In this document: positions 1 to 64,000 of the stretch, piece by piece
How positions within the stretch are numbered: position 1 is the first letter of the stretch
Layout of the letters: each line of letters opens with the position of its first letter
From: a virus
Virus record (IMG/VR): IMGVR_UViG_3300044959_000131
Coordinates: 64,001 to 128,000 of that record
DNA length: 64,000 bases
Direction: 5' to 3' (one strand)
Position numbers and translations under genes: made by a program
Notes under the pieces: generated by a model
Told to the model about the DNA's origin: nothing
What the model saw: the letters and a program-made list of their open reading frames with translations, nothing else
Database searches by the model: none

Positions 1-1
1 A

Positions 2-127
2 GCGCGTCGAGAGAAGGTCATTTCTGAACTCAAGGCAGAACTTGAGCGCTTGGAGAAGGACAATGAGGCCCAGAAAGATCCTTCTGTTGTCAGGGCTCGT
101 CTTAGCCGGTTGCTCAACCCTCTGTAG
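2..127 (+). CDS. C-terminal fragment of a probable i-spanin (Rz-like); 5' end outside the window
   Basis: Frame 2 is open from the window edge to TAG at 125-127 and reads ARREKVISELKAELERLEKDNEAQKDPSVVRARLSRLLNPL (coiled-coil-like). It overlaps a lipoprotein gene in another frame, as Rz/Rz1 pairs do. Confidence 0.55.
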   Translation, partial: ARREKVISELKAELERLEKDNEAQKDPSVVRARLSRLLNPL

Positions 128-395
128 GGACTATTGCAGGCAGGATGAGCAAACACCCGTGCAGGTGGTGTCATCAGTAACCCCCTGCCTCGCAGAGCCG
201 CCGCCGGTCGAGAGGTCGGTCACGCCGACCGTCGATGAATCCTGTCCAAAACAGTTCGTTCTCTGCTTGGAAGTTGATGCGGGGCTGGATTTGGAGTACA
301 ACATCCGCACAACGAGACGGTGGATGAAAGAGGCTTGGGCTCGTTGTGGAACTGTGCTCGATGCCGGAGTGATGGCATTTGACGCCGGTGACTAA
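63..395 (+). CDS. Lipoprotein, probable o-spanin (Rz1-like)
   Basis: ATG at 63 gives MRPRKILLLSGLVLAG-C: basic N-terminus, hydrophobic core and LAGC lipobox (Cys17). The mature part is Pro/Cys-rich and starts inside the upstream ORF. Confidence 0.7.
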   Translation: MRPRKILLLSGLVLAGCSTLCRDYCRQDEQTPVQVVSSVTPCLAEPPPVERSVTPTVDESCPKQFVLCLEVDAGLDLEYNIRTTRRWMKEAWARCGTVLDAGVMAFDAGD

Positions 396-434
396 ACCGT
401 ATCCCAGAGGCACTTTCAGCTCTGTGGAGGTACC

Positions 435-686
435 ATGGGACTGAGAGAACGCCTGCTCGGTGTTGCGGGTAGCGGTAAGAGACCAACTCTCGTCATCTAC
501 TGGGCTGACACACGAAAGCTTCTGACGTACATGGAGAGGGTACTTCTTCACCAATCCGCAGAGGTAATCTCTGTGACTCCTCTTGAGGTACTACTCCAGG
601 ATATCAAGAGTGGTAGAAAGGTAGTCGTTCGGGGCATTACTGATGAGCATTTGCCGGAAGGCCTTTACTTTGACTCTGAAAGCTAA
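435..686 (+). CDS. Hypothetical protein (83 aa)
   Basis: GGAGG ribosome-binding site before the ATG; ends at a terminator hairpin. Confidence 0.6.
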   Translation: MGLRERLLGVAGSGKRPTLVIYWADTRKLLTYMERVLLHQSAEVISVTPLEVLLQDIKSGRKVVVRGITDEHLPEGLYFDSES

Positions 687-714
687 AAAAGAGGCTAGGA
701 GTCCCTAGCCTCTT
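685..714 (-). terminator. Rho-independent terminator between convergent genes
   Basis: 11-bp stem AAGAGGCTAGG/CCTAGCCTCTT with a 4-nt loop. The A-run at 685-690 gives a U-tract on the minus strand. Confidence 0.7.
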
Positions 715-735
715 AAAGCCCTACGGTGCCCCTGC

Positions 736-939
736 TCACCTCGAAGCGACCGCTGCATTCACGATCTTCGTGAGGATTACGGAGCGCTTCGTACCTCGCG
801 GAATGACGATTCCGAGCTTCGTATCAGCGAACTCGATGAGCTCTTCGTCAGAGAGCTTCTCCAGGTCTGCGCTGTCGACCGCTAGGTACGTCGTAGGGGC
901 AATGGTATTCGGACGCCGACCAGCAGGAGGCGGGCTCAC
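736..939 (-). CDS. Small helical hypothetical protein
   Basis: LEKLSDEELIEFADTKLGIVIPRGTKRSVILTKI resembles small helix-extended-loop-helix nucleic-acid-binding modules. Start codon uncertain. Confidence 0.5.
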   Translation of the reverse strand: MSPPPAGRRPNTIAPTTYLAVDSADLEKLSDEELIEFADTKLGIVIPRGTKRSVILTKIVNAAVASR

Positions 940-965
940 CTCCTGCTGCGTCTGTGCCGACGTCC

Positions 966-1937
966 CTACTGAGGGAGGTACTTGCTGATGTACGTCTTGA
1001 AGCCTGGAAGAGTGGTACCTTCCTGTCCAGCGCTCTGGCCCAGAGTCCCAGTGCTGAGGTAGATGTGGTGGACAGCAGCCATCAGCATCTCGACTGACTT
1101 CTTGAGATCGACGAACTGCGTTGCCAACGACATCAGGGATTTGTTGGTCTCAGACGTCTGGGCCGATAGGTTCCCGACCATCGTCCTGAAGTCTTTTCCC
1201 TGCCGTTCGAGCTCTTCAGACACCATCGACAGCCCCTTACCAATGGAGTCGATCTTGGACACAATGTCGTTCAGGATGGACGTCTGTTGGGAAGGCTGTG
1301 GTGGCGACACTGGTGAAACTGGGGCAGAAAGAACCACCGCCCCAGAATTTTGAACAGGTGGTGCGACCGGAACCTGTGCTGGCTGAACAGCAGGAACCTG
1401 TGCTGGTTGAACAGCAACAGTAGGTGCAGCAACAGGTGCCGCGAGTGGCGGTGGTGCTACTGCTGACTGTAGACCTTTTGGAGCTGGCCTCTTGAGCCCT
1501 GTAGTAGGCGGTGCAGAGGGAGGATCCTGTGGAGGGGGAATCGGAGTCTGAGCAGCGGCAATGGCCTGTGCCGGAGAAGCTACCGGTTGAGGCTGGAACT
1601 GTTGCATGGAGATAGGTGATTGTACGGCGGGTCCTGAATTGGTTCCGTTAGTTTGCACAGTTGCTCCAATCTGTTGCGACGCTTGGTTGTTGACTACCTG
1701 TGAATTGTTTCGGTCATCCGTAATCCATCCCTGAGCGAGCTCGTATTCGAGAACTTTGTTCCTTACCATATCTCTATCGCTCAGGGTTTCGTGGTAGCTC
1801 ATCAGTGCTGTGCCGTCTGGCTTCTTGTACTGCTCCGTTACGGCTTTCCTGATAGCCAGGAACTTGCACGTCAGGAGCTGTTCTTTCCTCACCGAGTATG
1901 GGATCGGAGACTCTGGAGGGAACTTAGGGTCACTCAT
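966..1937 (-). CDS. Hypothetical protein with a long Pro/Ala/Gln-rich linker and C-terminal coiled coil
   Basis: 323-aa ORF with ordered N-terminus, about 130-aa low-complexity middle and heptad-like C-terminus. Confidence 0.8.
   Translation of the reverse strand: MSDPKFPPESPIPYSVRKEQLLTCKFLAIRKAVTEQYKKPDGTALMSYHETLSDRDMVRNKVLEYELAQGWITDDRNNSQVVNNQASQQIGATVQTNGTNSGPAVQSPISMQQFQPQPVASPAQAIAAAQTPIPPPQDPPSAPPTTGLKRPAPKGLQSAVAPPPLAAPVAAPTVAVQPAQVPAVQPAQVPVAPPVQNSGAVVLSAPVSPVSPPQPSQQTSILNDIVSKIDSIGKGLSMVSEELERQGKDFRTMVGNLSAQTSETNKSLMSLATQFVDLKKSVEMLMAAVHHIYLSTGTLGQSAGQEGTTLPGFKTYISKYLPQ
1369..1416. repeat. 24-bp tandem duplication in coding sequence (VQPAQVPA x2)
   Basis: GGAACCTGTGCTGG(C/T)TGAACAGCA twice, one mismatch. 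Confidence 0.85.
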
Positions 1938-2151
1938 TGTTTTCTCCTTCTTCTTGTCGTTCTTCTGGTTTCTCCAACATGGCTTTGACAGCTAATTCTT
2001 CGCCAAATTTCTCCATCATCTGAGCCCTTGCCAGGTAAACCGGCTCTTCCACCGGTTCGTAAAGAACGCAAGTGAAATCTGCGAGAACCTTTTCGACACT
2101 CGTCTGTGCGCAGTTACCTAGGCGCGAGCAGCTCAGACAGTCGCCTCTCAT
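1930..2151 (-). CDS. Small Cys-rich hypothetical protein
   Basis: CxxC-x4-C-x13-C pattern; overlaps both neighbours in operon fashion. Confidence 0.65.
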   Translation of the reverse strand: MRGDCLSCSRLGNCAQTSVEKVLADFTCVLYEPVEEPVYLARAQMMEKFGEELAVKAMLEKPEERQEEGENNE

Positions 2152-2480
2152 TTGATACCTACCACATTCTTGTTTGGCTCAAAGCACAAAGCATGTCGGC
2201 CCTCTGAGCATGGGAAGGTCGTACACTTCCCATTGCATCCCGGAAGCTGACTCCTGCACTTATCCCAGTACCTGGCAATGAAGTCCTCGAGCATCTTCCG
2301 GCTATATTTCGTGTCGGCATAGTGCTCAGGAGCTGGGTCCTCTTCTCCTCGTACGATTCTGACTAGGAGGTCTTTCGGAAGACCTCTCCGGAGATGTCCC
2401 AGTCCCTGAGCCTTTGCCAACGCTAGTAGCTCTGTCTCGTTACAAGTGTAAAGAACCGAATCGTCAATCTGTGTCGTCAT
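2148..2480 (-). CDS. Hypothetical protein with C-terminal Cys cluster
   Basis: AAGGA site before ATG 2480 (the track starts at 2522). C-terminus CRSQLPGCNGKCTTFPCSEGRHALC. Confidence 0.7.
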   Translation of the reverse strand: MTTQIDDSVLYTCNETELLALAKAQGLGHLRRGLPKDLLVRIVRGEEDPAPEHYADTKYSRKMLEDFIARYWDKCRSQLPGCNGKCTTFPCSEGRHALCFEPNKNVVGIK

Positions 2481-2886
2481 CGGCTTCCTTGGTGAATCGC
2501 TTCCATCTAGAGAGCCACCCATATTTGGACTTGTCGATATGAAGCTCTGCGAGCTCCTCTACCGATGGACATGAGCCGCAGAATGGGAACGGCATCTCTT
2601 TGCACGTCGCGAGTTCTGTTATTACATATGTCTCTGGTTGTTCTCCCCTGTGTAAGTCAGCTATCGACTTCCATCGTGGACACATCACCTGTTCGATCTT
2701 CTTCTCTTGAACCTCGAAGAAGAGCGTAAACCTACTATTCGGGCAAGTATGGCAATGTGGCCTAGTCTTCAACAGGCACGAGGCCCTATGTACTTTCTCG
2801 ACGATCTCTGGGTCTTCTGGAACAGGATGACAGAGTACAAACCGTCCTGACACTCCCTCCTTTATCGGCTTGTCGTCATCACTCAC
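2464..2886 (-). CDS. Cys-rich hypothetical protein (probable metal binding)
   Basis: AGGAGG before GTG 2886 (the track starts at 2910). Contains CHTC, CPRW, C-x6-CGSC. Confidence 0.7.
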   Translation of the reverse strand: MSDDDKPIKEGVSGRFVLCHPVPEDPEIVEKVHRASCLLKTRPHCHTCPNSRFTLFFEVQEKKIEQVMCPRWKSIADLHRGEQPETYVITELATCKEMPFPFCGSCPSVEELAELHIDKSKYGWLSRWKRFTKEADDDTD

Positions 2887-2896
2887 ATACCTCCTC

Positions 2897-3337
2897 CTAG
2901 AAGATGCCAAACAGTTTCGGATTTAATTCTTCAATCTCGATCTCGACTCTCGGATTCTTCTTGTCGAGGTGTTTCTCTTGAGAAGCCGCAAATGTCTGGG
3001 AATCGTCGATGTCCAACGCATCCCTGACACAGTCTTCCAAGAGCTTAATCCTGTTTGTGAGGTCAATCCTCTTATACCGAGACTTTGCCCTTCTTGATGG
3101 TGGCTTTGTAACGTCGTCCCAAGTTTCGTTGATGAGATTGTCGAAGAAGAACTTGAGATGAAGACCGAATATCCCCTTGGTGTTCATCTCCGAAATCTCT
3201 GGGAGGAACTGCTTGGCGAAGGCGGCAAATTTCTCTGCGTAGACTCGAGCTTCTTTTGTCAGGATGGTCCCTCGAATGTATATCTTGTTTGATGTTGGAG
3301 GTAGTTCGTTGAACACCATCTTCAAGTAGGTGCGCAT
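2897..3337 (-). CDS. rusA: RusA-like Holliday junction resolvase
   Basis: PPTSN N-terminal motif, IDLTNRIKLLEDC, DDSQ and terminal PRVEIEI match the RusA layout. Confidence 0.8.
   Translation of the reverse strand: MRTYLKMVFNELPPTSNKIYIRGTILTKEARVYAEKFAAFAKQFLPEISEMNTKGIFGLHLKFFFDNLINETWDDVTKPPSRRAKSRYKRIDLTNRIKLLEDCVRDALDIDDSQTFAASQEKHLDKKNPRVEIEIEELNPKLFGIF
3071..3080 (-). promoter_or_regulatory. TCGGTATAAG motif inside rusA, candidate internal promoter
   Basis: Exact match to the recurring motif; lies in coding sequence about 185 nt upstream of the next start. Confidence 0.4.
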
Positions 3338-4341
3338 CAGAGAATCTCCGCCCCTGCCTTGTAGAGCTTTTCGAAGAACTCATTTCTCTTGGATCCGGAC
3401 AGTCCTGATTCCTCTGCCGCCTCGAACTGGTTCCAGTTCCCGTACATCATCATCCGAATGGCTTTGATTTCAGAGCGGCTGAGTGTTGTTCCATACAGGT
3501 CGTACTCCTCGAATAGTGACCAAACTCTCGGCCAGATGCTCTTGATGATCTCTCCGACGGCATTTGCGTACTGTCGGATTTCCCATTGTGCAGCTGGTCG
3601 CATTCGAAGATTGAGGAATCCAAGCCAGTTCCTGAGATTGGCCTTCGCTCGCATCTTCGAGTAGCGAGAGACTGGGGTGTTGAGTCGAGCAACCTCCTTC
3701 GGAACCCCAGCCTTCAAGCTCTCTTCGTAGTTATCGTAGATCTCTCGCTGCTCTTCGACGAAAACATTCCTGATATCATCGAAGTTCGCTTCAATGTGAT
3801 CGTACGATGTAATGCTCGATTCCTGCTTGTTACCAGATTTCTTGGGTGTGAACCGATCAATCTCAGGGACGTAGTGAAGGTCTGGCATCTGAGAGTATCG
3901 AGCCGAGAACTCGTTGAAACTTTGGGTGCGGTGCCGCATCCACTCTCTGAACACCATGATTGGCGCCTGGACTTCGATGACGAGCTCACACATCTCGAAG
4001 GGTGTAGCATGCTTGTGGCGCCATAGGTTATCGAGAAGTCCAAGGTCCCCTTTCGGGAAATGAGTGAACTCTTGGGATGTGACCGGATTGTTCTCACACT
4101 TATCGCAGGTCTTTTCTGCTCCATCTTGGTTGAACGGAATCGGCTTTGACTTCTCTGGATCCGATTGGTCCAGTTTCCAGACGGACTCGCATGTCTTGCA
4201 GCGGTAGTATGGATCCCACGACACGAATCCCCTGCCTGTGCTCATCCGTGCGGCTTCGACGATGGTCTCGTCGGTGCCCATCGAATCGATGTACTTCACG
4301 TATCCATGGTCGAGAACTTTGAAGGTAGTTCCTTTTTCCAT
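3337..4341 (-). CDS. thyX: Flavin-dependent thymidylate synthase ThyX with a zinc-ribbon insertion
   Basis: ThyX signature RHRTQSFNEFSARY, plus AARMS, HATPFE, EVAR, LRM and AQWEIR. Confidence 0.95.
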   Translation of the reverse strand: MEKGTTFKVLDHGYVKYIDSMGTDETIVEAARMSTGRGFVSWDPYYRCKTCESVWKLDQSDPEKSKPIPFNQDGAEKTCDKCENNPVTSQEFTHFPKGDLGLLDNLWRHKHATPFEMCELVIEVQAPIMVFREWMRHRTQSFNEFSARYSQMPDLHYVPEIDRFTPKKSGNKQESSITSYDHIEANFDDIRNVFVEEQREIYDNYEESLKAGVPKEVARLNTPVSRYSKMRAKANLRNWLGFLNLRMRPAAQWEIRQYANAVGEIIKSIWPRVWSLFEEYDLYGTTLSRSEIKAIRMMMYGNWNQFEAAEESGLSGSKRNEFFEKLYKAGAEIL

Positions 4342-4351
4342 GATCTACTTT

Positions 4352-4558
4352 CTAAAGTGAATCTGCATACTTCTCAAACGCTTCTGTAGCCTCATCAAGA
4401 GACTCGAATGGGCCATATAGAAAGGCCCATGTTTCGTCGGAGAAGTACCATCCAGCTTTTGTTACACCAGACCCTGGCTCGTACTTTTTGAGATCGTCTT
4501 CTGAAATGAACATGAGTGGGCTTCTGATGTTTAGCTTATCTTCTTGTCTTTCACTCAT
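4352..4558 (-). CDS. Hypothetical protein (68 aa)
   Basis: Fills the operon gap; GWYF...YGPFES aromatic pattern. Confidence 0.65.
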   Translation of the reverse strand: MSERQEDKLNIRSPLMFISEDDLKKYEPGSGVTKAGWYFSDETWAFLYGPFESLDEATEAFEKYADSL

Positions 4559-4814
4559 TTTCTTCTGCCTCGGCGAGTCTTTTGTACATCATGTCCATCG
4601 CTTCTTTCGTAGGAACCCCCTCATGAAGTGAGTGGTAATGGCTCGCTGCGTGTGTGCCGTTCTTCTTGATTAGGACGTAGCCAATCGAGCTGAAACCGCG
4701 AGAGGCATGACGATTCAGTTTTACAATGGCCCATTTCTTACCCTCCTTGACGACTTCCGGATTGAGGACATCAAAGTCCTTTCCGTAGTACATCTTCAAC
4801 CACTGCGCCGACAT
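4551..4814 (-). CDS. Hypothetical protein (87 aa)
   Basis: GAAGGAG site upstream; overlaps the next gene. Confidence 0.7.
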   Translation of the reverse strand: MSAQWLKMYYGKDFDVLNPEVVKEGKKWAIVKLNRHASRGFSSIGYVLIKKNGTHAASHYHSLHEGVPTKEAMDMMYKRLAEAEENE

Positions 4815-4834
4815 CTACTTCTCCTTCAATGAAG

Positions 4835-5497
4835 TCAACAGGCTTTGGGCCGGTCGAATGTAGGTAGTTTCTTCAACATTTTGTCTACTTCTTCGTAGAG
4901 CTGAGACAGAGATCCAGTATTGTTGATGGTGTAGTCGAAGTCATCATCGGTCAATGACTTCTGCTCTTCTTCAGATGAGTGTCCTTTCAGACCTACAAGG
5001 CCAATAGCACCTGGCCTAAGAACTCGGACTACGAAACCGTTTGTCCTCCTACGAATTTTATCGACCTCGTTCTTGAATCGAACATCTGAGAAGACGACTC
5101 CTTGTCTATTTCGAGACATGAGGCTTCTCCACCAGCTAGGCTTCGATACGCCTTTCTTCGGGTCGTAGTGCATGCCACGAGACAAGATGTCGTCTGCGAC
5201 TTTGAGGCCGTAATTTATCCACGTATCAAGGTACAGCGAACGGCCCCACTCTGTCCCAAGAGTCTGTAACGCAACTCTAGGAGATAGATATCCCTTCCCG
5301 GTTGGGTATCTGAAGTCTGGTGAGTTTCTCATGTCAGGCGGACCCCACAACTGCAAATCGCTGAAGCCGTATACTTCTTTGCAGATTCGCTTGAGTGGGT
5401 CTGCGAGTGCAACCTTCACGAAACGATACTTTTTGACGAGGTAGTCGGCGATTGTGTCCTTGCCGGAACCAGATTGTCCGAGAATTCCAATAATCAC
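4835..5497 (-). CDS. Deoxynucleoside monophosphate kinase (T4 gp1-like)
   Basis: IGILGQSGSGKDT P-loop, ADPLK, PRVALQTLGTEWGR and SDVRFKNE. Confidence 0.9.
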   Translation of the reverse strand: MIIGILGQSGSGKDTIADYLVKKYRFVKVALADPLKRICKEVYGFSDLQLWGPPDMRNSPDFRYPTGKGYLSPRVALQTLGTEWGRSLYLDTWINYGLKVADDILSRGMHYDPKKGVSKPSWWRSLMSRNRQGVVFSDVRFKNEVDKIRRRTNGFVVRVLRPGAIGLVGLKGHSSEEEQKSLTDDDFDYTINNTGSLSQLYEEVDKMLKKLPTFDRPKAC

Positions 5498-5499
5498 TC

Positions 5500-6084
5500 C
5501 TACCTCCTGAACGGGTTCCGCAAAGTCGACTGATTTACCTGATTTGCCACTGTCTCCACTCTTCGCATCCTCTCGATGTCTTGACCGCGCTGAGTGATCC
5601 TTCTCGATACCGTTTCCCAGGAACGTTGCGCCATCTCCTTTAGAGATTTCAGTACGTTGTACCTTGTGAAGTGGAACAAGTACTTTGAGTGTGCGGCAGA
5701 GACACGGACATCGTTTCTCATGGCGTCCGTCTTGTCCTGGACTGTCATCCTTCCATCATGGTGAGCTTTGAGAGCAATGCGCACGCTGGATTGGATGAAC
5801 TCAAGCTGAGCCTTGGCTACTTCGAGTTCACTTTCGGCCTTGGCGAATTCAGCCCCAATGAACCCGCACCAGTTACTGAGCTGCTGTAGAAGATCTCCAA
5901 GTTCATCATCTCCAAGATCCGTAAGTGACGCCGGAATTGTTCCGTTGAATCCATTCTGAGGCTTTGATGGCAAAACGATACCGGATTCGTAGAGTGAGCG
6001 CATTGCGTCTTCGATCACATCAAGTTGCTTCAGGCCAGTATCTGGGTCGATAGTAGTCAGGTTCAGAGAACCGAGAGTTGGCAC
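5500..6084 (-). CDS. Helical protein, possibly a UvsY-like recombination mediator
   Basis: All-helical coiled-coil pattern, TVQDKTDAMRND...SRRITQR ending, and position in the recombination cluster. Function is an inference. Confidence 0.5.
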   Translation of the reverse strand: MPTLGSLNLTTIDPDTGLKQLDVIEDAMRSLYESGIVLPSKPQNGFNGTIPASLTDLGDDELGDLLQQLSNWCGFIGAEFAKAESELEVAKAQLEFIQSSVRIALKAHHDGRMTVQDKTDAMRNDVRVSAAHSKYLFHFTRYNVLKSLKEMAQRSWETVSRRITQRGQDIERMRRVETVANQVNQSTLRNPFRR

Positions 6085-6098
6085 AGTTTCCTCACTAT

Positions 6099-6989
6099 TT
6101 ATTTCTTGGCTGGTGTCGAATTCTTTGTCAGCGCCGCGTATGCATCACAGTCATAGACATACGGGCACTGATTACAGTGGAAGCCGGTCGTTGCAGGAGG
6201 CGGAGTCTTCGATTCGAAGTGACTTTTCAGAAGACGAGCTTTCCCTTCAATGACCGCCCATAGTTCAGGATCAAACTCCACTGGGAAGTCAGCGATGTTC
6301 GAGTCATTCTTATTGAAGTAGAGGTATACGACGACCGGCCTGTTAAGGGCCGCAGCATATACCATTGCCTGAAACTTGTGCTCAGGCTTTGGTCTTGTAA
6401 GCTTCTCGAAGCCGCTGGAGTTAATGCTCTTGTATTCATGCACCAGACCGACTTCGTAGATGTATGGTGAGTCAGGTATGTCGTCGATGATGAGGATGTT
6501 TTCTGCGTCTGCGTGACCTTCAATCATGAGACTTTCTGAGAGCTCTTGTAGGTCCTTAGAAAGTCTCACTTCGTGGTAGTACTCGGGCCCCCAAGCGCCC
6601 ATTCTTCCATAGCTCTGGAGCATGTCGTGTATCGCGTGCCCCAGATCGAAGATGAGCATTGTTCTGGCCTCGATCTTCTCTTGGCCCTCTTTGCCTATCA
6701 TCTCGTTGTACGTCTTTAGAAGGCACGGATGAGGGAGTTGAGATGGATGGATTCCTGGCAGTCTTGGTTCGGTCGGAATCCACCCACGCTTGTCACAAAC
6801 TGGGCAAGGTCTCCATTTTGAGTCCTCGTTGTGTATTGTCTTTTTCTTGTTGTCCGACCACTTTTCTTTCAGGAACTTGTAGAGTCGGTCCTTCAGCTTG
6901 ATGTGCTGGAGGATGATTGGCCTCATCGCTTTGTCGAGCTCCATCCACTGATCAATTGTGTGGAGCTTGACTATTTTCTTGGCTGTCAA
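6099..6989 (-). CDS. Cas4-like PD-(D/E)XK exonuclease with Fe-S cysteines
   Basis: HPSQLPHPC, GHAIH, GHAD, HEYKS, QAMVY and C-terminal CNQCPYVYDC. Confidence 0.85.
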   Translation of the reverse strand: MTAKKIVKLHTIDQWMELDKAMRPIILQHIKLKDRLYKFLKEKWSDNKKKTIHNEDSKWRPCPVCDKRGWIPTEPRLPGIHPSQLPHPCLLKTYNEMIGKEGQEKIEARTMLIFDLGHAIHDMLQSYGRMGAWGPEYYHEVRLSKDLQELSESLMIEGHADAENILIIDDIPDSPYIYEVGLVHEYKSINSSGFEKLTRPKPEHKFQAMVYAAALNRPVVVYLYFNKNDSNIADFPVEFDPELWAVIEGKARLLKSHFESKTPPPATTGFHCNQCPYVYDCDAYAALTKNSTPAKK

Positions 6990-7330
6990 GATTGATTCCT
7001 CGTATCAGAATTCTGGCTACGCAAGTCCAAGTATTCCTGCCAATCAATCACGGCGAATCTCTTTGGCGGATTCCCTTGGAACTCGATTTGGAACGCCCAT
7101 CCCTCCATACCACCCATTACGGCTTCAGCCCTGATCTTCTCAAGGTCGGCCAACTGTAATCGGTAGGACTTGGCAGAGGTTGTCTTGCACTCCAATCTCA
7201 TGTCACCTGCTTTTCGAGCGTCGCTTTTGTAGAACTCTGGTGCGCCTGACCCTGGCTGTACTCTTCCGCCGATGTCTATTGCGGCGCGTCTTTCTTGAAG
7301 CTGACTTTTTCTTCGATTTCTGTTCATCAA
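6986..7330 (-). CDS. Small PD-(D/E)XK nuclease, phage Hjc-type resolvase-like
   Basis: E...GSGA...KSD...LECKTT catalytic layout; AGGAG site before ATG. Confidence 0.75.
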   Translation of the reverse strand: MMNRNRRKSQLQERRAAIDIGGRVQPGSGAPEFYKSDARKAGDMRLECKTTSAKSYRLQLADLEKIRAEAVMGGMEGWAFQIEFQGNPPKRFAVIDWQEYLDLRSQNSDTRNQS

Positions 7331-7601
7331 CTAGTCTCCTCACATGCGATTCAATCTGCCGATTGACGTCAAAAAGTACCGCCCCTGGCATCCTCTTGTG
7401 CGACGAGAACGTCTTCCTTCCGCATTCGACCATCAAGGCGAATTCATCCGTCTTGAGGCTATGCTGCATGGTAACGAACACCTTCTCCCCAGAGGCGACA
7501 GACAATCTCGTCGCATTTTTAGCCAGCATCGAGAACTGCTTCTCCAAGTACCGGTTACGCTCTGGCGCCTTCGGGGAGAAGGTGAATGATGTCTTCATCA
7601 T
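7203..7601 (-). CDS. Hypothetical protein (132 aa) whose basic tail overlaps the next gene
   Basis: Only long minus-strand ORF directly after recA; 128-nt same-strand overlap with 6986..7330. Confidence 0.5.
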   Translation of the reverse strand: MMKTSFTFSPKAPERNRYLEKQFSMLAKNATRLSVASGEKVFVTMQHSLKTDEFALMVECGRKTFSSHKRMPGAVLFDVNRQIESHVRRLVDEQKSKKKSASRKTRRNRHRRKSTARVRRTRVLQKRRSKSR

Positions 7602-7607
7602 ATACTT

Positions 7608-8903
7608 CTACTTCCAGTTGTTGTACTTGATGTCGATTCCGACTTTCCTGAAGCAGGCCTCACGGATGTAGTTCATGTATGTGTTACCATCTCCGGCTTT
7701 GCTCTTTTCGATGACGTCATCCTTGAGGGCTTTGATGAAGGCGTCCTTTCCTTGGGCACGTACAAGGTACTTACTATCGTCGAATGGGTCTCTGACACCG
7801 AGCCACGCACCCGATTGTTCGATGACGCCGTGAGTAACTCCAGCGACTAGTGTGTCGAGGAAAAAGTCAAAGTTGCTCGTATCGTACAAGAATACGAACT
7901 TACCTTTACCTCCTTCGTGCATCCCGGCCTTGCCCTTTACAATCTTCCAGTTCACTTCCTTCCCGTATGGAATGAACTGCTGCTTCCATCCAGCAGGCGT
8001 GTAAACGGCTTGATCATTACCGAGCATCGTTCCGGACTCGACGTACAAATCGACCAACTTGGCGTGCTCTAGTGCATTACCTCCAGGTGCTTTGTACGGC
8101 GCGTTCGGGTCTTTGATGTTGTCTCGGACCTGGTTGATTCCAATGATGCAGGTGTCCCGGACATCGCCCCAGTCCGTTTCCATCGTCAGCATGTTTGTTA
8201 GCTTCTTGAGGAACATGGTGTTTGGGGCTGACGTTCCACCGTACGTCTTATCGTGAACTGACTCGTTCTCTTGCTCTGCGTTTGCCAGAGCGTTTCCGAT
8301 GCTGTCGATGATGATGAGGTGGTATGTGTTCTGCTCTACCGCCCGTAGAATCACGTCGTAGAAGTCTTCAGCCGCCATTGCGTGAAGCTCGTGAATGGTC
8401 CCAATCTGAGGGAACAGTTCATCGGCTTCCTTGCGGGTGAGTGGCTTCTCTCCCTTCATCATCCTCCCTTCGTTCAGGGCGTAGAGTTCATCGTCACCGA
8501 GGTGGATCTGAACCCCCACTTTTCGTGCCTGGGATCGGTCGGCAGGAATTTCCGTCATCGCCAACAGGACCATCAGGTTGTCACCGATGAAGTGCTGGAG
8601 CTGGCGAACGCATTGCCACGCAAGAAGTGTCTTTCCTGCGTTCCTGCGACCGATGATTTGACTGATTCCACCGCACGGAAAACCTCCACGGAGCTCGATG
8701 TCTAGAGTCAAAAGACCCGTCGGCACCCTCTTGGTGGACCATGGAAGAACGTATTCCGAAGCGGGCTTCAGGATCGCACGGCCCCTCATCTTCTTGTTCA
8801 CTTCGTCCATCAAAGCAGCGGCACGTTCTGCCCTGCTCAGAGGAGCCCCATCCTTTTGGTTTTTGACAGACTTTTCCTCTTCAGCCTTCTTCTTGGCCGC
8901 CAT
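7608..8903 (-). CDS. recA: RecA/UvsX-family recombinase
   Basis: PTGLLTLDIELRGGFP, Walker A GRRNAGKT, Walker B IIIDS, GINQVRD and PGGNALEHA. Confidence 0.92.
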   Translation of the reverse strand: MAAKKKAEEEKSVKNQKDGAPLSRAERAAALMDEVNKKMRGRAILKPASEYVLPWSTKRVPTGLLTLDIELRGGFPCGGISQIIGRRNAGKTLLAWQCVRQLQHFIGDNLMVLLAMTEIPADRSQARKVGVQIHLGDDELYALNEGRMMKGEKPLTRKEADELFPQIGTIHELHAMAAEDFYDVILRAVEQNTYHLIIIDSIGNALANAEQENESVHDKTYGGTSAPNTMFLKKLTNMLTMETDWGDVRDTCIIGINQVRDNIKDPNAPYKAPGGNALEHAKLVDLYVESGTMLGNDQAVYTPAGWKQQFIPYGKEVNWKIVKGKAGMHEGGKGKFVFLYDTSNFDFFLDTLVAGVTHGVIEQSGAWLGVRDPFDDSKYLVRAQGKDAFIKALKDDVIEKSKAGDGNTYMNYIREACFRKVGIDIKYNNWK

Positions 8904-8930
8904 GACACTCCTCTTAAGTTTGTGTGATGA

Positions 8931-9107
8931 CTACTTCACTCTGATAGGAGGACGCTTTTCGAATGGCTCAGTACCACAGTTTGGACACCACATGAGGAAC
9001 TGGCTGTTCTCAATGCACTCCTCGCCGCATCTGGGACAGATCAATGTTTTCTTCGTTGAAGCTGTCTTTACTGCTTCGTCTTCGTAGACGACTCCGAGCT
9101 TCTCCAC
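8931..9107 (-). CDS. 58-aa zinc-ribbon protein (below the ORF-track cutoff)
   Basis: AGGAGG then GTG 9107 gives MEKLGVVYEDEAVKTASTKKTLICPRCGEECIENSQFLMWCPNCGTEPFEKRPPIRVK; TAG at 8931. Confidence 0.8.
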   Translation of the reverse strand: MEKLGVVYEDEAVKTASTKKTLICPRCGEECIENSQFLMWCPNCGTEPFEKRPPIRVK

Positions 9108-9352
9108 TTTGACCTCCTACTTGACTTGAATCGAACTCTCACTCTTGGACCCACTTTTTGTTTACCACCGAAGTACGACATTGGGCCGACGACTGTCGGT
9201 GTCAGTGTACCGAACGCCCTCAGTTTGACAGGTTCTCCATCTTTGAGAGCGTCCGACATCTCGGACAGTAGCATGTTGAAAATGCGTGCTACGAGAGACT
9301 TATGAATGCCCGATTTCTTCGCTACGGACTCTATTAGTTCGACCGAAGTCAT
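9068..9352 (-). CDS. HU/IHF-like DNA-binding protein
   Basis: MTSVELIESVAKKSG, ALKDGEPVKLRAFGT and RVRFKSS follow the HU fold pattern. Confidence 0.88.
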   Translation of the reverse strand: MTSVELIESVAKKSGIHKSLVARIFNMLLSEMSDALKDGEPVKLRAFGTLTPTVVGPMSYFGGKQKVGPRVRVRFKSSRRSKWRSSESSTKTKQ

Positions 9353-9367
9353 CTTCCAATCAAGTGC

Positions 9368-11356
9368 CTACTTGGCAGCTGCCCACGAGTACCCATCTCC
9401 AACTTCTGCTGGCAGTGGGACACGAAGCGGAGTATCGAATGGGTTTTCCATGAGTTCCTTCGCCCTCTGTTTGACCTTTTCAACGGTCTGAGGGTCATCT
9501 GGGCACTCCCAGATGAGCTCGTCATGGATCTGAAGCAGTAGCTTCGCTCCGAGCTCATTCATGATAGGATCATGCTCAGATGCGATCATTACCACCTTTG
9601 CGATGTCGGCTGCGCTCCCTTGGATGATCGAGTTTACGCCCTGACGCTCGGCTTGACTTCGGTCCTTTGGAGACATTGATTTTAAGTCTCCAAACCTGCG
9701 ATAGCGTCCGGTTATTGTTTGAACGTATCCGTTCTTATACATGAACTCGTGGGTCGCTTGGATGTACCTTCTAACGCCTGGGAAGACGTTGAACCATTTC
9801 TCAATGAGCTGAAATCCCTCTTCCTCGGTAACGACCTTATTCATCTTGGCCGCGGCAGCAGCCTGTGTAAGACCGATCGCTAGACGCTTCCCTCCGATGC
9901 CGTAGATGATTCCGAAACCAGTTGCCTTGGCAGATTGCCTCATGAACAAGAGCTCTTTCTCCCGTTCTGTAAGCTCTCTTCCAAGACTTCCCTTCTTGTG
10001 TTGCTTCTCAGCCTTCACGGCTCCAATGACCTCGTCGTACGGGATGCCGTGAATTTCGGCGACCGTAAGACAGTGCAGGTCGATTCCGTCGTGAATGGCC
10101 TGGATCATCTTCTCATCGCCAGAGAAGTGAGCCATGAGCCTCATCTCAAGCTGGGAATAGTCAGCGACGATGAGACGCTGTCCAGCTCCAGCAATGAATG
10201 CCTCTCGTATGACGAACTCATCTTCAGAAGCACGGGGTATGTTCTGAAGATTTGGGTCCGAAGATGAGAGTCGACCTGTTACGGTTCCGTGTTGATTCAG
10301 AGTCGAGTGAATTCGATGGTTGTCATCAATCCAGCTCTGAAGACCGACGACGTAGGTGCCATAAATCTTGGATATACCTCTATACCTCAGCATGAGCTGA
10401 GCCCAAGGATCCCCATCGTCGGCCCACTTCTCTAAGACGTCAGAGTCGGTCGAGGGCTTTTTAACTCCCGTCCTACCGCCCTTCGTCATTTTCACAACCT
10501 TCTTCTGAAGGTGATCGATGAAGAACCAACGAATGTCGTTCGTCGAGTTAAGGTTTATTGGTCTTCCAGCTTCCTTCGCAAACTCCTTGTCGATTCGAAG
10601 CATCTCCTTCTCCATCGGAGCTTGTAGCTCTCGGAGATAGCCTCCATCGACCGTGATACCTCGGCGCTCCATTTTGTAGAGCACCTTCGTGAATGGGACT
10701 TCGATTTCGTAGAACAGCTCGTACAACCCAGCTTTCTTCAGAAGCTTGTCGAAGTGCCTTCTAAGCATCGTTGAGTTGTAGGCATCTAGGCTGGCGTAAT
10801 CTACTGCCGCCATCCTCTTTTCTGGGTCGTCGAACGCCTCGCGAATGAGCTCGCCAGTTGTCTTGACTATTGGATTTGTCTTCGTTCTTCTATGGACCTT
10901 GCCGAATGTTTGTTCGAAAGTTGGAGTTACGCGGCCAAAATGGTCTTGGACGCATTCCTTAAGACCGTGACGGCCTTGGTTGTTCTCATTCAGCATCCAC
11001 GACTGAATCATCGTGTCGCACCACCGGCCTGCTTTGGTCAGGTCGATTCCGGTGTTGGCAAACATGTGAGCGTCGAACTTTGCGTTCGTGAAATCGAAGT
11101 TGATTTCAGGATTTTCGAGAATCGGCTCCTTGAACAATGGTAGCAACGATGCTGGTAGGCAGATGCGATGAATGCCGTCCGATAACGACCACACTACAAC
11201 GACGTCTTTATGTCGAACGAGACCAGTTGTCTCTGAGTCAATTCCAAGAGAGCCTTGTGTCTTATGACTCTTCTGGAAATACTCTATCCACTTCAGTGCC
11301 TCTTCTTCAGTGTCGACGAGATGGCCAGCAGGAATGCTGAGATCGAAGCCTTGCAT
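9368..11356 (-). CDS. polA: Family A DNA polymerase with 3'-5' exonuclease and no 5'-3' exonuclease
   Basis: Exo I DSETTG, Exo II NAKFD, Exo III YASLD; TGRLSSSDPNLQNIP; motif A DYSQLE, motif B KATGFGIIYG (Phe at the E. coli 762 position), motif C IHDE. Start set at ATG 11356 because the track's extension crosses a terminator. Confidence 0.95.
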   Translation of the reverse strand: MQGFDLSIPAGHLVDTEEEALKWIEYFQKSHKTQGSLGIDSETTGLVRHKDVVVVWSLSDGIHRICLPASLLPLFKEPILENPEINFDFTNAKFDAHMFANTGIDLTKAGRWCDTMIQSWMLNENNQGRHGLKECVQDHFGRVTPTFEQTFGKVHRRTKTNPIVKTTGELIREAFDDPEKRMAAVDYASLDAYNSTMLRRHFDKLLKKAGLYELFYEIEVPFTKVLYKMERRGITVDGGYLRELQAPMEKEMLRIDKEFAKEAGRPINLNSTNDIRWFFIDHLQKKVVKMTKGGRTGVKKPSTDSDVLEKWADDGDPWAQLMLRYRGISKIYGTYVVGLQSWIDDNHRIHSTLNQHGTVTGRLSSSDPNLQNIPRASEDEFVIREAFIAGAGQRLIVADYSQLEMRLMAHFSGDEKMIQAIHDGIDLHCLTVAEIHGIPYDEVIGAVKAEKQHKKGSLGRELTEREKELLFMRQSAKATGFGIIYGIGGKRLAIGLTQAAAAAKMNKVVTEEEGFQLIEKWFNVFPGVRRYIQATHEFMYKNGYVQTITGRYRRFGDLKSMSPKDRSQAERQGVNSIIQGSAADIAKVVMIASEHDPIMNELGAKLLLQIHDELIWECPDDPQTVEKVKQRAKELMENPFDTPLRVPLPAEVGDGYSWAAAK

Positions 11357-11384
11357 TTCGCTCTCTTTTGAACGTGTGTTCAGT

Positions 11385-11428
11385 ACAAAACAAAGAGGTC
11401 CCCTATCTGTGGACAGATAGGGGACCTC
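11385..11428 (-). terminator. Rho-independent terminator between the SSB-like gene and the polymerase gene
   Basis: Perfect 16-bp inverted repeat GAGGTCCCCTATCTGT/ACAGATAGGGGACCTC (11395-11428) followed by TTTGTTTT on the minus strand. Confidence 0.8.
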
Positions 11429-11437
11429 CTTACTCAC

Positions 11438-12853
11438 TTACTTACTGAAGTTTGGCTTGAACGGTGGCTGGAAAGGCTGTGGTCCAGGAACGTTCGTCAG
11501 AGTCTGCGATGGATTGTATGGAGCGTACTGAGGCGCGGCAGCCGGCTGCTGCGGAGAGTACGGCACATATGGCGCGTATTGCTGCTGGATAGGCGCTCCT
11601 TGTACCTGTTGAGGCATTCCCATCGCGTTGGGTGGTACGAATGGAGAGTAGGCGCTGACTTGTGGTGCGCCGAGTTGAGGTAGGTTGAGCTCCAGTCTCT
11701 TCGCCTGTTCTTCGAGAGATCTTGGCCTGAAGATATTGTCGAAGTCGAATGGCTCGGACAGCTCCTCGATGACGTCTTGGACGCTCTTACCGCCCAACAG
11801 CTGTTGGATGTGAGGCGGCAACGTCCTCTGGAACTCTTCAATAGTTTGGAATTGCTGTAGGAACAGCTGGCTTTGAGTCCCTTCTCCCTGCCTCTTCCCC
11901 CACAGGACGACGTCCTTGAGTCCGAGTTGAGAGAACTGTCGACCAGCACTGGCGCACATCTCGCAGCTCACGACCTCTTTTAGCCAGACTCTCTTCTGGC
12001 ACTTCAAGCAGACGTATGGCTTCGCGGCCACCATCTCGAGCTCTTTGTCGCTGCGAGGATCCGTGGCAAGGTCGATGAGTACGCTACCGCACTGAGAGCA
12101 GTTATATGACTCTCTCGTGAGCTGCTGCGAGCATCGAGCGATCAGTTGCCCCTGTTGGTTGTAAATCAGTGCGCTGCACTGACTCGAAATCTGAAGATCC
12201 CACGCCTGAAGATTGGCGAGGTGGTTCTTACCGACTTCGATGTACCGTCTGTGCCCGAATTCCGTTGTGATGTCGTTCGGGTTGTATGGGAATGATTCCC
12301 CATGTTGTAGTACAGGGGGCTGGCCCGACTTTACCCGGCAGAAGTTGCAAGTCCGACCCTCGCACTCCGAGTAGGTGAAAACAGGACCGGAGTTGTCCTG
12401 CCTCATCCGTACCTGTCCGGTTTTGTAGTCGATGTACGGGTGGCGGTGATAAGGCGTCAGGTGAACGATACCGAAAGCGAATCTTTCAGACCTTGTTACT
12501 GATTTATCTCCCATGTCCTGAGCCATGCATCCGGCGCAGGGCTTTGGGTTGTGAGGGTCGTGTCCTTGTGAGCATGTCTCTTTCGGGAAGTACTCTTTCC
12601 CGTTCTTGAAAATCTTCCTCGTGTGCTGCTGGAACTTGAAGAAGATGTTTTTGACAGGAAGTGGCTTTCCATCCGGACCGAACTCGACGGTCTCAGGCGG
12701 CGGATTCGGGTCGATGTATTCTGCGTTGATGATGACGAATGGGGTGGCGTTTCCGTGTGGCAATCGGTAGTTGTCGTACCATCCACCTCCTCCACCACCG
12801 CCCTTCGGCTTTTGCTGCGAGTTGGCCATTGCACTGCGACGGAACTGATTCAT
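11438..12853 (-). CDS. Probable ssDNA-binding protein (gp32-like) with extra zinc ribbons and a P/Q/Y-rich tail
   Basis: H...C...CxxC N-terminal Zn pattern, several further CxxC pairs, and position between primase and polymerase. SSB call is an inference. Confidence 0.6.
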   Translation of the reverse strand: MNQFRRSAMANSQQKPKGGGGGGGWYDNYRLPHGNATPFVIINAEYIDPNPPPETVEFGPDGKPLPVKNIFFKFQQHTRKIFKNGKEYFPKETCSQGHDPHNPKPCAGCMAQDMGDKSVTRSERFAFGIVHLTPYHRHPYIDYKTGQVRMRQDNSGPVFTYSECEGRTCNFCRVKSGQPPVLQHGESFPYNPNDITTEFGHRRYIEVGKNHLANLQAWDLQISSQCSALIYNQQGQLIARCSQQLTRESYNCSQCGSVLIDLATDPRSDKELEMVAAKPYVCLKCQKRVWLKEVVSCEMCASAGRQFSQLGLKDVVLWGKRQGEGTQSQLFLQQFQTIEEFQRTLPPHIQQLLGGKSVQDVIEELSEPFDFDNIFRPRSLEEQAKRLELNLPQLGAPQVSAYSPFVPPNAMGMPQQVQGAPIQQQYAPYVPYSPQQPAAAPQYAPYNPSQTLTNVPGPQPFQPPFKPNFSK

Positions 12854-12864
12854 TTGTATGTCTC

Positions 12865-13929
12865 CTAAGATGTGTATTGCTGCCTCCGAAGAGGTCCTTG
12901 ATATACGAATTGAGTTGATGACAACACCATTTCTCGAAGTTGCTCTAACGGGTAATCGTCAGGTTGTGTATTGTTGTGGTGTATAGGGTATTGAAGAACC
13001 TTCACTCTCCCGTACATCGGTTTCCAGAGAAGATTTCCTACCCGTTGCGTAGCCCTCCTTCCAGCCTCGTCGTTGTCGAAACATAGTACCACGGTTCCGC
13101 CGAGACGGTGAATTAATCTTTGCTGTCGCTCCGATAAGTAACTTCCCATCGCAGCAACCGTGTTCTTGAACCCAGCTTGAATCATCCACAAACAAGCTTT
13201 GAATCCTTCGACGATGTAGACCGTGTCATCTTGGTCTGACATCTCGACGATCCTTGGAAACACTCGATTGAAGTTCCACAGGAAGTCATGGTTTTCGCAT
13301 TTGTAGCCAGGGTACTGTTCATCGAACCATTTACCGAAGTCGCCTTCGATCCACAGTGAGCCTCGGCGGTGACCACCCTGGTATACCTTGTACTTCGGAT
13401 ACTGTCCCTCCTGTGTCGCGCCCCCAGAGATGCCAGCGAGATTCCCGTAGACATCTCTCAGTGGGTACGTGATGCGATTGTTTTTCCTATCGAACCCGAT
13501 CTCCATGTCCTGCAAAAGGTTCGGGTCGAACCCTTTTTGGACGAGCTGTAGAGGCATCCAATCAAAGACTCCCAGTATTGCCTCTGGCAGTACGTAGTCG
13601 GCCTTGAATGGATCCTTATCCGAGAAGAAGTTATCGATATTTGATTTGTAGATCTCCCTTTGACGTTCTAACTCAGGTCCGATGACGGCGAGTTCTGCGT
13701 CGATTGTTGCTCTTTGTACACCGAGTAGCCTGAGAAGTCGTCTCAGGTCTCCGCTTTCATGGCACGCAAAGCAGTTGAAGATTCCTCCTTTCACGAAGTT
13801 AACGCCGAACGACGGATTCGTTTCCTGCCCGCCTTTGTGGAACGGACATCTGCAGACGATGTTGTTCCCACTTACCTTGAACGGTCCTGGCAAGTATCGT
13901 CCAAGCAAGGCAAGGATCTGGTCTTTCAT
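12865..13929 (-). CDS. dnaG: DNA primase (CHC2 zinc finger plus TOPRIM)
   Basis: CPFH...PSF...CFAC, YIVEGFKA and LCFDNDEAG. Confidence 0.93.
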   Translation of the reverse strand: MKDQILALLGRYLPGPFKVSGNNIVCRCPFHKGGQETNPSFGVNFVKGGIFNCFACHESGDLRRLLRLLGVQRATIDAELAVIGPELERQREIYKSNIDNFFSDKDPFKADYVLPEAILGVFDWMPLQLVQKGFDPNLLQDMEIGFDRKNNRITYPLRDVYGNLAGISGGATQEGQYPKYKVYQGGHRRGSLWIEGDFGKWFDEQYPGYKCENHDFLWNFNRVFPRIVEMSDQDDTVYIVEGFKACLWMIQAGFKNTVAAMGSYLSERQQRLIHRLGGTVVLCFDNDEAGRRATQRVGNLLWKPMYGRVKVLQYPIHHNNTQPDDYPLEQLREMVLSSTQFVYQGPLRRQQYTS

Positions 13930-15365
13930 GACACGTCTTTTACGATCTTCATCGGAATCTTTGGGTCTTTGAAGTTAGCTTTCTTGAATGGATTGTTGAT
14001 AGGCCCAGGTCCTTGTTGAGGAGGCTTTTTTGCGTATGCTGATTTGTCGTCTTCATCAGCATCTAAATTGACGATTGTTCTTATGTAGTCGAAGTTAGTG
14101 GCAGGCTCCCCGTTGATGACGATCCCGTCGAACCTGCCTTCACGAAGACCTGGTGCTGTAATGTACAGCTCCGTCCTTCTGACGTTGTTCTCGTCGATTC
14201 GGTCCTTCTTTGAAATTCGGAACACAGCATCTGCGTCTTGACCGAATGCATCAGCATACGCCAGTTCTGTTAGATCCTCTCCCTTGGACTTGTCGGCGGC
14301 TCTGTTTGCCTGAGTCACTCCGATAATTGGTATGTCGAAATCTTGAGCCGTGAGCTTCAGATCTTGGGAGATGTGTGCAATGGCCTTCCAGTCAACGGTT
14401 CGCTGGCCGGAACGGTCATCCTTCATGAGGTACATTCCATCGACAATGACAAGGTCTGGCTTTACGTCCCGAATCTTCGACTGAAGCCAAGCAACGCCTC
14501 CACCGCCAGAGCCTCCAGAGGCGGCACTTCGGTCGGACGTAATGATGAAGCACGGTGGGCGACCGCCTTCCGTCGACAAGGATTTCTCGTCATCAAGGAG
14601 CTCTTTCAGCAACGTGAAGACATTTTGCTTGATGTGAGGTTGTAGAGTTCCGTTCTTGAATGCCTTGTAGTCAACTCCTGCGATAGTCGCGGCGACACGC
14701 TGAGCTACGAGGAGTGGACCCATCTCTCGAGTATAGAAGAGAACTCTCTTCCTCGAGTGTATATAGGCGTGGACGCCGATCTTGATGGCGACCCACGTCT
14801 TCATTGATTTTGGGCGACCGTACAGGATGATGAATTGGCTCCCCTGCATCCCCTGAGTTTCTTCGTTCAACTGATCCCATGGATAAGGGATGCCGAGTAA
14901 TCCATGTGCGGCTGCAACGGCCTCGTATCTATCTAGAAGAGTACTATATGCAGATGAGATTGGAAGATCCTCGCCGACTTCAGCTAGAGAAGCCATCTTG
15001 GCCGCTTCAGTTCTAAGAATTGAGATTGCCTCCATCGGGTCTTTGTCTACGATGGCCAACAGATCTTGTGATATTTTCCGAACCTCAAGCTTTATTCTCT
15101 CTCGGCGTAGGTGGTTACAGAGAATCGCTACAGAGTCGAATGCCGGTGCAAAAAAGAAGGACGGAAACCTAAGCTTCACCATCTCCGCACTCGGCACCTG
15201 GCCGTGGGAGTGCGGGTTGAAATACTCGCTCCGTATGTACCTGTAAACCTCACGAACTTCTGGACTCGTGAAGTAACTCTCGTCAATCTGTAGCTTTGTG
15301 AGAGTGTGGAAGTCTTTTGTGTTGATTACCTGTGTGATGAGAGCGTATTCGATGTTCGCAGACAC
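13926..15365 (-). CDS. dnaB: DnaB-like replicative helicase (SF4)
   Basis: Variant Walker A YGRPKSMKT, Walker B VIVDG, QANR and DAFGQDAD. GTG 15365 follows an AGGGGA site (the track starts at 15383). Confidence 0.88.
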   Translation of the reverse strand: MSANIEYALITQVINTKDFHTLTKLQIDESYFTSPEVREVYRYIRSEYFNPHSHGQVPSAEMVKLRFPSFFFAPAFDSVAILCNHLRRERIKLEVRKISQDLLAIVDKDPMEAISILRTEAAKMASLAEVGEDLPISSAYSTLLDRYEAVAAAHGLLGIPYPWDQLNEETQGMQGSQFIILYGRPKSMKTWVAIKIGVHAYIHSRKRVLFYTREMGPLLVAQRVAATIAGVDYKAFKNGTLQPHIKQNVFTLLKELLDDEKSLSTEGGRPPCFIITSDRSAASGGSGGGGVAWLQSKIRDVKPDLVIVDGMYLMKDDRSGQRTVDWKAIAHISQDLKLTAQDFDIPIIGVTQANRAADKSKGEDLTELAYADAFGQDADAVFRISKKDRIDENNVRRTELYITAPGLREGRFDGIVINGEPATNFDYIRTIVNLDADEDDKSAYAKKPPQQGPGPINNPFKKANFKDPKIPMKIVKDVS

Positions 15366-15407
15366 GTAATCTCTTCCCCTCAACGAGTGAAGATTGAAAG
15401 GGTCCCT

Positions 15408-15435
15408 GACGGCTGAGGCTTACGCCTCAGCCGTC
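15408..15435 (-). promoter_or_regulatory. 12-bp hairpin with a GNRA (GTAA) tetraloop in the helicase leader
   Basis: GACGGCTGAGGC-GTAA-GCCTCAGCCGTC on the minus strand, intergenic, no U-tract. Confidence 0.65.
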
Positions 15436-15442
15436 GGTCTTC

Positions 15443-15452
15443 CTTATCCCGA
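15443..15452 (-). promoter_or_regulatory. TCGGGATAAG motif, candidate phage promoter for the helicase-primase-SSB unit
   Basis: Intergenic, just upstream of the leader hairpin and the helicase start. Confidence 0.6.
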
Positions 15453-15526
15453 AGAATGATGGTTTCTTACTATCGCCTTCGTTCAGAAGGCGGTGCCCAT
15501 ACTACTCTTCGAAGTGTCCGAGTCAA

Positions 15527-15832
15527 CTAGAGGCCTGGTATCTCATCCTCTAGAGGCATTTCGTGTTCATGGACTCTATCGGTAGTAGGTCCATCGGAGA
15601 ATACGACCGTGCAGATGTCCTTCTCCATCGAGTTGATGAGCTCGTTGAACTTCGTTGCGGTCTCATCGCTCCATGTGGAGAATGTCCCAGATCCAAATAG
15701 CTCGCCAGTTGTCGAGTTCATCAATACAAACTTGGCCTCGACCCCAGCACCTGGGATTTGTGGTCTTGTTACGAGGGTAAGCTCGACAACCTTGACCGCG
15801 TCGATTCTGCAGGTTCCTTGTCCCTTTGTCAT
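15527..15832 (-). CDS. Hypothetical protein (101 aa)
   Basis: Operon-packed ORF with an acidic C-terminus. Confidence 0.7.
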   Translation of the reverse strand: MTKGQGTCRIDAVKVVELTLVTRPQIPGAGVEAKFVLMNSTTGELFGSGTFSTWSDETATKFNELINSMEKDICTVVFSDGPTTDRVHEHEMPLEDEIPGL

Positions 15833-15833
15833 C

Positions 15834-16169
15834 TTAGAAAGGTGACTTTTTCTGACGGCTCTTCATGAGCTCTTGCTCAGCGAGTTTCTGATGCTCGACG
15901 CAATACTCCCTCGCCAGTTTACCAGCAAGGTCGATCGCCTGTTCAATTGTTTCTGCATCTTGGTTACAGCTCAGGGTGACTGTGACCATTGCTCCAGCTC
16001 CTGAACCGAACTCCTTGAGAGACATATCGGCTGATACTGAGACTCTGGCCTTAGCGTCACCTAGAAGCTTCTTGTAAATGTCCATGTAGCTCTCCGGTAG
16101 ATCAAACTGACCGATTTCGATTTGGTCTCCCCACGTCCTTGAGATTGAAACTTTTGGAAGCTGCATCAA
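15834..16169 (-). CDS. Hypothetical protein (111 aa)
   Basis: Operon-packed; overlaps the upstream stop; AAGGA site. Confidence 0.75.
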   Translation of the reverse strand: MMQLPKVSISRTWGDQIEIGQFDLPESYMDIYKKLLGDAKARVSVSADMSLKEFGSGAGAMVTVTLSCNQDAETIEQAIDLAGKLAREYCVEHQKLAEQELMKSRQKKSPF

Positions 16170-16759
16170 TCATCCTTTTTCTTCTCTCCGAAGAAAGCGA
16201 TGGGCTTTGGACCTTTCACCGTAGGGGTTCCTTCTTTCTCGTCGTAAACACCTTCGATGACGTCTGTGTGTCCATGAAGCTTTAGCCACTGCATGATTCC
16301 GTCATAGTCGACAACGAATTCGTTTCTGACGAGGTGATATTCGCGACCATCTTTGGATACTCCCTTCAACGCCATCATCTCATCGAAGAATCCCTTCCTT
16401 TTCGCAAGCTCTATTAAAGTCGATGCATCGATTGATCGCCTCGTAAATGACGATACGGTGAAAGGTCCATATGTCAGTGTCGTCGGTTTTCCATCTGGAC
16501 CGCGCCATTGTGACGACCCGAGCTGGACGGCGGATCTCATTGCGTTCTTTGCCGTCAAGAGCTTTGAGTTTCTGTCCTCAAGAAGCCTTTTTAATTCCTC
16601 CAATACGAGTTTGAACTCTTCGATGATTCGCTCTACAGGCACGTCTGGAACGATGAGTTCCTTCAAGATTAGGCCCGACATGAACCTCTCTTCCAGTTCA
16701 GCGTACTTTCTGTCTGCCTCAACGAAATCATCGACAGCCTTCTCGTACTCCGGTTTCAT
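16166..16759 (-). CDS. Hypothetical protein with N-terminal coiled coil (197 aa)
   Basis: GAGGA site; ATGA overlap with the UDG stop. Confidence 0.8.
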   Translation of the reverse strand: MKPEYEKAVDDFVEADRKYAELEERFMSGLILKELIVPDVPVERIIEEFKLVLEELKRLLEDRNSKLLTAKNAMRSAVQLGSSQWRGPDGKPTTLTYGPFTVSSFTRRSIDASTLIELAKRKGFFDEMMALKGVSKDGREYHLVRNEFVVDYDGIMQWLKLHGHTDVIEGVYDEKEGTPTVKGPKPIAFFGEKKKDD

Positions 16760-17580
16760 GAAATTCCTCTGTTCGGCTGTGGGATACCGAAGTTCTTCTC
16801 CATCAGAAAGTCATACACTCTGAACGCTTTCATGAAGTCCATCAGCGTCTTCGAGTAGTCACCGCCTGGTACATTCCAATCAGCTTTTCTTAAGAGGTAC
16901 GACGGGTGGAGGGTGATGATGACTGGGTAGGTTAGCTCTCCGACCTTACCTTTCATTCTCATGTCGAACAGCTCGCCTCGTTTCGTCGTCACCTCGAGCT
17001 TCTTGTTTATCAAAGTCTCAGCAGCAGTTTTTCCAGAAGCAATGATGACGATTGGATCGACGATGTAGATGATGTTCATCAATCGCTCGTTACAAGCCTT
17101 TATCTCTGGGGGTATTGGCTGTCTATTCTCTGGTGGCCTACAGCTTACGATGTTCGTTATGAAGACGTTTTTCTCTCTCCATCTGAACATGAAGTCGTGA
17201 AATTCACGCTCGGCGTTCCTTGAACGTGTGCTCTTGAGGTATTTGACGTACTCTGTCTTTACCTCCTGGTCTGCTGCTGTAGCCGCCAATATCTGGTTCA
17301 GAAGTTTACCGGAGCGACCGACGAAGGGTACCAGTTCCTTCATCTCTTCCTCTCCTGGAGCCTCTCCGACAATCATGACTCCGGAGTCCGGGTTCCCACT
17401 GCAGAATACGATGTCTTCTATCTCCTGACCATCATCAGTGCACCGGAAGTCTTTTAGACCGCATCTCTGACACTTGAACCACTGGTCATATAGAGATTGG
17501 AGCTGCTCTTCTTTTGAGCCGCGAAACGTGTGTATGACGGTTGCTGTATCTTCCTGTTGTTTGTTTGCCTTTTTTGTCAT
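16756..17580 (-). CDS. udg: Uracil-DNA glycosylase, family 4 (Fe-S)
   Basis: CQRC, IVGEAPGEEE, PFVGRSGKLL, TNIVSCRPPENRQP and HPSYLLR. Confidence 0.93.
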   Translation of the reverse strand: MTKKANKQQEDTATVIHTFRGSKEEQLQSLYDQWFKCQRCGLKDFRCTDDGQEIEDIVFCSGNPDSGVMIVGEAPGEEEMKELVPFVGRSGKLLNQILAATAADQEVKTEYVKYLKSTRSRNAEREFHDFMFRWREKNVFITNIVSCRPPENRQPIPPEIKACNERLMNIIYIVDPIVIIASGKTAAETLINKKLEVTTKRGELFDMRMKGKVGELTYPVIITLHPSYLLRKADWNVPGGDYSKTLMDFMKAFRVYDFLMEKNFGIPQPNRGIS

Positions 17581-17582
17581 TC

Positions 17583-18044
17583 CTACCTCTTGAATGGGCT
17601 GGTCACTCTTCTTTCAGGAAGAATAAGCCCAGCATCTTCAGCCTTGAGATGGACCTTTCTATCCAGGTATTCCTTGTATAGATTAAGGATAGCTAAGACG
17701 GTCTTCGGGCTCTGTGACACGACTCTGTACCAGCAGGTCGGAGCTATGTTGATTTGCCCTTGCTCGACAAGATCGAAATCTCCCATCATGTAGCTGAGTA
17801 TGACTCCATTCCCTTGCACCTGTTGTAATCGAAGAATCCTTTTTGGATTGTGTATGCAGATGAATCCGTTCTTCTTGAGTTTCTCATTGATATGATTGAA
17901 ATCATCGTCCTCGTGTAGCTCTGCCATGATCTGATCAGAACCGACGTGGAAGATGACCAAATTCTTGGCGATTACACCTCTTTGTTTCAGCTCATCGATT
18001 ACCTTGTTGACTTCTTCGTGACCATCAATCGTATTCTGAGTCAT
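17583..18044 (-). CDS. Hypothetical protein (153 aa)
   Basis: Operon-packed ORF. Confidence 0.75.
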   Translation of the reverse strand: MTQNTIDGHEEVNKVIDELKQRGVIAKNLVIFHVGSDQIMAELHEDDDFNHINEKLKKNGFICIHNPKRILRLQQVQGNGVILSYMMGDFDLVEQGQINIAPTCWYRVVSQSPKTVLAILNLYKEYLDRKVHLKAEDAGLILPERRVTSPFKR

Positions 18045-19488
18045 CTTCCTCCTCCTTCAACGATTTGAATTCTGCGTCGTACACGGCCTGCACGTCTGGC
18101 GGCAGAGTGCTTGGGACCTCGAAATCTGATGGTTTGAACACCTCAAATTTGAACCCCCAATGCCTCAAACTTGTACGGATGCTAGAACAGAGCTTCTTCA
18201 GTGGTGGAGCCATCCAGTCCTCGAAGACAATCATAACCGGATGCTTCTTACCTTCTCTGAACCTTTGAATACGGCCCATCGACTGCTGGAGAGCCACCTT
18301 CGACCTGAAAGGAGTCAACCAGAACAGAGTATCGAGTCTGTCATCATCAACGCCTACGGATCCGAGTCGCGCGATGGCAAAACAGAGTCGACTGTTTCTG
18401 AGTAGATCAGTCCGTTCGTTACGATCTGTCTCTGAGACAATGAGTGAAGACCCTGGAAACATCTTGTGGAAGAGCCTTAGCTGAGCCTTTGAATGAGACA
18501 GGCAAAGTATCTTTCTTCCGTTGTCGAGAGCGCGTTTGATGCACCAATATCTGTATGTGTTCCCGGATAGGTCTTTCCCTAGAATCGTTCTTAGAATTGA
18601 GACGTTCGTTGTGTTGTTGATTTTGGCTTTCTCGAAATCAATCCTTGCCGGAGTCTGTTGGAAGTAAATGTACGGTATCAGGTCTTGTTTCAGGTCCGTG
18701 TAGAACGGCTCTCCAATGTGGTATCGATAGATTGGGTCGAGCCCATCTTCCCTCTGCACGGTCGCTGTAAGACCGATACGGTCGCCGTAGAAAGGGGATG
18801 CTGTCAGGCTGAAGACAGGTGCACCAATCTGATGTACCTCGTCGTAGATGATTTGTCCGAAGTATCTGAATAACTCTTCAGGAATCCGCCCATCACGAAT
18901 CTGAAGAGCAAGTGTGGTCACCAAGGCCAATGTGACTGGATGCTTCCAATCAAACGTTTTTCCTTGGATGATACCCAGCTTGCCATGAAACCTCAGACCT
19001 GGAGGTGTCTCGCCGTCTCCGTATATTGACCTCTTCCATTGGTCCAGAATTCCGCCATCTGGAACGATGACTAGAGTTGGAACCCCTCTCTGAGCGATCT
19101 TTTTGATAGCGAGTTTTGTCTTACCCTTCCCACACCCCAAGTTGAGGATTCCATTGTCGTTCTGAGCTAACGCCTGCCACGCCTTTTCTTGCTCTTCGTT
19201 TCTCGGAACGACCAAATCCTCGAACTCGACTTTTTCAAACTCTGGACTGATGTCTACAAACGGAAACTTGTAGTTGACGTACTCAGATGGTCTTAGAAAC
19301 TCCCTCGGGCAAATGATGTGGTGCTTAGTCTCAGACCACATCCTATGAGTTTCTTGCTTCCCCTGAACGTTAACAGTGAATTCCAGAGCTCGTTGAACTG
19401 GTCCAACTCGAATTCCGGACTTTGGGAGCCATAGGCTGTTTGAGACGTAAGCTTTATCGGGTTCTTTCTCAACGAACTCCAGAATCAT
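18025..19488 (-). CDS. Superfamily 2 DNA helicase (UvsW/XPB-like)
   Basis: GCGKGKT, IYDEVH, GLTAT and QSMGRIQR; AGGAGG site. Confidence 0.9.
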   Translation of the reverse strand: MILEFVEKEPDKAYVSNSLWLPKSGIRVGPVQRALEFTVNVQGKQETHRMWSETKHHIICPREFLRPSEYVNYKFPFVDISPEFEKVEFEDLVVPRNEEQEKAWQALAQNDNGILNLGCGKGKTKLAIKKIAQRGVPTLVIVPDGGILDQWKRSIYGDGETPPGLRFHGKLGIIQGKTFDWKHPVTLALVTTLALQIRDGRIPEELFRYFGQIIYDEVHQIGAPVFSLTASPFYGDRIGLTATVQREDGLDPIYRYHIGEPFYTDLKQDLIPYIYFQQTPARIDFEKAKINNTTNVSILRTILGKDLSGNTYRYWCIKRALDNGRKILCLSHSKAQLRLFHKMFPGSSLIVSETDRNERTDLLRNSRLCFAIARLGSVGVDDDRLDTLFWLTPFRSKVALQQSMGRIQRFREGKKHPVMIVFEDWMAPPLKKLCSSIRTSLRHWGFKFEVFKPSDFEVPSTLPPDVQAVYDAEFKSLKEEEDDSEYD

Positions 19489-19501
19489 TTGTACCTCCTA
19501 C

Positions 19502-20125
19502 CTACTTATTCTCCTTGTCGTTTTTAGGCGCCCACAAGAATTGTCTGACGCCGAGAAGTAACTCACCTAGTGCTGACTCAACGGACGCAAGTAGCATGTT
19601 CTTCGCGACTCGCTGAACAAAATTCTCGTTTCCGAGCTGTGGCCGCATGACACTTGGAGTGCCCTTGAGAGCGGAAAACAGTGGGTCTTGGAACTGCCCG
19701 TACCGATCGTCGATGACGGGTATCAATGAATTGACTACGGTTGGTTGCTGAACAACTGTCCTCACCTGTGTCGGAGCCTGTATCGGAGCCTGCGGAGCAG
19801 GTTTTACTGGAATGACTTGTGGAGCAGCTGGTGGAGGTTGTGGGGCTTGAATAACCTGAGGCGTTGCGTACTGGGACTGTGGCTGGAACTGGCTAAAGTA
19901 GCTAGCCACTGGTGCCGGAACCGCTGTAGATACCGGAGCTGTCGTAGATACTGGAGCTGGGGCCGCTGTCTTGGACTTAATGGCCTGGTCCCGACACGTA
20001 TTTTGGAACCCACAGGCTCTGCACTCTCTATCCTCGTTGTCGTACTTTGAAGTTCCCCAACATGGTGGTCTCGGACCTAAAAGTTGAGAAGTCCCTGAAG
20101 GGTCTCCGTATCTAAAAACTGTCAT
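19502..20125 (-). CDS. Hypothetical protein with N-terminal Cys4 module and P/A/Q-rich linker
   Basis: PCWG...ECRACGFQNTC, then low complexity, then a helical C-terminus; GGAGG site. Confidence 0.8.
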   Translation of the reverse strand: MTVFRYGDPSGTSQLLGPRPPCWGTSKYDNEDRECRACGFQNTCRDQAIKSKTAAPAPVSTTAPVSTAVPAPVASYFSQFQPQSQYATPQVIQAPQPPPAAPQVIPVKPAPQAPIQAPTQVRTVVQQPTVVNSLIPVIDDRYGQFQDPLFSALKGTPSVMRPQLGNENFVQRVAKNMLLASVESALGELLLGVRQFLWAPKNDKENK

Positions 20126-20160
20126 TGAACCTCCGAATGATAAGTCCGCACTGCAAAGTA

Positions 20161-20170
20161 CTTATCCCGA
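20161..20170 (-). promoter_or_regulatory. TCGGGATAAG motif at the head of the replication module
   Basis: In the divergent intergenic gap, 36 nt upstream of ATG 20125. Confidence 0.65.
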
Positions 20171-20201
20171 CAGTTTGGCCTTTATTGGTAACCCGTTTTG
20201 A

Positions 20202-20231
20202 TTGACCGAGACCCTGAATAGGGCTTAAACT
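20202..20231 (+). promoter_or_regulatory. Sigma70-like promoter facing the virion module
   Basis: TTGACC-N18-TAAACT, about 30 nt before ATG 20263. Confidence 0.5.
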
Positions 20232-20262
20232 GGGAGAGATAACTCCACTGCAGGAGAAACAA

Positions 20263-21639
20263 ATGAAGACCGCGGGCGTCGTTCTCGATTTCTACGATGA
20301 TGTTTCTGGTGCTTATCTCAAGAGGTTATTCCCATCCCCTGATGAACTACCAGAGTGCATTAAGACGGCTCACATTTTGACGCCAGAAGAGAGAGAGGTT
20401 CTTAGAGACGAGGCGTACGCCCTTATCATGAATCAGAACGGCAAAGTTCTACGCAAGTTTGCATGTGTAGATGAGGGCAACACAGTTCTCTCTGTTCTCT
20501 ACTTCTTGGCTAACAAGGACAAGCTTCCAGAGGAAGCAGTAAAAACAGCAGCCGCGAACCTATCATACTTTTGTGAAGAGTTCGGCCTGCCGATTCCTAA
20601 GACCGTAAAGCTGGCAGCTCGGTCTGGGATGGCACGGACCCGGGACCCAATCAAGCAGCCCATTCTCGGAGACTCCGCAGATTGGGCTCAGCGAACCAAC
20701 CTCGTTTCGGTTCGTGGAGGAGCAGACCAAGGCCGCGTCATACCAACTGCTAGTCAAATGAAGACAGCAGAAAAGAAGCAATCGAGCGATCGTGGAACAG
20801 GAGCGACTAACCTTGGTGGTGGTGAGGTTCTCACAGACGACAAGCGTCACATCGGCGTCAAATCCAAGATGCCAAGGCTGAATGAGAACGACAGAATCAA
20901 CCTCGATAGTTTCCACCGCCTCAATCCGAGTGCGAAGCCAAAGACCACGATGGTTGACGTCACCGGTAAAGAGACGAAGCCAAAAGTAAAGAGGTCTTCT
21001 GCGAATCTAACTGCCCTTGGAGGAAGATACCCACTCGACTCGATGGCTGATGTTCAAAAGGCGATTCAGTACTTCGAAGAGAATCGCAAGGAGATGGAGC
21101 CGATCGAGGTTCATATCTTCGCCGTCAAGACAGCAGCGCGCGCCGAAGAGCTCGGGTTGCCGATTCCTGAAGACATGCGCAGATACGGCTCAATCGAGTT
21201 CGCCCCAGACGTAGACTTCCACATGGCTAATAGGCTGGCTGTCTGCGCACCTGAGTACAAAGAGTTGTACACAACTCTGCGAGAGAAGAGAGCTTACATG
21301 GAGCCAGAAGAGTTCGCTGAACTCCTGACACAAGCTGATACCGTGTCCAATCTTCGATGGTATTGGGGAGGTGAGATTGCCGATCCCTACTACGCAACGT
21401 TCGGCAAGACGGCTTCTTCTTGGAGCTGGCAAAGCAGGACCGGGGACTTCGTCTCAGAGGACGACCTCAAGTGGCTCGCCAGAAATGGTCGTCCTCTCAT
21501 TCACAAACACTTCTCAAGCGAGCTTGTGAATGAGTTCATCAAGGATCCTATTGCCATCTTTGAGTCTCTACCAGATGACTCAAAGGTGATTATTGCTCGC
21601 TTGGCCGCAGATAGATTCGATGGATTGGGGGCAAACTGA
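20263..21639 (+). CDS. Probable virion/head-associated protein with seven K-x-A motifs
   Basis: 458 aa; CAGGAG site; first gene of the structural cluster. Confidence 0.75.
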   Translation: MKTAGVVLDFYDDVSGAYLKRLFPSPDELPECIKTAHILTPEEREVLRDEAYALIMNQNGKVLRKFACVDEGNTVLSVLYFLANKDKLPEEAVKTAAANLSYFCEEFGLPIPKTVKLAARSGMARTRDPIKQPILGDSADWAQRTNLVSVRGGADQGRVIPTASQMKTAEKKQSSDRGTGATNLGGGEVLTDDKRHIGVKSKMPRLNENDRINLDSFHRLNPSAKPKTTMVDVTGKETKPKVKRSSANLTALGGRYPLDSMADVQKAIQYFEENRKEMEPIEVHIFAVKTAARAEELGLPIPEDMRRYGSIEFAPDVDFHMANRLAVCAPEYKELYTTLREKRAYMEPEEFAELLTQADTVSNLRWYWGGEIADPYYATFGKTASSWSWQSRTGDFVSEDDLKWLARNGRPLIHKHFSSELVNEFIKDPIAIFESLPDDSKVIIARLAADRFDGLGAN

Positions 21640-22112
21640 TGCTACACTCAACTGTTGAAGGGTTCATGTCTGGTCTCAAGGCTCTTCCAAAGGTCGGGCC
21701 AGAACGTGGTCGATTCATCACTGCTCATATGAGCCACGCACCGTTTCAATCTGCTCTGCAGGCGCATCCGCAGGGTCCTCAAATCCGTTCTATGTTGAAT
21801 CAGTACCTCAATTCGAAAGCCAATGCTGGATTGAGGCCTGGTTCCACGGTAACGAAAGCTGCGTCTATATACGCCTTCTTCGACGAACTCTACAAGATTG
21901 CGGACGCCGGTCATATTGCCGAGCTTACCGGTCTTGGAATTCTCGCAGCACCGAGCGTCAAGACTCTGTTAGACCCAAAAGCATCTAATAAGGAGAAGTC
22001 TCACGCCAAGTTTGAAACAGTAGGACTTGGAGTTCTCGCGGCGCCGAGCGCTTACAAGCTCCTTACAAAGAGGGCGGCCAGATACCACACTGGTTCACCA
22101 TACAGATGGTAG
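21639..22112 (+). CDS. Probable head-internal protein with FFDELYKIA cassette and a duplicated hydrophobic segment
   Basis: GLGILAAPSVKTLL and GLGVLAAPSAYKLL; TGATG coupling to the upstream gene. Confidence 0.7.
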   Translation: MLHSTVEGFMSGLKALPKVGPERGRFITAHMSHAPFQSALQAHPQGPQIRSMLNQYLNSKANAGLRPGSTVTKAASIYAFFDELYKIADAGHIAELTGLGILAAPSVKTLLDPKASNKEKSHAKFETVGLGVLAAPSAYKLLTKRAARYHTGSPYRW

Positions 22113-22174
22113 CACCATCGGTCCGGTCAAGTGGTTTGATTACATGAATCGGTAAGTTCTTCAAGGGTTTATAA

Positions 22175-23110
22175 GTGCAAAATCCAGAACTCGACTTGTT
22201 TGAGCGCTTGAAGGGCGTAGCTAACGTCAAGCCAACGGCTCCTTCAGAGGGGTCCGCGATGGAAGAGGAGTTGAAAAAGTCGAACCCAGACTATTCGACT
22301 CCTCTCTCCATCAGCAACCTCTTCACTCATCACGATGTTCATCCAGTCGTTCTGGATTTTGCTCTCCTCAAAGCGTTCGGCACCGATTGGTTTGGATGGG
22401 ATACGACGACGGTCTTTCAGGAAATAAAGAGAGTTTTCTCTTCGCAGATTTCTGAACACTCTCGGGCGAAGATTCAGGCTGTCAAGACCCTACATCTCGT
22501 AGGAACACCTTGGACAAGTTGGCAGGTCTTCGAGAAGATCATCCAAGCATTGAATAACAACATTCCTAGATGGGAATTGATGCAGGCACCGACTCTTGAG
22601 CAGCTCTACGCCGGCATCGACATCATGGATGAGATTCGTAGAGAAGAATTCGACGACGAAGTCAAGCAGTACATGGCTGCTGCCGTTCTGAACGAGGACG
22701 TTTTCTTTGTACCCCCTCCTCTCGACTTCATTCAGCTTGAAGTCAGTCAGCCGCACTATGTCTGCTTGGACTGCGGCAATCAAGATTCTGCCCTTTTCAG
22801 CGACGGCACTTGTGATACCTGCACACGCAAGTACGCTCCAGAGAACGGACTTTCGTTCAGGCCGGATCCTGATGTTCTAGACAGTGGTAAGGGTAAGAAC
22901 CTTAAGCTTGTGCTGAGGTTCGACCCGAGCCCAGTTGAGGCTCGGTGGAACCAGGTTTCGCATATGGCGAGTAAGGATGTAGATCTGCAAGAGAATCAGG
23001 TTGACATCCAAGTTGCAAAGCTGCTCGTAGCAAGAGATTACATGAACATTCGCAGGCGTCAACTTGCGGATCAGCTCATCGCATTGAAGTCTTGGTTGGG
23101 GTCCGCATGA
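22175..23110 (+). CDS. Hypothetical protein with a CxxC...CxxC zinc ribbon (311 aa)
   Basis: CLDC...CDTC; lies in the cluster upstream of the portal. Confidence 0.8.
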   Translation: MQNPELDLFERLKGVANVKPTAPSEGSAMEEELKKSNPDYSTPLSISNLFTHHDVHPVVLDFALLKAFGTDWFGWDTTTVFQEIKRVFSSQISEHSRAKIQAVKTLHLVGTPWTSWQVFEKIIQALNNNIPRWELMQAPTLEQLYAGIDIMDEIRREEFDDEVKQYMAAAVLNEDVFFVPPPLDFIQLEVSQPHYVCLDCGNQDSALFSDGTCDTCTRKYAPENGLSFRPDPDVLDSGKGKNLKLVLRFDPSPVEARWNQVSHMASKDVDLQENQVDIQVAKLLVARDYMNIRRRQLADQLIALKSWLGSA

Positions 23111-23607
23111 ACATCCACATGATTTCTGCGTTCACAGATGAACTCGAGAAGATTGCCCTCACCGAACGTGGTGCCGAAGTTTTTAGGAAGCAGGTCAAAG
23201 AGTATCGAGAAAGGGCATCGAAGCCTGGATTCAAGCGATCGCAGCAACTGCCCGGTTTCTGGAAAGGTATCATCAATAACATCCGGGCTACGGGCCGTCG
23301 ATTCAAGAATCCGAAGATGATGCTGAAACGATTCAAATGGTCGCTCACGGCTCCAGGTGTACCTAGGTACATAAAAGCCCTATCTGGACTTGGAATTGCC
23401 TATGAAGCTCGCGAAGTTTTGAAGAAAGGTGATGAAGGGACTAGCAGACTGCGACGTGCTCTTGAGGGAGCAGGAGGTCTCATTGGTGGGACTGCAGGAA
23501 GGGGGATTACTGGTTCAATTGTTGGCGGCACAGCAGGTGCGTTAATTGGAAGCCAAGCTGGTAAGGTAATCGACAAGATTCGAGGCTACAAGCCACATAA
23601 AGAGTAA
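23107..23607 (+). CDS. Probable head-internal protein: AFTDELEKIA cassette, basic region and glycine zipper
   Basis: ATGA overlap with the upstream stop; C-terminal GAGGLIGGTAGRGITGSIVGGTAGALIG. Confidence 0.75.
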   Translation: MNIHMISAFTDELEKIALTERGAEVFRKQVKEYRERASKPGFKRSQQLPGFWKGIINNIRATGRRFKNPKMMLKRFKWSLTAPGVPRYIKALSGLGIAYEAREVLKKGDEGTSRLRRALEGAGGLIGGTAGRGITGSIVGGTAGALIGSQAGKVIDKIRGYKPHKE

Positions 23608-23613
23608 TCAACG

Positions 23614-25674
23614 ATGTCATTCGACAGCCTCAGCCTTGGATTTGGTGGAACTTCACGCTTTTCTGGTCAGCGTGGACGTACTGCGGACGGCATGTCACGG
23701 AGCGGTATTCGTTACCCGTCTCCGTTCTTTGACATCGGACATACCTACCTGCCGCCGTCCCTCAAGGCTCTTCTCAGGTGGTGTAGGTACTACTACCTCG
23801 TGAATCCGCTCATCAACGCGGTCATTCACAAGATGTCGGAGTATCCAATCACCGAAATTGTCATCGACGAAAAGGACCCCGAAATCAAAAACAAATGGGA
23901 CTCTCTCCTTGGAGAGATTCTTCGGATTCGTCCATTTCAAATAGAGGTTGGCCTGGACTACTACACATACGGGATGTGCATTGTCACGATTCACTTCCCG
24001 TTCGACAAGTTCCTTATCTGCAGGAACTGCGGATTCAAAGACAAGGCGACGAAGATCAACTACCGTTGGCGTAACCTCGACTACATTGTCGATTGCCCAA
24101 AATGCGGCCACTCGGGACCTGCAAAGGTTCAGGACTTCTACAAGCGAGATGTCAACGGCATCCGATTGATGAGGTGGAATCCAGAGTACGTGAACATCGA
24201 TCCGGCATTTGCTGGTGCAGATCCAGTCTACACATTCGAGCTCCCACTTCAGGTCCGGAATGACGTCATCCTCGGTAAGAAGAGTGTGCTCGACACCATC
24301 CCGGACACATTCATCGAGGCGATGAAGAGGAACAAGTATGTCCGTTTCTCAGACGACAACCTCTTTGTTTTCAAGCGGCCCATCATCAGCCAGAAAGATT
24401 CTGGTTGGGGTATGCCGCTCATCTTCCCTGTCCTCAAAGACACGTTCTATCTACAGATATTGAGGAAGGCACAAGAGGCTATTGCTGCTGAGCACATTGT
24501 TCCACTCCGAGTTCTCTTCCCACAACCCGGCTCTGCATCCTCGGATCCATACTCGACGATTTCACTCGACTCGTGGAAGAGCAGGATCGAAAGCGAGATC
24601 GCGAAGTGGAAATACGACAACAACTACATTCCTATTCTCCCTCTTCCAATCGGAAATCAGACCATCGGCGGGCAAGGCCGTGCGTTGATGCTTCACCAAG
24701 AGATGGAGGTCTGGTCTAGGCAGATCGTTGCTGGGATGGGTGTTCCGCAGGAATTTGTATTCGGTGGAATGCAGTACTCTGGATCCAATGTCTCGATGCG
24801 AATGGTCGAGAACATGTTTCTTGGGTACAGAACCGATCATGATTTGATGCTCAATCACTTTGCCATCAAGCGCATCGCTCATTTCATGGGGTGGCCGCCT
24901 GTGAAGGCACACATGAGACGATTCAAGATGGCAGATGACCTACAACGTTCAGCCTTCTTCTTTCAGCTAAATCAAGCTGGAAAGATTTCAGACCAGACGT
25001 TGCTGCAAGAAGTTGATTTCGATCCAGCAACTGAGGAGACTCGTCGCAAGATTGAGCTAGACAAGCAACTTGAGTTCAATCGCAAGATGCAAGTCGCTCA
25101 AGCTTCTATTCAGGGCGAGATGCAAATCGTTCAGGCTCGCTATCAAAAGCGGGTTTCAGAGCTTATGCAGCCTCCTGCCGAGAATATGTCTCCTGTAGCT
25201 CCTCAAATGGCTGAATCCGGAGGTGGTGCTCTAGTAGAGCCGCCTCCTCCAGAGAATCCTTCAGAGAACACTGAAGGCGGTCCAGTTACGACACCGGAAG
25301 GTGAAATGCTACCTGGTAAACAAGTCGACCCGGCCATGCCTTCTAATTCGACAGTGTCATTCGAGAATGCTCAGAGTGCTCCATCAGAGGGTATCCCACC
25401 AGAGATGATGAGCCCACTCTCGGCGAGCATGAAGGGCGGTGGATTCAATCTTCTCTATTTGGCACGACGTGCGGCAACCGCGCTTCTCAAGATGGATGAA
25501 GGTCAGAGGATGGCCGAGATGAACAACATGAAGATGACCAACCCTCAGCTATACAGCCTAGTATTACAGCTTTTGAATCGCGAAAGAGGATCGCAGGAGA
25601 ATCCTCTTGATGCTGTTCAAAGCCCTCAGCCGCAGATTAAGCCCTCACGTCGTGCGAGCTCAACTGGTGTTTGA
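23614..25674 (+). CDS. Portal protein
   Basis: PSPFFD...RWCRYYY..NPLINAVIHKMSEYP N-terminal pattern, LMRWNP, GWGMPLIFPVLK and QEFVFGG; size and context also fit. Confidence 0.8.
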   Translation: MSFDSLSLGFGGTSRFSGQRGRTADGMSRSGIRYPSPFFDIGHTYLPPSLKALLRWCRYYYLVNPLINAVIHKMSEYPITEIVIDEKDPEIKNKWDSLLGEILRIRPFQIEVGLDYYTYGMCIVTIHFPFDKFLICRNCGFKDKATKINYRWRNLDYIVDCPKCGHSGPAKVQDFYKRDVNGIRLMRWNPEYVNIDPAFAGADPVYTFELPLQVRNDVILGKKSVLDTIPDTFIEAMKRNKYVRFSDDNLFVFKRPIISQKDSGWGMPLIFPVLKDTFYLQILRKAQEAIAAEHIVPLRVLFPQPGSASSDPYSTISLDSWKSRIESEIAKWKYDNNYIPILPLPIGNQTIGGQGRALMLHQEMEVWSRQIVAGMGVPQEFVFGGMQYSGSNVSMRMVENMFLGYRTDHDLMLNHFAIKRIAHFMGWPPVKAHMRRFKMADDLQRSAFFFQLNQAGKISDQTLLQEVDFDPATEETRRKIELDKQLEFNRKMQVAQASIQGEMQIVQARYQKRVSELMQPPAENMSPVAPQMAESGGGALVEPPPPENPSENTEGGPVTTPEGEMLPGKQVDPAMPSNSTVSFENAQSAPSEGIPPEMMSPLSASMKGGGFNLLYLARRAATALLKMDEGQRMAEMNNMKMTNPQLYSLVLQLLNRERGSQENPLDAVQSPQPQIKPSRRASSTGV

Positions 25675-25695
25675 TGGCATCGTACTTCGAGGCCT

Positions 25696-25723
25696 AAAAA
25701 AGGTCGGACTACTCGTCCGCCTT
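25696..25723 (-). terminator. Terminator for the antisense zinc-finger island
   Basis: AAGG-CGGAC/GTCCG-A-CCTT stem with a T-run on the minus strand, overlapping the TAG at 25709. Confidence 0.55.
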
Positions 25724-25939
25724 CGGGAAACAACTCTTGATCTCTAACAGCTTGAGATGCGCTTGTCGGAAGTGCTCATTTATCTCGGCCAATCTCTGAA
25801 GTAGCCCTTCAGGAGCCCCTTGATGGTGTGCTCTCTGCCAGAACCGATACTGAGTCTTCCACATCGCTAGCGCATCTTCTGCGAATCGTTCGATGTCGTC
25901 CTGCCAGATTTGCTCTTCCAAGTCAGTCTTCTGGGCCAT
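25709..25939 (-). CDS. Small helical hypothetical protein
   Basis: MAQKTDLEEQIW...; start chosen to minimise overlap (the track starts at 25963). Confidence 0.65.
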   Translation of the reverse strand: MAQKTDLEEQIWQDDIERFAEDALAMWKTQYRFWQRAHHQGAPEGLLQRLAEINEHFRQAHLKLLEIKSCFPKADE

Positions 25940-26276
25940 CGAGCTGTGCCTCACACGCGGCACAATACCGTGCTGAGCTTAAAAGCTCTGAGTATGGAAC
26001 ACCGAACATGTCTCCTGTGAGTTCGTCGATGACGGCTTCGTACTCGTCTGTGCTATCGACGATGTTCATTACGAGGTATGCCACAGAACAGAGCTCGTGC
26101 ATGACGGCATCTCCTGTGGTGCTATCACCATCAACAACAATTGGCTGACCACTTTTTCGACCCTTCCCCAATACTCCGTGATGGATGTAAACGGACCTGT
26201 CGCCAAGAAATATTGGCCTATCACACCACTTGCACATGGTGTGAGAAGGAGGCTTGTACGGCAATTCTTCACCCAT
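25923..26276 (-). CDS. Zinc-finger protein (CxxC...HxxC plus CxxC)
   Basis: CKWC...HELC and CAAC; ATG 26276 overlaps the upstream stop. Confidence 0.7.
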   Translation of the reverse strand: MGEELPYKPPSHTMCKWCDRPIFLGDRSVYIHHGVLGKGRKSGQPIVVDGDSTTGDAVMHELCSVAYLVMNIVDSTDEYEAVIDELTGDMFGVPYSELLSSARYCAACEAQLDGPED

Positions 26277-26490
26277 CGATTCGTTCTCCATGCGCACCGA
26301 TGAGTGACATCGGAGCACCGCTCTTCACTGGACAGAGGTAGTGCGCATACCGCTCATCGGATCCATCGTCGAAACGTCTTCGTAGAAGTGTGAATTTAGG
26401 GTATAGATCTTCGTTCTTGAATCGATAGACTGTCAGTCGAAGAATCCAGTCGTCCTCCTTGAATTCTTCACCGCAGATGCAGCAGTTCAT
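26269..26490 (-). CDS. Zinc-finger protein (CxxC...HxxC)
   Basis: CCIC...HYLC; ATGA overlap with the upstream gene. Confidence 0.7.
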   Translation of the reverse strand: MNCCICGEEFKEDDWILRLTVYRFKNEDLYPKFTLLRRRFDDGSDERYAHYLCPVKSGAPMSLIGAHGERIDG

Positions 26491-26891
26491 GTTGTTCTTC
26501 TAAGAACGAGTTGAAGAACCATCGATCCCCATCCACATCGAGTGCATCCATCCAAGAATCGTTCTGGCTCAACCAACTCCCTGTCCTCAGGTGGACCGCG
26601 ATACCTGCTTGACTGATAAAACTTAGGTGTCCACCTTGGTGTATCTTTGGTCTCCTCTAGGCAGTGAACACATTCCCATCCAATCTGGAATCCTTCTGCT
26701 GCCCTCTCATTGCACCATCGAACGAGAAGCTCGCACTCTCCACAGTCGTACGCTTCATCGCATTTGCCTCGAATGAACGTTCTGGCCTCCTGAGTCTGTC
26801 GAAAGATGGGACGACCTTTCTGGTCGAACTGACCACCATTCGCTGCGAACAAAAGTGGGCAGAAGGCTACTCGGACCGGGTTTTCAGGCAT
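26487..26891 (-). CDS. Cys-rich zinc-finger protein (134 aa)
   Basis: FCP, KC..AYDCGEC...WC, CVHC and CTRC. Confidence 0.7.
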   Translation of the reverse strand: MPENPVRVAFCPLLFAANGGQFDQKGRPIFRQTQEARTFIRGKCDEAYDCGECELLVRWCNERAAEGFQIGWECVHCLEETKDTPRWTPKFYQSSRYRGPPEDRELVEPERFLDGCTRCGWGSMVLQLVLRRTT

Positions 26892-26975
26892 TTTGCTGGA
26901 GTTTTACTAGTGCCGCCGTAAGTCTGGCGGCGAGGTAAGTCATGAAGCTCAGAAAAAATGAAGCTAAGAAGAGTT

Positions 26976-27158
26976 TCATTCTTCCTCGGTCTCCGTCTCG
27001 TCGACAGCGTCTTCGTCGTTTTCTTCGTCTTGCTCAGTCGGATAAAGAATTTGCCCCAAGATCGAGTTCATCAAGTCTTCTTGGAACATGTCCAACTGAG
27101 TAACTTCTTTTGGCACTGTCAGGCCTCCGATTCTTGAGGCCAGCGTATCGCTGACCAA
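26976..27158 (-). CDS. Possible small protein with an acidic tail
   Basis: Ends EQDEENDEDAVDETETEEE. Start uncertain; 27089 or 27071 are also possible. Confidence 0.4.
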   Translation of the reverse strand: MVSDTLASRIGGLTVPKEVTQLDMFQEDLMNSILGQILYPTEQDEENDEDAVDETETEEE

Positions 27159-27161
27159 CTT

Positions 27162-27171
27162 CTTATACCGA
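27162..27171 (-). promoter_or_regulatory. TCGGTATAAG motif at the head of the antisense island
   Basis: In the divergent gap upstream of the RNAP gene. Confidence 0.6.
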
Positions 27172-27190
27172 GGCCTATTGAGGTTCTTCG

Positions 27191-27220
27191 TTGACGTTAT
27201 TTACGAGCAGACTGTATTCT
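27191..27220 (+). promoter_or_regulatory. Sigma70-like promoter upstream of the RNAP gene
   Basis: TTGACG-N18-TATTCT. Confidence 0.55.
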
Positions 27221-27314
27221 GCCGTCCAAGGCTCAACGACCTCAGATGCGTAGAGGTAGAGCCTGGCAAGCCATAACCCACCTACGCATAGTGGGCGACA
27301 TTAGAGAGGGCACC

Positions 27315-30300
27315 TTGTCGACGCTAACACCAGAGGGTTCTTTCGAAATTCTCAAGAACAACGTCGTACGCGCCATCTCTTCCTACTTCCCCTACGAGGG
27401 AAAACAGAGGAAGTTGGAGCTACACAAAGTCTGGGTTGATGACAAACTTCATACTGATGACATCAAGTCACAGACTGAGGCAAAGGACCTAGACAAGACG
27501 TGGGGCGTACCAGTCAAGGCAGATGTCTCTCTCGTCGACAAAACGACAGGCAAAGTCATCGATCGAAAGACGATGACCATTGCCAGATTACCGAAGATGA
27601 CGAACCGGTACGGGTTCATCGTCGATGGGAATGAGTACCAGATCGACCATCTCTTCCGTTTGAAGTCCGGGGTGTACGCCAGAATTCAGGACAACGGCGA
27701 CCTGGAGTCAGAGTTCAACCTCGTCAAGGGACCTGCTGGTAACAGGTTCTCAATCCTCCTTGAGAGAGAGTCCAAGAAGTTCTTCCTGAAGCAGGGGGAC
27801 GCAAAGATTCCACTATACCCAATACTCAAGTCTCTAGGTGTATCAGACGATGAGATTGAGAAGAGTTGGGGAAAGGAAATACTCGCTGCCAATCGACCAA
27901 AAACCGAAGAGAAGACCTTAAAGAGTCTTCAGACCTTTTGGAAGAAGACGTCGTTCGAAGACCAGACGGAGCCGAGTGATTTAGGTGGTTATGCCCGCTA
28001 TGTACACGACTTCTTCGATAAGACGGTCCTTCGACCAGACACAACAAAGATCACTCTTGGAAAGCCAGCAACTAAGGTTGATGGTTCTGTTCTTCTGACG
28101 GCCGCGAACAAGATTCTCGGTGTTTCTAGAGGGACCCATCAGCCAGACGATAGAGACAGCCTTGCGTTCAAGGAGATCGTATCGATAGAGGACTTCCTGC
28201 CAGAGAAGATTGAGCGATCCATGAGGACGATTCGTGGAAAGCTCCGTAACACGATTGACCTCAAAGACAAGAAATCTGTCTCTGAAGTTTTGTCTACTGA
28301 CCTTTTTGCTCGCCCAATCCGTGAGTTCTTCACAAAGGGCGGCTCTTTGACGGAGAGGCCTGACCAGACGAATCCTATTCAAATGATGTCTGGTCACAGG
28401 AAGACGACGTTGATGTCTTCCGACCTTGGAGGAATCAAGAAAGAACATTCCATCACGGATGAGATGCGTGTCATCAATCCGAGCCACTTTGGGTTTCTAG
28501 ACCCAATGCATACCCCGGAGTCAGAGAAAACAGGCATCACTCTACATCTGGGAATGGCGGCTAGGAAAAATGGAAAAGATCTTGAGACTCCTGTCTTCAA
28601 CGTCAAAGAAAACAAGATTCAATACCTAAATGCAACAGACTTTCATAACAGTCATGCTGTTCTACCAGACCAGGTTCGCTGGGTCGGTGGCAAGCCTGTT
28701 CCGATAGCCGAAAACGTCAAGATGAAGCTCCCAGGTGGGAGCATCGAGGTTCGACCATTCAGAGAAGCTCAATACGTCATGCCGTCCGCAAAGGGCATGT
28801 TCGACATCGCTTCGAATCTCATACCTTTCTTACCATCGAACCAAGGCAACCGTGTTTCGATGGCTGATAAGCAGATGGAGCAGGCCATCTCTCTAAAGTA
28901 TAGAGAGGAGCCTCTCGTACAAACCAAGACCGACCATGCGGACCCGAATCTGACATTCGAAAAAGTTCTCGGTGGGTTCACATCTCATAGAGCTCCAGTC
29001 TCAGGTAAAGTCGTCTCCGTAAAGAACGATTCAATTACCATCAGTGACGGTAAGAAAAAGCACCAAGTTCATCTCTATGAACACTTCCCCCTCAACGACC
29101 CAAAGGGGATGATGCACTCAGAGCCTGTCGTGAAGGTCGGAGACACGGTCCGACAAGGACAGGTTATTGCTGACAACAACTTCACCAAGAATGGAACGCT
29201 CTCGCTTGGAGTGAATCTTCGTGTCGGATACATCCCTTACAAGGGCTACAACTACGAAGATGGTATCGTTATATCTGAGAGCGCCGCAAAGAAACTCACG
29301 TCCGAACACCTCTATAAGAAGAAGATCGAACTCGATCCTGAGAACGACGTCATTTCAAAGAGCAAGTTCATCGCTTATGCTGCTACCAAAGCCAATCAGC
29401 TAACAAAAGAGCAGCTTGATCTATTGGACGATGATGGAGTCATTCGAGTTGGTTCCAAGGTTCGTCCAGGTCAAGTTCTGATTGCAGCAGTCGGTAAGAA
29501 CCTTACGACACGCCAAGGTAGTGCTCTCGCAGCTCTAGGAAAGAGGGCCTTTCAGCCGTACAAGGATAAGTCACTTGTATGGGACGAAGACCACGTTGGC
29601 GAAGTCGTAAAGGTCATCAAAGATCCATCTGGAAAAGGGGTCAAGGTATACGTCAAAACTGAAGAGCCACTGGTTGTAGGTGACAAGTTGTCAGGCCGTC
29701 ACGGTAACAAAGGAATCGTGACGATGATCCTTCCTGACCACGAGATGCCGTTCACCATAGACGCCGACGGAAAACGACGTCCACTTGAAGTCCTTCTCAA
29801 CCCAACAGGTGTTCCAACACGTATCAATGTTGGTCAAGTTCTGGAAACGGCGGCCGGTAAAATTGCTGAGAAGACAGGAAAGCCGTACATCGTCAATAAC
29901 TTCTCAGGCCCGAACACGAACTACCGTGAACAGGTACTGAAAGACCTTCGTGCTCATGGCCTTAGAGACGAAGAGCTTGTCTACGACCCAAAGGACCCGA
30001 AAAGGCCACTTGGCTCGGTTCTCGTCGGTCCTCAGTATCTTTTGAAGCTTAAGCATCAAGTTGAGAAGAAGCTCACAGTTCGTGGAGGTGGGACGGATGT
30101 TACCGGTCGTGGACTTCCATACGATATAGATAGGACCCCGACAAAGGGAGGAGAGAGAGGGGGCCAAGGCTTTGGAGCCCTCGACGTCTACGCCCTTCTT
30201 GGACATGACGCTCGCCATAATCTTCGTGAGATGGCGACTCAAAAATCCGACTTCCAAGACATGACGTTCTGGAACATGGTCCAAGAAGGCCATGAACCAC

Positions 30301-33300
30301 CTCCCCCGAAGCCGCCGTTCAGCTACGAAAAGTTTGTCAGTCTACTGAAAGGTCTCGGAGTCAACGTCGAAAAGAAAGGAACGGCTCTTCAACTCTCTCC
30401 ACTCACAGACCGTCATGTCATCGAGATGGCTGGAGGCCATAAGGGTGAGTTGAAGAATCCACATCTCGCCCTTCGAGCTAAGGACCTGAAAGAAGAACGT
30501 GGTGGTCTGTTCGACCCAGTTGCGACTGGCGGTATCGTTGGAGACAAGTGGAGCTATATCAAGCTCACGGAGCCGATGCCGAACCCAATCTTCGTCGGCT
30601 CAAACAACCGTCCTGGACCCATTCCGGCTCTACTTGGATTGAAGCTCAAAGAGCTTGATGAGGTCATGAAAGGCGTTCGACAGATCGACGGTAAGACAGG
30701 TGGCATGGCCATATACGATGCCTTGAAAAAGGTTGACGTCGACAAAGAACTCGCTGCTCTTCGTGAGAAGCTTCCTACACTCACAGGTGCAGCTCTCGAC
30801 CGTGCGAATAAGAAGTTCAAATATCTGTCGGCTCTGAAGGAAGCAGGTCTGAAGCCTCATGAAGCGTACGTCATGAACGTAGTTCCGGTCATCCCTCCGG
30901 TGTTCCGACCTGCTACCGTCACACAAAATGGCGATGTTCAGTACTCGTCTTTGAACGGACTATACAAAAACATCGCCATACTCAACAACAAGCTCAGCGA
31001 AGTAGATCCAAAGGTATTCTCTGAAGAACACAGGTCTCCTCTTCGCTGGCAGCTCTACGACAGCCTGAGGGCTCTTCAATCGGTTGGCGGTTCCGTCGGC
31101 TACGACATCGACTCTCCAGGAAGCAAGAGAAAGTTAAAGGGAATCCTCGACATCATAGGTGGAGGAGAGGGTGAGCAGCCGAAGGAAGGCTATTTCCAGT
31201 CCAAGCTGGTCAAGCGAAGGCAGAATCTATCCATCCGCTCAACAATCGTTCCAGAGCCAAAACTTGGAATCGATGAAGTAGGTATTCCAAGAGGCGCAGC
31301 GATGGAGTTGTACAAGCCATTCGTTGTAGCCGAGCTAGCTCACCACGGCTTTGATCCTCTATCTGCTCAGCAAGAGATGAGGAACGGAACGAAGGCTGCG
31401 TACGACGCACTTGAGAAGGTCATCAAGGAACGGCCTCTTCTTCTCAAACGCGATCCAGCTCTTCACAAGTTCTCGATCATGGCCTTTACACCTAGGCTCG
31501 TAGAGGGAAAGGCCATTCAGATTCATCCTCTAGTTACTGGTGGATACAACGCCGATTTCGACGGTGACACGATGGCCGCAACTGTCCCTCTAACAAGAGA
31601 GGCCGTCGAAGAAGCGAAGAAGATGTTTCCTTCGAAGAACCTCTTCTCCCCTACAACCGGTGGTGTAATGTATTCGCCGACTCAAGAAGCGCTCCTCGGA
31701 CTTCATCTTCTTTCGAAGTGGGGCAAGCCTATCGGCAAAACATTCTCAAACCCACTCGAGCTGAACAAAGCTGTTCAGAGAGGAGAGGTTCACCCAACAG
31801 ACGTCGTAAAGGTAGGAAACAAGGAAACGACATTTGGACGATTGCTTCTTGAGTCTAGAATGCCAAGGGACTTCTACCTCAATAAAGACATTCTCCACAA
31901 CCCATCATTCGTTATCGACAAGAAGACACTCAATAGCCAAATCATCACACCTCTTGCTAAGAATCACACTCGAGAATTTGCTTCCGTCGTTGACGAATTG
32001 AAGAATCTCGGAAATGAGTATTCCTTCAAGATGGGATTCTCTTTCGGACTCAAGGACCTCGAAACAATCCCTCAAAGGGACGTAATACTCAAGGGCGCAC
32101 ACAGAGAGGCCGAGGCTGCAAGACGCTCAATTAAAGATAAGGATGCGCTGAACACCAAGCTCATCGACATCTATCAAAAGGCGACAGCTAAACTTGAGGA
32201 GGCCGTAAAGAATACACCGTCCGATAATCGCCTCGCGACGATGGTTACCTCAGGAGCTCGCGGTAAGCTAGAACAGCTACGACAAATGATTGCTGCTCCG
32301 ATGTTGGTTCAGGATTCCCAGAACAACATCATCCCAACACCTATTACTAAGAGCTACGCAGAGGGTCTGGACATTGGTGACTACTGGCTCGCCCAGCACG
32401 GTGCGAGAAAAGGAACTCTTCAGAGAGTACTTGGAACTTCAGAGCCTGGGGTCGTCTCAAAGGACATCATGAATACAACGATGTCCACTCTCATCGTCTC
32501 ACCCGATTGCAAGACGAATCATGGCCTGCTGATGGATGTTACTCACAAGGATATCGTAGATCGATTCACTGCGAAGCCCTACAAGTTGAAGGATGGAACG
32601 ATCATCAAGGCAGGAACACTTCTAACTCCAGAGATTCTGAACCGACTCAAGAACTCAAAAATTGACAAGGTCCTGGTTCGAAGCCCTCTTAAATGCAATC
32701 ACGGAGATGGAATCTGCGCGAAGTGTTTTGGGTTGAACGAGTCTGGAAAGCTGCACGACGTCGGCACAAATATTGGCGTGCTCGCTGGTCAAGCTCTGTC
32801 AGAACCAGCCGTCCAAATGGCGATGGACGCATTCCACACTGGCGGAGTCGCAACGGGTCGTGGATCTCTGTCCGTAGATAGGCTCACTAGACTTGGAGAT
32901 ACCTTGAGAATGCCGAAGAAGTTGAAGAACTCGGCCACCCTAGCTCGTGTAAGCGGAAAAGTTACGGACATCAAAAAGGATGCCGTCGGAGGTGTCGACA
33001 TCTTCATTGGTGGAGAGAGGCACTACGTTCCAAAGCATCTCGTGTCTCCAGACATCAAGATTGGAACCGAGGTGAAGAAGGGCATGCCAATATCAAAGGG
33101 GTTTATCAACCCTCACCACCTCCTTCCACTGACAGACATCCATACCGTTAGAAACTTTCTCACAGACGAGATGTACAGCGGACTGTATGAGAAAGAAGGT
33201 GTTAGAAAGAGAAACGTCGAAGTAGTGGTACGTGCTCTTACCAATCTCACGAAGATAAAGGATCCAGGTTCGAGCACATTCATACACGGAGATGTGGCCC

Positions 33301-33575
33301 CTACCTCTATCGTTGAGGAGTTCAACCGTAACCTGCCAAAGGGAAAGAAGCCAATTGTTCATGAGCCCATGCTGAGAAGCATTGAACAGGTCCCATTGAT
33401 CGGTTCTACAGACTGGATGGCTCGATTGAACTACCGAGAGCTGCACAACACAATACAGCAAGCAGCGGCTCAGTCTTGGAAGTCCGATATCCACGGCAGA
33501 CATCCAATTCCGGGTCTGGCGTTTGGTGCTGAGTTTGGGAAGCCGCCGCCCGGCAAGCCGAAGGGTGCCTACTGA
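27315..33575 (+). CDS. rpoBC: Single-polypeptide two-barrel RNA polymerase (beta-beta' fusion)
   Basis: Beta motifs GDKLSGRHGNKG, LLNPTGVPTRINVGQ, YLLKLKH, GGQGFG. Beta' motifs RSTIVP, KRDPALH, catalytic NADFDGD, SGARG, RSPLKC...CAKCFG and trigger loop GQALSEPAVQMAMDAFHTGG. No internal stop. TTG 27315 follows GAGAGGG (the track starts at ATG 27246). Confidence 0.95.
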   Translation: MSTLTPEGSFEILKNNVVRAISSYFPYEGKQRKLELHKVWVDDKLHTDDIKSQTEAKDLDKTWGVPVKADVSLVDKTTGKVIDRKTMTIARLPKMTNRYGFIVDGNEYQIDHLFRLKSGVYARIQDNGDLESEFNLVKGPAGNRFSILLERESKKFFLKQGDAKIPLYPILKSLGVSDDEIEKSWGKEILAANRPKTEEKTLKSLQTFWKKTSFEDQTEPSDLGGYARYVHDFFDKTVLRPDTTKITLGKPATKVDGSVLLTAANKILGVSRGTHQPDDRDSLAFKEIVSIEDFLPEKIERSMRTIRGKLRNTIDLKDKKSVSEVLSTDLFARPIREFFTKGGSLTERPDQTNPIQMMSGHRKTTLMSSDLGGIKKEHSITDEMRVINPSHFGFLDPMHTPESEKTGITLHLGMAARKNGKDLETPVFNVKENKIQYLNATDFHNSHAVLPDQVRWVGGKPVPIAENVKMKLPGGSIEVRPFREAQYVMPSAKGMFDIASNLIPFLPSNQGNRVSMADKQMEQAISLKYREEPLVQTKTDHADPNLTFEKVLGGFTSHRAPVSGKVVSVKNDSITISDGKKKHQVHLYEHFPLNDPKGMMHSEPVVKVGDTVRQGQVIADNNFTKNGTLSLGVNLRVGYIPYKGYNYEDGIVISESAAKKLTSEHLYKKKIELDPENDVISKSKFIAYAATKANQLTKEQLDLLDDDGVIRVGSKVRPGQVLIAAVGKNLTTRQGSALAALGKRAFQPYKDKSLVWDEDHVGEVVKVIKDPSGKGVKVYVKTEEPLVVGDKLSGRHGNKGIVTMILPDHEMPFTIDADGKRRPLEVLLNPTGVPTRINVGQVLETAAGKIAEKTGKPYIVNNFSGPNTNYREQVLKDLRAHGLRDEELVYDPKDPKRPLGSVLVGPQYLLKLKHQVEKKLTVRGGGTDVTGRGLPYDIDRTPTKGGERGGQGFGALDVYALLGHDARHNLREMATQKSDFQDMTFWNMVQEGHEPPPPKPPFSYEKFVSLLKGLGVNVEKKGTALQLSPLTDRHVIEMAGGHKGELKNPHLALRAKDLKEERGGLFDPVATGGIVGDKWSYIKLTEPMPNPIFVGSNNRPGPIPALLGLKLKELDEVMKGVRQIDGKTGGMAIYDALKKVDVDKELAALREKLPTLTGAALDRANKKFKYLSALKEAGLKPHEAYVMNVVPVIPPVFRPATVTQNGDVQYSSLNGLYKNIAILNNKLSEVDPKVFSEEHRSPLRWQLYDSLRALQSVGGSVGYDIDSPGSKRKLKGILDIIGGGEGEQPKEGYFQSKLVKRRQNLSIRSTIVPEPKLGIDEVGIPRGAAMELYKPFVVAELAHHGFDPLSAQQEMRNGTKAAYDALEKVIKERPLLLKRDPALHKFSIMAFTPRLVEGKAIQIHPLVTGGYNADFDGDTMAATVPLTREAVEEAKKMFPSKNLFSPTTGGVMYSPTQEALLGLHLLSKWGKPIGKTFSNPLELNKAVQRGEVHPTDVVKVGNKETTFGRLLLESRMPRDFYLNKDILHNPSFVIDKKTLNSQIITPLAKNHTREFASVVDELKNLGNEYSFKMGFSFGLKDLETIPQRDVILKGAHREAEAARRSIKDKDALNTKLIDIYQKATAKLEEAVKNTPSDNRLATMVTSGARGKLEQLRQMIAAPMLVQDSQNNIIPTPITKSYAEGLDIGDYWLAQHGARKGTLQRVLGTSEPGVVSKDIMNTTMSTLIVSPDCKTNHGLLMDVTHKDIVDRFTAKPYKLKDGTIIKAGTLLTPEILNRLKNSKIDKVLVRSPLKCNHGDGICAKCFGLNESGKLHDVGTNIGVLAGQALSEPAVQMAMDAFHTGGVATGRGSLSVDRLTRLGDTLRMPKKLKNSATLARVSGKVTDIKKDAVGGVDIFIGGERHYVPKHLVSPDIKIGTEVKKGMPISKGFINPHHLLPLTDIHTVRNFLTDEMYSGLYEKEGVRKRNVEVVVRALTNLTKIKDPGSSTFIHGDVAPTSIVEEFNRNLPKGKKPIVHEPMLRSIEQVPLIGSTDWMARLNYRELHNTIQQAAAQSWKSDIHGRHPIPGLAFGAEFGKPPPGKPKGAY

Positions 33576-34657
33576 TGGCCGTTACACATCAAGGATTAGT
33601 TGGTGCTTACGTCGAGTCTGGAAGAGTTCTGGACGTCGACATCAGCAACTACACCCTGACGGTGACTACGCAGTACTCCAAGAAACCACAGACTGGAATA
33701 ACTTGGTCGAGCCCCTATCTCCACTTTGCAAACGGAGAGGGTGTGTACATCATGCCAGAGGTCGGAAGCCTCTGCTGGATTTGTTTCCCATCCGACGGAA
33801 ACAGACCATTCGTTCTTGGATGGGCGCCAGCTGGGGACGAAGGCGACTACCGCTCACGTAGACAGTCCCTGAATCCCGGGGACATCTATCTTGGAACCCG
33901 GGACGAGAACTTCATGATTCTAAGACGGGGAGGAATCGTTCAGATCGGCGGAGGACCTCTCTGTCAGAGAATGTTTCTGCCGGTGAATAACACGATCAGG
34001 GATTTCTGCGAGAACTACGCTCTCAAAACAATTGGTGGAGACCTTACTTGGACTGTCGAGAGGACCGAGAACAGTACAGACGGAAAGAGACCAGCTGTCT
34101 TATCTCTTCTAGCTCGTGAAATGGCAAATGACGCCAAACCCATTGCAGAGCTTCTCATTGGTTCCCACGGAAGTGGAGACAAGACTATCATCAGCCTGAA
34201 AATCAAGGAGTCTGGAGAGGATGGGGCAGCCACCAACATCGAGCTAAGGCTCGATAAGGACGGGAACGTGAAATGGGAAGTGAGGAAGGATGTTCAGTGG
34301 GAAGTCGACGGAAAGTACTCGATTCGGGCGAAGCAGGACGTCCTTTTCAAGAGCGACACCAAGGTCTCGATCGAAGGCGGCTCTACAATAGAAGTAACTG
34401 GTTCTTCTGGAGTAACAATCAGAGCATCGACAGGGATTGTAGAGATCGTCGGCTCACCGCTTGTCAAGATGAATTCGAGAGTAATGGTCGGAAATGCGCC
34501 GCAACCAGTTGCTCTTGCGCCACCACTTTTGACGTGGCTGGCCACGCACATACATAACATCATCGTACCAGTTCCTGGAACCCCAACAACACCACCAGTG
34601 GTTCCACCACCGATTCCGGCAATCACATCAACAACGTTGCTCGCAAGTCCTCAGTGA
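33575..34657 (+). CDS. Baseplate central spike (gpV/gp5-like)
   Basis: N-terminal OB-fold pattern (GRVLDVD...MPEVGS..W..F..G..PFVLG), repetitive beta-strand C-terminus and apex HIH motif. Confidence 0.8.
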   Translation: MAVTHQGLVGAYVESGRVLDVDISNYTLTVTTQYSKKPQTGITWSSPYLHFANGEGVYIMPEVGSLCWICFPSDGNRPFVLGWAPAGDEGDYRSRRQSLNPGDIYLGTRDENFMILRRGGIVQIGGGPLCQRMFLPVNNTIRDFCENYALKTIGGDLTWTVERTENSTDGKRPAVLSLLAREMANDAKPIAELLIGSHGSGDKTIISLKIKESGEDGAATNIELRLDKDGNVKWEVRKDVQWEVDGKYSIRAKQDVLFKSDTKVSIEGGSTIEVTGSSGVTIRASTGIVEIVGSPLVKMNSRVMVGNAPQPVALAPPLLTWLATHIHNIIVPVPGTPTTPPVVPPPIPAITSTTLLASPQ

Positions 34658-34667
34658 GGAGAAGCAA

Positions 34668-36716
34668 ATGCGTCCACTCTTCCTCGACAAGCTACAAGAG
34701 ACCGTAAACGAGTTCCGAAAAGAGTCTGGGTACATTTACCGTCTCTCTGAGGTTCCCGATAACTGGGCTCAAGAGATCGGTAGTGAGCTTTACAAGCAGC
34801 TGCCGTTCCTCTCGGACTACGAGGTCAACGTATCTATCGATAAGAAAGACCCGGGTCGTGGCTTCGCATTCGGCTACGCCGATGTGTCAAACAAAACCGA
34901 GCGCCCAGAAGTTGAGCACGAGGAAGCTGGTATTCCACATATCAGGATTCCAATCATCGCTGAGGAGCGTCAGCTCCGTCCGTTCTCTGTGTTCCTTGAC
35001 GGGGAACGTGTTCTACCGATGACTGAAGAGCGTGTCCGTGAGGCGCTCTTCAACCCGGCAACATTCGATCTATCAAACTCGGTTCCGAGGGACCCAAGCC
35101 TCGTCGAGCCACTCATGCCTCCTCAACGCTCAGGTATCGGGTTGGGAGGCGAGTATAAGATGGCCTCTATTGCACCGAAGTTAGGGTCGATTGATTCCTC
35201 AAAAAATCTCAGGTCGTCGACTATTTCTCACGGTTCCAATAAGACAGCTTCTCTCCTTCAAGCTATCGCTCCAACGATTCGCGAGTCAGACCGCGACAGA
35301 TTCGTCGAGAAGGTCGCTTCAGACCCGACCATCAGAGCCGGCTTTCGAAGGTCTGGTATAGCGGAACTTCTTATCGATGTCATGGACACGAAGCTTGCGT
35401 CCGAGAGCGATAGACTTTCCGCCCTCGCAGATATCATCGAGCCGTCGGTTGTGACTTTACAAAAGCTTCCAGGTGGGGACTTCATTGTGAAGTCCGCGAA
35501 CGTGAATGCCTTTGTTGGTGGCGATCAAGCTGCTGGTCAAGTGGTTCCTTTCGATGAAGTCGCGGAGGCCATAGGAAGAGACGCCGCCAAGTCTCTTCAA
35601 CCTGGACAGATAGCGACAGTTGTGTCAGACCCTGTTCAGATTGATGGAGATGACGCAAACGCCGTCTCTGACGTTTCTGAATTCGGGACATACAAAGTAC
35701 AAGATTCCAACGGAAAGCAGATGGAGGGGTGGGTATTTCCAGAACTCTTGAACTGGGACAAAGATTTCACTCCCCAGAAGACACGACTCTTTCTCAATGG
35801 AAATGTGCACTCTATTCAAGATAGCATCGTTGGAGAGAGGGTCGGCTCATCGTCCCGTATTCCAGAAGACATTCCAAAAGGAGAAGGTGTATTTCGGCCT
35901 GCTGACGGTCGTGTAGCCACGGCTCCCATTACAATTCAGTACGGAACAACGAATTCACAAGGCATCCACACATACGTTGGCACTGACTCTTTTGGGAACG
36001 AGATCAGGGTATCGTTGGTGCCACACCTAAAGAAACCGCAGCGCATCTCTGACAACGAGTTTGCTTTGCCGAAGGATTGGGGCTTCACGAGACTGAATAA
36101 GAGGGTAAAGCTTGTCTCGAATGAGAACGCTTTTGGCCTCTCCAAGAAAGTCAGCAAGGAAAAGACTTCCGCCACCCTCTTCTATAACGGCTCGTTCAAC
36201 ATAACTGGCGGCTGTGGCTTGGACAAGATCTCATCCGACCTCAGATATGACCTGGATGCCGTCGGAGCCGAGTTCATCTTAGGACTACTCGGTGTCGACG
36301 GCGTGACGGCAAAGCAGAAAGTTGCAGAAGCCCGCAAAGTCGGATTCGTCAAGCTGTCCGGTCTACGAACCATCAGGACTCTTTCCGAGCGTTATCAGCA
36401 AGCAGTCAAAGAAGCTTCGGCCTTCCTGCACAAAATCCCAGACTTGAGGAGAGATCTAATCAAAGAGGCGGCCGCAATCGAGGATCAAGGAACTGTCGAT
36501 AAGGTCTTGGCGCTCAACTTCATCAATCCGGAGAACCTGTCTACGTTCATCGAATACCTGCCAGAGCTTGAGCAGACAAGCGAAAGAATGGCAGAGATGG
36601 TGTTGGCTGGTTACCTCGGGATGAAAGAAATCCCTCTTGGTGCAGTAGAACGCTCAATGCGAAACATGGAAGAAGTAATTCAAGGTCTCAAAGCAATCCA
36701 GCATTCTCACGATTGA
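34668..36716 (+). CDS. Probable virion structural protein (682 aa) with many K-x-A motifs
   Basis: GAGGAG site; KMAS, KTAS, KVAS, KLAS, KSAN, KEAS and KEAA. Confidence 0.8.
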   Translation: MRPLFLDKLQETVNEFRKESGYIYRLSEVPDNWAQEIGSELYKQLPFLSDYEVNVSIDKKDPGRGFAFGYADVSNKTERPEVEHEEAGIPHIRIPIIAEERQLRPFSVFLDGERVLPMTEERVREALFNPATFDLSNSVPRDPSLVEPLMPPQRSGIGLGGEYKMASIAPKLGSIDSSKNLRSSTISHGSNKTASLLQAIAPTIRESDRDRFVEKVASDPTIRAGFRRSGIAELLIDVMDTKLASESDRLSALADIIEPSVVTLQKLPGGDFIVKSANVNAFVGGDQAAGQVVPFDEVAEAIGRDAAKSLQPGQIATVVSDPVQIDGDDANAVSDVSEFGTYKVQDSNGKQMEGWVFPELLNWDKDFTPQKTRLFLNGNVHSIQDSIVGERVGSSSRIPEDIPKGEGVFRPADGRVATAPITIQYGTTNSQGIHTYVGTDSFGNEIRVSLVPHLKKPQRISDNEFALPKDWGFTRLNKRVKLVSNENAFGLSKKVSKEKTSATLFYNGSFNITGGCGLDKISSDLRYDLDAVGAEFILGLLGVDGVTAKQKVAEARKVGFVKLSGLRTIRTLSERYQQAVKEASAFLHKIPDLRRDLIKEAAAIEDQGTVDKVLALNFINPENLSTFIEYLPELEQTSERMAEMVLAGYLGMKEIPLGAVERSMRNMEEVIQGLKAIQHSHD

Positions 36717-36756
36717 CTAGGAAATAGACGTAACACAAACTTAAAGGAGAAAAACA

Positions 36757-37836
36757 ATGCTCAAGCCGAAGCACCTCACACACCTCATTCTCCCTACCGT
36801 AGGTGCTGTCGGTGGTGGACTATCCTCACATCATATAGCCAAGAAGAAGATTGAGAGTTCCCCTAAGTTTAAAAAGCAGCTCGAGTCTAGACCAGGAGGG
36901 TCCAAAAAGTACATCGCGTCGAAGACTATAAGAGGTGCTCTTGGTGGATTGGGTATTGGAGCTGGCACTGAGCTATCTCGTTCCTTGTATGGTCTACGAA
37001 AGTCTCTCATCAGAACAGCAGTTCCAAAGGCTAGAGTTACAAAGGATAGATTCGGAAAGGCGAAATCAGTCATTCCAGTTCCAGATTGGTTGAAGGGAGT
37101 AACGACAAAGGCAGAAGCTAAGAAGAAGTACCGAGAGATGGCAAAGAAGTACCACCCAGATCGTAACCCTGGTGACAAGAGTGCCGAAGAGAGGTTCAAG
37201 GATATTGCGAGTCAGTGGAAGAGTTTCACAGAGAGTGATGAATTCAAAAAGCTCGGCTCTTCTATGTACGCGATCATGAAGCACATTTCTGGTGGACCCA
37301 TCATGAAGAACATCTCTCATGGTGGTTCTAAGGGACCTACAGAAGCAGCTGCACAAGTCGCGTCTGTAGCAGCAAAGTCCAAAGAGATGAACAAACTGAA
37401 AAAGTTCTTCTGGAGAAACTTTCGCAAACGCAGGTTGAAATACTATATTGGACGTCCTCTACTCAGCGTACCAATTGCTGCATCCACAGCTGGTGGTGCC
37501 GTTTTAAAAGGTATACAATCGATCACGCCAGAGGATCGTAAGAAGAAGCGTGCACTTAAGGCTTTTGGGAAAGGCGCTATCGAAGGTGCGGCTATTGGTG
37601 GACTAGGTGGTCTTGCAATTGGAGGGGTTCTACATCAAGGTCATAGACTATTACGTCACAGCATTCGTGATTCGTATCGAAATCTGAAAAAAGCTATCAA
37701 CTTTAGGGAGAGGTATATTCAAGACATGAGAAGTAGAGGACAGAGCGTACCGACTAGTGAGCTCTCCGGCCTAGATGCTGATAAGAAACGGTTAGAACGC
37801 CTAAAGAAAATCCTCTTTCCAAAGAGTAAAGAATAA
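36757..37836 (+). CDS. J-domain (DnaJ-like) protein flanked by glycine-zipper hydrophobic segments
   Basis: AEAKKKYREMAKKYHPDRNPGDKSAEERFKDI with intact HPD; AAGGAG site. Confidence 0.85.
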   Translation: MLKPKHLTHLILPTVGAVGGGLSSHHIAKKKIESSPKFKKQLESRPGGSKKYIASKTIRGALGGLGIGAGTELSRSLYGLRKSLIRTAVPKARVTKDRFGKAKSVIPVPDWLKGVTTKAEAKKKYREMAKKYHPDRNPGDKSAEERFKDIASQWKSFTESDEFKKLGSSMYAIMKHISGGPIMKNISHGGSKGPTEAAAQVASVAAKSKEMNKLKKFFWRNFRKRRLKYYIGRPLLSVPIAASTAGGAVLKGIQSITPEDRKKKRALKAFGKGAIEGAAIGGLGGLAIGGVLHQGHRLLRHSIRDSYRNLKKAINFRERYIQDMRSRGQSVPTSELSGLDADKKRLERLKKILFPKSKE

Positions 37837-37838
37837 GT

Positions 37839-38696
37839 ATGAAACATCCAGCCGAGACATTCATCAAGTACCTCCTCATCAAGGATAAAGATGTCACGGA
37901 TGCAGAGGTGCTTAAAACGTTGCAGGACTGGGGATTCCTCTCTCCACACGACAACTATCTTGGATTCTTGAGGCAGAAGATTTCGAATGTCCCTGCTAAC
38001 TTCGACCCTACGAACCGTTTGAGCCGAACATCAATGAACTATCTCCGCGAGCACGGGGTGTTCGAGCTCTTTTTCCCGACGGCGGCGACTCACGAGGCTT
38101 GGGACATTCTCGGCGACCCATTCAAGAGACTCCAGGTCGAGCAGGTTCTTCTTGCTCGACTCGACCGTAAATCGGTAGCAGCACGACTCAACAAGAAGTA
38201 CAACTGGCACCTCACGGCCGAAGGCCTCTCTGCATTTCACGACTTCTTCTGGAACGTGAAGTCGATGTCATGGGATGAGTGGGGACGGTTCCTATTTGGC
38301 CGATCAATGATGTACGAGAGGTACCTTGGTCTGTTACAGGCGTCCCCTCAGCTTGCGTTTTTCCATCTCAGGCTTGAGCAGACGATCGAGTCGAAGGACA
38401 TGATCAAACGTGCTCAAGAGATTGCTTACTTCACTCTCGAGGAAGTCAGTCAAAAGCCAGGAACCGGGCCGGACAAGGTGAAGGCCATCGGTGTTCTCGG
38501 AAAGACAATCGTTGAATGTCACGAAGCCCTCTCGACTTCGGACATGGCTCTCAAAGACATTCTCAAGAACTTCGAGAGATTCCGTATGGAGCACCCACAG
38601 GTACAGCCACCAGACATCAAGTCGCTTGCTCCTAGAGGCAACTTCAGTGGTAGTGGGGTTGAGGAGAAGACGAGGAATACGAATTCTGAGTCATAG
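37839..38696 (+). CDS. Hypothetical protein (285 aa)
   Basis: Operon-packed helical ORF. Confidence 0.8.
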   Translation: MKHPAETFIKYLLIKDKDVTDAEVLKTLQDWGFLSPHDNYLGFLRQKISNVPANFDPTNRLSRTSMNYLREHGVFELFFPTAATHEAWDILGDPFKRLQVEQVLLARLDRKSVAARLNKKYNWHLTAEGLSAFHDFFWNVKSMSWDEWGRFLFGRSMMYERYLGLLQASPQLAFFHLRLEQTIESKDMIKRAQEIAYFTLEEVSQKPGTGPDKVKAIGVLGKTIVECHEALSTSDMALKDILKNFERFRMEHPQVQPPDIKSLAPRGNFSGSGVEEKTRNTNSES

Positions 38697-38723
38697 TCCC
38701 ACTGTATTGAAAATGGTCGTCCT

Positions 38724-39842
38724 ATGCCTTTCAAGTCCGAAGCTCAAAGAAGAAAGTTTCACGCCATGGCGGCTCGAGGAGAAATATCCGAGAGCAAGGT
38801 CAGAGAGTGGGAACATGAGACACCGAACAAAGACAGTCTTCCTTACCGCGTGAAATCTGCAAGCCTGTTCGTGCCAACTCATATATCAGCAGGTTTGTCT
38901 TTTAAGACGATTGGTAGGTCTCATGGTAAGCACGCACTCCACTCAGCTAAGAAAAGGATGAGAAAGGCCATGAACAAAGAGTCAGGTGCTATCGAATTGA
39001 TTACACTAAACTCGTTTGTCAACGAGCTCGAGAAAATATCATCCAACTATTTTCCTTCTCCTGTTTCTGCTTCGGTATCTGCACGTAGAGCCGTTAGAGC
39101 AAGGGTTGCTGCGGCAGCTAGAGCTGCAGAGGAAAAGAGGAAAGCTTTAGAGGCTGCCTCTCGAGCCAAGTACAAAAACGCACCTGGCGACTTAGAGGTG
39201 GATAGGCTCAATAGGCGTCGTGATAGAGCCGCCGCCCGTGGAAGTACCACGAATCCGGCACCGCAACCAGCACAGAACGCTCCAAACACGAAGCCGCCAG
39301 AACCACCAAAACCAACGGCAGCTACTCAACCAGCAGCTAATAAACCAGCATCTACTCAACCAGCAGCTAATAAACCAGCATCTACTCAACCAGCAGATAC
39401 TCAATCGGCAGGTAAACAATCTGAGCCATCGACAAGCGGATCATCAATGAGCTCGGCGGCGAAATGGGGGCTAGGAGGCCTTGCAGCTGGTGTAGCAACT
39501 GGTGTAATTGGAACAAAGATGCTGGAGAAGAAATTGAAAAGAAATGATGAGTCGTCTTTAGACAAGACTTCCATGCCATTTCTCAAGCAGGACCGTCCTG
39601 CGAAGGTGAAGGAAATCTACAAGGCACTCAAGCGCGACCATCCAAACATGCCAGCAGAAGTCAAAGCTCGTATCGCGGCTCGGAAAGGCAAGAAGAGCCC
39701 AGAGTCAAGGAAACCTCCAGAGACCGGAGGTCCGGCATACAAGGCTCCTCTTCACTACGAGTACAAAGACGGTAAGTACAAGGCAGCAATGTATAGAGCC
39801 ATCCAGAACCTGAAGCGATCGCTTGGAGAGGTATACTGGTGA
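38724..39842 (+). CDS. Modular basic head-associated protein, possible polyprotein
   Basis: Starts MPFKSEAQRRK; contains FVNELEKISS, a Pro/Ala linker, a Gly-rich hydrophobic segment and a second MPFLKQDRP module after DKTS. Confidence 0.75.
   Translation: MPFKSEAQRRKFHAMAARGEISESKVREWEHETPNKDSLPYRVKSASLFVPTHISAGLSFKTIGRSHGKHALHSAKKRMRKAMNKESGAIELITLNSFVNELEKISSNYFPSPVSASVSARRAVRARVAAAARAAEEKRKALEAASRAKYKNAPGDLEVDRLNRRRDRAAARGSTTNPAPQPAQNAPNTKPPEPPKPTAATQPAANKPASTQPAANKPASTQPADTQSAGKQSEPSTSGSSMSSAAKWGLGGLAAGVATGVIGTKMLEKKLKRNDESSLDKTSMPFLKQDRPAKVKEIYKALKRDHPNMPAEVKARIAARKGKKSPESRKPPETGGPAYKAPLHYEYKDGKYKAAMYRAIQNLKRSLGEVYW
39322..39396 (+). repeat. 30-bp tandem repeat x2.5 in coding sequence (TQPAANKPAS)
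   Basis: CTACTCAACCAGCAGCTAATAAACCAGCAT twice plus a 15-nt partial copy. Confidence 0.9.
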
Positions 39843-39845
39843 AAG

Positions 39846-41276
39846 ATGTCTCTATCTGCCAGAGACTTCATCCTTCAGAAGCTGGCTGAGTACGCTCCTG
39901 GAATCCCAGACAAGGAGACTGCTCACCCTCTTCCAAAGATTGATAAGCCAACGACGTGGGAGTTTGGTCTCCACGAACACCACGCCGAGAAGAGAGGTCT
40001 GCACTACGACCTACGACTCGGTGACCCGAGAAGCGGTCATGCCCATTCCTGGGCGCTCCCAGCAAAATGGCCCGGCCCCGGAGAGCACATCTGGGCCATT
40101 CAGCAGCCGACTCATACCGTCAGGTACATGGATTTTGAGGGACATATTCCGAGCGGATACGGTGCTGGGAAGGTCGTCCTCAAGGACCGAGACAAGATCG
40201 AGGTGACGAAGGCAGAGCCTGGGTACATCTCCTTCAACATCTATCGTGGAACGGGCCCTGAGGAATACTCTCTCCGTCACATCGGAGGAAAGGTCTGGCG
40301 TTTTGTGAACAAGACTATTCATAGGGAGAAGCACCAGCATATACCTGAAAAGAAGCCGGATTACAAGGAGGTTCCTGTTTCGAAGGTTCCTATAGATGAC
40401 CCTCGCTATGTGATGTCGGCAAAGATTGATGACGCTCACAACATCTTCTACTTCCCGAAGGCTGGTGAGCAGGTAAGGGTCATATCTTACAGGAAGTCAA
40501 AACGAGCCCCAGGCGGGTTCATCGAGCATACCCACAAAGTTGATGGTATTTTTGGTAAAGAGACTCCAAAGGAACTGGCCAACACAGTTGCCAGAGGTGG
40601 TCTCTACGCAATCAATCCGAATACTGGACGTGCCACTGAGGCTAACATAATTGGCGGGATGCTTAATTCAAACGTCTGGAAGTCTCGTGAGAAGCAAAAG
40701 GATTTTGGAAAACTCGTACCTGTTCTCTATGACATAGACATCTTCAGGGGCAAGGATCTTTCAAAGGCGCCGTACAGGGAAAAGCTCATGGCTCTGAAAC
40801 AGATTCAGAGAGCCATGCCTGGTGTGTTTGAACTCCCAGATATGGCGTTCACCGTCGAGGAGAAGAAGAAGCTCCTTGAGGACATAAAGAATAAGAAGCA
40901 CCCACAGACAGAAGAGGGAGTCGTTCTGTGGAACGCCGTCAAGAGCGAGCCTCCAATAAAGGCCAAGTTCCGCACTGAAAGAGATGTCATCATCAGGGGT
41001 TTCTTTCCTGGAGAAGGACAGCACAAGGGTAAAGGAGTTGGAGGGTTTGTCTACTCGATGACGAAGGACGGACCAATTGTCGGGAGAGTCGGCACTGGTC
41101 TGTCTCACGCTCAGAGACGGGACATGTACAAGAACCCGGAGAAGTACATAGGACTCGTAGCAACTATTGGGTCTCAAGGAGAATTCAAGAGTAAAGCCCT
41201 CAGAGCACCAAGTTTTCTACGATTCCACCTTGACAAGAATCCTCAGTCTCGATTGGACCAGATTCAACTGTCGTAG
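39846..41276 (+). CDS. LigD-type 3'-phosphoesterase domain fused to an ATP-dependent DNA ligase domain
   Basis: PE domain: HHA...LHYDLRL, SWALP, MDFEGHIPSGYGAG. Ligase: SAKIDD, RGGLY, YDI, EEGVV, IKAK and OB-fold VGTGLS...LRAPSF. Confidence 0.85.
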   Translation: MSLSARDFILQKLAEYAPGIPDKETAHPLPKIDKPTTWEFGLHEHHAEKRGLHYDLRLGDPRSGHAHSWALPAKWPGPGEHIWAIQQPTHTVRYMDFEGHIPSGYGAGKVVLKDRDKIEVTKAEPGYISFNIYRGTGPEEYSLRHIGGKVWRFVNKTIHREKHQHIPEKKPDYKEVPVSKVPIDDPRYVMSAKIDDAHNIFYFPKAGEQVRVISYRKSKRAPGGFIEHTHKVDGIFGKETPKELANTVARGGLYAINPNTGRATEANIIGGMLNSNVWKSREKQKDFGKLVPVLYDIDIFRGKDLSKAPYREKLMALKQIQRAMPGVFELPDMAFTVEEKKKLLEDIKNKKHPQTEEGVVLWNAVKSEPPIKAKFRTERDVIIRGFFPGEGQHKGKGVGGFVYSMTKDGPIVGRVGTGLSHAQRRDMYKNPEKYIGLVATIGSQGEFKSKALRAPSFLRFHLDKNPQSRLDQIQLS

Positions 41277-41285
41277 AAGAGTCTA

Positions 41286-41768
41286 TTGGAGGCGTCCATG
41301 CCGTGGATTGTGAGAGATACAAATTCGAATCGTGATTCTGCCGTCGATGGGTCGGTAGATGCGAAGTCTTTCGAGAACACAAAATCGGAGCTCTTGCCAA
41401 TTGCTCATAAAGAATCGTTGACAGGTGCGAAGACAATTCAGCCCATCGATTTTCAGCCCGTGAAAAGTCCTGGAAACTACGAGGCTGAGTTTGCAGTAAA
41501 GGGCGAGGATGTCATTTTCCATTTCTGGCCGTGGGGATATCACGAAGCAGAACGTCGGGGTGTAGCTCTTCCTCGATTCAAAAAGAACTTTGCAGAGAAA
41601 CTCAACTCTTCAATGGCCAAAACATTTGGTCAGCACCGAATACAGATTTCCGAAGACCCTGATATGGGTGCTTTCTTTGTCAAAGCCGTTGGATTCGGAA
41701 TCAATCAGTTCCACCGAGAGCTTTGCATTGAAGCATGTGAGAACCTTCACAATGAGTTTGAGGGTTAA
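41286..41768 (+). CDS. Hypothetical protein (160 aa)
   Basis: GGAGG site before ATG 41298; ends at a convergent junction. Confidence 0.7.
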   Translation: MEASMPWIVRDTNSNRDSAVDGSVDAKSFENTKSELLPIAHKESLTGAKTIQPIDFQPVKSPGNYEAEFAVKGEDVIFHFWPWGYHEAERRGVALPRFKKNFAEKLNSSMAKTFGQHRIQISEDPDMGAFFVKAVGFGINQFHRELCIEACENLHNEFEG

Positions 41769-41791
41769 GAAAGGGGGTCAAGCCCCTTCCC

Positions 41792-42115
41792 TCAAACTAC
41801 CCTTTCAGACAGCTCCACATACATTTGATAGAGCTCGTCAAGGTCCTGCTTTATCCCATTCACAGTGTCAACAGCGTTTTTGAGATCGACGTGTAACTGC
41901 CTGACTTGGCATCTCAGAATGTAGAGCTGTCGAATGACTTGTCTGTTAACGTAGCAGAAGCAATCTTGGCAGACAGCGGCAGGTTTCGAGAACCCATTCC
42001 ACAAAGACATTCGAACCTTGAGTGATGAGTCGCACACTACACATGGGATCAATGCGACTTCATCTGATGAGAAATTTCCTGCAGTATCTTTTCCTGTGCA
42101 CGTAATTGATAGCAT
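41792..42115 (-). CDS. Zinc-finger plus coiled-coil hypothetical protein
   Basis: CVVC...CQDC followed by heptads; 56-nt overlap with the RNase HII gene. Confidence 0.6.
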   Translation of the reverse strand: MLSITCTGKDTAGNFSSDEVALIPCVVCDSSLKVRMSLWNGFSKPAAVCQDCFCYVNRQVIRQLYILRCQVRQLHVDLKNAVDTVNGIKQDLDELYQMYVELSERVV

Positions 42116-42668
42116 CTTCCGAACTTGAAATTACGAGGCCGTACTTCCTTATGGCCTGTTCATGGTCTTTTGACCCATAGCCCTTATTCTTGTCCCATCC
42201 GTACTTCGGGTGTTTCTTTGACATCTGGGACATGAGCCTATCCCTCCATACCTTGGCGATGATGGAGGCAGCGGATACGTAGACGTACTTCAGGTCAGCC
42301 TTTGGCTCTACAATCTGGTTCCCAGTCCATGCTTGCACTTTGTGATTTCCATCAACGTAGAGAATTGTCGGCTTGCAGACGACGAGGTCATCAAGTGCCC
42401 GTTTGTAAGAAATCTGTAGGGCTTGTGATGGGCCCATCTTGTCTATTTCCCATGGCCAAGCGTGACCGAGTCCGACATCTAAAGATGCGGCTACTATGGA
42501 CTCGTATAGAGACTCCATCTTTTTAGACGTGAGCTTCTTTGAGTCTGTCACTCCGGGTGGTAAAAACTTGAGGTCTTTTTCCCGGAAGACGGCAACAGCG
42601 GAGATGTACGGTCCTGCCCACGCACCGTATCCAACTTCGTCGATGCCTCCGTATATGACTGACGGCAT
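42060..42668 (-). CDS. rnhB: Ribonuclease HII
   Basis: GIDEVGYGAWAGP, DSKKL, VDGN, KAD, AASIIAKVWRD and NKGYG. Confidence 0.93.
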   Translation of the reverse strand: MPSVIYGGIDEVGYGAWAGPYISAVAVFREKDLKFLPPGVTDSKKLTSKKMESLYESIVAASLDVGLGHAWPWEIDKMGPSQALQISYKRALDDLVVCKPTILYVDGNHKVQAWTGNQIVEPKADLKYVYVSAASIIAKVWRDRLMSQMSKKHPKYGWDKNKGYGSKDHEQAIRKYGLVISSSEDAINYVHRKRYCRKFLIR

Positions 42669-42688
42669 TCGTTAATCGCCTCTATTAT

Positions 42689-42698
42689 CTTATGCCGC
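42689..42698 (-). promoter_or_regulatory. GCGGCATAAG, variant of the recurring motif
   Basis: 8/10 match, 21 nt upstream of the rnhB ATG, overlapping the upstream TAA. Confidence 0.4.
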
Positions 42699-42995
42699 TG
42701 GATGTTCATCTCTTGGAAGTCCGAGCCTTCGTTTGATGATCACCTTCGTGGTCATTGAGGTTCCTTCGGACTCGACTTTTCCTTGTGGAACGGTATCGTT
42801 CTTCGCGGCATACTGCTGAAAGAGATTCCAGGTGAGCAGCATCCTTTTGCCTGATATAGGTTCACCAAATCTGAACTTGACGATGTACACCAATGGATTG
42901 ACAGTGGTTTGAAGTTCGAATGAAACACTCGTTCCAAGGGCTCCTTCCATTGAATGGCAAAATGATTTGAGCCAAGCGAGTGGTGGCGGTATCAT
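42690..42995 (-). CDS. Hypothetical protein (up to 101 aa)
   Basis: Fills the gap between rnhB and terminase; start uncertain (42995 or 42950). Confidence 0.55.
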   Translation of the reverse strand: MIPPPLAWLKSFCHSMEGALGTSVSFELQTTVNPLVYIVKFRFGEPISGKRMLLTWNLFQQYAAKNDTVPQGKVESEGTSMTTKVIIKRRLGLPRDEHPAA

Positions 42996-45858
42996 GGAAA
43001 GAATGCTAGTCGTTTCTTCAGATGATTATGACCGCAGCAATCGCGACGTCATTATTTCTGAGAGTGGTGAGCCTGAGCTTCCCGAAGAGTGGGACTACGA
43101 ACCTCAGGTCTTCGATGGGTTTCTCGACGACTCACAGCTTGCCAAGAAAAGCTCCGAGTTGATCGGTGTATACCCTTCTCAATTCGTCGAGTTTGCGATT
43201 CGTATACCCGACAAGAAGACTCAGCAATTAGTACCGTTCTCTTTTGAAAAACGTAGGTATCTTCGACTCCCATACGACACCCCAGCGAAGAGGACGCTTT
43301 ACAAGTGCGGGCGACAAGTTGAGAAGAGTACATTGTTGGGGAACAAGTGTTTGGCGTACTGCTGCATTATCAATGCATTCAATGTTTTGTACGTCGCCCC
43401 AACGAACATGCAAACAAAGACCTTCTCACAAGACCGTTTGAAGGAGCCCATCGAAACGTCCGATGTTTTGAAGTCTTGGACAACCCCCAAACTCAGCGAC
43501 AACGTATTTCTCAAGAAGTTCATCAATCGTAGCCAGATTACCCTCCGCTACGCTTACCACAACGCAGACCGTACTCGTGGTATCCAGGCAGACCTTGTTC
43601 TAATTGACGAGATTCAAGACGTCATCACGGACAATATCCCAGTCATCGAACAATGTGCCTCGCACTCCACATTCAAGCTCTTCATGTACTCAGGAACACC
43701 GAAGAGCTTCGACAACCCAATTGAGCATTACTGGACCAACTTCTCGACCCAAAATGAGTGGGTCGTTCCGTGCGATCGCCACGGCGTTCCAAGTGACCCA
43801 TCAACATGGTTCTGGAACATTCTAGGTGAGGAGAACATCGGTAAGAAAGGTCTCATTTGTTCGAAGTGTGGAGAGCTCATCCATGCACTGAGACCAGAAG
43901 CACAGTGGGCTTCCATGAACCCAGAGGTTCGAAAGAAGCTGACTGAGCCGTATGAGGGTTACCGAATCCCTCAACTCATGGTGCCGTGGATGGAGTGGAG
44001 CGAAATTCTCGACAGCTACGCTACATACCCTCGTCAGAAGTTCTTCAACGAAGTTCTCGGGATGTCGTACGACTCAGGAACCAGGCCCCTGACTCGGCAA
44101 GACATCATCGACAACTGCAGTTCCGACATTGTCATGTCTCAAGAAGGGTTGTCGAGAATTCGTTCGAAGATGAGTGGAGGGATGGAGGTTTTTGCCGGAA
44201 TCGACTGGGGTTGCCACGACGAGGAGACACGGATTCTCACCGATAGCGGCTTCAAATACTTTCGAGACCTGACCGACAACGACAAAGTCGCTCAATGGGA
44301 TCCTGATACACGGTTGATGTCATTCGTGTATCCGAAGGTCCGAACGGTCCGTGAATGGGATAAACCACTTCTCCATTTCAAGGCGAATGGGTTGGACATG
44401 ATGTTGTCCGACCCTCATCGAATGAGAGTGAGACCTCTCAATGATGATGGGACGGGAAAGTGGATTACGGAGCCAGCGAGTAAAACCGCAGAGCGTGGTG
44501 GCAACGTAAAATTCGTTGGGTACGTCGATTGGGACGGGTCCGAAGAAGAGTACTTCGTATTGCCCAGTCGGGACCAAACTACTGGTTACAGCGGTAGTGA
44601 AGATCGTATCTACCGCATGGATGATTGGTTGGAATTTCTCGGCTATTATTTGTCAGAGGGTTCTATCTGCTTTGATGGAGATAATCCATCATGCATCAAA
44701 CTATCTCATCGGGAATCCGTAAATCTTGAGCAGGCTCGTAGGATTGGAAGTCTGCTACAGCGGCTCTTCCCAAATGATCTATCTACGATACAACACCCAG
44801 AGACTGGTTACATCGATTGGACAATCTACGGTAAACAGCTCTGGAAGTGGGTTCATGACCAAGTCGGAAAGTTCGACGACGAGAAGAGAATACCGAGGAG
44901 ATTTCTGAATCTCTCGAAGCGCCAACTTCGAATTCTCTTCGATGCCATGATGCTTGGAGACGGAGGTGGCGGCAAAAGAAGAGGACGTACCAATGGTCGC
45001 TACTGCTCGACTTCCAAGGGTCTCTGCGAAGACTTCCAGGAGCTTTGCATCCGCCTAGGACTCCGTAGCACTCTGTCATTGCATAAGAGGGCTGAAGGAA
45101 ACCGTAAGGCCATATGGAGAGTTTCTTGGTCTCCTGGAAGAGACTTCGAATTCAACAACCCCAAGCAGAGAGTTAAGAGAGTTCCATACAATGGAAAGGT
45201 ATACTGTTGCTCCGTTCCATCTGGATACATCATCACTGAGAGAAACGGCTGCATCGCTTATCAAGGGAACACAGGAGAGAACACGTTTTCTGTGATGGCC
45301 CTTGGTACATACTTGGATGGAAAATTTACCATCTTCTACATCCACAGATTCGAAGGACAGGAGGTCGAACCACTCGTTCAACTCGACCTGATCGAGAAGC
45401 TGATTTACTACTGGGACGTCAGGCTTGTCGGAGTCGACTATGGCGGCGGCTTCGATCGTAACGATGCTCTTGCTAGAAAGTTCGGCAAGAACCGAATCGT
45501 GAAATATCAGTACTCTCAGCCAAGTCAGAAGGTGCGATGGGACGAGGGGCTGCACAGATTTTTGGTCCATCGGACAGAGGTGATGACTGACATTTTCACT
45601 GCCATAAAGAGAAGAAACGTTTTCAGGTTCCCGACCTGGGAGCAGTTCGAAGACCCATTTGGCAGGGACATGCTGAACATCTTCTCCGAATACAACGATC
45701 AACAGAGGCAGATCCAATACAAGAAGAGTCCAGACGCAACGGATGACTCATTCCACGCCATTCTTTTCTGCTTTCTTGCCTCGATGCTTCGACACCCAAG
45801 GCCGGACGTTTTGGTGCCGACTCAGAAGACGAATAGCTCGATGGACCATGACAGCTAA
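42967..45858 (+). CDS. terL: Terminase large subunit containing one intein (about 610 aa after splicing)
   Basis: Variant Walker A CGRQVEKST, Walker B LIDEIQD, SGTP, FFNEVLG, nuclease GIDWG and terminal DDSFHA. Real start may be ATG 42994 or 43003. Confidence 0.92.
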   Translation: MSQASGGGIMERMLVVSSDDYDRSNRDVIISESGEPELPEEWDYEPQVFDGFLDDSQLAKKSSELIGVYPSQFVEFAIRIPDKKTQQLVPFSFEKRRYLRLPYDTPAKRTLYKCGRQVEKSTLLGNKCLAYCCIINAFNVLYVAPTNMQTKTFSQDRLKEPIETSDVLKSWTTPKLSDNVFLKKFINRSQITLRYAYHNADRTRGIQADLVLIDEIQDVITDNIPVIEQCASHSTFKLFMYSGTPKSFDNPIEHYWTNFSTQNEWVVPCDRHGVPSDPSTWFWNILGEENIGKKGLICSKCGELIHALRPEAQWASMNPEVRKKLTEPYEGYRIPQLMVPWMEWSEILDSYATYPRQKFFNEVLGMSYDSGTRPLTRQDIIDNCSSDIVMSQEGLSRIRSKMSGGMEVFAGIDWGCHDEETRILTDSGFKYFRDLTDNDKVAQWDPDTRLMSFVYPKVRTVREWDKPLLHFKANGLDMMLSDPHRMRVRPLNDDGTGKWITEPASKTAERGGNVKFVGYVDWDGSEEEYFVLPSRDQTTGYSGSEDRIYRMDDWLEFLGYYLSEGSICFDGDNPSCIKLSHRESVNLEQARRIGSLLQRLFPNDLSTIQHPETGYIDWTIYGKQLWKWVHDQVGKFDDEKRIPRRFLNLSKRQLRILFDAMMLGDGGGGKRRGRTNGRYCSTSKGLCEDFQELCIRLGLRSTLSLHKRAEGNRKAIWRVSWSPGRDFEFNNPKQRVKRVPYNGKVYCCSVPSGYIITERNGCIAYQGNTGENTFSVMALGTYLDGKFTIFYIHRFEGQEVEPLVQLDLIEKLIYYWDVRLVGVDYGGGFDRNDALARKFGKNRIVKYQYSQPSQKVRWDEGLHRFLVHRTEVMTDIFTAIKRRNVFRFPTWEQFEDPFGRDMLNIFSEYNDQQRQIQYKKSPDATDDSFHAILFCFLASMLRHPRPDVLVPTQKTNSSMDHDS
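44212..45270 (+). mobile_element. Intein with LAGLIDADG homing endonuclease in terminase (353 aa)
   Basis: Starts CHDEETRILTDSGFK, ends YQGN before Thr+1; LGYYLSEG and MMLGDG blocks. Confidence 0.9.
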
Positions 45859-45886
45859 AAAGGAGAGAGGAAGTTTCCCTCCCCCC
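45857..45886 (-). terminator. Rho-independent terminator at a convergent junction
   Basis: GGGGGGAGG/CCTCTCTCC stem with G-U pairs that work only on the minus strand, followed by TTTTT. Confidence 0.65.
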
Positions 45887-45899
45887 TCCGGTCATCTCA

Positions 45900-46316
45900 T
45901 CAGCGGCTTCCGGCCGAGAGACGTACTACTTTTCCCGATACGAGCTTCTCCTGCTCGTACTTGATGAAGCCCGGCAACTGCCGGGCACTCGGGATTATGA
46001 ACCGGATGCCCTCCCACAGCAGGATGAGTGCGACCGGTGTGACCGCTGCGAGTAACACAGTCACCGTCGCGCTCTTCATGCGCACTGCTGTGTGTTTGAC
46101 CCTCTCCCCGAATGTGGGATTGTACTGCTTCCCCCTCAGCTTGGCCGCGAGGGCGAACTTGCCCTCGCTTTCGAGATCCTTAGCGACCTCTTCTATGAAC
46201 CGATCCCACTCTTCCCGCGGGATTTGTATCATCTGCTTCGGAGTGACCGGTTCACCGGTCACTCCGTCGCGCGCTTCATTCCCGTTCATTTCGATGACAA
46301 CTGACTTCTTATCCAC
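45900..46316 (-). CDS. Predicted single-pass membrane protein
   Basis: GGAGGAG site before GTG; hydrophobic ATVTVLLAAVTPVALILLWEGIRFII. Confidence 0.75.
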   Translation of the reverse strand: MDKKSVVIEMNGNEARDGVTGEPVTPKQMIQIPREEWDRFIEEVAKDLESEGKFALAAKLRGKQYNPTFGERVKHTAVRMKSATVTVLLAAVTPVALILLWEGIRFIIPSARQLPGFIKYEQEKLVSGKVVRLSAGSR

Positions 46317-46369
46317 GATTGCTCCTCCGAATGAGGTTTACCAGGGACGTAAATTTCCCTGGCAACTTA

Positions 46370-46379
46370 CTTATACCTA
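46370..46379 (-). promoter_or_regulatory. TAGGTATAAG, variant of the recurring motif
   Basis: 9/10 match, intergenic, 54 nt upstream of GTG 46316. Confidence 0.55.
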
Positions 46380-46389
46380 GAGGATAGAA

Positions 46390-47085
46390 TTATTTGCTGG
46401 TCGATTCGCTCAATTTCTTGAAGAGCGTTCCCTTCTCTGATTCAAACTTCTCAAGAAGAGAGTCAGAAACTGGTGTCTTTGATACTTGGTGCCACATGAG
46501 TAATGTAGATCGAATCTTCTTTCGACCTTCATCAAGCTTCTTGTGAAGAATCTGAAGTGGCAGGCTGTTCTTGAAGTCTTCCCTCGTAGAGACATATCTC
46601 ATCTGCGCCAAGCAGAGTTTGAAGAAGACCTCGTATGGGTGCTCAAGTCCGAGAGACTCTTTGAGCATGTCAAGAGAAACTTCATCGAGACGGTCAAATA
46701 CGTCTGTTGCCCACGACTCAATCTCTTCATCTTTCCAGACCCCGGCGGCCAGGGCTTTCGAAGCTGCTGCGTAGAGCATCTTGGCCTCGTCGGCATTCGG
46801 ACGGAGGGGGTCATCCCGAATCTCCAGAATCCTCCTACACAGGGCCATGTCCTGTTCCAGTTTCAGTACTCTTCGCATTAAGATGGCGAAGTTCTTTCGA
46901 TTGAGAGCCGGGAGATCTGTGCCGGACTCGTTTGCGAGCTGCTCTACATCCTCACGGTTGAGGACAACGTGACCATCATGAAAGGACTTGCGTAGGTAGC
47001 CTCGCTTTACGTAGTTATGGATGGTACGCTTCGAACATCCAAGCCGGTTAGCGGCCTCGTCGAAGGTGTAGAAAAGGCTTCCCAT
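46390..47085 (-). CDS. DNA-binding protein with an N-terminal MerR/excisionase-type HTH
   Basis: YTFDEAANRLGCSKRTIHNYVKRGYL...NREDVEQL; GGAGGGAG site. Confidence 0.85.
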   Translation of the reverse strand: MGSLFYTFDEAANRLGCSKRTIHNYVKRGYLRKSFHDGHVVLNREDVEQLANESGTDLPALNRKNFAILMRRVLKLEQDMALCRRILEIRDDPLRPNADEAKMLYAAASKALAAGVWKDEEIESWATDVFDRLDEVSLDMLKESLGLEHPYEVFFKLCLAQMRYVSTREDFKNSLPLQILHKKLDEGRKKIRSTLLMWHQVSKTPVSDSLLEKFESEKGTLFKKLSESTSK

Positions 47086-47129
47086 GTCTCCCTCCGAAAA
47101 CTACCCTATTCTAGTCGCACACCGACAAC

Positions 47130-47139
47130 CTTATTGCGA
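47130..47139 (-). promoter_or_regulatory. TCGCAATAAG, variant of the recurring motif
   Basis: 8/10 match in the divergent gap, 45 nt upstream of ATG 47085. Tentative. Confidence 0.4.
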
Positions 47140-47153
47140 CGGAGCTTACCTCA

Positions 47154-48296
47154 ATGAATGAGTTCGAAAACTATCTCTTGAGCGGAAAGAATCACGCAAA
47201 GCTGTCCGCCGAGGCTCTTGAGTTAATGGGTAAGCAGGCGGCGAACCTCTACCTCGATGAGGGTATTCCTCTCAACGATGGAATCGCAAGGATTGCTGGG
47301 GAACATCCTGATATCTCAGCAGAGCAAATCAAGAGAATCGTTGAGTTCGCCAATACCGCAGTGTACCTGGCCAAGCACGACCAGAATAAGAATGCCGGAA
47401 GAGAGTACAGCTACCCTCAATTTGAACTTGCTGATGCAGGTCGAATCATTCAGGACCTATCAGATGGCGCCAGACCAACGATTGTTACCAAGACCGATAT
47501 CGATTATGCCCGTCAGGCAAAAAAGGAGAAGTTATCGTCTCCGGAGCTTGAATCCGCACTAATTGGTCTATTCAAGACGTCATCTGGAGAGTCTGAAGAG
47601 AAGGACTACAGCCCTGATACCGTTGTACATGAGCTGATGGCGGCAAAGGACCTTCTGGTTGGTCTGCGTGATAACATTGGGGACCTTTACAATCAGCATG
47701 AGGGCCTATTTAAGGAGGCCGCCTCCGACTTCTACAACAACGTCAAGACATACTTGCTAGACGGTGGTTCCTTTGGTGAAGTCGTTGCCGCACTTGGTAC
47801 TGTCGCAAATGACGATGACCTCAAACTTCATTTGGAGCCAGTTGTCGCGAGACTCATTCGAGAAAAAGTCGCCTCTGTGCAGGAGCTCAAGAAGCAGTAC
47901 TCTGAAGTCGAAAAGATTGCTCATCGTACGGTCGACCCAGAGCATCCAATCATCTTGTCGTACTCCGCCATGGTCCTCGCTGGTGAGGAGCTACAGAAGA
48001 CAGCAGCCGCACTTGAGGAGGTTGGAACTGAACTGAATACTCTCAACGGCTTCATCAAAGAAGCCTATTTCACGAAAGAGTCACTCGCTCCACTCGTCGC
48101 AGCGGCTTCCAGAGCCCTTCCTGCTATCGGCCGCTTCGCAGCCGGAGCCGGTCGAGGTCTATTGGGGCAGATCGGACGTGGTGCTTTAAACGAGTTCAAG
48201 AACAATCCAATCTCGACCATATCCACAGCCAAGTCACTGCTTCCTCAGAGACGGCAAGCTCCAACCCCTCCGGCGCAGATGAACCCCGGATACTGA
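47154..48296 (+). CDS. Probable head-associated protein (380 aa) with K-x-A motifs
   Basis: KTSS, KEAA, KVAS, KIAH and KTAA; Gly/Ala-rich basic C-terminal segment. Confidence 0.8.
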   Translation: MNEFENYLLSGKNHAKLSAEALELMGKQAANLYLDEGIPLNDGIARIAGEHPDISAEQIKRIVEFANTAVYLAKHDQNKNAGREYSYPQFELADAGRIIQDLSDGARPTIVTKTDIDYARQAKKEKLSSPELESALIGLFKTSSGESEEKDYSPDTVVHELMAAKDLLVGLRDNIGDLYNQHEGLFKEAASDFYNNVKTYLLDGGSFGEVVAALGTVANDDDLKLHLEPVVARLIREKVASVQELKKQYSEVEKIAHRTVDPEHPIILSYSAMVLAGEELQKTAAALEEVGTELNTLNGFIKEAYFTKESLAPLVAAASRALPAIGRFAAGAGRGLLGQIGRGALNEFKNNPISTISTAKSLLPQRRQAPTPPAQMNPGY

Positions 48297-48601
48297 TGCG
48301 TATGATGAAGAGACTACAGAAGATTGCGTCAAGTTCAGCAGCTCTTCGAAATGTCTTCTTACGTAAGGAAGCGGGCCTAGGTCGGGCCGCGGCAGGTGCG
48401 GCGAAGTACGTTGCCGACAAGGCACTTGGATTTGCTGGTAATCAAATCAAGAAACATGGACCGATTTGGGGAACCTTTGGATTGATTGGTGGTGGAATGA
48501 CGCTTGCCGAAACGCCCAAGGCTGTTCGGTCCACGTACCAAGCTTACAAGTCTGGGTTCAACCCGGCCCTTCATAGAGCAGAGCTTGGTCTTGATAGATG
48601 A
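48296..48601 (+). CDS. Small basic Gly/Ala-rich head-associated protein
   Basis: LQKIAS, RKEAG and WGTFGLIGGGM; TGATG coupling. Confidence 0.7.
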   Translation: MRMMKRLQKIASSSAALRNVFLRKEAGLGRAAAGAAKYVADKALGFAGNQIKKHGPIWGTFGLIGGGMTLAETPKAVRSTYQAYKSGFNPALHRAELGLDR

Positions 48602-48616
48602 TGTACGAGGACGAGA

Positions 48617-49249
48617 ATGACTACTGAAGATATTCTTACAGCTGTTTCTGAGTCCCATCCAGAGATGATGGCCAAGACGGCTAAAATCATTGCCATAACC
48701 GAGCGACTTTATCCGGAGTTCGTTCCAGGTATCATCTCTGATTTCGAGACCATTTGCTCAGTCGTCAATGAAAAGACGGCAGAGAAGATGACCGGATTGA
48801 AGCCTTATGCGATTGGTATCGCTGGTACTGTTGCAGGTGGTCTCTTAAGTGCCATCGCAACCGACCTCTACGACGCTGCCAAGCGCGGTCTCACAAAGGG
48901 ACGTAACTTCAAACGCATCATGGAGGCCAATCCAAATCTCAAGAGGGAAGTAGATAAGAAAACCCTCTTAATGGCATATGACACGCTTCATAGGTATGCT
49001 CCAGAATTTACTGCAGATCCGCTTCTCGGTGGAGCTCTCCTAAAGAACATCTCAGAGCTTCCAAACATGAGTCACAAGACCATTGTCGAACTAATTGGTG
49101 CGCAGAAGAATATAGCTGATGCCAAGAGCCGATACTTCTCTGAAATGTCAAAGCTTTCTCCACTTCTCGTCCCAGACAGCGGTCATACAGAAGTAAGATA
49201 TGAGGGCGGGGTTGAAAAGTCGAGAACGGTTAGACGTCCAGGTGTCTGA
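48617..49249 (+). CDS. Probable head-associated protein (210 aa)
   Basis: KTAK, KTAE and YAIGIAGTVAGGLLSAIA; coupled to the protease gene. Confidence 0.75.
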   Translation: MTTEDILTAVSESHPEMMAKTAKIIAITERLYPEFVPGIISDFETICSVVNEKTAEKMTGLKPYAIGIAGTVAGGLLSAIATDLYDAAKRGLTKGRNFKRIMEANPNLKREVDKKTLLMAYDTLHRYAPEFTADPLLGGALLKNISELPNMSHKTIVELIGAQKNIADAKSRYFSEMSKLSPLLVPDSGHTEVRYEGGVEKSRTVRRPGV

Positions 49250-52200
49250 TGAAGAAACAAGTTCAATTCAGAGGACATACAGAGTTTGGTGTCTTCTGTC
49301 GGTCGCTATTTGGAAGTTCAGGAGCGTTTGAGAAGATTGCTGGAGCTCCTCCTTTTGCTGATTGGCCAACAGGAGAAGAGCTTAGAAAGTACATCTCAAA
49401 GATTACCAAAGAGGACCGTAAAAAGTACGTATACGTTCTCGTAAACGCTCTCGGAGCTGGTGAGTACTTCGGTTGCTTCCCAGCAGGCTCCATTGTTCGT
49501 TCTAAGCGAGGAGATATCCCTATTGAGCATGTCGTAGTTGGTGACGAGGTTCTCACTCACAGAAATAGATGGAGAAGGGTCATTGCAACCAACCGCAAGT
49601 TTCATGATCTCGGGTTGGTTCATTTGGATGTCACCGGGGTTCCGCACTTGGCTCCGGCTATCTCAGCGACCCCGAATCATGAGGTTTTTGTCGTTCCTCG
49701 TGACGACTTGTTTCGAGCTCGTAGAGATATTCTCTACAAGCGTGGAGAGATGGATTGGAAATCCTCCTACAATGAATTTGTTTCATCTCTGAATCCAGAC
49801 TGGATGCCGATTGAGTTCATCCGCCCAGGTGACTTTCTGTTTCAGCCATTTCCGATTGAAACTCGGAATTCAGACTTTGCTCAGAAGTGGGGAGATCATG
49901 ACTTTGCGTACTTGATGGGACTCTTCGCGGCTGAGGGGTGTCTAGCAGAGAGGTACGGTCGGGATAGGAACAAGGAACGATCGGAGCTGGTTGAGAGGAT
50001 TGTTTTCGTCATAGGGGATCATGAAGATCACATCGTCAGGAATGTACAGCGCATTGTAGAGAAGCATGGGAGATCTGTGACCGTAAAAAGGACCCCAGAG
50101 ACCAAATCTATTCGCCTTGAACTTTGTTGGAAGGAGTTGGCTCAAGCTTGTTTGGAGCACATCGGCTGCCATTCAACCGAGAAGAGCTTGTCTTGGGACA
50201 TTCTCACAATGCCACATGGGTGGCAGGAGGCTTTTCTAGCTCCATATGTTGAGGGTGATGGACACTTTGTAGAGAACTCAAAGTTTGAGCGGTACAACGG
50301 CTCAGTGGTTATATCCACCGCATCTAAGAATCTGGCCTTGGACCTACGACTTCTCTACGCTCGTCTCGGGATCGTGGTATCTGTTAACGGACGGCATAAT
50401 ACCAAGGCCACTTGGTACAACGGCAACCCAATTTACACCATTCACATAGGAAAAACGTGGGCCAAAGACTGGAATGGCTCGACTAGGGCGTCAAGCTACA
50501 TCGATAAGGAACGTGGGTTCATCATTTCACCAGTGAGGAGTGTTTCGCATGAGAAGTGGTCCGGTGAGGTATTTGACCTGACAGTCGAGGAGGACAGTTC
50601 CTATGTTGTGAATGGGATTGTCGTCCACAATTCGAATATCAACGCGGACTACTTTCCTTGGAATGCTCTTGCGCATGAAGGCGACGACTACGGCTACAAA
50701 ACGTTCCTGAACGCCCATGCATTTCAGCATCACAAGAACAAGGACCCGACTAGGGCTTTCGGAGTCCCAGTTCTCTCGGTGCTGAACCACCCGATGAAGC
50801 GTGTCGAGCTCATCGTCAGACTCGACAGAGCAAAGGCAAAGGAAGAGCAGGCTGACGGCATCATCACTCGTATCGAAGCCGGAGAGTTTCCAGATGTCAG
50901 CATGGGCTGCGTCCCCAAGTACGCAAAGATATTGAGGAAGGATGGACGTATCGTTCACATCGAGGAGATCCGAGAGGGAGACGAGGTCATATCACATCGA
51001 GGACGCGCTCAGAGAGTCGTCAGCACGATGGTCCGCCGTCACAAGGGAACCATCTTTCACATCAAGCCTTATGGTCACAGAGACGCTCTGATTCTGACCG
51101 AGGAGCACCCTCTCTGGATCGTTCGTGCTGAGCAGATGGAGTGCCGTCCATCTTCGAAATCCATAAATCAGGGTCGGAGACAGCATGTATGCACCCCAGA
51201 CAGCCATCTCACGAAGAAGGGCTGTTCTGGCTGTTTAACGAGGCCCTCTTTCAAGTTTGAGTGGGTCCGAGCAGATGAGGTTTCCGAGGGAGACTATCTT
51301 GCGATGCCTATTCCGACCTTTGAGGCTGAACGAAAGTTCACAGCCGTCGAGGCAAGGCTTCTCGGATACTATTTGGCAGAGGGCTACGTCCTAAAGAACA
51401 ACTCTGGCGAGGCAATCGGGGTCGAGTTCTGCACCGGGCTGAATGAGATCGAAACCCATGACGAACTTCGTAAGCTCGCCACTCTATCTGGCCTCGCAGA
51501 TAAAGTCGTCGAGCGAGACATCCCTGAGCGCAATGGAAAATACATCGCCATCTGGGATCGGAATCTGGCTGATCTTTGCTCCACTCATTGTGGGAGTGGA
51601 GCAAAGACGAAGTTTCTGTCCGCCTCATTGATGGGGGCTGACGAAGAGACTCTACAGCTCTTCATCGGTGCCTACGCGAACGGAGACGGTGGGTGTTACG
51701 AGGGTTCCATCTACTTCTCCACTGCATCGGAGCAACTTGCTGACCAACTTCGAATCTTATTGGCCCGTCTGCGCTGCATCGCAAGCGTAAACGAGATTGT
51801 CCACAAGCCGTCGAAGTTGGTTAATACAGAGACCGTAGAGTTTCAGGTCCGTGTTGGGAAAGACTCGGCTTGGAGACTTACCGGTTCGAGGTTTTCACCC
51901 GGTCGGTCAGAGAAGATCTGTAACAAAAGGTTCTTCTACGATTTCGAGGGAACGACGTATTTGATGACTCCCATCGAGCGTATCGATGAGGTCGAATACG
52001 ACGACGATGTCTACAACTTTGGAGTCGAGAACGACGACAGTTATCTGATCGATGGTTTGGCTGTTCACAACTGTAAAGTTCCTTTTGACATTTGTTCGAT
52101 ATGTGGACAGAAATCCAAGACTAGGCTGGATTACTGCTTCCCACCTGGGACGCCAATTCTGATGGCCGATGGACAGTTCAAGGCCATCGAGGAAGTTCGA

Positions 52201-54273
52201 GTTGGTGACGAAGTTATCACCCACACTGGATCTACAAAAAGGGTCGTTCGTCTACTACCTAGCACGGCTCACGACGGGCTGATCAAGATTACGGCTTATG
52301 GATTTGGAGACATATTAGCTACTCCAAATCACCCATTCATGATTGGAAGGACAAAGACCGGTGTGAAAGGAGGTCGTAAGGCACAGCTCGACGAGTCGCC
52401 GCCAGATTGGGTCGCCGCAGAAGACGTTCAGCAATTCGACACTGTCTTTCTGCCAATTCCAAAAATTGAGCTCTCCAAGGATTCAAAATACAGCAATGCA
52501 CGCGTCGGGTGGTTACTCGGGCTCTACCTAGCAGAAGGGTCCCCAAGCTTCTCTCCTGGTGTCGCGCATCCGAAATCAGTCACGTTGTCAGTCAACGTAA
52601 GCGAATCCTTTGAGGACCGCGTCAAGGAAGCCGTAACTTTGATGGGAGGCGACGCCGCAGACGTTAGCGTCTGCGTATCAGAGGAGCGACACAGCAAGAG
52701 TATTCGAATCAACAATAGAGAGATTGCTGAGTGGCTTCTACTGATGGGTGGGCGTGGTAGTCACACTAAGACGCTCAATCCTGCAGTTTGGCATCTGGGA
52801 GAAGAATTTGCTAGGGGTGTTCTTCTCGGTTGGTGTGATGGAGATGGTAGCACTGGTGATAACGTAACAAGGATCGCAACTTCGTCTGAATCCCTTGCGA
52901 GGCAGATGCAACTTCTTGCTGCATCTTGTGGGATTCTATCAGGTCTTAAGCTATACTCTCGTGATACCAATTTCTGCCACCAGGATATTTGGTATCTCAC
53001 GTTCTCGGGAGATGCCTCGGCGGCTCTTCGTGAGCAACGTCCCCAGGAAGTTTTTGAGAATCAGTCCAAGCTCTTCTTCTGGAAGAATTACCTCTGCTCT
53101 ACTGTCAGAAGAGTTGAAGAAGTTCCATACCATGGAGACGTCTTCAACTTTGAAGTCGAGGATGACCACTCATACGTAGCCGGATGCTTTGCGGTTCATA
53201 ATTGCCATCACATGATGCCTCCTCCAGAGCTGAGGAGTGTATACGGACCGAACAAGATTCTCCCCGATGGCCGTCGCATCTACGTCATCAACACGATGCC
53301 GAAGTTCTTCGACATCAGTTTTGTATTCATTGGTGCAGACAAGACGGCGAAGGTGATGGCCAAGGTGGCATCCGTTGGAAACTCGGTTTGCCTTGGAGAA
53401 GTGTGCGCAATACCGAGACCGTCAGCCGTTGTTCACGAGCTCACTTCATCACCACCTTCTGAAGATGGATTCCGGAAGGTCGCTTCTGCAGATTGTTCTT
53501 GCGGATGTGGTGGGCCGTGTGATCCAATGTCAAAGCTTGCCGATGCGTTTGGTGCCACAAAGGTCGGGGAGATCATCAAGACCGTACCAGCTGGAAACTT
53601 TGCCAAGAACATCCTTCCAGCAATTGAGGCTTCAGAACCAGACCTACCAAAATCTCTTCTCAATGACCTGGCATCTAGGCACACAATTGGGGAGATTACG
53701 GGTCGCGCCGCCTCCCTTGGCATTGTGTTGAAGCCTGTTGAGTTCCAAAGGATTGTACTTGTAAGGATGGGAAATGGAGAACTGGCAGACGAGCTCGACG
53801 ACGAGTGCAACGTATTCAGACACGTCCAAGCTGTGGACGACTCAGTCCAACCAGACCCCCTACTTCCTGAAACTGGTCTCCTTCACCTGCTCCGTCGATT
53901 TATCTCAACTCGTTCGGGACTGGGGGAGCCACTCCGGATCCGGTCTGTTAAAGTTATGCTGGGCGTGAAAAAGCCTCTTCCCACCCGGACGCCGATCGAA
54001 CATCCTCTACTCGACAAAATCAGTGCCGCCTATAATGGGTATAGGCGGAACCTTCTGAAGAAACTTTCACAGGTCGAAAACGTGATCTACAACGACCCAT
54101 CGCTAAGAAAAGAGATCTTGGGGAATCGGTTGTCTAGCTTGTTCACAAAGACGGCCAACTCCCAAATCTTGTCTCACGATTCGTTGTCGTACATGATGGG
54201 CGCGTACTTCACGGATAGAGGCCTGTTGCTCAATACTGGCATTACTGATGTAGTGTCAGGTTTAATGGCCTAG
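49249..54273 (+). CDS. Prohead maturation protease precursor with three inteins (544 aa after splicing)
   Basis: Spliced extein reads ...GEYFG-SNINADYF...QHH...DVSMG-CKVPFDICSICG...DY-CHH...FFDISFV; lies immediately upstream of the scaffold and capsid genes. Confidence 0.82.
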   Translation: MKKQVQFRGHTEFGVFCRSLFGSSGAFEKIAGAPPFADWPTGEELRKYISKITKEDRKKYVYVLVNALGAGEYFGCFPAGSIVRSKRGDIPIEHVVVGDEVLTHRNRWRRVIATNRKFHDLGLVHLDVTGVPHLAPAISATPNHEVFVVPRDDLFRARRDILYKRGEMDWKSSYNEFVSSLNPDWMPIEFIRPGDFLFQPFPIETRNSDFAQKWGDHDFAYLMGLFAAEGCLAERYGRDRNKERSELVERIVFVIGDHEDHIVRNVQRIVEKHGRSVTVKRTPETKSIRLELCWKELAQACLEHIGCHSTEKSLSWDILTMPHGWQEAFLAPYVEGDGHFVENSKFERYNGSVVISTASKNLALDLRLLYARLGIVVSVNGRHNTKATWYNGNPIYTIHIGKTWAKDWNGSTRASSYIDKERGFIISPVRSVSHEKWSGEVFDLTVEEDSSYVVNGIVVHNSNINADYFPWNALAHEGDDYGYKTFLNAHAFQHHKNKDPTRAFGVPVLSVLNHPMKRVELIVRLDRAKAKEEQADGIITRIEAGEFPDVSMGCVPKYAKILRKDGRIVHIEEIREGDEVISHRGRAQRVVSTMVRRHKGTIFHIKPYGHRDALILTEEHPLWIVRAEQMECRPSSKSINQGRRQHVCTPDSHLTKKGCSGCLTRPSFKFEWVRADEVSEGDYLAMPIPTFEAERKFTAVEARLLGYYLAEGYVLKNNSGEAIGVEFCTGLNEIETHDELRKLATLSGLADKVVERDIPERNGKYIAIWDRNLADLCSTHCGSGAKTKFLSASLMGADEETLQLFIGAYANGDGGCYEGSIYFSTASEQLADQLRILLARLRCIASVNEIVHKPSKLVNTETVEFQVRVGKDSAWRLTGSRFSPGRSEKICNKRFFYDFEGTTYLMTPIERIDEVEYDDDVYNFGVENDDSYLIDGLAVHNCKVPFDICSICGQKSKTRLDYCFPPGTPILMADGQFKAIEEVRVGDEVITHTGSTKRVVRLLPSTAHDGLIKITAYGFGDILATPNHPFMIGRTKTGVKGGRKAQLDESPPDWVAAEDVQQFDTVFLPIPKIELSKDSKYSNARVGWLLGLYLAEGSPSFSPGVAHPKSVTLSVNVSESFEDRVKEAVTLMGGDAADVSVCVSEERHSKSIRINNREIAEWLLLMGGRGSHTKTLNPAVWHLGEEFARGVLLGWCDGDGSTGDNVTRIATSSESLARQMQLLAASCGILSGLKLYSRDTNFCHQDIWYLTFSGDASAALREQRPQEVFENQSKLFFWKNYLCSTVRRVEEVPYHGDVFNFEVEDDHSYVAGCFAVHNCHHMMPPPELRSVYGPNKILPDGRRIYVINTMPKFFDISFVFIGADKTAKVMAKVASVGNSVCLGEVCAIPRPSAVVHELTSSPPSEDGFRKVASADCSCGCGGPCDPMSKLADAFGATKVGEIIKTVPAGNFAKNILPAIEASEPDLPKSLLNDLASRHTIGEITGRAASLGIVLKPVEFQRIVLVRMGNGELADELDDECNVFRHVQAVDDSVQPDPLLPETGLLHLLRRFISTRSGLGEPLRIRSVKVMLGVKKPLPTRTPIEHPLLDKISAAYNGYRRNLLKKLSQVENVIYNDPSLRKEILGNRLSSLFTKTANSQILSHDSLSYMMGAYFTDRGLLLNTGITDVVSGLMA
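49474..50631 (+). mobile_element. Intein 1 with LAGLIDADG endonuclease (386 aa)
   Basis: CFPAGSIV...VVHN, Ser+1; LMGLFAAEG and YVEGDG. Confidence 0.93.
50908..52071 (+). mobile_element. Intein 2 with LAGLIDADG endonuclease (388 aa)
   Basis: CVPKYAKI...AVHN, Cys+1; LLGYYLAEG and YANGDG. Confidence 0.93.
52135..53202 (+). mobile_element. Intein 3 with LAGLIDADG endonuclease (356 aa)
   Basis: CFPPGTPI...AVHN, Cys+1; LLGLYLAEG and WCDGDG. Confidence 0.93.
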
Positions 54274-54335
54274 AGGTCCTAACCTCGAAGATGGCAATCG
54301 ACTCATAACAACCACAACACGGAGAACTAGAAACA

Positions 54336-55004
54336 ATGGATCCAAGACTTGCAGAAATCTACGGAACCAACGAGGACATCAGCGACACTGAGAAGCTAGC
54401 CGCTGCCAAGCTGGCAGAGGAGCTCGCGGACGATGACGAGATCGACCTCGACGGAATGTCCGATGAGGAAATCGAAGCCCTCGCTAGAGAAGTCCTAGAG
54501 GGTGACGACAGCGACGATGACGACGAGTACGATGATGCCGCTGAGAAGGTCGCCGAGGCCGACTACCTTGGGCGTGTAATGGCACACGCCTACGTACAGG
54601 AACTAAAGAGCATCGAAAAGGCGGCTGCTCCGGAGCCGTCGGCGGCGACGGCGCTCGCGAAAAGGTCAAGGCTGAGAGAATACTACGGCAAGGGCAAGAT
54701 GCAGCTCGAGCGGGCATTGAAGGCCATTAAGTCCCATCCGAAGACCACAGCAGGAGTCGCCACTGGTCTAGCTGGTCTCGGTGCTGGTGCGTACCTGCTT
54801 AGCAGAAAGAAGGGGAAGCGTAAGCACGCCTCGGCCACTCCGGCGCTCGATGCACTCGCCGAGCAGAGGGCACTTGAGATTCTAGAGGAAAATGGAATCG
54901 ACGTAAACGATGAGAGCGATTCGAAGTACGATGTTCTCGCTCAGGCCGTTGAGTTACGTGCTCGGGAGATGCTCGAAGACGCAGGATACGAGTTCGAGGA
55001 CTAA
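54336..55004 (+). CDS. Acidic scaffold-like or core protein
   Basis: Highly acidic helices, KLAA/KVAE/KAAA/KHAS, and one central basic-hydrophobic segment. Confidence 0.75.
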   Translation: MDPRLAEIYGTNEDISDTEKLAAAKLAEELADDDEIDLDGMSDEEIEALAREVLEGDDSDDDDEYDDAAEKVAEADYLGRVMAHAYVQELKSIEKAAAPEPSAATALAKRSRLREYYGKGKMQLERALKAIKSHPKTTAGVATGLAGLGAGAYLLSRKKGKRKHASATPALDALAEQRALEILEENGIDVNDESDSKYDVLAQAVELRAREMLEDAGYEFED

Positions 55005-55019
55005 TACCAGTTCTGACGG

Positions 55020-55066
55020 TTGGGGATTCCTGGGAATTGGTATTTCTCAATCCCAGGAATCCCCAA
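55020..55066. repeat. Perfect 16-bp inverted repeat (long intergenic hairpin)
   Basis: TTGGGGATTCCTGGGA (55020-55035) and TCCCAGGAATCCCCAA (55051-55066) with a 15-nt spacer. Confidence 0.9.
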
Positions 55067-55084
55067 TCTGAGAGGTCAACGACA

Positions 55085-55345
55085 ATGCCCAAGTGGCATA
55101 TCAGTTTGGGTACTGTCTTGGGCTTCTCAGATGAGCTTCAGAAGATTGCGATGTCATTTAAACCGACATCTTTTGGAGACGTGAGGAAGGAAGTGTCGTA
55201 CGCGGGAACAGCACTAGCGAGGCGAAAGCCAAGCTATGCAAAGGTCAATAAACAGCAGACACTACCGGCATCGTCATCAGAGCTCACTGAGAGCGCAAAG
55301 ACTGTTCAACCACCCCCTGCGACGATGCCCGGGGGAGATTTGTAG
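55085..55345 (+). CDS. Small head-associated protein with GFSDELQKIA cassette
   Basis: GAGAGG site before ATG 55085; the track's 55037 start lies inside the hairpin. Confidence 0.7.
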   Translation: MPKWHISLGTVLGFSDELQKIAMSFKPTSFGDVRKEVSYAGTALARRKPSYAKVNKQQTLPASSSELTESAKTVQPPPATMPGGDL

Positions 55346-55351
55346 GAGACC

Positions 55352-56359
55352 ATGATGCACACCAAGCTCGCCGGTCACATTCCCCTGCACGAGATGATTG
55401 CAAACACCATCAATAGTGCTCGCAACAAGCTCGCTGCCGAAGGTGCGGAGTCAAAGGAAGAGGCCAAGAAGGTTCTTCCATTCATGAAGAAGAAGGAAGA
55501 GAAGAAGGAAGAGAAGGAGAAGGCGTCATCTGCCTTCGACTTCTCTGACCCAGATGAACTTTTGAAGCTAGCATCTGTTCTTTATGAGCTCGGAGACAAG
55601 CTTGCTGACTCGAAATACGTCGGCGGCGAGAAGAGTCAAGGTGGAGAAGTTCTTCCAACCGCCTCTGCTGTCCCAGGAAAGCAGCAATACACGAAGGACT
55701 CTTCAAAGTCTCACAACATTCCAGCCAGCACTCCTGAGAAGTCAACGTCTGACAATCCAGGAGCAGCGACCGCAACTGAGACGGATGACAGGCCAGGTAA
55801 GCTTCTAAGGTACCTACGAGCCAAATACCCAAATAAGGGTGTGTTGAGAACGTCTCCAGAAGCTGGTCAGGAGAAAAAGTCTTCAGCTCTAGAATACATC
55901 CTCGGTAAGGTAGCTACGTTCGGCGCTCAAGAAAAGAGCATGGGTGGGGAGACGCTGGACAGCGCCTCAGAGCAGGGTCCAAAGCCTCCTTCTGACTCGA
56001 AGGGTGGAAACGATGCTCGGAGCCACATCCGATCGAACAAAGCCGCCATCGATATGAAGAAGGTGGAAGGCAAAAACCCACAAAAGAGGATGTTATCTGA
56101 AGTACTGACGGAGCCAGCCCAATCGAAGGCTCATGACTCAAAGGTTCACGAGAATCTGCGCAATGCCTCCAAAGGGGGCGTGAAGATCGCAGTAGCAAAG
56201 GCCTTCCTTCAGAAGATTGCTGCGGATGAGTGCCATCCGCAGCATGAGAAGTTGAAGGAAGCGTTGAAGAAGCGTCTGGAGAAGAAGAGCATGGGTGGTC
56301 TTGGAATGGGAGCACCAATGCCGACCACTCCTCCTGCTCCGATGCCAATGGCTCGGTAA
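55352..56359 (+). CDS. Scaffold or core-like low-complexity protein with many K-x-A motifs
   Basis: 335 aa; Lys/Glu/Ser-rich; KLAG, KLAA, KASS, KLAS, KVAT, KIAV and KIAA. Confidence 0.75.
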   Translation: MMHTKLAGHIPLHEMIANTINSARNKLAAEGAESKEEAKKVLPFMKKKEEKKEEKEKASSAFDFSDPDELLKLASVLYELGDKLADSKYVGGEKSQGGEVLPTASAVPGKQQYTKDSSKSHNIPASTPEKSTSDNPGAATATETDDRPGKLLRYLRAKYPNKGVLRTSPEAGQEKKSSALEYILGKVATFGAQEKSMGGETLDSASEQGPKPPSDSKGGNDARSHIRSNKAAIDMKKVEGKNPQKRMLSEVLTEPAQSKAHDSKVHENLRNASKGGVKIAVAKAFLQKIAADECHPQHEKLKEALKKRLEKKSMGGLGMGAPMPTTPPAPMPMAR

Positions 56360-56377
56360 AGAAGAAGGGAGACCGCC

Positions 56378-56752
56378 ATGGGTAAAATCGGAAAAGTTCA
56401 GATTGGACAGATGATGAAAGTCGCTGCCCACTCCATCCGGCTCCTTTCGGAGGAGAACCAGCGTCTCAGAGAGAAGGTCGCTCAATTCGAGCACCGGGCA
56501 CGTGTCGAGAAGGTGGCCTCGCTCATGGAGGAGAAGGGCCTTCAGCCCGAGCTCTCCTTCGAAGAGAAGGTCGCAGTACTTTCTCAGAAGGACAACCTGG
56601 ATGTCATCGAAGAGGCCGTAAATCTCTCGGCGCCACAGTTCAAACTTGCCTCCGTCGATGAGGGAGGAAGAGTGACTGTGGAGGGTGGATCGGAAATGGA
56701 CAGCTCTGCTGCGGAGAACAACTTCGCAGCAGCGCTCGCAGGACTGGACTGA
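56378..56752 (+). CDS. Scaffold-like coiled-coil protein
   Basis: KVAA, KVAQ, KVAS, KVAV and KLAS within 124 aa; two genes upstream of the capsid gene. Confidence 0.75.
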   Translation: MGKIGKVQIGQMMKVAAHSIRLLSEENQRLREKVAQFEHRARVEKVASLMEEKGLQPELSFEEKVAVLSQKDNLDVIEEAVNLSAPQFKLASVDEGGRVTVEGGSEMDSSAAENNFAAALAGLD

Positions 56753-56797
56753 CCCATCTCACAGGTCTAAACATCAACTTTGAAGGAGATTTGAAAC

Positions 56798-57292
56798 ATG
56801 TCAGCACCACTTTTTCAACTTGTGACGGAGCTTCAAACCCTCACACGCCGCGATTTTCCTGCGGCTGATGAGACTTCTCTAAACCCACTAAGTGCTCGTC
56901 CTCTCGTCGATGGAGAGTGGCTCGAACTTGATTCGAACTACAAGCTTGCTCGTGGAGGCGACAACAACGCTGCAACGCCGGACGAAGGTTTGTCAATGAA
57001 CACCTTCGTCGTCCATACAGAGCGTGGCAGATATGACGTACAGGCAATCAGAAAGGTCAACGTTCTGATGCTTGGAATGTACGAAGCTGAAACTCAGGTT
57101 GTGGACACGACTGGACTAGCTCTTGGGGATGCCTTGACCGTTCAAGACATCTTGATTGGAGGTGTCGTTCGTCGTGGTCTGAAGAAGGCCGGAGCAACTC
57201 CGGGTCGTGTAGTTGTAGGATACGTCTCGAAGCTTTACCCCTCGGGTCCGGCCAAGGTTCGTTTTGTCCACATGGCGAACACCAAGTACTAA
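56798..57292 (+). CDS. Probable capsid decoration/cement protein
   Basis: 164-aa beta-rich Gly-containing protein directly before the capsid gene; AAGGAG site. Confidence 0.6.
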   Translation: MSAPLFQLVTELQTLTRRDFPAADETSLNPLSARPLVDGEWLELDSNYKLARGGDNNAATPDEGLSMNTFVVHTERGRYDVQAIRKVNVLMLGMYEAETQVVDTTGLALGDALTVQDILIGGVVRRGLKKAGATPGRVVVGYVSKLYPSGPAKVRFVHMANTKY

Positions 57293-57334
57293 TAAATCCA
57301 GGTGACCATTTAACAAAGTTCAGGAGAAATCAAC

Positions 57335-58453
57335 ATGAGCGCTGTTCCAGCAAGAGTCCTCAACGACCTGTTCTTCGAAAAGGTCGCCACCACAGATGGC
57401 AAGGAGAAGATTGCCGAGTTCGGTGGAACATACATCCGAGACCGCCTGCGTGAGGTATCATTCGCACGCAAGATCCTTCCTCCTCAGCCGGTTCAACGGA
57501 CTGAGTGTCAGAGGTCTGTGAACCACGACACCTTGGTCAAGATCGTCGACATCGAGCCAAACTCGAAGGCCGTCGCCTTGACATTCCGTGGCCAACCGAC
57601 TGCTCGCTTCATCCGTGCTCCTCGTTTCGAGATTCCGTTCTTCACGATCTCGTCCGAGAAGTTCGAGAAGACGGAGCAGGAACTTCTGGCTTACGAGATG
57701 CCCATCACCAAGATCATCGAGGAGAACTCGGTGAAGGACATCCAAGAGATCGAGGACCGTCAATTCCTCATCTACGTCGAGGCGGCTGTTCAGGCTATGC
57801 AACTCGATGCCAATGGTGGGGTCCCGGCGCCATTCAATGTCTCAAACCTTGGAACAACTGTCGCTTCTTCAGTGGTCAAGGGTGACGGTGCAATTGCAGC
57901 CGGTGCAAACAACTTCGTCTCATACCCCATCCTGAAGCCGGACCTCATCAAGCTGAAGAAGCTACTGCACCGCCGCAAGCTGCGTGCAGAGAGGATGATC
58001 ATCACCGAGCCTGACTACGATGACATCTCGGCCTGGACCATCCAGGACGTTGGCATGACCATCGCTGGTGAGACCTCGGTCGAGGGATGGAAGGCGTCGA
58101 CAGTGGTCGGGTTGAAGATCATCCGCACCATCAAGACCGACATCCTTCGTGAGGGCAACGTGTACTGCTTCACGGCGCCGGAGTTCTTGGGCCGGTTCTA
58201 CGTTCTGAACCAGACCAAGTTCTACATCGACAAGATTGCGAACCTCATCACCTGGCAGTCGTGGGAGGACATCGCAATTGGCATCGGTAACATCGCGTCC
58301 GTTGTCAAGCTTGAGCTCTACGGAGGATCGGTCACGCCAGGAGCGACCGACCCAGGCTACACCTCCAAGCTGCCTGTCGATGAGAGCGACCTCGGTGCAG
58401 TGAACAACAGAGCTGATGCAGGACTAACGGTACCAGCAGTAGACCAGTTCTGA
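57335..58453 (+). CDS. Major capsid protein (HK97 fold expected)
   Basis: 372 aa after protease, scaffold and decoration genes; RLREVSFARKILPPQPV N-arm pattern; CAGGAG site; followed by a terminator. Confidence 0.8.
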   Translation: MSAVPARVLNDLFFEKVATTDGKEKIAEFGGTYIRDRLREVSFARKILPPQPVQRTECQRSVNHDTLVKIVDIEPNSKAVALTFRGQPTARFIRAPRFEIPFFTISSEKFEKTEQELLAYEMPITKIIEENSVKDIQEIEDRQFLIYVEAAVQAMQLDANGGVPAPFNVSNLGTTVASSVVKGDGAIAAGANNFVSYPILKPDLIKLKKLLHRRKLRAERMIITEPDYDDISAWTIQDVGMTIAGETSVEGWKASTVVGLKIIRTIKTDILREGNVYCFTAPEFLGRFYVLNQTKFYIDKIANLITWQSWEDIAIGIGNIASVVKLELYGGSVTPGATDPGYTSKLPVDESDLGAVNNRADAGLTVPAVDQF

Positions 58454-58477
58454 AATCGATAGTATGGTCTAACATTG

Positions 58478-58507
58478 GGGAGGGAGAGAAACCTCCCTCC
58501 CTTTCTT
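58478..58507 (+). terminator. Rho-independent terminator after the major capsid gene
   Basis: GGGAGGGAG/CTCCCTCCC 9-bp stem, 6-nt loop, then TTTCTT. Confidence 0.8.
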
Positions 58508-58546
58508 GACTAAACCTGTCTGAAACAACAAGAGGAGACCTTACAA

Positions 58547-58906
58547 ATGTCAGTCGAGAAGATTGCATCGTATCTTGATGTCGACCCTGAAGACCTTGAG
58601 ATCATGGCACAGGAAGTTCTTGAGAAGGTCTCGAGTTCTGGACTCGGTCGCTATGCAGAGCTATTGGCGGGTGGAAAGAAAATGACCTTTTTGGCCCGCT
58701 CGAAAACGCCGGAGATGCTGACAGACACCCGTCCAGGTAACGTCCTTAGAGCCTTGCTACCTGGAAATCGTGTGACTCTAAAAGCTAAGCGTGAGGCACT
58801 CAAGTCTTTGGCAGCAAGACTTGGAACTGGTGGAGCTGTTGCTGCGGGCGCATACGGATTGAAGAAGCTTCGCGACAGGTACAAGAAGTCCAAGTCCAAG
58901 AGGTAA
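58547..58906 (+). CDS. Small basic head-associated protein
   Basis: EKIAS, EKVSS and LGTGGAVAAGAYGL followed by a Lys-rich end; GAGGAG site. Confidence 0.75.
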   Translation: MSVEKIASYLDVDPEDLEIMAQEVLEKVSSSGLGRYAELLAGGKKMTFLARSKTPEMLTDTRPGNVLRALLPGNRVTLKAKREALKSLAARLGTGGAVAAGAYGLKKLRDRYKKSKSKR

Positions 58907-58914
58907 TTATTGAC

Positions 58915-59379
58915 ATGTACTATGAGATCACTCGCGGCCTACGAGTCGGTAAGAGTCTCACTCCCGCACAGCGTACTTCATCACTATTCGCTGAGGAGCC
59001 TGTAGTACTTGGTCGGGTTTTGAGGCGTGGAGCCGGTCCAATCCGTATCAGTCCAGAAGATTTCGAGCGCAACAAGGTTCAGCTCCTACGACTTGAACGA
59101 GCCGGGTCAATAATCATCAAACCTCCACAAGACAAACCACAGGACAAAGACGTCTCGATCACAGAATCTGTTGGTTTGGAGTCTCCAAAAATCACACAGG
59201 CTGATAATTCTTCTACAGGTACAGAACCTACAGCTGATGAGACAATGAAGGCCACTGAAATACAACAGACCGAGTCCATCATCTCTGAAGAGCCACCTGC
59301 TACGACTGCTGTGGAAGACACCAAACCTGATACTACGTCGGTAGACGAACAGCCTCGAAAGAAGAAGCGGAAGGAATGA
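58915..59379 (+). CDS. Hypothetical protein with a Thr/Glu-rich disordered tail
   Basis: Operon-packed ORF. Confidence 0.7.
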   Translation: MYYEITRGLRVGKSLTPAQRTSSLFAEEPVVLGRVLRRGAGPIRISPEDFERNKVQLLRLERAGSIIIKPPQDKPQDKDVSITESVGLESPKITQADNSSTGTEPTADETMKATEIQQTESIISEEPPATTAVEDTKPDTTSVDEQPRKKKRKE

Positions 59380-59741
59380 TGATGAAGGTTTTCAATCTCA
59401 CCGACCAAATAGTGGACTACCGTGGGAAGGTGATTCCGCCATACGGGTCGGAAGAGTACGACATCACATTCATCCCGGACCGCGACAGAGCATTGGAGAA
59501 GAACGGCATCCTCTCATTTGGCGCCCTTCCAAAATGGTGGAGAAAGCCAGAACAGCATTCGCCTGTTAATACTGAACCATCGAACCAGATGGAAGTCAGT
59601 AAGGAAATACACAGTTCGACACAAGAGACAAACGAGGAAGTAAAAGAAGCTAGACTCGAAGTTATTGACGAAGTGAAGGTCGTGGAAAAGTCGTCAATTT
59701 CAAACGATGAAAAGAGCGCCTACAAAAAGAAGCGATTCTAA
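59376..59741 (+). CDS. Hypothetical protein with an acidic tail
   Basis: ATGA overlap with the upstream stop. Confidence 0.7.
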   Translation: MMMKVFNLTDQIVDYRGKVIPPYGSEEYDITFIPDRDRALEKNGILSFGALPKWWRKPEQHSPVNTEPSNQMEVSKEIHSSTQETNEEVKEARLEVIDEVKVVEKSSISNDEKSAYKKKRF

Positions 59742-59754
59742 CGAGAGATAGTCC

Positions 59755-60249
59755 ATGGCTGTCGATGTCAACGCATCCAATCTTCCGAATGCGGACCTCG
59801 AACTGAATGCCATGGTTGCCCAGGTTCGGGCGTTTCTCAGAGACTACGCCGAGCTCAACCGTCTCATCGCTGGAGTCGAGAACTCAAACAGACAGATTGT
59901 GTGGGCCATCTTTGACGCTCTAGACGATTTCAACACGACTCCACCGTTCACGTTCTTCGGAATTTCGAACTTCCCATCCAAGAGTCTTCTCGTACGTGGA
60001 ACGGTTATCAGTCTCCTTGAGTCTGTCGGCCTCTTACAAACTAGAAATCACCTCTCGTTCTCTGATGGTGGTCTACAGGTCGGCGTCAGCGATAAGACAC
60101 CATTCATCCAGTCCTGGATTCAGCTCTTCAGGAACTCATACGAAGAGAAGAAGCTGCGGTTGAAGGTGGCCTACAATATTGAATCGGCTTGGGGTGGTGG
60201 GATTCACTCAGAGTACCGGTTCGTCAACAACTTCTACGGTGAGTGGTGA
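59755..60249 (+). CDS. Probable head-completion/neck protein
   Basis: 164 aa helical protein downstream of the capsid gene. Function inferred from position only. Confidence 0.55.
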   Translation: MAVDVNASNLPNADLELNAMVAQVRAFLRDYAELNRLIAGVENSNRQIVWAIFDALDDFNTTPPFTFFGISNFPSKSLLVRGTVISLLESVGLLQTRNHLSFSDGGLQVGVSDKTPFIQSWIQLFRNSYEEKKLRLKVAYNIESAWGGGIHSEYRFVNNFYGEW

Positions 60250-60252
60250 TAC

Positions 60253-60399
60253 ATGGCTGTTGCACTCAAAGTTCGCTCCTTTAAGAGCTACAACGACCTC
60301 ACGTCCTTCGCTGCTGACCCCGCAAATAACGTCAATACGATCGTATCGATTCAGCACGACGCGGTGAGTGGAGAATGGGTTCTGTTCTTCCTGAGCTAG
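60253..60399 (+). CDS. 48-aa hypothetical protein (below the ORF-track cutoff)
   Basis: ATG 60253 gives MAVALKVRSFKSYNDLTSFAADPANNVNTIVSIQHDAVSGEWVLFFLS; TAG at 60397; fills the gap. Confidence 0.6.
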   Translation: MAVALKVRSFKSYNDLTSFAADPANNVNTIVSIQHDAVSGEWVLFFLS

Positions 60400-60437
60400 T
60401 TCCGACACACAACATCTTCAGTTACTATTGGTGATGG

Positions 60438-61214
60438 ATGACCTACTATCTTTCAAAGAATGCCTCTGTTAGTAAGCCTATGTCAGAGGCAGCGAAGCGA
60501 GTTGCTGAGTGGGTCAAGAAGAATCCACATCAGATTGCTGGTGCTGGTATTGGAGCAGCTCTCGCGGCACTTGGGACATATATCGTAAGTAGACCTGGTA
60601 AATCCGGCCGATCGATTGACCAAGGCGAGTCGAGCAAGCTCAAGCGACCAAAGAAGGACGAGACATTTGCCGAAGGTCTTGCTCGCATTTTTCACAATAC
60701 GAGAACAGAAATAGCAGATCTTGCTGCTAAGCATCCAGTGTCTATGGCTCTCGCGTCTGTTCCAACCGGAGCGGCCCTTGGACGCGCTATTGCAACTAAG
60801 CTCAAAACTGGGTCTGCCATGTACAAGCTCGCATCTCCAGAAATCATTGAACTTGTCAAGGAGTGGGGACGTGAGAGAGCAAGAAGGGAAACCTATACGC
60901 TGAACAGGATGTACGAGGCCACCGAGAAGTTGGCATTTGGAACGGACATCGGTCATGCCATCGGTTCCCTCGGGAGGCACATTATTAGGACACCATCTGC
61001 TACAAGGGCCATTATCGGTGCAGGGATAGGAGCCGCAAAACACTACTTGGTCGGTAATAATCAGGGTACGGCATCGCTTTTGGGTGATATGGCCCTTGGA
61101 GCAGGGGCTGGTCTAGGAGCACCACACGCCATAGGCTTGTTGAGTCGTATGAAGGGTGAAGGTTTTGGTGGCGCGATTGGCGAAGGTGTCCGTCGTGGTC
61201 TCGCTGGAAAGTAA
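60438..61214 (+). CDS. Two-module glycine-zipper protein split by K-x-A sites
   Basis: IAGAGIGAALAALG module, then YKLAS...EKLAF, then AIIGAGIGAA and LGAGAGLGA module. Confidence 0.75.
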   Translation: MTYYLSKNASVSKPMSEAAKRVAEWVKKNPHQIAGAGIGAALAALGTYIVSRPGKSGRSIDQGESSKLKRPKKDETFAEGLARIFHNTRTEIADLAAKHPVSMALASVPTGAALGRAIATKLKTGSAMYKLASPEIIELVKEWGRERARRETYTLNRMYEATEKLAFGTDIGHAIGSLGRHIIRTPSATRAIIGAGIGAAKHYLVGNNQGTASLLGDMALGAGAGLGAPHAIGLLSRMKGEGFGGAIGEGVRRGLAGK

Positions 61215-61241
61215 TGAGCTCGCGCTACCTGTGGATTATCA

Positions 61242-63002
61242 ATGTCCAGGCGCCTGCCGATCGATGCACACCTCATCGGTTACTGGGGCTTCGACGAGGC
61301 CCTGGAGACAGATACTGCAATCGATGGAACAGGCAACTCACTCGATCTGACAGTCAACGCTTCGAGTGGTACAGCTCCAGGTCGCGTTGGAAACTCTAGA
61401 CTGTTTGATGGCGCATCATCGTATGCGTCAATCTCCAGCGCACTACTCAGGTTGACTGGTGACCTGACGTTGATGGTATGGGCAAAGCTCAATTCCTACA
61501 ACCCGTCAGGTACACAGCTTCGAGCACTCATATCATGTGGCGGTCCAACGACGGGTGATAATCTACTGTACGGTGTTGCAGTAACTCTCTCTGGGCAACT
61601 GACATACCGTCACACATCAGCGTCCGGAGAAGTCGTCGTCTCAACGCCTCCGGGCACCATCAGGACGAATCAGTTCTATTTCATTGTGATTCGTCGAATC
61701 GCAAATGGACCGAACCAAGACATCGAAATCTACGTCGACAACGTTCTGAAGTCGACGACGGTTACTGTTGGTGGCTCACCGTCGTCGATGCCAGTTCCTC
61801 CACCGTTGCCAAATCCTTCGGCCATCTTCAGCGTTGGTCGTTCACAGAGAGAACCAGATTTCGCATTTTGGCATGGGGCTGTCGACGAACTCTCCGTCCA
61901 TGACGTTGCCCGCCCATACCATGCATACCTGATCGAGGCATACTATCGAGCATCTATTCGATCAGAGACTACTAAGCTGACAACTACGAACACAGTCGTC
62001 GCTGTGTCTAGTTACGACATGGGAGCTGGAGTCAGGTGGTGGTGTATCGAGAGAGACCAAGACCTCTACGTAGTCAAAGAGTCTCCATTCGGAAACTTTG
62101 GACCAGAGACCAGGCTCACGACGGTCGGTGGAGGCAACTCATCTCTCACTGGGTCTCCAGAGCTCATTTATGACGCTGCCAACGACACACTCTACGTATT
62201 CTTTGTATCTGGGAACCGAATCTACAAGCTGACGGCAAATTCGACCGACGATCCGGCCACCGTCAACATGCCGTATACGGCAGACACCGGTAGCATCATC
62301 AAATCAGTCGATAATATCGATGGAGGTCGGTTAGGAGACTCGTCTACTGGACAGAGAACTCCATTGGAGTCAGACTTTATCTACGTCAACAGGACTCCAA
62401 TCAAACTCAGCCTAGCCGAGGCTGGAAACCTAGGAGACTCGAGCACAGGAGGTTCCTATTCTTCAGTTGTTCAGGGGACTCCGAACGCACCGAATATCGA
62501 AATCATGACCTTGCCGACATATGGTCTTGGTCTGGTGATTGGTCCAAGAGACTCCGAGACCGGCGGCTATATGGCGTACCGTCTCGAAGGCGGAGTAGCA
62601 ACAGCTCTCCCAAGTCCAATTCTGTTGCCCGATCATTCCAATAGGTACTTTGTCCCTTTGTCATCTCGACCGTACGGAATGGCCTATTACGCAGAGGCCC
62701 TAACCGTAGAAGGGAGACCGAGCGGAGTTTTCACCCCAGTCATCGTCGATTTTTTCAACGAGACCTTCGAATCTCCAACTGGAGTCATTCAGTACGGTCG
62801 AAACGGCTCTGGAACGGATAACGGAAGCCTTGGCGACTCGTCAATTGGTGCTCGAGATATTCTCGTATCTGACTTCTCGTACGTAAACCGAGCTCCCCTC
62901 AAACTATCGACCCAAGACCCGAGCGTGGATCTTCTTGGCGATTCTTCGACCGGTCAAACGGCGATTGTGAATCAGGGCTCCATCACCGTGGTGGCACAAT
63001 GA
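61242..63002 (+). CDS. LamG/concanavalin A-like domain protein, probable tail or receptor-binding appendage
   Basis: GYWGFDE, GNSRLFDG, TLMVWAK and WHGAVDELSV; C-terminal LGDSS repeats. Confidence 0.8.
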   Translation: MSRRLPIDAHLIGYWGFDEALETDTAIDGTGNSLDLTVNASSGTAPGRVGNSRLFDGASSYASISSALLRLTGDLTLMVWAKLNSYNPSGTQLRALISCGGPTTGDNLLYGVAVTLSGQLTYRHTSASGEVVVSTPPGTIRTNQFYFIVIRRIANGPNQDIEIYVDNVLKSTTVTVGGSPSSMPVPPPLPNPSAIFSVGRSQREPDFAFWHGAVDELSVHDVARPYHAYLIEAYYRASIRSETTKLTTTNTVVAVSSYDMGAGVRWWCIERDQDLYVVKESPFGNFGPETRLTTVGGGNSSLTGSPELIYDAANDTLYVFFVSGNRIYKLTANSTDDPATVNMPYTADTGSIIKSVDNIDGGRLGDSSTGQRTPLESDFIYVNRTPIKLSLAEAGNLGDSSTGGSYSSVVQGTPNAPNIEIMTLPTYGLGLVIGPRDSETGGYMAYRLEGGVATALPSPILLPDHSNRYFVPLSSRPYGMAYYAEALTVEGRPSGVFTPVIVDFFNETFESPTGVIQYGRNGSGTDNGSLGDSSIGARDILVSDFSYVNRAPLKLSTQDPSVDLLGDSSTGQTAIVNQGSITVVAQ

Positions 63003-63589
63003 ATCCATACAGAGTCGAACTTCTATCAGAAGAAGAGACCGAGAGATTTCTGAAGATGATGGAAGGTCTTACCATATTTGGTAAGCATGTTCCGGATAAG
63101 CACCGTCGCATGCTGACAGCGGATGGATTCGAGCTCAAGGGTCAGTTCGAGCTCATCGCTCGTAATGTTGACTCTGGAGAAGTCGAGTGGCATCACAGCC
63201 AAGATAATCTCGTCACAGACCTCGGACGACACGCCTTCTGGGTCTCTGGATTCACAAACAACGCCATCGGTTTTCTCCCATCCAAAGAGACACCAGTACC
63301 GACAAGGCTGTCAATTTCTACGGACGCTTCGCAGAGCTTCTTGTCAGGAAGCCTGGGAAGTGGGTCGGTCACTCCGTCGACATATACAAAACAGTTTTCC
63401 ACGACGTTCGGCGCTCCGACCGCGAACAGAACACTTGGCACGATTTACATCGCTGCACCAGGTACTCACGATCCCAACCTTGGGGCTTGGAGCATCAGGG
63501 CGTATGCTCTTCTGACGCCTCCAAAAACTCAAACGACGACCCAGACACTTGAGGTCGTCTACAAAATTTCGATGAACCCGATCTACTGA
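62999..63589 (+). CDS. Probable tail-associated structural protein
   Basis: ATGA overlap; NLVTDLG motif and Thr/Ser-rich beta strands. Confidence 0.65.
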   Translation: MNPYRVELLSEEETERFLKMMEGLTIFGKHVPDKHRRMLTADGFELKGQFELIARNVDSGEVEWHHSQDNLVTDLGRHAFWVSGFTNNAIGFLPSKETPVPTRLSISTDASQSFLSGSLGSGSVTPSTYTKQFSTTFGAPTANRTLGTIYIAAPGTHDPNLGAWSIRAYALLTPPKTQTTTQTLEVVYKISMNPIY

Positions 63590-63600
63590 GGGATTCTCTC

Positions 63601-64000
63601 ATGGCAATCAAAGACGTCATCGGCATTTTGACACTCAGAACACAGAATGGAGATGTTCTGCAAGATAGCAATCTCTCTTTTCGGATGCCTGCACTTTACA
63701 GGACCATCTATCGATGGAACAACAACTACGCTGGCGATGAGCCGTATATTTATACGCAGCCATTCAAACAAGCCTATCTTCTTGAAGATGACGACATCAC
63801 AGTCGGGCATGGTACTTTCGCTGGAACGAACTACCCCGTCTTCTTCACCAGCTCGATGTCGGCGTCTCAGATGACGACCTACGATCATCCACGATTCCGG
63901 AACACAAGGACTCTCGGAACCGTCCCGGCATCAGACATTCCAAGAGTCATCGGTTCCGTATCTGCGGCAAGTCGATATCCAGGTCAGGTAGGTGGGTGGG
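63601..64000 (+). CDS. 5' part of a probable tail-associated protein running off the window
   Basis: ATG 63601 (MAIKDVIGILTLRTQNG...) after GAGGGA; open to the window edge. Confidence 0.7.
   Translation, partial: MAIKDVIGILTLRTQNGDVLQDSNLSFRMPALYRTIYRWNNNYAGDEPYIYTQPFKQAYLLEDDDITVGHGTFAGTNYPVFFTSSMSASQMTTYDHPRFRNTRTLGTVPASDIPRVIGSVSAASRYPGQVGGW

Follow-up and report, generated by a model that had tools for sequence, protein, structure and literature searches.

The sigma factors gp28 and gp33/34 of phage SPO1 and gp55 of T4 (late promoter TATAAATA) redirect the host core RNA polymerase, and their phage-private consensus sequences set viral gene classes apart from host promoters. The jumbo phages phiKZ and AR9 encode multisubunit polymerases that use short and AT-rich promoters (PMC7598289, PMC5312081). 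These phages, with a cellular-type polymerase split into several polypeptides, work without a sigma factor, whilst sigma-carrying phages use the host core (PMC7824862). In T4-type phages, PeSL (promoter-early stem-loop) cassettes combine a strong host sigma70-consensus promoter with a terminator stem-loop, and recur in hyperplastic regions (PMC2839356).

Here, a window of 64,000 nucleotides (positions 64,001 to 128,000 of IMG/VR record IMGVR_UViG_3300044959_000131) was analysed together with the rest of the phage genome. By sequence, a predicted two-part promoter heads the non-structural units (replication, tRNA and small genes) of this 177-kb phage. As in SPO1 and T4, a phage-private consensus would set viral gene classes apart from host promoters, but this phage also encodes a catalytic beta-beta' polymerase and its consensus differs. 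As in phiKZ and AR9, a phage-encoded polymerase of multisubunit type appears to have its own promoter code and, by analogy with Salmonella phage Arash, may be a virion-packaged early enzyme. Unlike theirs, it is one fused chain, and it comes with a factor of the sigma70 family and a promoter in two parts. The lineage combines a cellular-type polymerase with a sigma factor, and the motif would supply a concrete promoter code.

Results

A first-pass annotation of the window had singled out the word TCGG(G/T)ATAAG. Four exact minus-strand copies of TCGGKATAAG were confirmed, at 3071, 15443, 20161 and 27162. Shuffling gave an expectation of 0.11, and none of 100 shuffles reached four copies. The list of sites with one mismatch to TCGGKATAAG was not above chance in the window (8 against 5.1 expected). 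The shorter conserved core, GGNATAAG, occurred seven times on the minus strand of the window and never on the plus strand. Across the genome (176,945 bp) the ratio was 24:0, where Markov models predicted 4-6 copies per strand; the plus strand is depleted of the motif and strand specificity is near-absolute. The claim that the plus strand lacks such sites holds for the motif but not for bare ATAAG, which is present 32 times on the plus and 34 times on the minus strand.

The non-coding 9% of the genome holds about 18 of the 24 core copies (binomial P ~1e-14), and GG[GT]ATAAG 7-mers and 8-mers were the top enriched words 5' of minus-strand genes. As a non-circular test, sites were scored with a position weight matrix (PWM) trained only on other genomes. 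Trained on relatives alone, it recovered 31 minus-strand sites and one plus-strand site of at least 10 bits in the phage genome. The boundaries first drawn for the word need revision: TC at its head is no more than weakly preferred, and an upstream CAARW box has to be added, so that the motif is GGNATAAG plus this box. A literature search found no published description of it.

All 24 genome copies of the core were co-oriented with minus-strand genes, with 20-55 nt from the end of the core to the start codon and a Shine-Dalgarno sequence (SD) in the leader. In divergent spacers, almost all minus-strand units had a motif copy at their head, and one core copy outside the window headed tRNA-Ala/Val genes. 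In the window, the copies at 15443, 20161, 27162 and 46370 are intergenic. The strand with the structural genes, RNA polymerase and sigma factor stays motif-free. The motif would drive essentially all minus-strand units, comprising the genes for DNA replication, nucleotide metabolism and RNase HII, small genes without a known function, and the tRNA operon.

An architecture alignment of 83 sites from four genomes gave the consensus order C-A-A-R-W, 14 nt, (T-n)GG-B-A-T-A-A-G, about 6 nt and then G. The CAARW box lies 14-15 nt 5' of the GG, at -19 to -15 from it (C in 52/83 sites, A in 56, A in 70, R in 63 and W in 71), and a fixed but non-conserved 16-nt spacer separates it from BATAAG at +2 to +7. 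Relative to the GG, further preferences were T at -2 (50/83), R at +8 (68/83), T at +12 (51/83) and G at +14 (44/83). The preferred G about 7 nt 3' of the -10 element is presumably the transcript start. BATAAG forms the -10 element. Its -11 base is A, and its -7 base is always G rather than the T of sigma70 promoters; T-n-GG occupies the extended -10 position. The geometry is thus -35, 16-nt spacer, extended -10, -10 and start, as in the sigma70 family, and two conserved boxes at fixed spacing make it bipartite.

Taken together, the two boxes at fixed spacing, co-orientation, position, strand specificity and conservation indicate that the repeated word is very probably a promoter. The first-pass annotation had offered promoter or operator; anatomy and comparison favour the former, whilst the lack of dyad symmetry, strict orientation and promoter-like geometry make an operator unlikely. 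We regard as very improbable the broader alternative that the word acts in the transcript (processing, stability or anti-termination in the 5' leader) or binds a repressor such as the helix-turn-helix (HTH) protein encoded at 46390-47085. An RNA signal would fit the strand specificity and the avoidance of the other strand, but not a second conserved box whose distance stays fixed although the spacer sequence is not conserved. Stem-loops do adjoin the motif, but they start 3' of it, where the transcript is expected to begin. The HTH gene does lie in one of the islands; against this, motif copies head divergent units with little space for another promoter, and one precedes tRNA genes.

The promoter resembles extended -10 sigma70-family promoters (TGnTATAAT, with or without TTGACA) in having boxes about 16-17 nt apart, conserved bases 5' of the -10, A at -11, T at -10, A-A at -9/-8 and a predicted start about 7 nt 3' at a purine. 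It departs from them in its invariant G for T at -7, GG for TG, a T two bases further up, G, C or T at -12 (T in only 18/83 sites) and CAARW rather than TTGACA at -35. By its -7 and -35 elements it is thus not of the housekeeping (sigma70/SigA) type. The G at -7 was fixed in every GGNATAAG-matched copy in all genomes, and single-base variants at -7 were neither enriched nor strand-biased. Sigma28/FliA promoters have the -35 element TCTAAAG and the -10 element GCCGATAA, with CG at -13/-12 (PMC12784957). The motif shares with them ATAA at -11 to -8, an A-rich -35 at a near-equal distance and a long -10 reaching -14/-15. It has GG-B for CCG before ATAA and an extra invariant G at -7; with a GG-B-ATAAG core, only ATAA and the A-rich -35 are in common.

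These comparisons bear on whether host RNA polymerase reads the promoter through a housekeeping or alternative (FliA/sigma28-like) sigma, perhaps with a phage co-factor, which we consider unlikely. The geometry is that of the sigma70 family, but the invariant G at -7 and the mostly non-T base at -12 make a poor housekeeping match. Since housekeeping sigmas need T at -7, the host sigma70 holoenzyme is not the expected reader. ATAA and the AAA-type -35 box do resemble sigma28 promoters (PMC12784957), but the CG of GCCGATAA, needed by sigma28, is replaced by GG-B. Early genes of many phages use host polymerase; however, the same word is used by a Salmonella phage and by uncultured phages whose proteins are only about 30% identical, and so tracks the phage's own sigma and polymerase, not a particular host. 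A conserved host-type promoter (TTGAC/TAnnnT) that adjoins the motif also looks different.

That adjoining promoter lies before the single-chain beta-beta' RNA polymerase gene (27246..33575, plus strand), which has Pfam Rpb2 and Rpb1 matches in one ORF and is the only such gene in the phage genome. Its first ATG is at 27246, although 27315 is the likelier start and distant relatives align from residues 20-36. A canonical sigma70-type promoter (TTGACG, 18 nt, TATTCT; 27191..27220, plus strand) faces the gene, and stands back to back with the minus-strand motif promoter at 27155..27188. The latter (-35-like box 27184-27188, core GGTATAAG at 27162-27169, 17.3 bits) heads a small island at 25709-27116, and a stem-loop begins at its predicted start G, 27155. 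The divergent spacer carries the motif in 17 of 17 relatives examined, 57-92 nt 5' of the polymerase gene. Relatives also keep TTGAC and TAnnnT of the facing promoter, and the T, A and T of its -10 never vary among them. The conserved TTGAC-N18-TAnnnT promoter adjoining the motif indicates that the two promoter classes are distinct. Canonical sigma70 matches were fewer in the region than in shuffles (7 against a mean of 13.6 +/- 3.5).

The predicted promoter at 20154..20187 (minus strand) heads the long replication unit (19502-20125 down to about 736) and is an exact match to the first word, with box CAATA at 20183-20187, core GGGATAAG at 20161-20168 and predicted start at 20154. It scored 25.2 bits, is followed by an SD and ATG (20125) 35 nt after the core, and has an orthologous motif in the genomes G003, G004 and G001. 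A putative internal promoter at 15436..15469 (core GGGATAAG at 15443-15450, 16.4 bits; orthologous site in G001) precedes the DnaB-like helicase gene at 13926-15383 (DnaB_C Pfam match). Directly 3' of it is a 12-bp stem-loop at 15406-15437 (hairpin z = -6.95).

A further candidate promoter, at 3064..3097 (core GGTATAAG at 3071-3078, box TCAAG, 19.7 bits), lies inside the coding ORF 2897-3337, where the core reads as the codons xGG-TAT-AAG (R-Y-K). It has a counterpart in G003, G001 and G004. There, no synonymous position of the core varies, nor does the TCA of the box, whilst flanking conserved codons do.

Two of the three variants first listed, 42689 (GCGGCATAAG) and 46370 (TAGGTATAAG), carry GGNATAAG and scored 21.8 bits each. 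The predicted promoter before rnhB (42060-42668; RNase_HII Pfam match, 1.3e-33) spans 42682..42715, with core GGCATAAG at 42689-42696, box CAAGA at 42711-42715 and an orthologous site in G003. It overlaps the upstream ORF's stop codon, which is the TAA of the core, 20 nt before the rnhB ATG. The one before the 138-aa gene at 45900-46316 spans 46363..46396 (core GGTATAAG at 46370-46377, box CAAAT), and an 8-bp stem-loop at 46340-46363 (hairpin z = -4.6) starts at its predicted start. The third variant, TCGCAATAAG at 47130..47139 on the minus strand, scored at background (1.6 bits) and is a doubtful member, being a weak variant or none at all. Six of the seven sites first listed therefore stand, and the list had missed the seventh GGNATAAG copy of the window. 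This intragenic GGGATAAG at 2259..2266 (minus strand) has no upstream box, scores 3.3 bits and is probably a chance or weak copy. The position 47130 lies 44 nt before the ATG of the gene at 46390-47085 (HTH_17 match, 5.6e-10), at a unit head where some promoter is needed.

The motif preceded orthologous genes at five of the six window sites. Over this genome and five relatives the minus:plus count was 115:2 (relatives 15:0, 12:1, 25:0, 24:1 and 15:0). In the cultured Salmonella phage Arash, the motif was also enriched (36:7), with the consensus GGTATAAGtAAagTGTA followed by an SD and ATG. In Vibrio phage D69, polymerase and sigma are homologous, yet the word was not enriched (11 against 13), indicating that the promoter code is not universal in the wider group.

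Discussion

In every clade genome checked, the strand that lacks the motif encodes a single fused beta-beta' polymerase and a single divergent protein of the sigma70 family. In this phage the sigma gene lies outside the window (genome positions 38074-39039, polymerase strand) and was recognised by profile and Foldseek. The protein matched Sigma70_r3 at 28.1 bits (cut-off 25.3), with weak r2 and r4 matches in the right order, RpoD_Cterm aligned over residues 133-303, and a profile match to RpoS (7.5e-8) spanned regions 2-4. All 50 Foldseek matches listed were sigma factors (probability 1.00). Its sigma fold and the order of its regions (2, 3, then 4) place it in the sigma70 family, but its FliA family score of 30 bits is well short of the cut-off of 189.6. 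Aligned to RpoS and numbered as in E. coli sigma70, it differs at the -10 and extended -10 contact positions. Orthologues were present on the polymerase strand in five of five relatives, and also in Arash. The sigma gene lacks its own promoter. It is placed within an operon of structural genes, as it is in Arash, whose virions contain beta, beta' and sigma Gp10, abundantly detected by mass spectrometry (PMC10585845).

Given this co-occurrence, the non-sigma70 base at -7 and the virion proteomics of a distant relative, we think it reasonably likely that the phage sigma reads the motif. The divergent sigma would then work with the single-chain beta-beta' polymerase at GGNATAAG promoters. As this phage has genes for an RNA polymerase of bacterial type and for a sigma factor, the repeated word probably marks where a transcription system private to the virus starts.

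Alternatively, the TTGAC/TAnnnT class could be what the phage sigma reads. It is quite unlikely that this sigma serves those plus-strand promoters whilst the phage polymerase reads the motif through another specificity factor or as core alone. The best matches of the phage sigma are of RpoD/RpoS type and the polymerase gene is preceded by a conserved TTGAC-N18-TAnnnT promoter, but the altered -10 and extended -10 contacts of this sigma fit a non-canonical -10. Jumbo-phage polymerases do function without sigma (PMC7824862); however, bipartite -35/-10 geometry suits a sigma with regions 2-4, and a search for a second sigma-like gene returned only weak HTH matches.

Since the sigma gene lacks its own promoter and the polymerase gene has a canonical host-type one, the enzyme that reads the motif may be virion-delivered or host-made. 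By analogy with Arash, we favour early transcription by a virion-delivered enzyme, in the manner of N4 or phiKZ. A fuller picture, which we hold only tentatively, is a self-contained system in which polymerase and sigma are made late, packaged and injected, and start all early, replication and tRNA transcription at G(-7) promoters orthogonal to the host. If so, early infection would be independent of host RNA polymerase. The code also hints at how a sigma pocket could shift from T to G at -7, hiding viral promoters from the host. It lets transcription units be annotated in many uncultured 140-210-kb phages, and the same word in a cultured phage, Arash, makes it directly testable. A compact single-chain polymerase, its sigma and a short orthogonal promoter would also be candidates for use in orthogonal gene expression.

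A stem-loop would form the 5' end of many transcripts and would probably stabilise it. In 33 of 74 cases the stem-loop began 5-10 nt past the core, where transcription is predicted to start; stem-loops were not universal, and the asymmetry between sense and antisense folding was not significant. In a layout that resembles PeSLs, short cassettes of predicted promoter and stem-loop are repeated between small non-essential genes. Unlike the PeSL promoter, the motif is not a sigma70 consensus, and most of its stem-loops lie 3' of it, where the transcript would begin. Some copies do, as in PeSLs, follow a terminator-like hairpin with TTTTAGC, which was found upstream of 18 of 118 sites.

The motif is a word confined to the minus strand

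The window covers bases 64001-128000 of a 176,945-bp record that is 93% complete by CheckV. When 20 kb were compared with cultured phages by megablast, none proved to be a close relative in DNA sequence. Genes on its minus strand include those for replication and nucleotide metabolism (family A DNA polymerase, DnaB-like helicase, DnaG-type primase, RecA-like ATPase, ThyX, UDG and RNase HII). On the plus strand lies a 2109-aa ORF that unites all domains of Rpb2 (beta) and Rpb1 (beta') in a single chain, together with an intein-containing terminase, a 1674-aa protein that is likewise intein-bearing, and genes for head and tail. The 1674-aa protein has several Hint/intein and LAGLIDADG domains and a LAGLIDADG-type insertion is also present in the large terminase (window 49249-54273 (+) and 42967-45858 (+)).

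The first-pass annotation reported four exact copies of TCGGKATAAG, all on the minus strand (window 3071, 15443, 20161 and 27162), and these were confirmed. Chance was rejected as their source, as shuffled sequences contained a mean of 0.11 copies and none reached four. With one mismatch allowed, 8 copies were found against 5.1 expected. This is no excess over chance, indicating TCGGKATAAG is not the right unit. K-mer enrichment upstream of minus-strand genes returned GGATAAG, GTATAAG, GGGATAAG and GGTATAAG as the top words other than Shine-Dalgarno (SD) sequences. A scan of single-base variants showed G-G and A-T-A-A-G to be fixed and the third position of the core to be free. A home-made Gibbs sampler run on upstream regions was drawn to the SD sequence and gave no clean motif.

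The genome has 24 copies of the core word GGNATAAG, each of them on the minus strand, whilst Markov models expect 4-6 copies per strand. Random placement on both strands was thus not seen. Approximately 18 of the 24 copies lie in non-coding DNA, which is 9% of the genome. The window copies are at 2259, 3071, 15443, 20161, 27162, 42689 and 46370 (minus strand) and its plus strand has none, in line with the absence noted originally; bare ATAAG is equally frequent on both window strands. A weight matrix trained on relatives only and then run on this genome found 31 minus-strand sites and one plus-strand site of at least 10 bits. Six of the seven sites first listed scored 16-25 bits, including the variants at 42689 and 46370, but the variant at 47130 reached only 1.6 bits and is not upheld.

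The motif has the geometry of an extended -10 promoter

The core was used to align 83 sites, drawn from this genome and from three relatives. A second box, C-A-A-R-W, was found at -19 to -15 counted from the first G, with further preferences for T at -2, a purine directly after the core, T at +12 and G at +14. If G(+14) is taken as the transcription start, the core would span -14 to -7 and place GG at the extended -10 position. In the same numbering, B-A-T-A-A-G would be the -10 element and C-A-A-R-W the -35 element, with a 16-nt spacer. This geometry is the same as that of extended -10 sigma70-family promoters. Position -11 keeps its A and position -7 is G in every matched copy, whereas T at -7 is a hallmark of housekeeping promoters. 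The variant cores GGTACAAG, GGTAGAAG and GGTATAAA also score highly, keep the upstream box and lie for the most part between genes (genome 7877, 27909, 166075, 166971, 168225 and 154797, minus strand); T at -10 and G at -7 thus tolerate rare changes. The site at 168225 heads the minus-strand unit at 153-168 kb of the genome.

The end of the core lies 20-55 nt upstream of an SD-preceded start codon. A copy at genome 16790 is found upstream of tRNA-Ala and tRNA-Val, which argues against a translation-related signal. Outside the window, the minus strand carries 13 tRNA genes (genome 14016-22699). At least the tRNA-Ala/Val pair is headed by a GGTATAAG copy, which a 21-bp stem-loop follows. An operator, initially offered as the alternative to a promoter, was rejected given the absence of dyad symmetry, the strict orientation and the promoter geometry. 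The promoter reading was strongly supported by two-box geometry, strand bias and conservation, and we consider it very probable. The motif is thus genuine, well above what chance would give, and in all likelihood it is the central part of a class of sigma70-type promoters specific to the phage and serving the non-structural strand.

The nearest cellular consensus is that of sigma28/FliA, with -35 TCTAAAG and -10 GCCGATAA (PMC12784957). The two have in common the ATAA core and a -35 box rich in A; sigma28/FliA, however, has a CG not found in the motif and lacks its fixed G at -7. Full-text searches for GGTATAAG, and for phage sigma with virion polymerase and early promoters, found no published description of the motif.

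Strand bias and position are conserved in uncultured relatives

A protein search with the polymerase found approximately 18 uncultured relatives at 54-78% identity. We counted GGNATAAG on the strand opposite the polymerase gene and on the polymerase strand. The ratio was 24:0 in this genome and 15:0, 12:1, 25:0, 24:1 and 15:0 in the five relatives G001 to G005, respectively, with 0-6 copies per strand for reversed-word controls in the relatives. The pooled ratio of 115:2 indicates that the polymerase strand, in addition, avoids the word. In 17/17 relatives for which the region was available, the word sits in the divergent spacer at a distance of 57-92 nt from the polymerase gene, on its upstream side. 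The window copies at 3071, 15443, 20161, 27162 and 42689 all have counterparts before orthologous genes, with diverged leaders.

The copy at 3071 lies inside a coding region, in codons for R-Y-K. In all four genomes compared, Arg is encoded by a codon ending in GG, Tyr by TAT, Lys by AAG and the Ser of the -35 box by TCA, whilst the codons of conserved residues beside the site vary. Selection at this copy thus acts on the DNA word and not on the protein.

A phage sigma and polymerase are the candidate readers

A single beta/beta' gene is present in the genome. There is likewise one sigma70-family protein, whose gene lies outside the window (genome 38074-39039 (+); positions 1066-2031 of sequence L025). 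This sigma has Sigma70_r3 above the Pfam cut-off and aligned to RpoD/RpoS across regions 2-4, and all 50 matches listed for its predicted structure were sigma factors. Orthologues are found on the polymerase strand in 5/5 relatives, and also in the cultured Salmonella phage Arash and Vibrio phage D69. Aligned with RpoS, the phage sigmas differ at W433, Q437, T440, H455 and E458 (E. coli sigma70 numbering), which we take to be the -12/-11 and extended -10 contacts. These differences would fit an altered specificity.

Here and in Arash, the sigma gene lies inside a structural operon without its own promoter, and no promoter was found upstream of it in six genomes searched. It is translationally coupled to the gene upstream. 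The sigma N-terminus (…LEWALQKLSA…) resembles a tag, F-x-D-E-L-x-K-I-A, with which several plus-strand proteins encoded in and near the head region begin; the tag is a possible signal for capsid targeting or for a protease. Small plus-strand proteins bearing it include those at window 23107-23607 and 55085-55345.

Arash and three Vibrio phages are the closest cultured phages by polymerase (approximately 32% identity). Arash has GGNATAAG at 36:7 (controls 7 and 8), and the 36 reverse-strand copies give the consensus GGTATAAGtAAagTGTAa, with SD and ATG within approximately 10 nt downstream. This cultured member makes the promoter class directly testable. The proteins detected in Arash virions after purification included beta, beta' and the sigma Gp10, in a paper that makes no mention of promoters (PMC10585845). 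By comparison, jumbo-phage polymerases are without sigma (PMC7824862). In D69 (OZ195729.1) the word is neither enriched nor strand-biased (13:11) despite its polymerase and sigma homologues. The code is thus not universal for all polymerase-plus-sigma phages, and that of D69 must differ.

With moderate confidence, we propose the sigma and polymerase of the phage itself as the readers of the motif promoter. Taken together, the sigma and polymerase evidence, the Arash virion proteins, the operon placement and the N-terminal tag favour a virion-delivered phage holoenzyme, which would start early transcription at the G(-7) promoters. Host polymerase may also contribute, since the polymerase gene has a conserved canonical TTGAC-N18-TAnnnT promoter.

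Stem-loops accompany the motif

Most copies with enough space downstream are followed by a stable stem-loop (mean z = -2.5; controls, -0.4). The 5' end falls 5-10 nt past the core, the predicted start, in 33/74. Among the window copies, 27162 and 46370 have loops starting exactly at the predicted +1, and 15443 has one that starts a base further on. We infer that these loops would be 5'-terminal stabilising structures of transcripts. In a strand-asymmetry test for function at the RNA level, sense and antisense folding energies did not differ significantly across 118 sites (Wilcoxon P = 0.36; 35 against 19 among strong hairpins).

A hairpin with TTTTAGC lies upstream of 18/118 sites against a 3.6% background, and hairpin then motif may be read as a terminator-then-promoter cassette. 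Strong hairpins ending CTT(TT)AGC sit directly 5' of the -35 box between small genes (genome 157029, 164677, 166329 and 167457, minus strand; relatives L039, L064, L075, L086 and L088). The PeSLs of T4-type phages have a similar cassette arrangement but, unlike the motif, their promoters follow the host sigma70 consensus (PMC2839356).

A canonical promoter faces the polymerase gene

The canonical promoter is of sigma70 type (TTGACG, 18 nt, TATTCT; window 27191-27220 (+)) and stands back to back with the G(-7) promoter at 27162. In 17 phages TAnnnT has its T, A and T without exception, and TTGAC is kept in nearly all. A similar TTGACC-N18-TAAACT lies upstream of the plus-strand unit at 20263. 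No separate plus-strand promoter class emerged: the regions upstream of plus-strand genes yielded no conspicuous word, TGTAyyCT, kept before the polymerase gene, is elsewhere neither enriched nor strand-biased, and TTGAC-N16-19-TAnnnT is rare. Canonical sigma70 matches in window 14000-33000 numbered 7, below the shuffle mean of 13.6 +/- 3.5.

The polymerase leader may also form a conserved hairpin, A-CCTC...GAGG-T with a loop near TGCG (window 27238-27258 (+)), flanked by conserved AAGGCYCGA and TAGRGCC. RNAalifold predicted no structure on the leader alignment, and the 75% paired cells of the hand-drawn helix were equalled by 49/500 shuffles, which is not significant. The outer five pairs are present in 12-15 of 17 phages with a few compensatory changes, and the hairpin is suggestive only. 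The polymerase start is likelier at 27315 than at 27246.

Follow-up and report, generated by a model that had tools for sequence, protein, structure and literature searches.

We report that a short peptide cassette with the consensus M-x7-F-x-D-E-L-x-K-I-A, which typically makes up residues 1-17 of its carrier, recurs in otherwise unrelated genes of a phage genome of 176,945 bp and, on balance, probably serves as an N-terminal address-plus-cleavage propeptide—resembling the capsid targeting sequence (CTS) of bacteriophage T4, though new in sequence and cut by a K-x-A rule. This reading draws on observed sequence patterns, their statistics and conservation, the fold of the prohead protease, the composition of the cargo and the presence in virions of two homologues from the cultured relative Arash. 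The window referred to below is the whole 64,000-nucleotide stretch of this genome that was analysed.

Copies of the cassette in the window

An earlier note on this DNA had pointed out four strict copies of the cassette. All four are present, on the + strand and within ORFs, but the positions assigned to them turned out to be gene starts rather than those of the motifs, which are as follows (with two decayed copies and the portal gene).

21861..21902, + strand: cassette copy 1, ASIYAFFDELYKIA (AFFDELYKIA at 21873-21902, in ORF 21639-22112)
23107..23157, + strand: cassette copy 2, MNIHMISAFTDELEKIA (AFTDELEKIA at 23128-23157; complete N-terminal 17-mer)
23614..25674, + strand: portal protein (context only; same co-directional gene run as the cassette genes at 21639 and 23107)
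38991..39041, + strand: cassette copy 3, IELITLNSFVNELEKIS (SFVNELEKIS at 39012-39041; internal, residues 90-106)
47967..48008, + strand: decayed cassette, AMVLAGEELQKTAA (carrier: 380-aa head-module protein 47154-48296, near its C-terminal part)
54573..54626, + strand: decayed cassette, RVMAHAYVQELKSIEKAA (carrier: acidic head protein 54336-55004)
55097..55150, + strand: cassette copy 4, HISLGTVLGFSDELQKIA (GFSDELQKIA at 55121-55150; best score)

The carriers had been described as otherwise unrelated and, indeed, no significant similarity was found among them once the cassette was masked. Copy 1 sits at residue 80 of the long ORF 21639-22112, which precedes the portal gene by two genes; orthologues start 9-10 residues before the F, and this ORF has an additional 70-residue N-terminal stretch compared with them. 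The ORF of copy 2 likely starts at ATG 23107, a start with which the gene was also called, and encodes a basic protein of 166 aa (23107-23607) with a C-terminal glycine zipper, directly upstream of the portal gene. Copy 3 is carried by a 372-aa protein (38724-39842) encoded just upstream of the DNA ligase gene. The carrier of copy 4 is a small head-module protein (55085-55345, with its start at ATG 55085), and most related loci retain the cassette in the orthologue that precedes the capsid gene.

Four looser versions had been proposed as well. Those in the genes at 54336 and 47154 stand as decayed copies, with canonical forms in their orthologues (AHAY.QEL.KIA and L[DE].EI.KVA, respectively), whereas the other two come down to short words: the 58547 protein has no full cassette, only the word EK[IV][AS] twice, and YEATEKLAF in the 60438 gene is a mere K-L-A word without support of its own.

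Consensus, frequency and distribution

Written as [A/G/S]-F-x-D-E-L-x-K-I-[A/G/S], the cassette occurs four times in the window and seven times in the whole genome, with three to four looser copies in addition; the pattern F..EL.KI[AS] was observed seven times in the whole proteome against 0.006 expected by chance. The profile scan that the earlier note had suggested for the full genome and its relatives was carried out, and matched ten places in the genome and none in two 180-kb control phages. The cassette is clade-wide, with 3-13 profile matches in each of eight near-complete relatives; the distant cultured relatives Arash and Vibrio D69 gave no match each. IMG/VR holds 288 capsid relatives. 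Exact matches to a DNA pattern for the cassette total at least 117, and carriers number about ten per genome across this large uncultured clade. Pattern matches in transketolase, aminotransferase and glyoxalase genes of IMG/VR were internal and chance-like, and were excluded from the cargo.

Conservation spans positions -8 to +8 and ends directly after K-I-[AGS]. The F is most often residue 9, and a Met lies at most 12 residues upstream of the cassette in about two-thirds of 68 distinct IMG/VR copies. The 17-mer occupies an N-terminal position, has a mean net charge of -1 and presents an acidic D-E-x-E face. Synonymous codons vary among the copies (only 44% of codons agree at positions with the same residue) and, judged from these codons, selection on the cassette is purifying and acts on the peptide, not on the DNA. 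Not every copy is N-terminal, however: the cassette sits at residue 98 of the 38724 protein and at residues ~490-570 of ligase fusions, which is unexpected for a simple N-terminal tag. Searching a word index with the first 40 residues returned no matches, and a 43-column profile found only 16 unnamed hypothetical proteins, none with Pfam domains; the cassette therefore has no annotation in databases.

The cassette ends in a word shared with head proteins

(E)-K-[IVLT]-[AS], a shorter word that includes the final K-I-A, recurs across the head module.

48296..48601, + strand: 101-aa head-module protein (starts MRMMKRLQKIA|S; short word only)
49249..54273, + strand: prohead maturation protease with T4 gp21-like fold, interrupted by three inteins
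56378..56752, + strand: scaffold-like helical protein, 124 aa (K-[VL]-A five times, at residues 14, 33, 45, 64 and 89)
57335..58453, + strand: major capsid protein, HK97 fold (FFEKVA at 57371-57388 and KEKIA at 57401-57415, at the N-terminus)
58547..58906, + strand: small basic protein, encoded downstream of the gene for the capsid protein (starts MSVEKIA|S; second word EVLEKVS|S)

Across the four genomes tested, the form EK[IVLT][AS] was enriched in head-module proteins by 12- to 30-fold in three (p between 1e-9 and 1e-15) and by about 5-fold in the remaining one (p 0.02), while the reversed word and a D/N control showed no enrichment in the same test. K-[IVLT]-[AS] marks the N-terminus of the capsid protein, both the N-terminus and the domain end of the protease, and the scaffold-like protein, whose orthologues have 4-7 such words each at conserved places. 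In the capsid protein, K25 and A27 do not vary among 30 relatives; its structural model (pLDDT 57.6) confirmed the HK97 fold but is too poor to place residues 1-27 relative to the mature fold. The small basic protein 58547..58906 ends in a glycine zipper and a basic tail.

It took an intein-less orthologue, PHROGs (phrog_18299) and a fold search to find the protease; no protease in the genome matched the Pfam profiles Peptidase_S78 and S77, and phmmer gave no match for it against PDB sequences. The best match of its AF2 model was T4 gp21 (5jbl_A, Z 10.0, rmsd 2.9 Å over 135 residues), with herpesvirus proteases next. A short word, AFEKIA|G, occupies residues 26-32 (49315-49344), in a low-confidence loop of the model; in the alignment its K and A are fixed and the residue before K is variable. 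The protease domain of intein-less orthologues ends in ...GADKTAKVMAKLAS. A 335-aa protein (55352-56359) considered as an alternative protease was rejected, as its ESM Atlas model is of low confidence and it is probably disordered or helical. All characterised gp21-type proteases cut after Glu—at L/I-x-E in T4 and at A-x-E in SPN3US (PMC10052503)—and a P1 residue of Ala or Ser would constitute a new specificity for this type of enzyme.

The full cassette contains about eight conserved residues beyond K-x-A that are absent from the scaffold, capsid and protease sites, which suggests a second function, namely binding. This block bears on whether the cassette could be a processing signal only, i.e., an extended protease site or pro-sequence with no role in addressing, on proteins loaded via other features (for example, basic DNA-binding proteins or enzymes kept inactive until cut). 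K-x-A is the sole element common to the cassette and bona fide head proteins, the tag is acidic and its carriers very basic, and untagged Arash homologues occur in virions, all of which would fit such a role. We nevertheless regard it as unlikely, since it leaves unexplained both the extra [AGS]-F-x-D-E-L block and the fixed N-terminal distance, and since the scaffold, capsid and protease sites make do with K-x-A and little more. Moreover, prohead proteases act within the closed shell, so the substrate must enter the capsid regardless.

The Arash homologues deserve separate mention. Arash Gp217 and Gp10 are homologous to the tagged SNF2-like helicase and the sigma factor of the present clade. 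In purified Arash virions, the helicase Gp217 accounted for 1148 spectra against 1333 for the capsid protein, and the sigma factor Gp10 was also detected, in a virion proteome that lists 116 of 272 proteins and is not very specific (PMC10585845). Both Arash proteins are without the cassette, yet they reach virions.

A proposed route into the capsid and its precedents

According to the address-plus-cleavage reading, the 17 residues would form a mildly acidic amphipathic helix that attaches to some part of the prohead during assembly, such as its scaffold core, the protease or the inner surface of the capsid, and thereby co-assembles whichever protein comes after it. Once the shell has closed, the phage's own gp21-fold protease would cut at the terminal K-x-[A/S] of the cassette; at this word it may also trim both itself and the capsid protein and break up the scaffold. 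The cut would release the mature cargo within the head. Most of this putative cargo consists of small, basic, Gly/Ala-rich proteins that could coat DNA; enzymes (SNF2 helicase, kinase-fold protein, C92 amidases and a sigma factor with a variant tag) would travel likewise and enter the next host together with the DNA. Binding, the scissile bond (with proposed P3-P2-P1 = K-x-A), encapsidation and ejection are the steps that we infer. The idea of a portable helix, already put forward in the earlier note, is partly supported: it fits the mostly N-terminal position, the unrelated carriers, the presence or absence of the tag on orthologous enzymes, the K-x-A ending, the gp21-fold protease, the basic small carriers and the two Arash homologues in virions, but it would not predict the internal copies.

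A bolder version, to which we give slightly less than even credence, would make the 17-mer a sufficient and universal capsid address for the whole clade (~190-kb phages, at least 288 contigs), used with a rapidly changing arsenal and cut at K-x-A by a gp21-fold protease whose P1 preference has shifted from Glu to a herpesvirus-like Ala/Ser. That arsenal would comprise SNF2 helicases and amidases, a kinase resembling an effector, a sigma factor serving the phage's own RNA polymerase, and basic proteins that coat the DNA. In that case, the injected proteome could be predicted directly from sequence.

The T4 capsid targeting sequence was reportedly described by Mullaney and Black in 1996. Such propeptides, of 10-19 residues, are found on the internal proteins IPI-III and Alt, where targeting residues lie upstream and processing residues at the end, and are removed by the prohead protease gp21 (PMC9026906). 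The parallels are considerable: a short N-terminal propeptide (17 aa for the cassette) on unrelated, mostly basic proteins; a protease of the same fold (Z 10 to gp21); and a site that recurs in the scaffold, capsid protein and protease, with the upstream residues expected to target and the last ones to form the site. Unlike the CTS, the cassette has no sequence similarity to MKTYQEFIAE, its probable rule is K-x-[A/S] rather than L/I-x-E, and about ten carriers per genome include a helicase, a kinase-fold protein, an amidase and a sigma factor, in a clade whose capsid protein is a compact HK97-fold of 372 aa. The cassette would thus work like the CTS but is not homologous to it.

In the giant phages SPN3US, phiKZ and 201phi2-1, the protease motif likewise occurs in N-terminal propeptides of many head and ejection proteins; gp21-like proteases cut these propeptides at A-X-E or S/A/G-X-E (PMC10052503; PMC5694885), with self-processing of the protease and several sites possible per propeptide. 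Most of these propeptides, however, are long (111-254 aa) and have only the three-residue motif in common, with no consensus helix, and their P1 is Glu as opposed to the Ala/Ser proposed here. Phage P1 offers a precedent for a packaged helicase in DarB, a large helicase-containing anti-restriction protein of which the N-terminal 30 residues at most suffice to load it or a reporter into the capsid, although the Dar proteins have no consensus N-terminus (PMC9024508). DarB loading also relies on other Dar proteins, with no shared protease word known. Encapsulin cargo-loading and microcompartment encapsulation peptides provide a further parallel, in which unrelated cargo proteins bear a short portable peptide or amphipathic helix that attaches to the inside of a protein shell (HK97-fold in encapsulins); these peptides, in the encapsulins mostly C-terminal, are not known to be removed by a shell protease, and the cellular compartments have no portal, terminase or tail.

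The concept itself is already established in T4, phiKZ-like phages and P1, and the advance lies in a variant, not in the principle. If the address-plus-cleavage reading is true, one short consensus would identify every capsid-carried protein delivered with the DNA in these phages. With a sigma factor, helicases and a kinase-fold protein in that set, functions for host take-over and anti-defence would arrive ready-made. The cassette would also represent a second natural address-plus-cut tag for loading foreign proteins into capsids, unrelated in sequence to that of T4, and an example of a gp21-fold protease with an altered cutting rule.

Nature of the carriers

Most carriers are small, basic and Gly/Ala-rich, often with a similar glycine zipper and basic tail at the end. 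The mature parts of the small carriers have a net charge per 100 aa of +7.8 versus +0.9, and 95% versus 54% are net positive. Larger carriers comprise SNF2 helicases, a kinase-fold protein (the Pfam kinase match is weak, E = 0.008, and the fold gained support), C92 amidases, a MazG/P-loop protein and ligase-linked proteins. The SNF2 helicase is tagged in four of the genomes or loci (L117, L133, L147 and G002), while an orthologue that is 59% identical (G003) has no tag. The sigma factor has an extra leader of ~90 residues with a variant tag, and the Arash sigma factor is without this leader.

Among the larger carriers, several have nucleic acids as their substrate (SNF2 helicase, MazG/P-loop, ligase-linked, sigma), and carriers are basic; this would also suit a docking helix, a short linear motif for a shared cytoplasmic hub other than the capsid (such as the phage RNA polymerase, the replisome or clamp, or a host factor), with the K-I-A ending a coincidence. 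The genomic positions give this explanation some room. The concentration of the full cassette in structural blocks is not significant, since 8 of 11 carriers lie inside blocks covering 58% of the genome (p = 0.25); the three outside are located among small genes. We still think such a hub improbable: the cassette also occurs in small head-module proteins beside the scaffold and capsid genes and in genes flanking the portal and sheath genes, its ending is the very word enriched 12-30 times in head proteins, the acidic polar face speaks against membrane binding, and a clamp- or SSB-type consensus is absent.

Common ancestry, in which the cassette would be the slowest-evolving N-terminus of fast-diverging paralogous small basic proteins with no addressing role, matches the recurrent small, basic, glycine-zipper carriers and tandem arrays such as that of L181 (four cassette copies in 1.3 kb), but it is very improbable given the same 17-mer on unrelated folds (SNF2 helicase, kinase fold, C92 amidase, MazG), its presence or absence on orthologous enzymes, the lack of detected similarity outside the tag, and purifying selection on the peptide and not the DNA.

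Several other candidates were considered and rejected. Double-glycine (bacteriocin-type) leaders have G-G (or G-A/G-S) at -2/-1 of the cut site behind an E-L-x-x-I helix; the E-L-x-K-I spacing of the cassette is similar, but it continues with A/G/S, then a mixture of A/S/E/G, and lacks a conserved G-G. Membrane-targeting amphipathic helices of the MinD/FtsA type need a basic face and are usually C-terminal, whereas the 17-mer is acidic and N-terminal. A Prp/L27-type N-terminal motif was set aside on sequence grounds, and a PARP-like match (E = 0.029) was too weak to stand alone. Transmembrane anchoring was discarded as a general carrier feature, the maximum hydropathy being that of the background. 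As a separate observation, glycine-zipper-like segments were commoner in carriers (54% versus 31%).

A recurrent, usually N-terminal cassette in unrelated genes

A six-frame scan of the window for the strict pattern F-x-[DN]-E-L-x-K-I-[AS] returned exactly four copies, all on the + strand and all within open reading frames (ORFs).

Strict cassette copies, position of F (six-frame scan)
21876, + strand, strict cassette copy
23131, + strand, strict cassette copy
39015, + strand, strict cassette copy
55124, + strand, strict cassette copy

The proteins bearing the cassette (hereafter, carriers) displayed no significant similarity to one another once it was masked—in keeping with the earlier note, which had placed these four copies in otherwise unrelated genes; the copies reported there are real, and the coordinates attached to them mark the starts of the carrying genes, not the motif. 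The window spans bases 64,001–128,000 of a single viral contig of 176,945 bp; over this whole contig the strict pattern was seen in 7 places, where composition alone predicts 0.006. The proposed profile scan of this genome and related contigs likewise bore fruit: a profile built from the copies matched 10 places here and 3–13 in each of eight near-complete related genomes of about 190–210 kb. Where two copies share a residue, the codon is the same in only 44% of cases; hence, the copies are independent rather than recent DNA duplicates, and selection acts on the peptide.

Comparison of 118 distinct copies, drawn from this genome and related loci, delimited a conserved span from -8 to +8 relative to F, with an abrupt end beyond. 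Hydrophobic residues occupy positions -8, -5/-4 and -3 and a small residue position -1, followed by F/L/Y, x, D, E, L, x, K, I and A/G/S; together these positions form a slightly acidic 17-mer of moderate amphipathicity. F was most often residue 9, both in four complete genomes and among 68 further distinct IMG/VR copies (e.g., MNIHMISAF..., MNLQMLKSF... and MDILMLKSF...), so the unit is usually the complete N-terminus, M-x7-F-x-D-E-L-x-K-I-A.

Several carriers in the window depart from this arrangement. In the small head-module protein at 55085–55345, F is residue 14, and the orthologues have a conserved K-T-S stretch before it. The ORF at 21639–22112 carries the cassette at residue 80, its orthologues starting 9–10 residues ahead of F; the 70-residue N-terminal stretch (21639–21850) is missing in 3/3 orthologues, and the ATG of the ORF shares bases with the preceding gene's stop codon (ATGA). 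This stretch is either a lineage-specific extension or insertion, or the true start is the TTG at 21831. As for the looser versions listed in the earlier note, the acidic protein at 54336 and the 380-aa protein at 47154 contain internal, decayed cassettes with the canonical form in orthologues, and the gene at 58547 is considered below for a shorter word. In the 372-aa protein encoded from 38724, the cassette lies at residue 98. The N-terminus of this protein (38724–38830) reads MPFKSEAQRRKFHAMAARG, a start resembling a short K-S-x-A-Q-x-R motif that recurs in many phage proteins (DUF3008-like); no Pfam match was obtained. Neither this gene nor the ligase gene after it had an orthologue in the three genomes compared.

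Distribution among related viruses

IMG/VR contigs contain 288 relatives of the capsid protein. The only cultured relatives found were Salmonella phage Arash and Vibrio phage D69 (capsid identity 29–37%), and the cassette profile had no match in either genome, both of the same size, a result that also controls for specificity. At least 117 IMG/VR stretches matched the back-translated DNA form of the pattern, with tandem arrays of small cassette genes among the matches listed, and the contigs carrying fusions of the cassette to SNF2 belong to the same clade (capsid identity 61–63%). In the sources searched, all carriers were unnamed and had no Pfam domain assigned. One related genome (G013, contig of L181; 102983–103402) contains a further, partial capsid gene copy, inside a 373-aa ORF and matching the 141 N-terminal capsid residues with 47% identity.

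Proteins carrying the cassette

Among the 149 carriers of ≤350 residues whose cassette is N-terminal, the median net charge per 100 residues, counted after the tag, was +7.8 vs. +0.9 in the background, with 95% of carriers net positive (background, 54%) and a Gly + Ala content of 23% (background, 14%); maximum hydropathy was the same in both. Many carriers display a C-terminal glycine-zipper-like segment and then a basic tail. Several carriers share a second recurring module, in which a Gly/Ala-zipper helix leads into a lysine/arginine tail (e.g., ...GLAGLGAGAYLLSRKKGKRKHAS).

Gly/Ala-zipper and basic-tail module
54336–55004, residues ~125–165
58547–58906, C-terminus
38724–39842, residues ~250–275
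169275–169805 (genome coordinates)

Larger carriers include four SNF2 helicases, two C92 amidases, a MazG/P-loop protein, a GNAT protein, a tape-measure-like protein and ligase fusions with the cassette behind the ligase. Outside the window, a tagged 293-aa protein (genome 6880–7761) has a protein-kinase fold, with 10/10 structural neighbours in Pkinase families (TM 0.51–0.58), and its features resemble those of SteC/OspG-type minimal effector kinases. The SNF2 helicase of the related genome G003 has no tag, despite 59% identity to a tagged SNF2 helicase. The phage sigma factor has an additional N-terminal leader of about 90 residues, opening in three genomes with the conserved variant A-L-E-W-[AV]-L-x-K-[IL]-[SA]; this leader is absent from the homologous Arash sigma factor. 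By sequence comparison, the cassette is modular.

In the virion proteome of Arash—a phage itself without the cassette, and a dataset whose breadth (116/272 proteins detected) limits specificity—the DNA helicase Gp217 accounted for 1148 spectra at 100% coverage, compared with 1333 for the capsid protein; the sigma factor Gp10 was likewise present (PMC10585845). Over its full length, Gp217 shares 36–39% identity with the tagged SNF2 helicases; for Gp10 the figure is 30%, measured against the core of the sigma factor of the phage studied here. Thus, two of the tagged proteins have virion-associated homologues in the nearest cultured relative.

A shorter word in head proteins and the prohead protease

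The K-I-A end of the cassette is part of a shorter word, (E/Q)-K-[IVLT]-[AS], which is enriched in the head module.

Enrichment of the short word in the head module of four genomes
Own genome: about 12-fold, p = 1e-9
Related genomes G001 and G003: 18–31-fold, p = 1e-13 and 3e-15
Related genome G002: about 5-fold, p = 0.02

Control words (reversed, or ending in D/N) showed no head-module enrichment in any of the four genomes. The capsid protein has two such words at its N-terminus (FFEKVA and KEKIA), with K25 and A27 invariant across 30 relatives; the protein at 58547 opens directly with the word (MSVEKIA), as does that at 48296 (..RLQKIA). The 124-aa scaffold-like protein (56378–56752) contains it five times, and its orthologues have 4–7 words at conserved places (3.6 per 100 residues).

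The 1674-aa protease encoded at 49249–54273 bears the word near its N-terminus (AFEKIAG). Among 26 orthologues, the K is invariant and the A nearly so, the preceding residue being variable (E, H, G, V or D); the protease domain ends in a conserved ...AKVMAKLAS. Three inteins interrupt the protein (extein pieces: residues 1–75, 462–554, about 942–962 and 1319–1674), and the conserved serine motif D-V-S-M-G is immediately followed by one of them. An active protease would thus require three splicing events. Orthologues without inteins (526–580 aa) match a PHROG whose annotation is head maturation protease. When the 290 N-terminal residues were modelled with AlphaFold (pLDDT 72.7; the word falls in a low-confidence loop), T4 gp21 was the best structural match (Z 10.0, rmsd 2.9 Å over 135 residues, Foldseek probability 0.96), followed by herpesvirus proteases (Z 6–8).

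In T4 (PMC9026906) and SPN3US (PMC10052503), the cleavage code consists of repeated scaffold sites plus N-terminal sites in capsid protein and protease. Because the same layout is found here, we read K-x-[A/S] as the prohead-protease cleavage code; taken alone, this assignment is quite likely, and likelier than the full propeptide reading discussed below. The three residues would probably be P3-P2-P1 of the cut site—a specificity that would be new for the gp21-type fold. The Arash head proteins Gp220–Gp224 (L001, 14509–18934), detected in virions by mass spectrometry, have [LM]-[TED]-K-[QST]-A words in corresponding positions; the protease among them, Gp222, is 42% identical to its homologue here and has the N-terminal word LTKQAA. 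The short code may thus predate the long cassette.

Interpretation of the cassette

On balance, we favour reading the cassette as a propeptide akin to the capsid-targeting sequence (CTS) of T4. Docking would fall to its upstream part, [AGS]-F-x-D-E-L, whose hydrophobic face spans -8 to +7, and this part would be joined to K-I-A as the protease word—as in the T4 CTS, where targeting residues lie upstream and processing residues at the end (PMC9026906). Three points count against it. Carriers of the full cassette were not significantly concentrated in structural gene blocks (8/11 inside, p = 0.25), those outside lying at genome positions 6880, 169275 and 171950; some copies are internal; and the P1 Ala/Ser proposed here is unlike that of every characterised gp21-type enzyme. 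Two rivals appear unlikely: a processing signal only, which would take in the K-I-A end and leave the conserved upstream part aside, and a docking helix for a non-capsid hub, which would accommodate carriers outside structural blocks and leave aside the word shared with head proteins. A paralogue remnant is scarcely credible for independent copies under selection as peptides. The principle behind the propeptide reading is already known from the T4 CTS, the propeptides of phiKZ and SPN3US and P1 DarB; new are the tag sequence, the putative use of a K-x-A rule by a gp21-fold protease, how many carriers there are and of what kind, and the conservation throughout a large uncultured clade.

Other genes in the window

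Many window proteins had no family match; the assigned genes include the following.

23614–25674, portal
57335–58453, major capsid protein, HK97-fold
42967–45858, large terminase with intein

The terminase intein lies at about residues 426–768, and orthologues without it have 597 aa. Downstream of the cassette gene at 38724, an ATP-dependent DNA ligase with a LigD-type 3'-phosphoesterase domain is encoded at 39846–41276; in two IMG/VR contigs (L128:9164–11539 and L122:8674–10665), the ligase and a cassette-bearing tail form one fused protein of 660–790 aa, with the cassette after the ligase.

Follow-up and report, generated by a model that had tools for sequence, protein, structure and literature searches.

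Our analysis showed that a single gene of a large, uncultured tailed phage (IMG/VR record IMGVR_UViG_3300044959_000131), as read from its sequence, encodes a complete bacterial-type RNA polymerase (RNAP) core, with its catalytic elements intact and the beta subunit joined head-to-tail to beta'. The record is a virus genome of about 177 kb with a completeness rating of 93%, of which a stretch of 64,000 nucleotides (positions 64,001 to 128,000, hereafter the window) was analysed. The open frame 27246..33575 (+) has no internal stop, either in the ORF listing or in the translation of the window, in keeping with the original prediction of one uninterrupted ORF. Its longest form, P0001, begins at ATG 27246 and has 2109 aa (residues are numbered from this ATG throughout), while TTG 27315, which has a good ribosome-binding site (GAGAGGG) 5 bases upstream, gives 2086 aa; because alignments to homologues begin near residue 20-27 of P0001, the shorter frame is the likely gene (Table 1). 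At 2086 aa, the chain is indeed much shorter than the cellular subunits together, the Salmonella beta (1342) and beta' (1407) totalling 2749 aa. A search of the phage's own genome gave a single match for the RNAP, i.e. one copy.

Table 1. Features of the fused RNAP gene and its neighbours (window coordinates; residues of P0001).
Feature	Residues	Position	Strand	Basis
Portal-like gene, upstream of RNAP		23614..25674	+	PHROG portal families, E 4e-6
Single-chain beta-beta' RNA polymerase gene (P0001)		27315..33575	+	ORF, Pfam/NCBIfam, ribosome-binding site, homologue alignments
Beta-like half: reduced lobes, fork region, flap, double-psi barrel, C-terminal clamp part	24-1045	27315..30380	+	Pfam Rpb2_2/3/6/7
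Beta barrel active-site motif GDKLSGRHGNKG	812-823	29679..29714	+	Located in translation
Seamless beta-beta' junction	1025-1052	30318..30401	+	Pairwise alignments to Salmonella beta C-terminus and beta' N-terminus
Beta'-like half	1046-2109	30381..33572	+	NCBIfam rpoC TIGR02386
Deletion site of beta' N-terminal four-Cys zinc-binding domain (GGLFDPVATGG ... KWSYIKL)		30501..30566	+	Alignment to Salmonella beta' 36-139
Clamp-helix hairpin, shortened	1234-1283	30945..31094	+	Alignment to beta' 263-310
Catalytic Mg-binding motif NADFDGD	1435-1441	31548..31568	+	Translation; invariant in family
Bridge helix (GARKG, from 1719), second zinc site, trigger loop (1840-1870)		32400..32846	+	Alignments to Salmonella beta' 762-809, 801-900, 912-942
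Baseplate hub/spike-like gene, downstream of RNAP		33575..34657	+	Pfam Phage_base_V OB domain, 24.7 bits, above cut-off

The order of the domains is that of beta followed by beta'. Pfam places Rpb2 domains 2, 3, 6 and 7 at residues 179-1005 and Rpb1 domains 1-5 at 1194-1889 (E-values as low as 3e-63), the rpoC model TIGR02386 matches residues 1145-2084 (E 9e-164), and bacterial beta' and beta are the best sequence and fold matches in the PDB, where bacterial beta' chains head the phmmer matches of the beta'-like half (E 3e-119). The motifs on which the original prediction was based were all located, namely GDKLSGRHGNKG in the beta barrel, YLLKLKH (residues 931-937), NADFDGD and the trigger loop, which carries AMDAFHTGG at residues 1859-1867. 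The beta barrel motif has the form GDKxxGRHGNKG, lysines included, and is invariant from G812 to K822 across 39 family members; the catalytic motifs, bridge helix, trigger loop and second zinc site, with all four of its cysteines (C1755, C1817, C1824 and C1827), are invariant in 39 homologues (50-87% identity). Inteins occur in homologues at four conserved sites, primarily at NADFDGD, as expected of an essential enzyme.

The phage chain has lost the lineage-specific inserts of the bacterial subunits: the family HMM aligns with Salmonella beta 84-1339, with SI2 (beta 932-1047) missing, and the trigger loop is devoid of the SI3 insert. Also missing is the N-terminal zinc domain of beta', in a gap of about 27 residues that spans Salmonella beta' C70-C88 and in which P0001 has no cysteine. 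This domain touches promoter DNA in bacteria, and initiation by the phage enzyme may thus differ. The sigma-docking elements (clamp helices and flap) align with their bacterial counterparts, though shortened. The clamp-helix hairpin, the docking site of sigma region 2 in bacteria, is matched by AF2 helices at model positions 676-693 and 701-719, corresponding to residues 1235-1278. Structure prediction had been proposed as a check of the fusion, and the AF2 model of the core reached a pTM of 0.51, only a moderate level of global confidence.

At the junction there is no linker: only a short turn (EKKGT) lies between the final helix and strand of beta and the first strand of beta'. Residues F1025, K1029, F1030, G1038, G1045 and P1052 are invariant in the family, and AF2 predicts a helix followed by a two-strand hairpin (pLDDT about 68-92 per 10-residue block). 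A read-mapping error joining two ORFs had been named as an outcome that would undo the original prediction, and one can more generally imagine that faulty assembly or a false frameshift joined two genes, or that rpoB-rpoC DNA of a bacterium was wrongly binned with a viral contig. The fused gene recurs in at least 120 clusters of the protein search and at over 500 loci of IMG/VR; 62 of the 69 near-complete loci have it as one ORF and two more read through an in-frame TGA, with no split at the cellular beta|beta' border in any of them. Since the same junction, invariant residues included, recurs in dozens of contigs of independent origin and from different samples, the fusion is not an assembly error. 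A bacterial source of the DNA is contradicted by the phage portal, hub and terminase genes that flank the RNAP gene, by the size and completeness of the virus genome, and by the identity to bacterial rpoBC of at most about 34%. We found no support for such an artefact, the probability of which we consider negligible.

The evolutionary position of the family was assessed from about 90 full-length proteins (server alignment and FFT-NS-2), in a tree of the phage clade and bacteria built without an outgroup. The phage RNAPs, carried by large phages of about 180-220 kb, form one clade that is distant from every bacterial phylum sampled, the distance from clade to bacteria being 3.1 substitutions per site compared to 1.0 among bacterial phyla, i.e. 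about 3-fold greater. The best bacterial matches, at 27-34% identity, come from many phyla, all of which are roughly equally distant. The original prediction of a streamlined fusion captured from a bacterial RNAP is therefore upheld as regards the single chain and its near-cellular core, but the capture is left unsupported by the phylogeny that had been suggested as a check, with no donor lineage in view. Had the phage recently taken up the rpoB-rpoC operon of a host and then fused and trimmed it, this would account for the beta-then-beta' order, which is that of the bacterial rpoBC operon, and for the sigma70-type partner factor described below; however, the low identity to even the closest bacterial lineage, the long branch of a single clade and the depth of this clade, whose members are as low as 28-35% identical to one another, make this scenario very unlikely. 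The same subunit order and sigma70-type partner nonetheless point to a bacterial-type ancestry. Given that no donor lineage is seen and that the branch is about three times the inter-phylum distance, the origin of the phage RNAP would be, in this tree without an outgroup, either ancient or fast-evolving.

Not all members of the clade have kept the chain in one piece. Arash, D69 and four contigs, in which the gene is split at residue ~1525, are monophyletic (support 1.0) and form a nested subclade, with the fused lineages L066 and L042 branching below it, a topology that shows the fused state to be ancestral in the sequences compared and the split secondary (fusion first, fission later). The pieces in Arash/D69-type phages lie 0.6-4.8 kb apart, with a homing endonuclease in the gap of D181 and D148. 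In Arash, nine genes, some on the opposite strand, separate the pieces, which argues that the split is real. A group I intron was considered as the source of the D69/Arash split and rejected, as Rfam at its gathering threshold gave no match in L001 or L002.

The reading that we favour, and think reasonably probable, is that this gene encodes a sigma-dependent RNAP that is made late, packaged in the virion and independent of host RNAP. The fused chain and a phage sigma would form a minimal holoenzyme transcribing phage genes without the host polymerase; the RNAP would be made alongside the virion proteins, enter the particle and reach the cell with the DNA to start early transcription, in the manner of N4, phiKZ and crAss-like phages with their virion polymerases. 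The covalent beta-beta' link may stand in for the alpha-dimer scaffold and would ensure 1:1 stoichiometry during packaging, ejection and refolding.

The location of the gene in a virion module, which had escaped the original prediction, is a recurrent feature of the family: a portal homologue lies upstream in 55 of 66 related loci and in Arash (gp204), a hub homologue downstream in 45 of 63, and the ATG of the hub gene overlaps the RNAP stop (TGATG). Of the proteins in purified Arash particles, the RNAP piece Gp206 has the highest spectral count, above that of the major capsid protein, and the other piece, Gp216, the fifth highest; Gp10, the orthologue of the phage sigma described below, was also detected by mass spectrometry (PMC10585845). 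The preparation contained 116 proteins in all, ribonucleotide reductases among them (PMC10585845), and carry-over of abundant late proteins may consequently explain the detection. It is thus conceivable, though rather unlikely, that the host RNAP reads the early genes and that the fused enzyme is a non-virion polymerase, made during infection to take over middle and late transcription, its position among structural genes reflecting late co-expression alone. The many metabolic enzymes in the Arash 'virion' proteome suggest contamination and so fit with this possibility, as does the presence of only one RNAP gene, whereas phiKZ-type phages need virion and non-virion sets (PMC7598289). Promoter searches contribute to both sides. 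Exact searches for repeated intergenic words (k = 8-10) found nothing; with one mismatch allowed, the sole standout besides ribosome-binding sites was GG[GT]ATAAG, which contains TATAAG, precedes minus-strand, non-structural gene blocks and loosely resembles the host -10 box, in line with host transcription, and the remaining candidate words were noise. By contrast, sigma70-consensus promoters are depleted around the RNAP gene (5 observed vs 13.9 +/- 4.4 expected). A non-virion role also sits poorly with the top rank of an RNAP piece in Arash particles, where the sigma orthologue is present too, and with the conservation of the portal-RNAP-hub order and overlapping stop/start over a very diverse clade. 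We conclude that the RNAP is probably packaged in the virion.

The candidate partner of the fused chain is a diverged sigma70-family ORF of 321 aa at genome positions 38074-39039, which matches Sigma70_r3 above cut-off, RpoD/RpoS models at 1e-9 and RpoS in the PDB at 3e-5. It has orthologues in five of five related genomes, that of Arash being Gp10. This gene lies outside the window and did not figure in the original prediction. Weak Sigma70_r4 matches at genome position 175221 and window positions 46999-47070 proved to be ordinary HTH/excisionase-type proteins, not sigma factors. T4 gp55 redirects the host core RNAP, and the phage sigma could instead act in this way. No match to PF01000, PF01193 or PF01192, the families of alpha and omega, was obtained in the genome by HMM searches in which controls matched and which very diverged versions could escape. 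T7-type single-subunit RNAP (PF00940) was also unmatched in the genome, a result of little weight as the control genomes likewise have no member of that family.

It is unlikely, in our view, that the fused chain is the catalytic core of a hybrid enzyme that recruits the host alpha dimer, omega and perhaps a host sigma. Because bacterial beta and beta' can be followed in order along nearly the entire core, surfaces that bind alpha and omega could persist; in Helicobacter and Wolbachia, the fused cellular RpoBC continues to work with alpha and omega. However, the phage chain has only about 29% identity to any bacterial beta or beta' and is equally distant from all phyla, making co-adaptation to the alpha of one host unlikely, its own sigma is retained across the phage clade, and the phiKZ and AR9 polymerases function without alpha and omega (PMC7598289; PMC13282480). 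The more specific proposal of a two-component, alpha- and omega-free holoenzyme, consisting of the chain and the phage sigma, carried in the virion and transcribing the whole phage genome, is one that we put forward tentatively, as possible.

We found no paper describing this RNAP family as a beta-beta' fusion; the 'moraphage' paper (PMC12619734) was discarded as a description of the lineage, since those phages have no RNAP. Reviews up to mid-2026 present phage cellular-type RNAPs as enzymes in many pieces that have no sigma, alpha or omega (PMC7598289, PMC7824862, PMC13282480). The fused family breaks two of these rules, by its single chain with nearly all conserved regions and by its sigma70-family partner, and its design is common to hundreds of uncultured phages. 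If the two-component holoenzyme exists as proposed, it would be the first phage-encoded RNAP of cellular type to depend on a sigma, and would represent the bacterial transcription machine in a natural, minimal version. Activity without alpha and omega would show how little bacterial machinery is needed for promoter-specific transcription, and would make a bacterial-type polymerase encoded by one gene available to structural studies and to orthogonal gene expression. The family is also relevant to the debate on the origin of phage polymerases, as ancient relics or as genes captured from cells, and a cultured relative, Salmonella phage Arash, opens these questions to ordinary methods.

Arash (Gp206 + Gp216, sigma Gp10) and the Vibrio phages D69, D181 and D148 belong to the same RNAP family (support 1.0) and share with P0001 the seamless beta-beta' junction, a portal gene just upstream and an orthologous sigma. 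Their chain, 32-33% identical to P0001, is encoded by two genes, cut after the beta' barrel, whereas P0001 is unbroken. Phages of this type are the only relatives with experimental data, i.e. virion proteomics (PMC10585845). A close full-length homologue already characterised would have counted against the novelty originally predicted; none was found, the nearest isolates being Arash and D69 at ~32%, for whose two-piece enzyme annotation and virion proteomics are the sole sources.

The RpoBC proteins of Helicobacter and Wolbachia (NF007172, NF011417) likewise have beta and beta' head-to-tail in one polypeptide, encoded by one ORF in Helicobacter anseris (L113). These fusions are cellular, measure ~2840-2890 aa and fall inside the bacterial part of the tree, Helicobacter branching with bacteria and apart from the phage clade; P0001, in contrast, is phage-borne, about 800 aa shorter and without the beta' zinc domain, and scores far below the cut-offs of the two equivalog models (577 bits vs 5372 and 502 vs 4632, respectively). 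Engineered E. coli beta-beta' fusions, the subject of work by Severinov et al. in 1997, were reportedly functional. An unsplit beta' of bacterial type (~1130-1190 aa) occurs in Rhizobium phages (Kleczkowskaviridae, e.g. RHph_TM30) and in Vibrio phage Va2, with 26-28% identity to the beta' half of P0001; it is encoded by a separate gene, unfused to beta, and falls on the bacterial side of the tree, apart from the fused family.

The RNAPs of phiKZ-like and AR9-like jumbo phages resemble P0001 in being phage-encoded two-barrel enzymes related to beta/beta' that lack alpha and omega, and one RNAP set is packaged in the virion of such phages (PMC7598289, PMC7824862). They differ in consisting of four or five polypeptides in two paralogous sets, compared to a single ORF in single copy, in having no sigma70 homologue, and in being far more diverged: P0001 matches phiKZ/AR9 PHROG families at 1e-26 to 1e-8 and its own kind at 4e-137. 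The crAss-like gp66, YonO and the tape-measure-fused RNAP of P23-45 have both barrels on one polypeptide, as does P0001, and the gp66 and P23-45 enzymes are virion-delivered (bioRxiv 10.1101/2020.03.07.982082; PMC10770324). These chains retain little beyond the barrels and DxDxD and have no sigma, whereas P0001 has nearly every conserved region of beta and beta'. The fused enzyme is thus set apart, as originally predicted, from both the split phiKZ/AR9 polymerases and the diverged crAss-like chains by its single ORF and near-cellular core.

Judging from its sequence, the window's single-chain beta-beta' RNA polymerase, P0001, carries a bacterial-type catalytic core that is intact and all in one polypeptide; its gene lies in a virion module. 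As the original prediction had claimed, its frame is uninterrupted, both in the ORF listing and on translation of the window, and all the motifs quoted there are found in it (see table; residues are numbered from the ATG of the open frame). The TTG proposed there as the start has GAGAGGG five bases upstream; the ATG has no such site. Since the alignments of relatives begin at about query residue 20-27 and several relatives are exactly 2086 aa long, the gene most likely begins at the TTG. Pfam finds Rpb2 domains 2, 3, 6 and 7 (aa 179-1005) followed by Rpb1 domains 1 to 5 (aa 1194-1889), with E-values down to 3e-63, and NCBIfam assigns aa 281-1042 to rpoB (1e-116) and aa 1145-2084 to rpoC (9e-164). 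It is the only polymerase of this kind in the virus record (176,945 bp, completeness rating 93%).

Coordinates of the polymerase gene and of other features discussed (window positions unless a record or locus is named)
Feature	Position	Strand	Remark
P0001, open frame from ATG	27246-33575	+	2109 codons
Polymerase gene, most likely extent, from TTG	27315-33575	+	2086 aa
Portal-like gene	1.6 kb upstream of polymerase gene
Gene with baseplate-hub OB domain	downstream of polymerase gene		ATG overlaps polymerase stop as TGATG
GG[GT]ATAAG copies	2259, 3071, 15443, 20161, 27162, 46370	-
Large terminase ORF	42967-45858		963 aa
ORF with mixed domain matches	49249-54273		1674 aa
Diverged sigma70-family ORF	genome 38074-39039, outside window (L004:1066-2031)		321 aa
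Polymerase in three ORFs	L083:5722-17115		219-kb relative
Polymerase genes with in-frame TGA	L053:6154-11925; L087:6091-11997

The chain had been described as much shorter than a cellular beta plus beta'; this is borne out and is explained by missing inserts, lobe parts, beta' ends and the beta' zinc domain, all of which could be located. P0001 has neither the E. coli-type insert of beta (932-1047) nor SI3 of beta' (between 949 and 1149), its beta lobes are reduced, and it lacks the first ~15 residues of beta', the beta' tail past residue 1347 and the beta' four-Cys zinc-binding domain, in place of which there is a short loop. The elements kept are invariant across the polymerase family: both barrel motifs, the bridge helix, the trigger loop (without insert), the flap, a second zinc site (C1755, C1817, C1824 and C1827) and, in shortened form, the clamp-helix hairpin (aa 1234-1283).

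At the junction, the C-terminal helix of Salmonella beta (...SFNVLLKEIRSLGINIE, which stops at residue 1338 in a chain of 1342) matches P0001 aa 1027-1042, and the beta' N-terminus follows directly, from about aa 1046 as judged by eye, with no linker between the two parts. Local alignment places P0001 aa 1067 onward against beta' residue 36 onward, with a score of 60 versus 29 +/- 5 for shuffled sequence. Structure prediction, a check suggested in the original prediction, was run on aa 560-1560 with an alignment of 39 sequences (mean pLDDT 78, pTM 0.51); bacterial beta' and beta chains are the top PDB matches both to this predicted core, by fold, and to P0001 by sequence. In the model, the junction is predicted to form a helix and then a two-strand hairpin (pLDDT ~68-92 in 10-residue blocks).

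The matches listed include at least 120 protein clusters, nearly all of ~2080-2130 aa and 49-94% identical to P0001, on contigs of up to 220 kb, and more than 500 related loci are present in IMG/VR. A single ORF spans the whole query in 62 of the 69 near-complete loci inspected; two more (L053 and L087) have one gene whose only breaks are in-frame TGA codons, and five (L054, L076, L079, L083 and Vibrio phage D69) have a gene split at about residue 1525, as does Salmonella phage Arash. No locus among the 69 has a break where cellular beta ends and beta' begins. An artefact of assembly, such as the joining of two ORFs by a read-mapping error that the original prediction had considered, is ruled out by the recurrence of the same junction in many contigs and by its residues, unchanged in all 39 members aligned. 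The polymerase design is real, well conserved and widespread among phages.

Some loci have further peculiarities. Of the in-frame TGA codons in L053 and L087, two align with family-invariant tryptophans (W208 and W1009), which suggests that TGA is translated as an amino acid in these phages. The three ORFs of L083 are separated by breaks at P0001 ~975 and ~1525, the first within the beta part, 70 residues ahead of the cellular beta end, and the last ORF (1458 aa) probably holds an insert. The longer homologues among the listed clusters carry inteins of ~320-520 aa, found in 23 of the listed homologues (P0002, P0004, P0010, P0031, P0066, P0081, P0089 and others), though not in the window's gene, with a maximum of three in one protein (P0089, 3387 aa). 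They occupy four fixed sites, at P0001 aa ~426 (HTPESEKTG), ~858, ~1441-1449 and ~1865 (trigger loop), the third of which, right after NADFDGDT, is used in 17 of the 23. Elsewhere in the window, the unusually long terminase ORF, with a second PhoH-like match mid-ORF, and the 1674-aa ORF, in which an HNH-endonuclease match occurs together with ribonucleotide-reductase-like and DNA-polymerase-like ones, may each contain an intein or an inserted endonuclease.

The nearest GenBank phage records are those of Vibrio phages D69, D181 and D148 and of Arash (32-33% identity), in which, unlike in P0001, beta with the N-half of beta' (~1525 aa) and the C-half of beta' (~610 aa) are separate genes. Two tiny ORFs lie between these genes in D69. 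The gap encodes an annotated homing endonuclease in D181 and D148 (H2/H3), a hint that the fission site was created, or is being used, by a mobile endonuclease. The fission point is near the cyanobacterial rpoC1/rpoC2 division (the NCBIfam model for rpoC1 stops at aa 1490 and that for rpoC2 starts at aa 1556). A FastTree LG+gamma tree was built from 79 sequences over 1797 columns. In it, all split forms group in a single subclade (support 1.0) nested above the fused lineages L066 and L042 (0.84 and 0.98); fusion is therefore ancestral in the phage clade and fission secondary.

The phylogeny against bacteria, also suggested in the original prediction, places the phage family in one clade (support 1.0); being drawn without an outgroup, it is compatible with an origin either inside or beside Bacteria. 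The further proposal of a capture from a bacterial polymerase is not supported as a recent event: the bacterial rpoB-rpoC loci in a scan of species representatives reach at most 27-34% identity to P0001 and are spread over Saccharibacteria, Ignavibacteria, Bacteroidota, Bacillota, Actinomycetota and other phyla, and P0001 is 3.1 substitutions per site from bacteria, versus 1.0 between bacterial phyla.

The polymerase gene sits in a + strand structural block. Among informative loci, 55 of 66 have a portal homologue upstream and 45 of 63 a hub homologue downstream, immediately adjoining in 27; the Arash order is likewise portal, small gene, polymerase. In Arash particles, the polymerase piece Gp206 gave 3516 spectra, the highest of all proteins (major capsid protein, 1333), the other piece, Gp216, gave 1210 and Gp10, annotated as a sigma factor, gave 467 (PMC10585845). 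By analogy, this is suggestive of packaging in the virion, and it is not conclusive because the preparation also held metabolic enzymes (PMC10585845); the alternative is a non-virion polymerase serving middle and late transcription.

The phage also appears to have a conserved sigma partner gene and no alpha or omega gene. The 321-aa ORF is a diverged sigma70-family protein, with a Sigma70_r3 match over cut-off (27.9 bits), matches over regions 2 to 4 to the RpoD, FliA and RpoS models (2e-9 to 1e-5, all under the equivalog cut-offs) and a PDB match to RpoS at 3e-5; orthologues, including Gp10, are found in all five related genomes tested. Pfam gave no match to alpha (PF01000, PF01193) or omega (PF01192) in the phage genome, and all 14 control genomes were positive. 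One reading is a hybrid enzyme that needs host alpha and omega. In the mechanism that we propose instead, the covalent beta-beta' link would stand in for alpha-mediated assembly, and the fused chain with the phage sigma would form a minimal holoenzyme that is synthesised late, incorporated into the particle and, once injected, able to start phage transcription without dependence on the host enzyme.

GG[GT]ATAAG, a candidate promoter element of non-structural gene blocks, occurs 16 times in the genome, only slightly above the ~11 expected by chance, and with a striking strand bias (16/16 on the minus strand). Half of the copies precede minus-strand genes by 11-116 nt, in roughly delimited intergenic regions, and one is in the 420-nt gap immediately upstream of the polymerase gene, oriented away from it. 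Sigma70-consensus promoter-like sites number 5 in window 20000-39999, versus 13.9 +/- 4.4 in shuffled sequence.

In the literature searched, we found no description of a full near-bacterial-type beta-beta' fusion in phages. According to reviews from 2020, 2021 and June 2026 (PMC7598289, PMC7824862, PMC13282480), cellular-type phage enzymes are split and lack sigma, alpha and omega, and the Arash paper annotates the two particle-borne pieces as beta subunits without comment on fusion (PMC10585845). The design has good potential, and its cultured relatives allow testing. Whole unsplit bacterial-type beta' chains are encoded by Rhizobium phage RHph_TM30 (L170, 1127 aa) and Vibrio phage Va2 (L171, 1192 aa); these fall on the bacterial side of the tree, away from the P0001 family. 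To the same broad type belong PHROGs 25354 (beta'-like) and 24349 (beta-like), both labelled "unknown function". The natural fusion enzyme of Helicobacter groups among bacteria. P0001 is a variation on two known kinds of enzyme, the phage-encoded cellular-type RNA polymerases and the natural RpoBC fusions.
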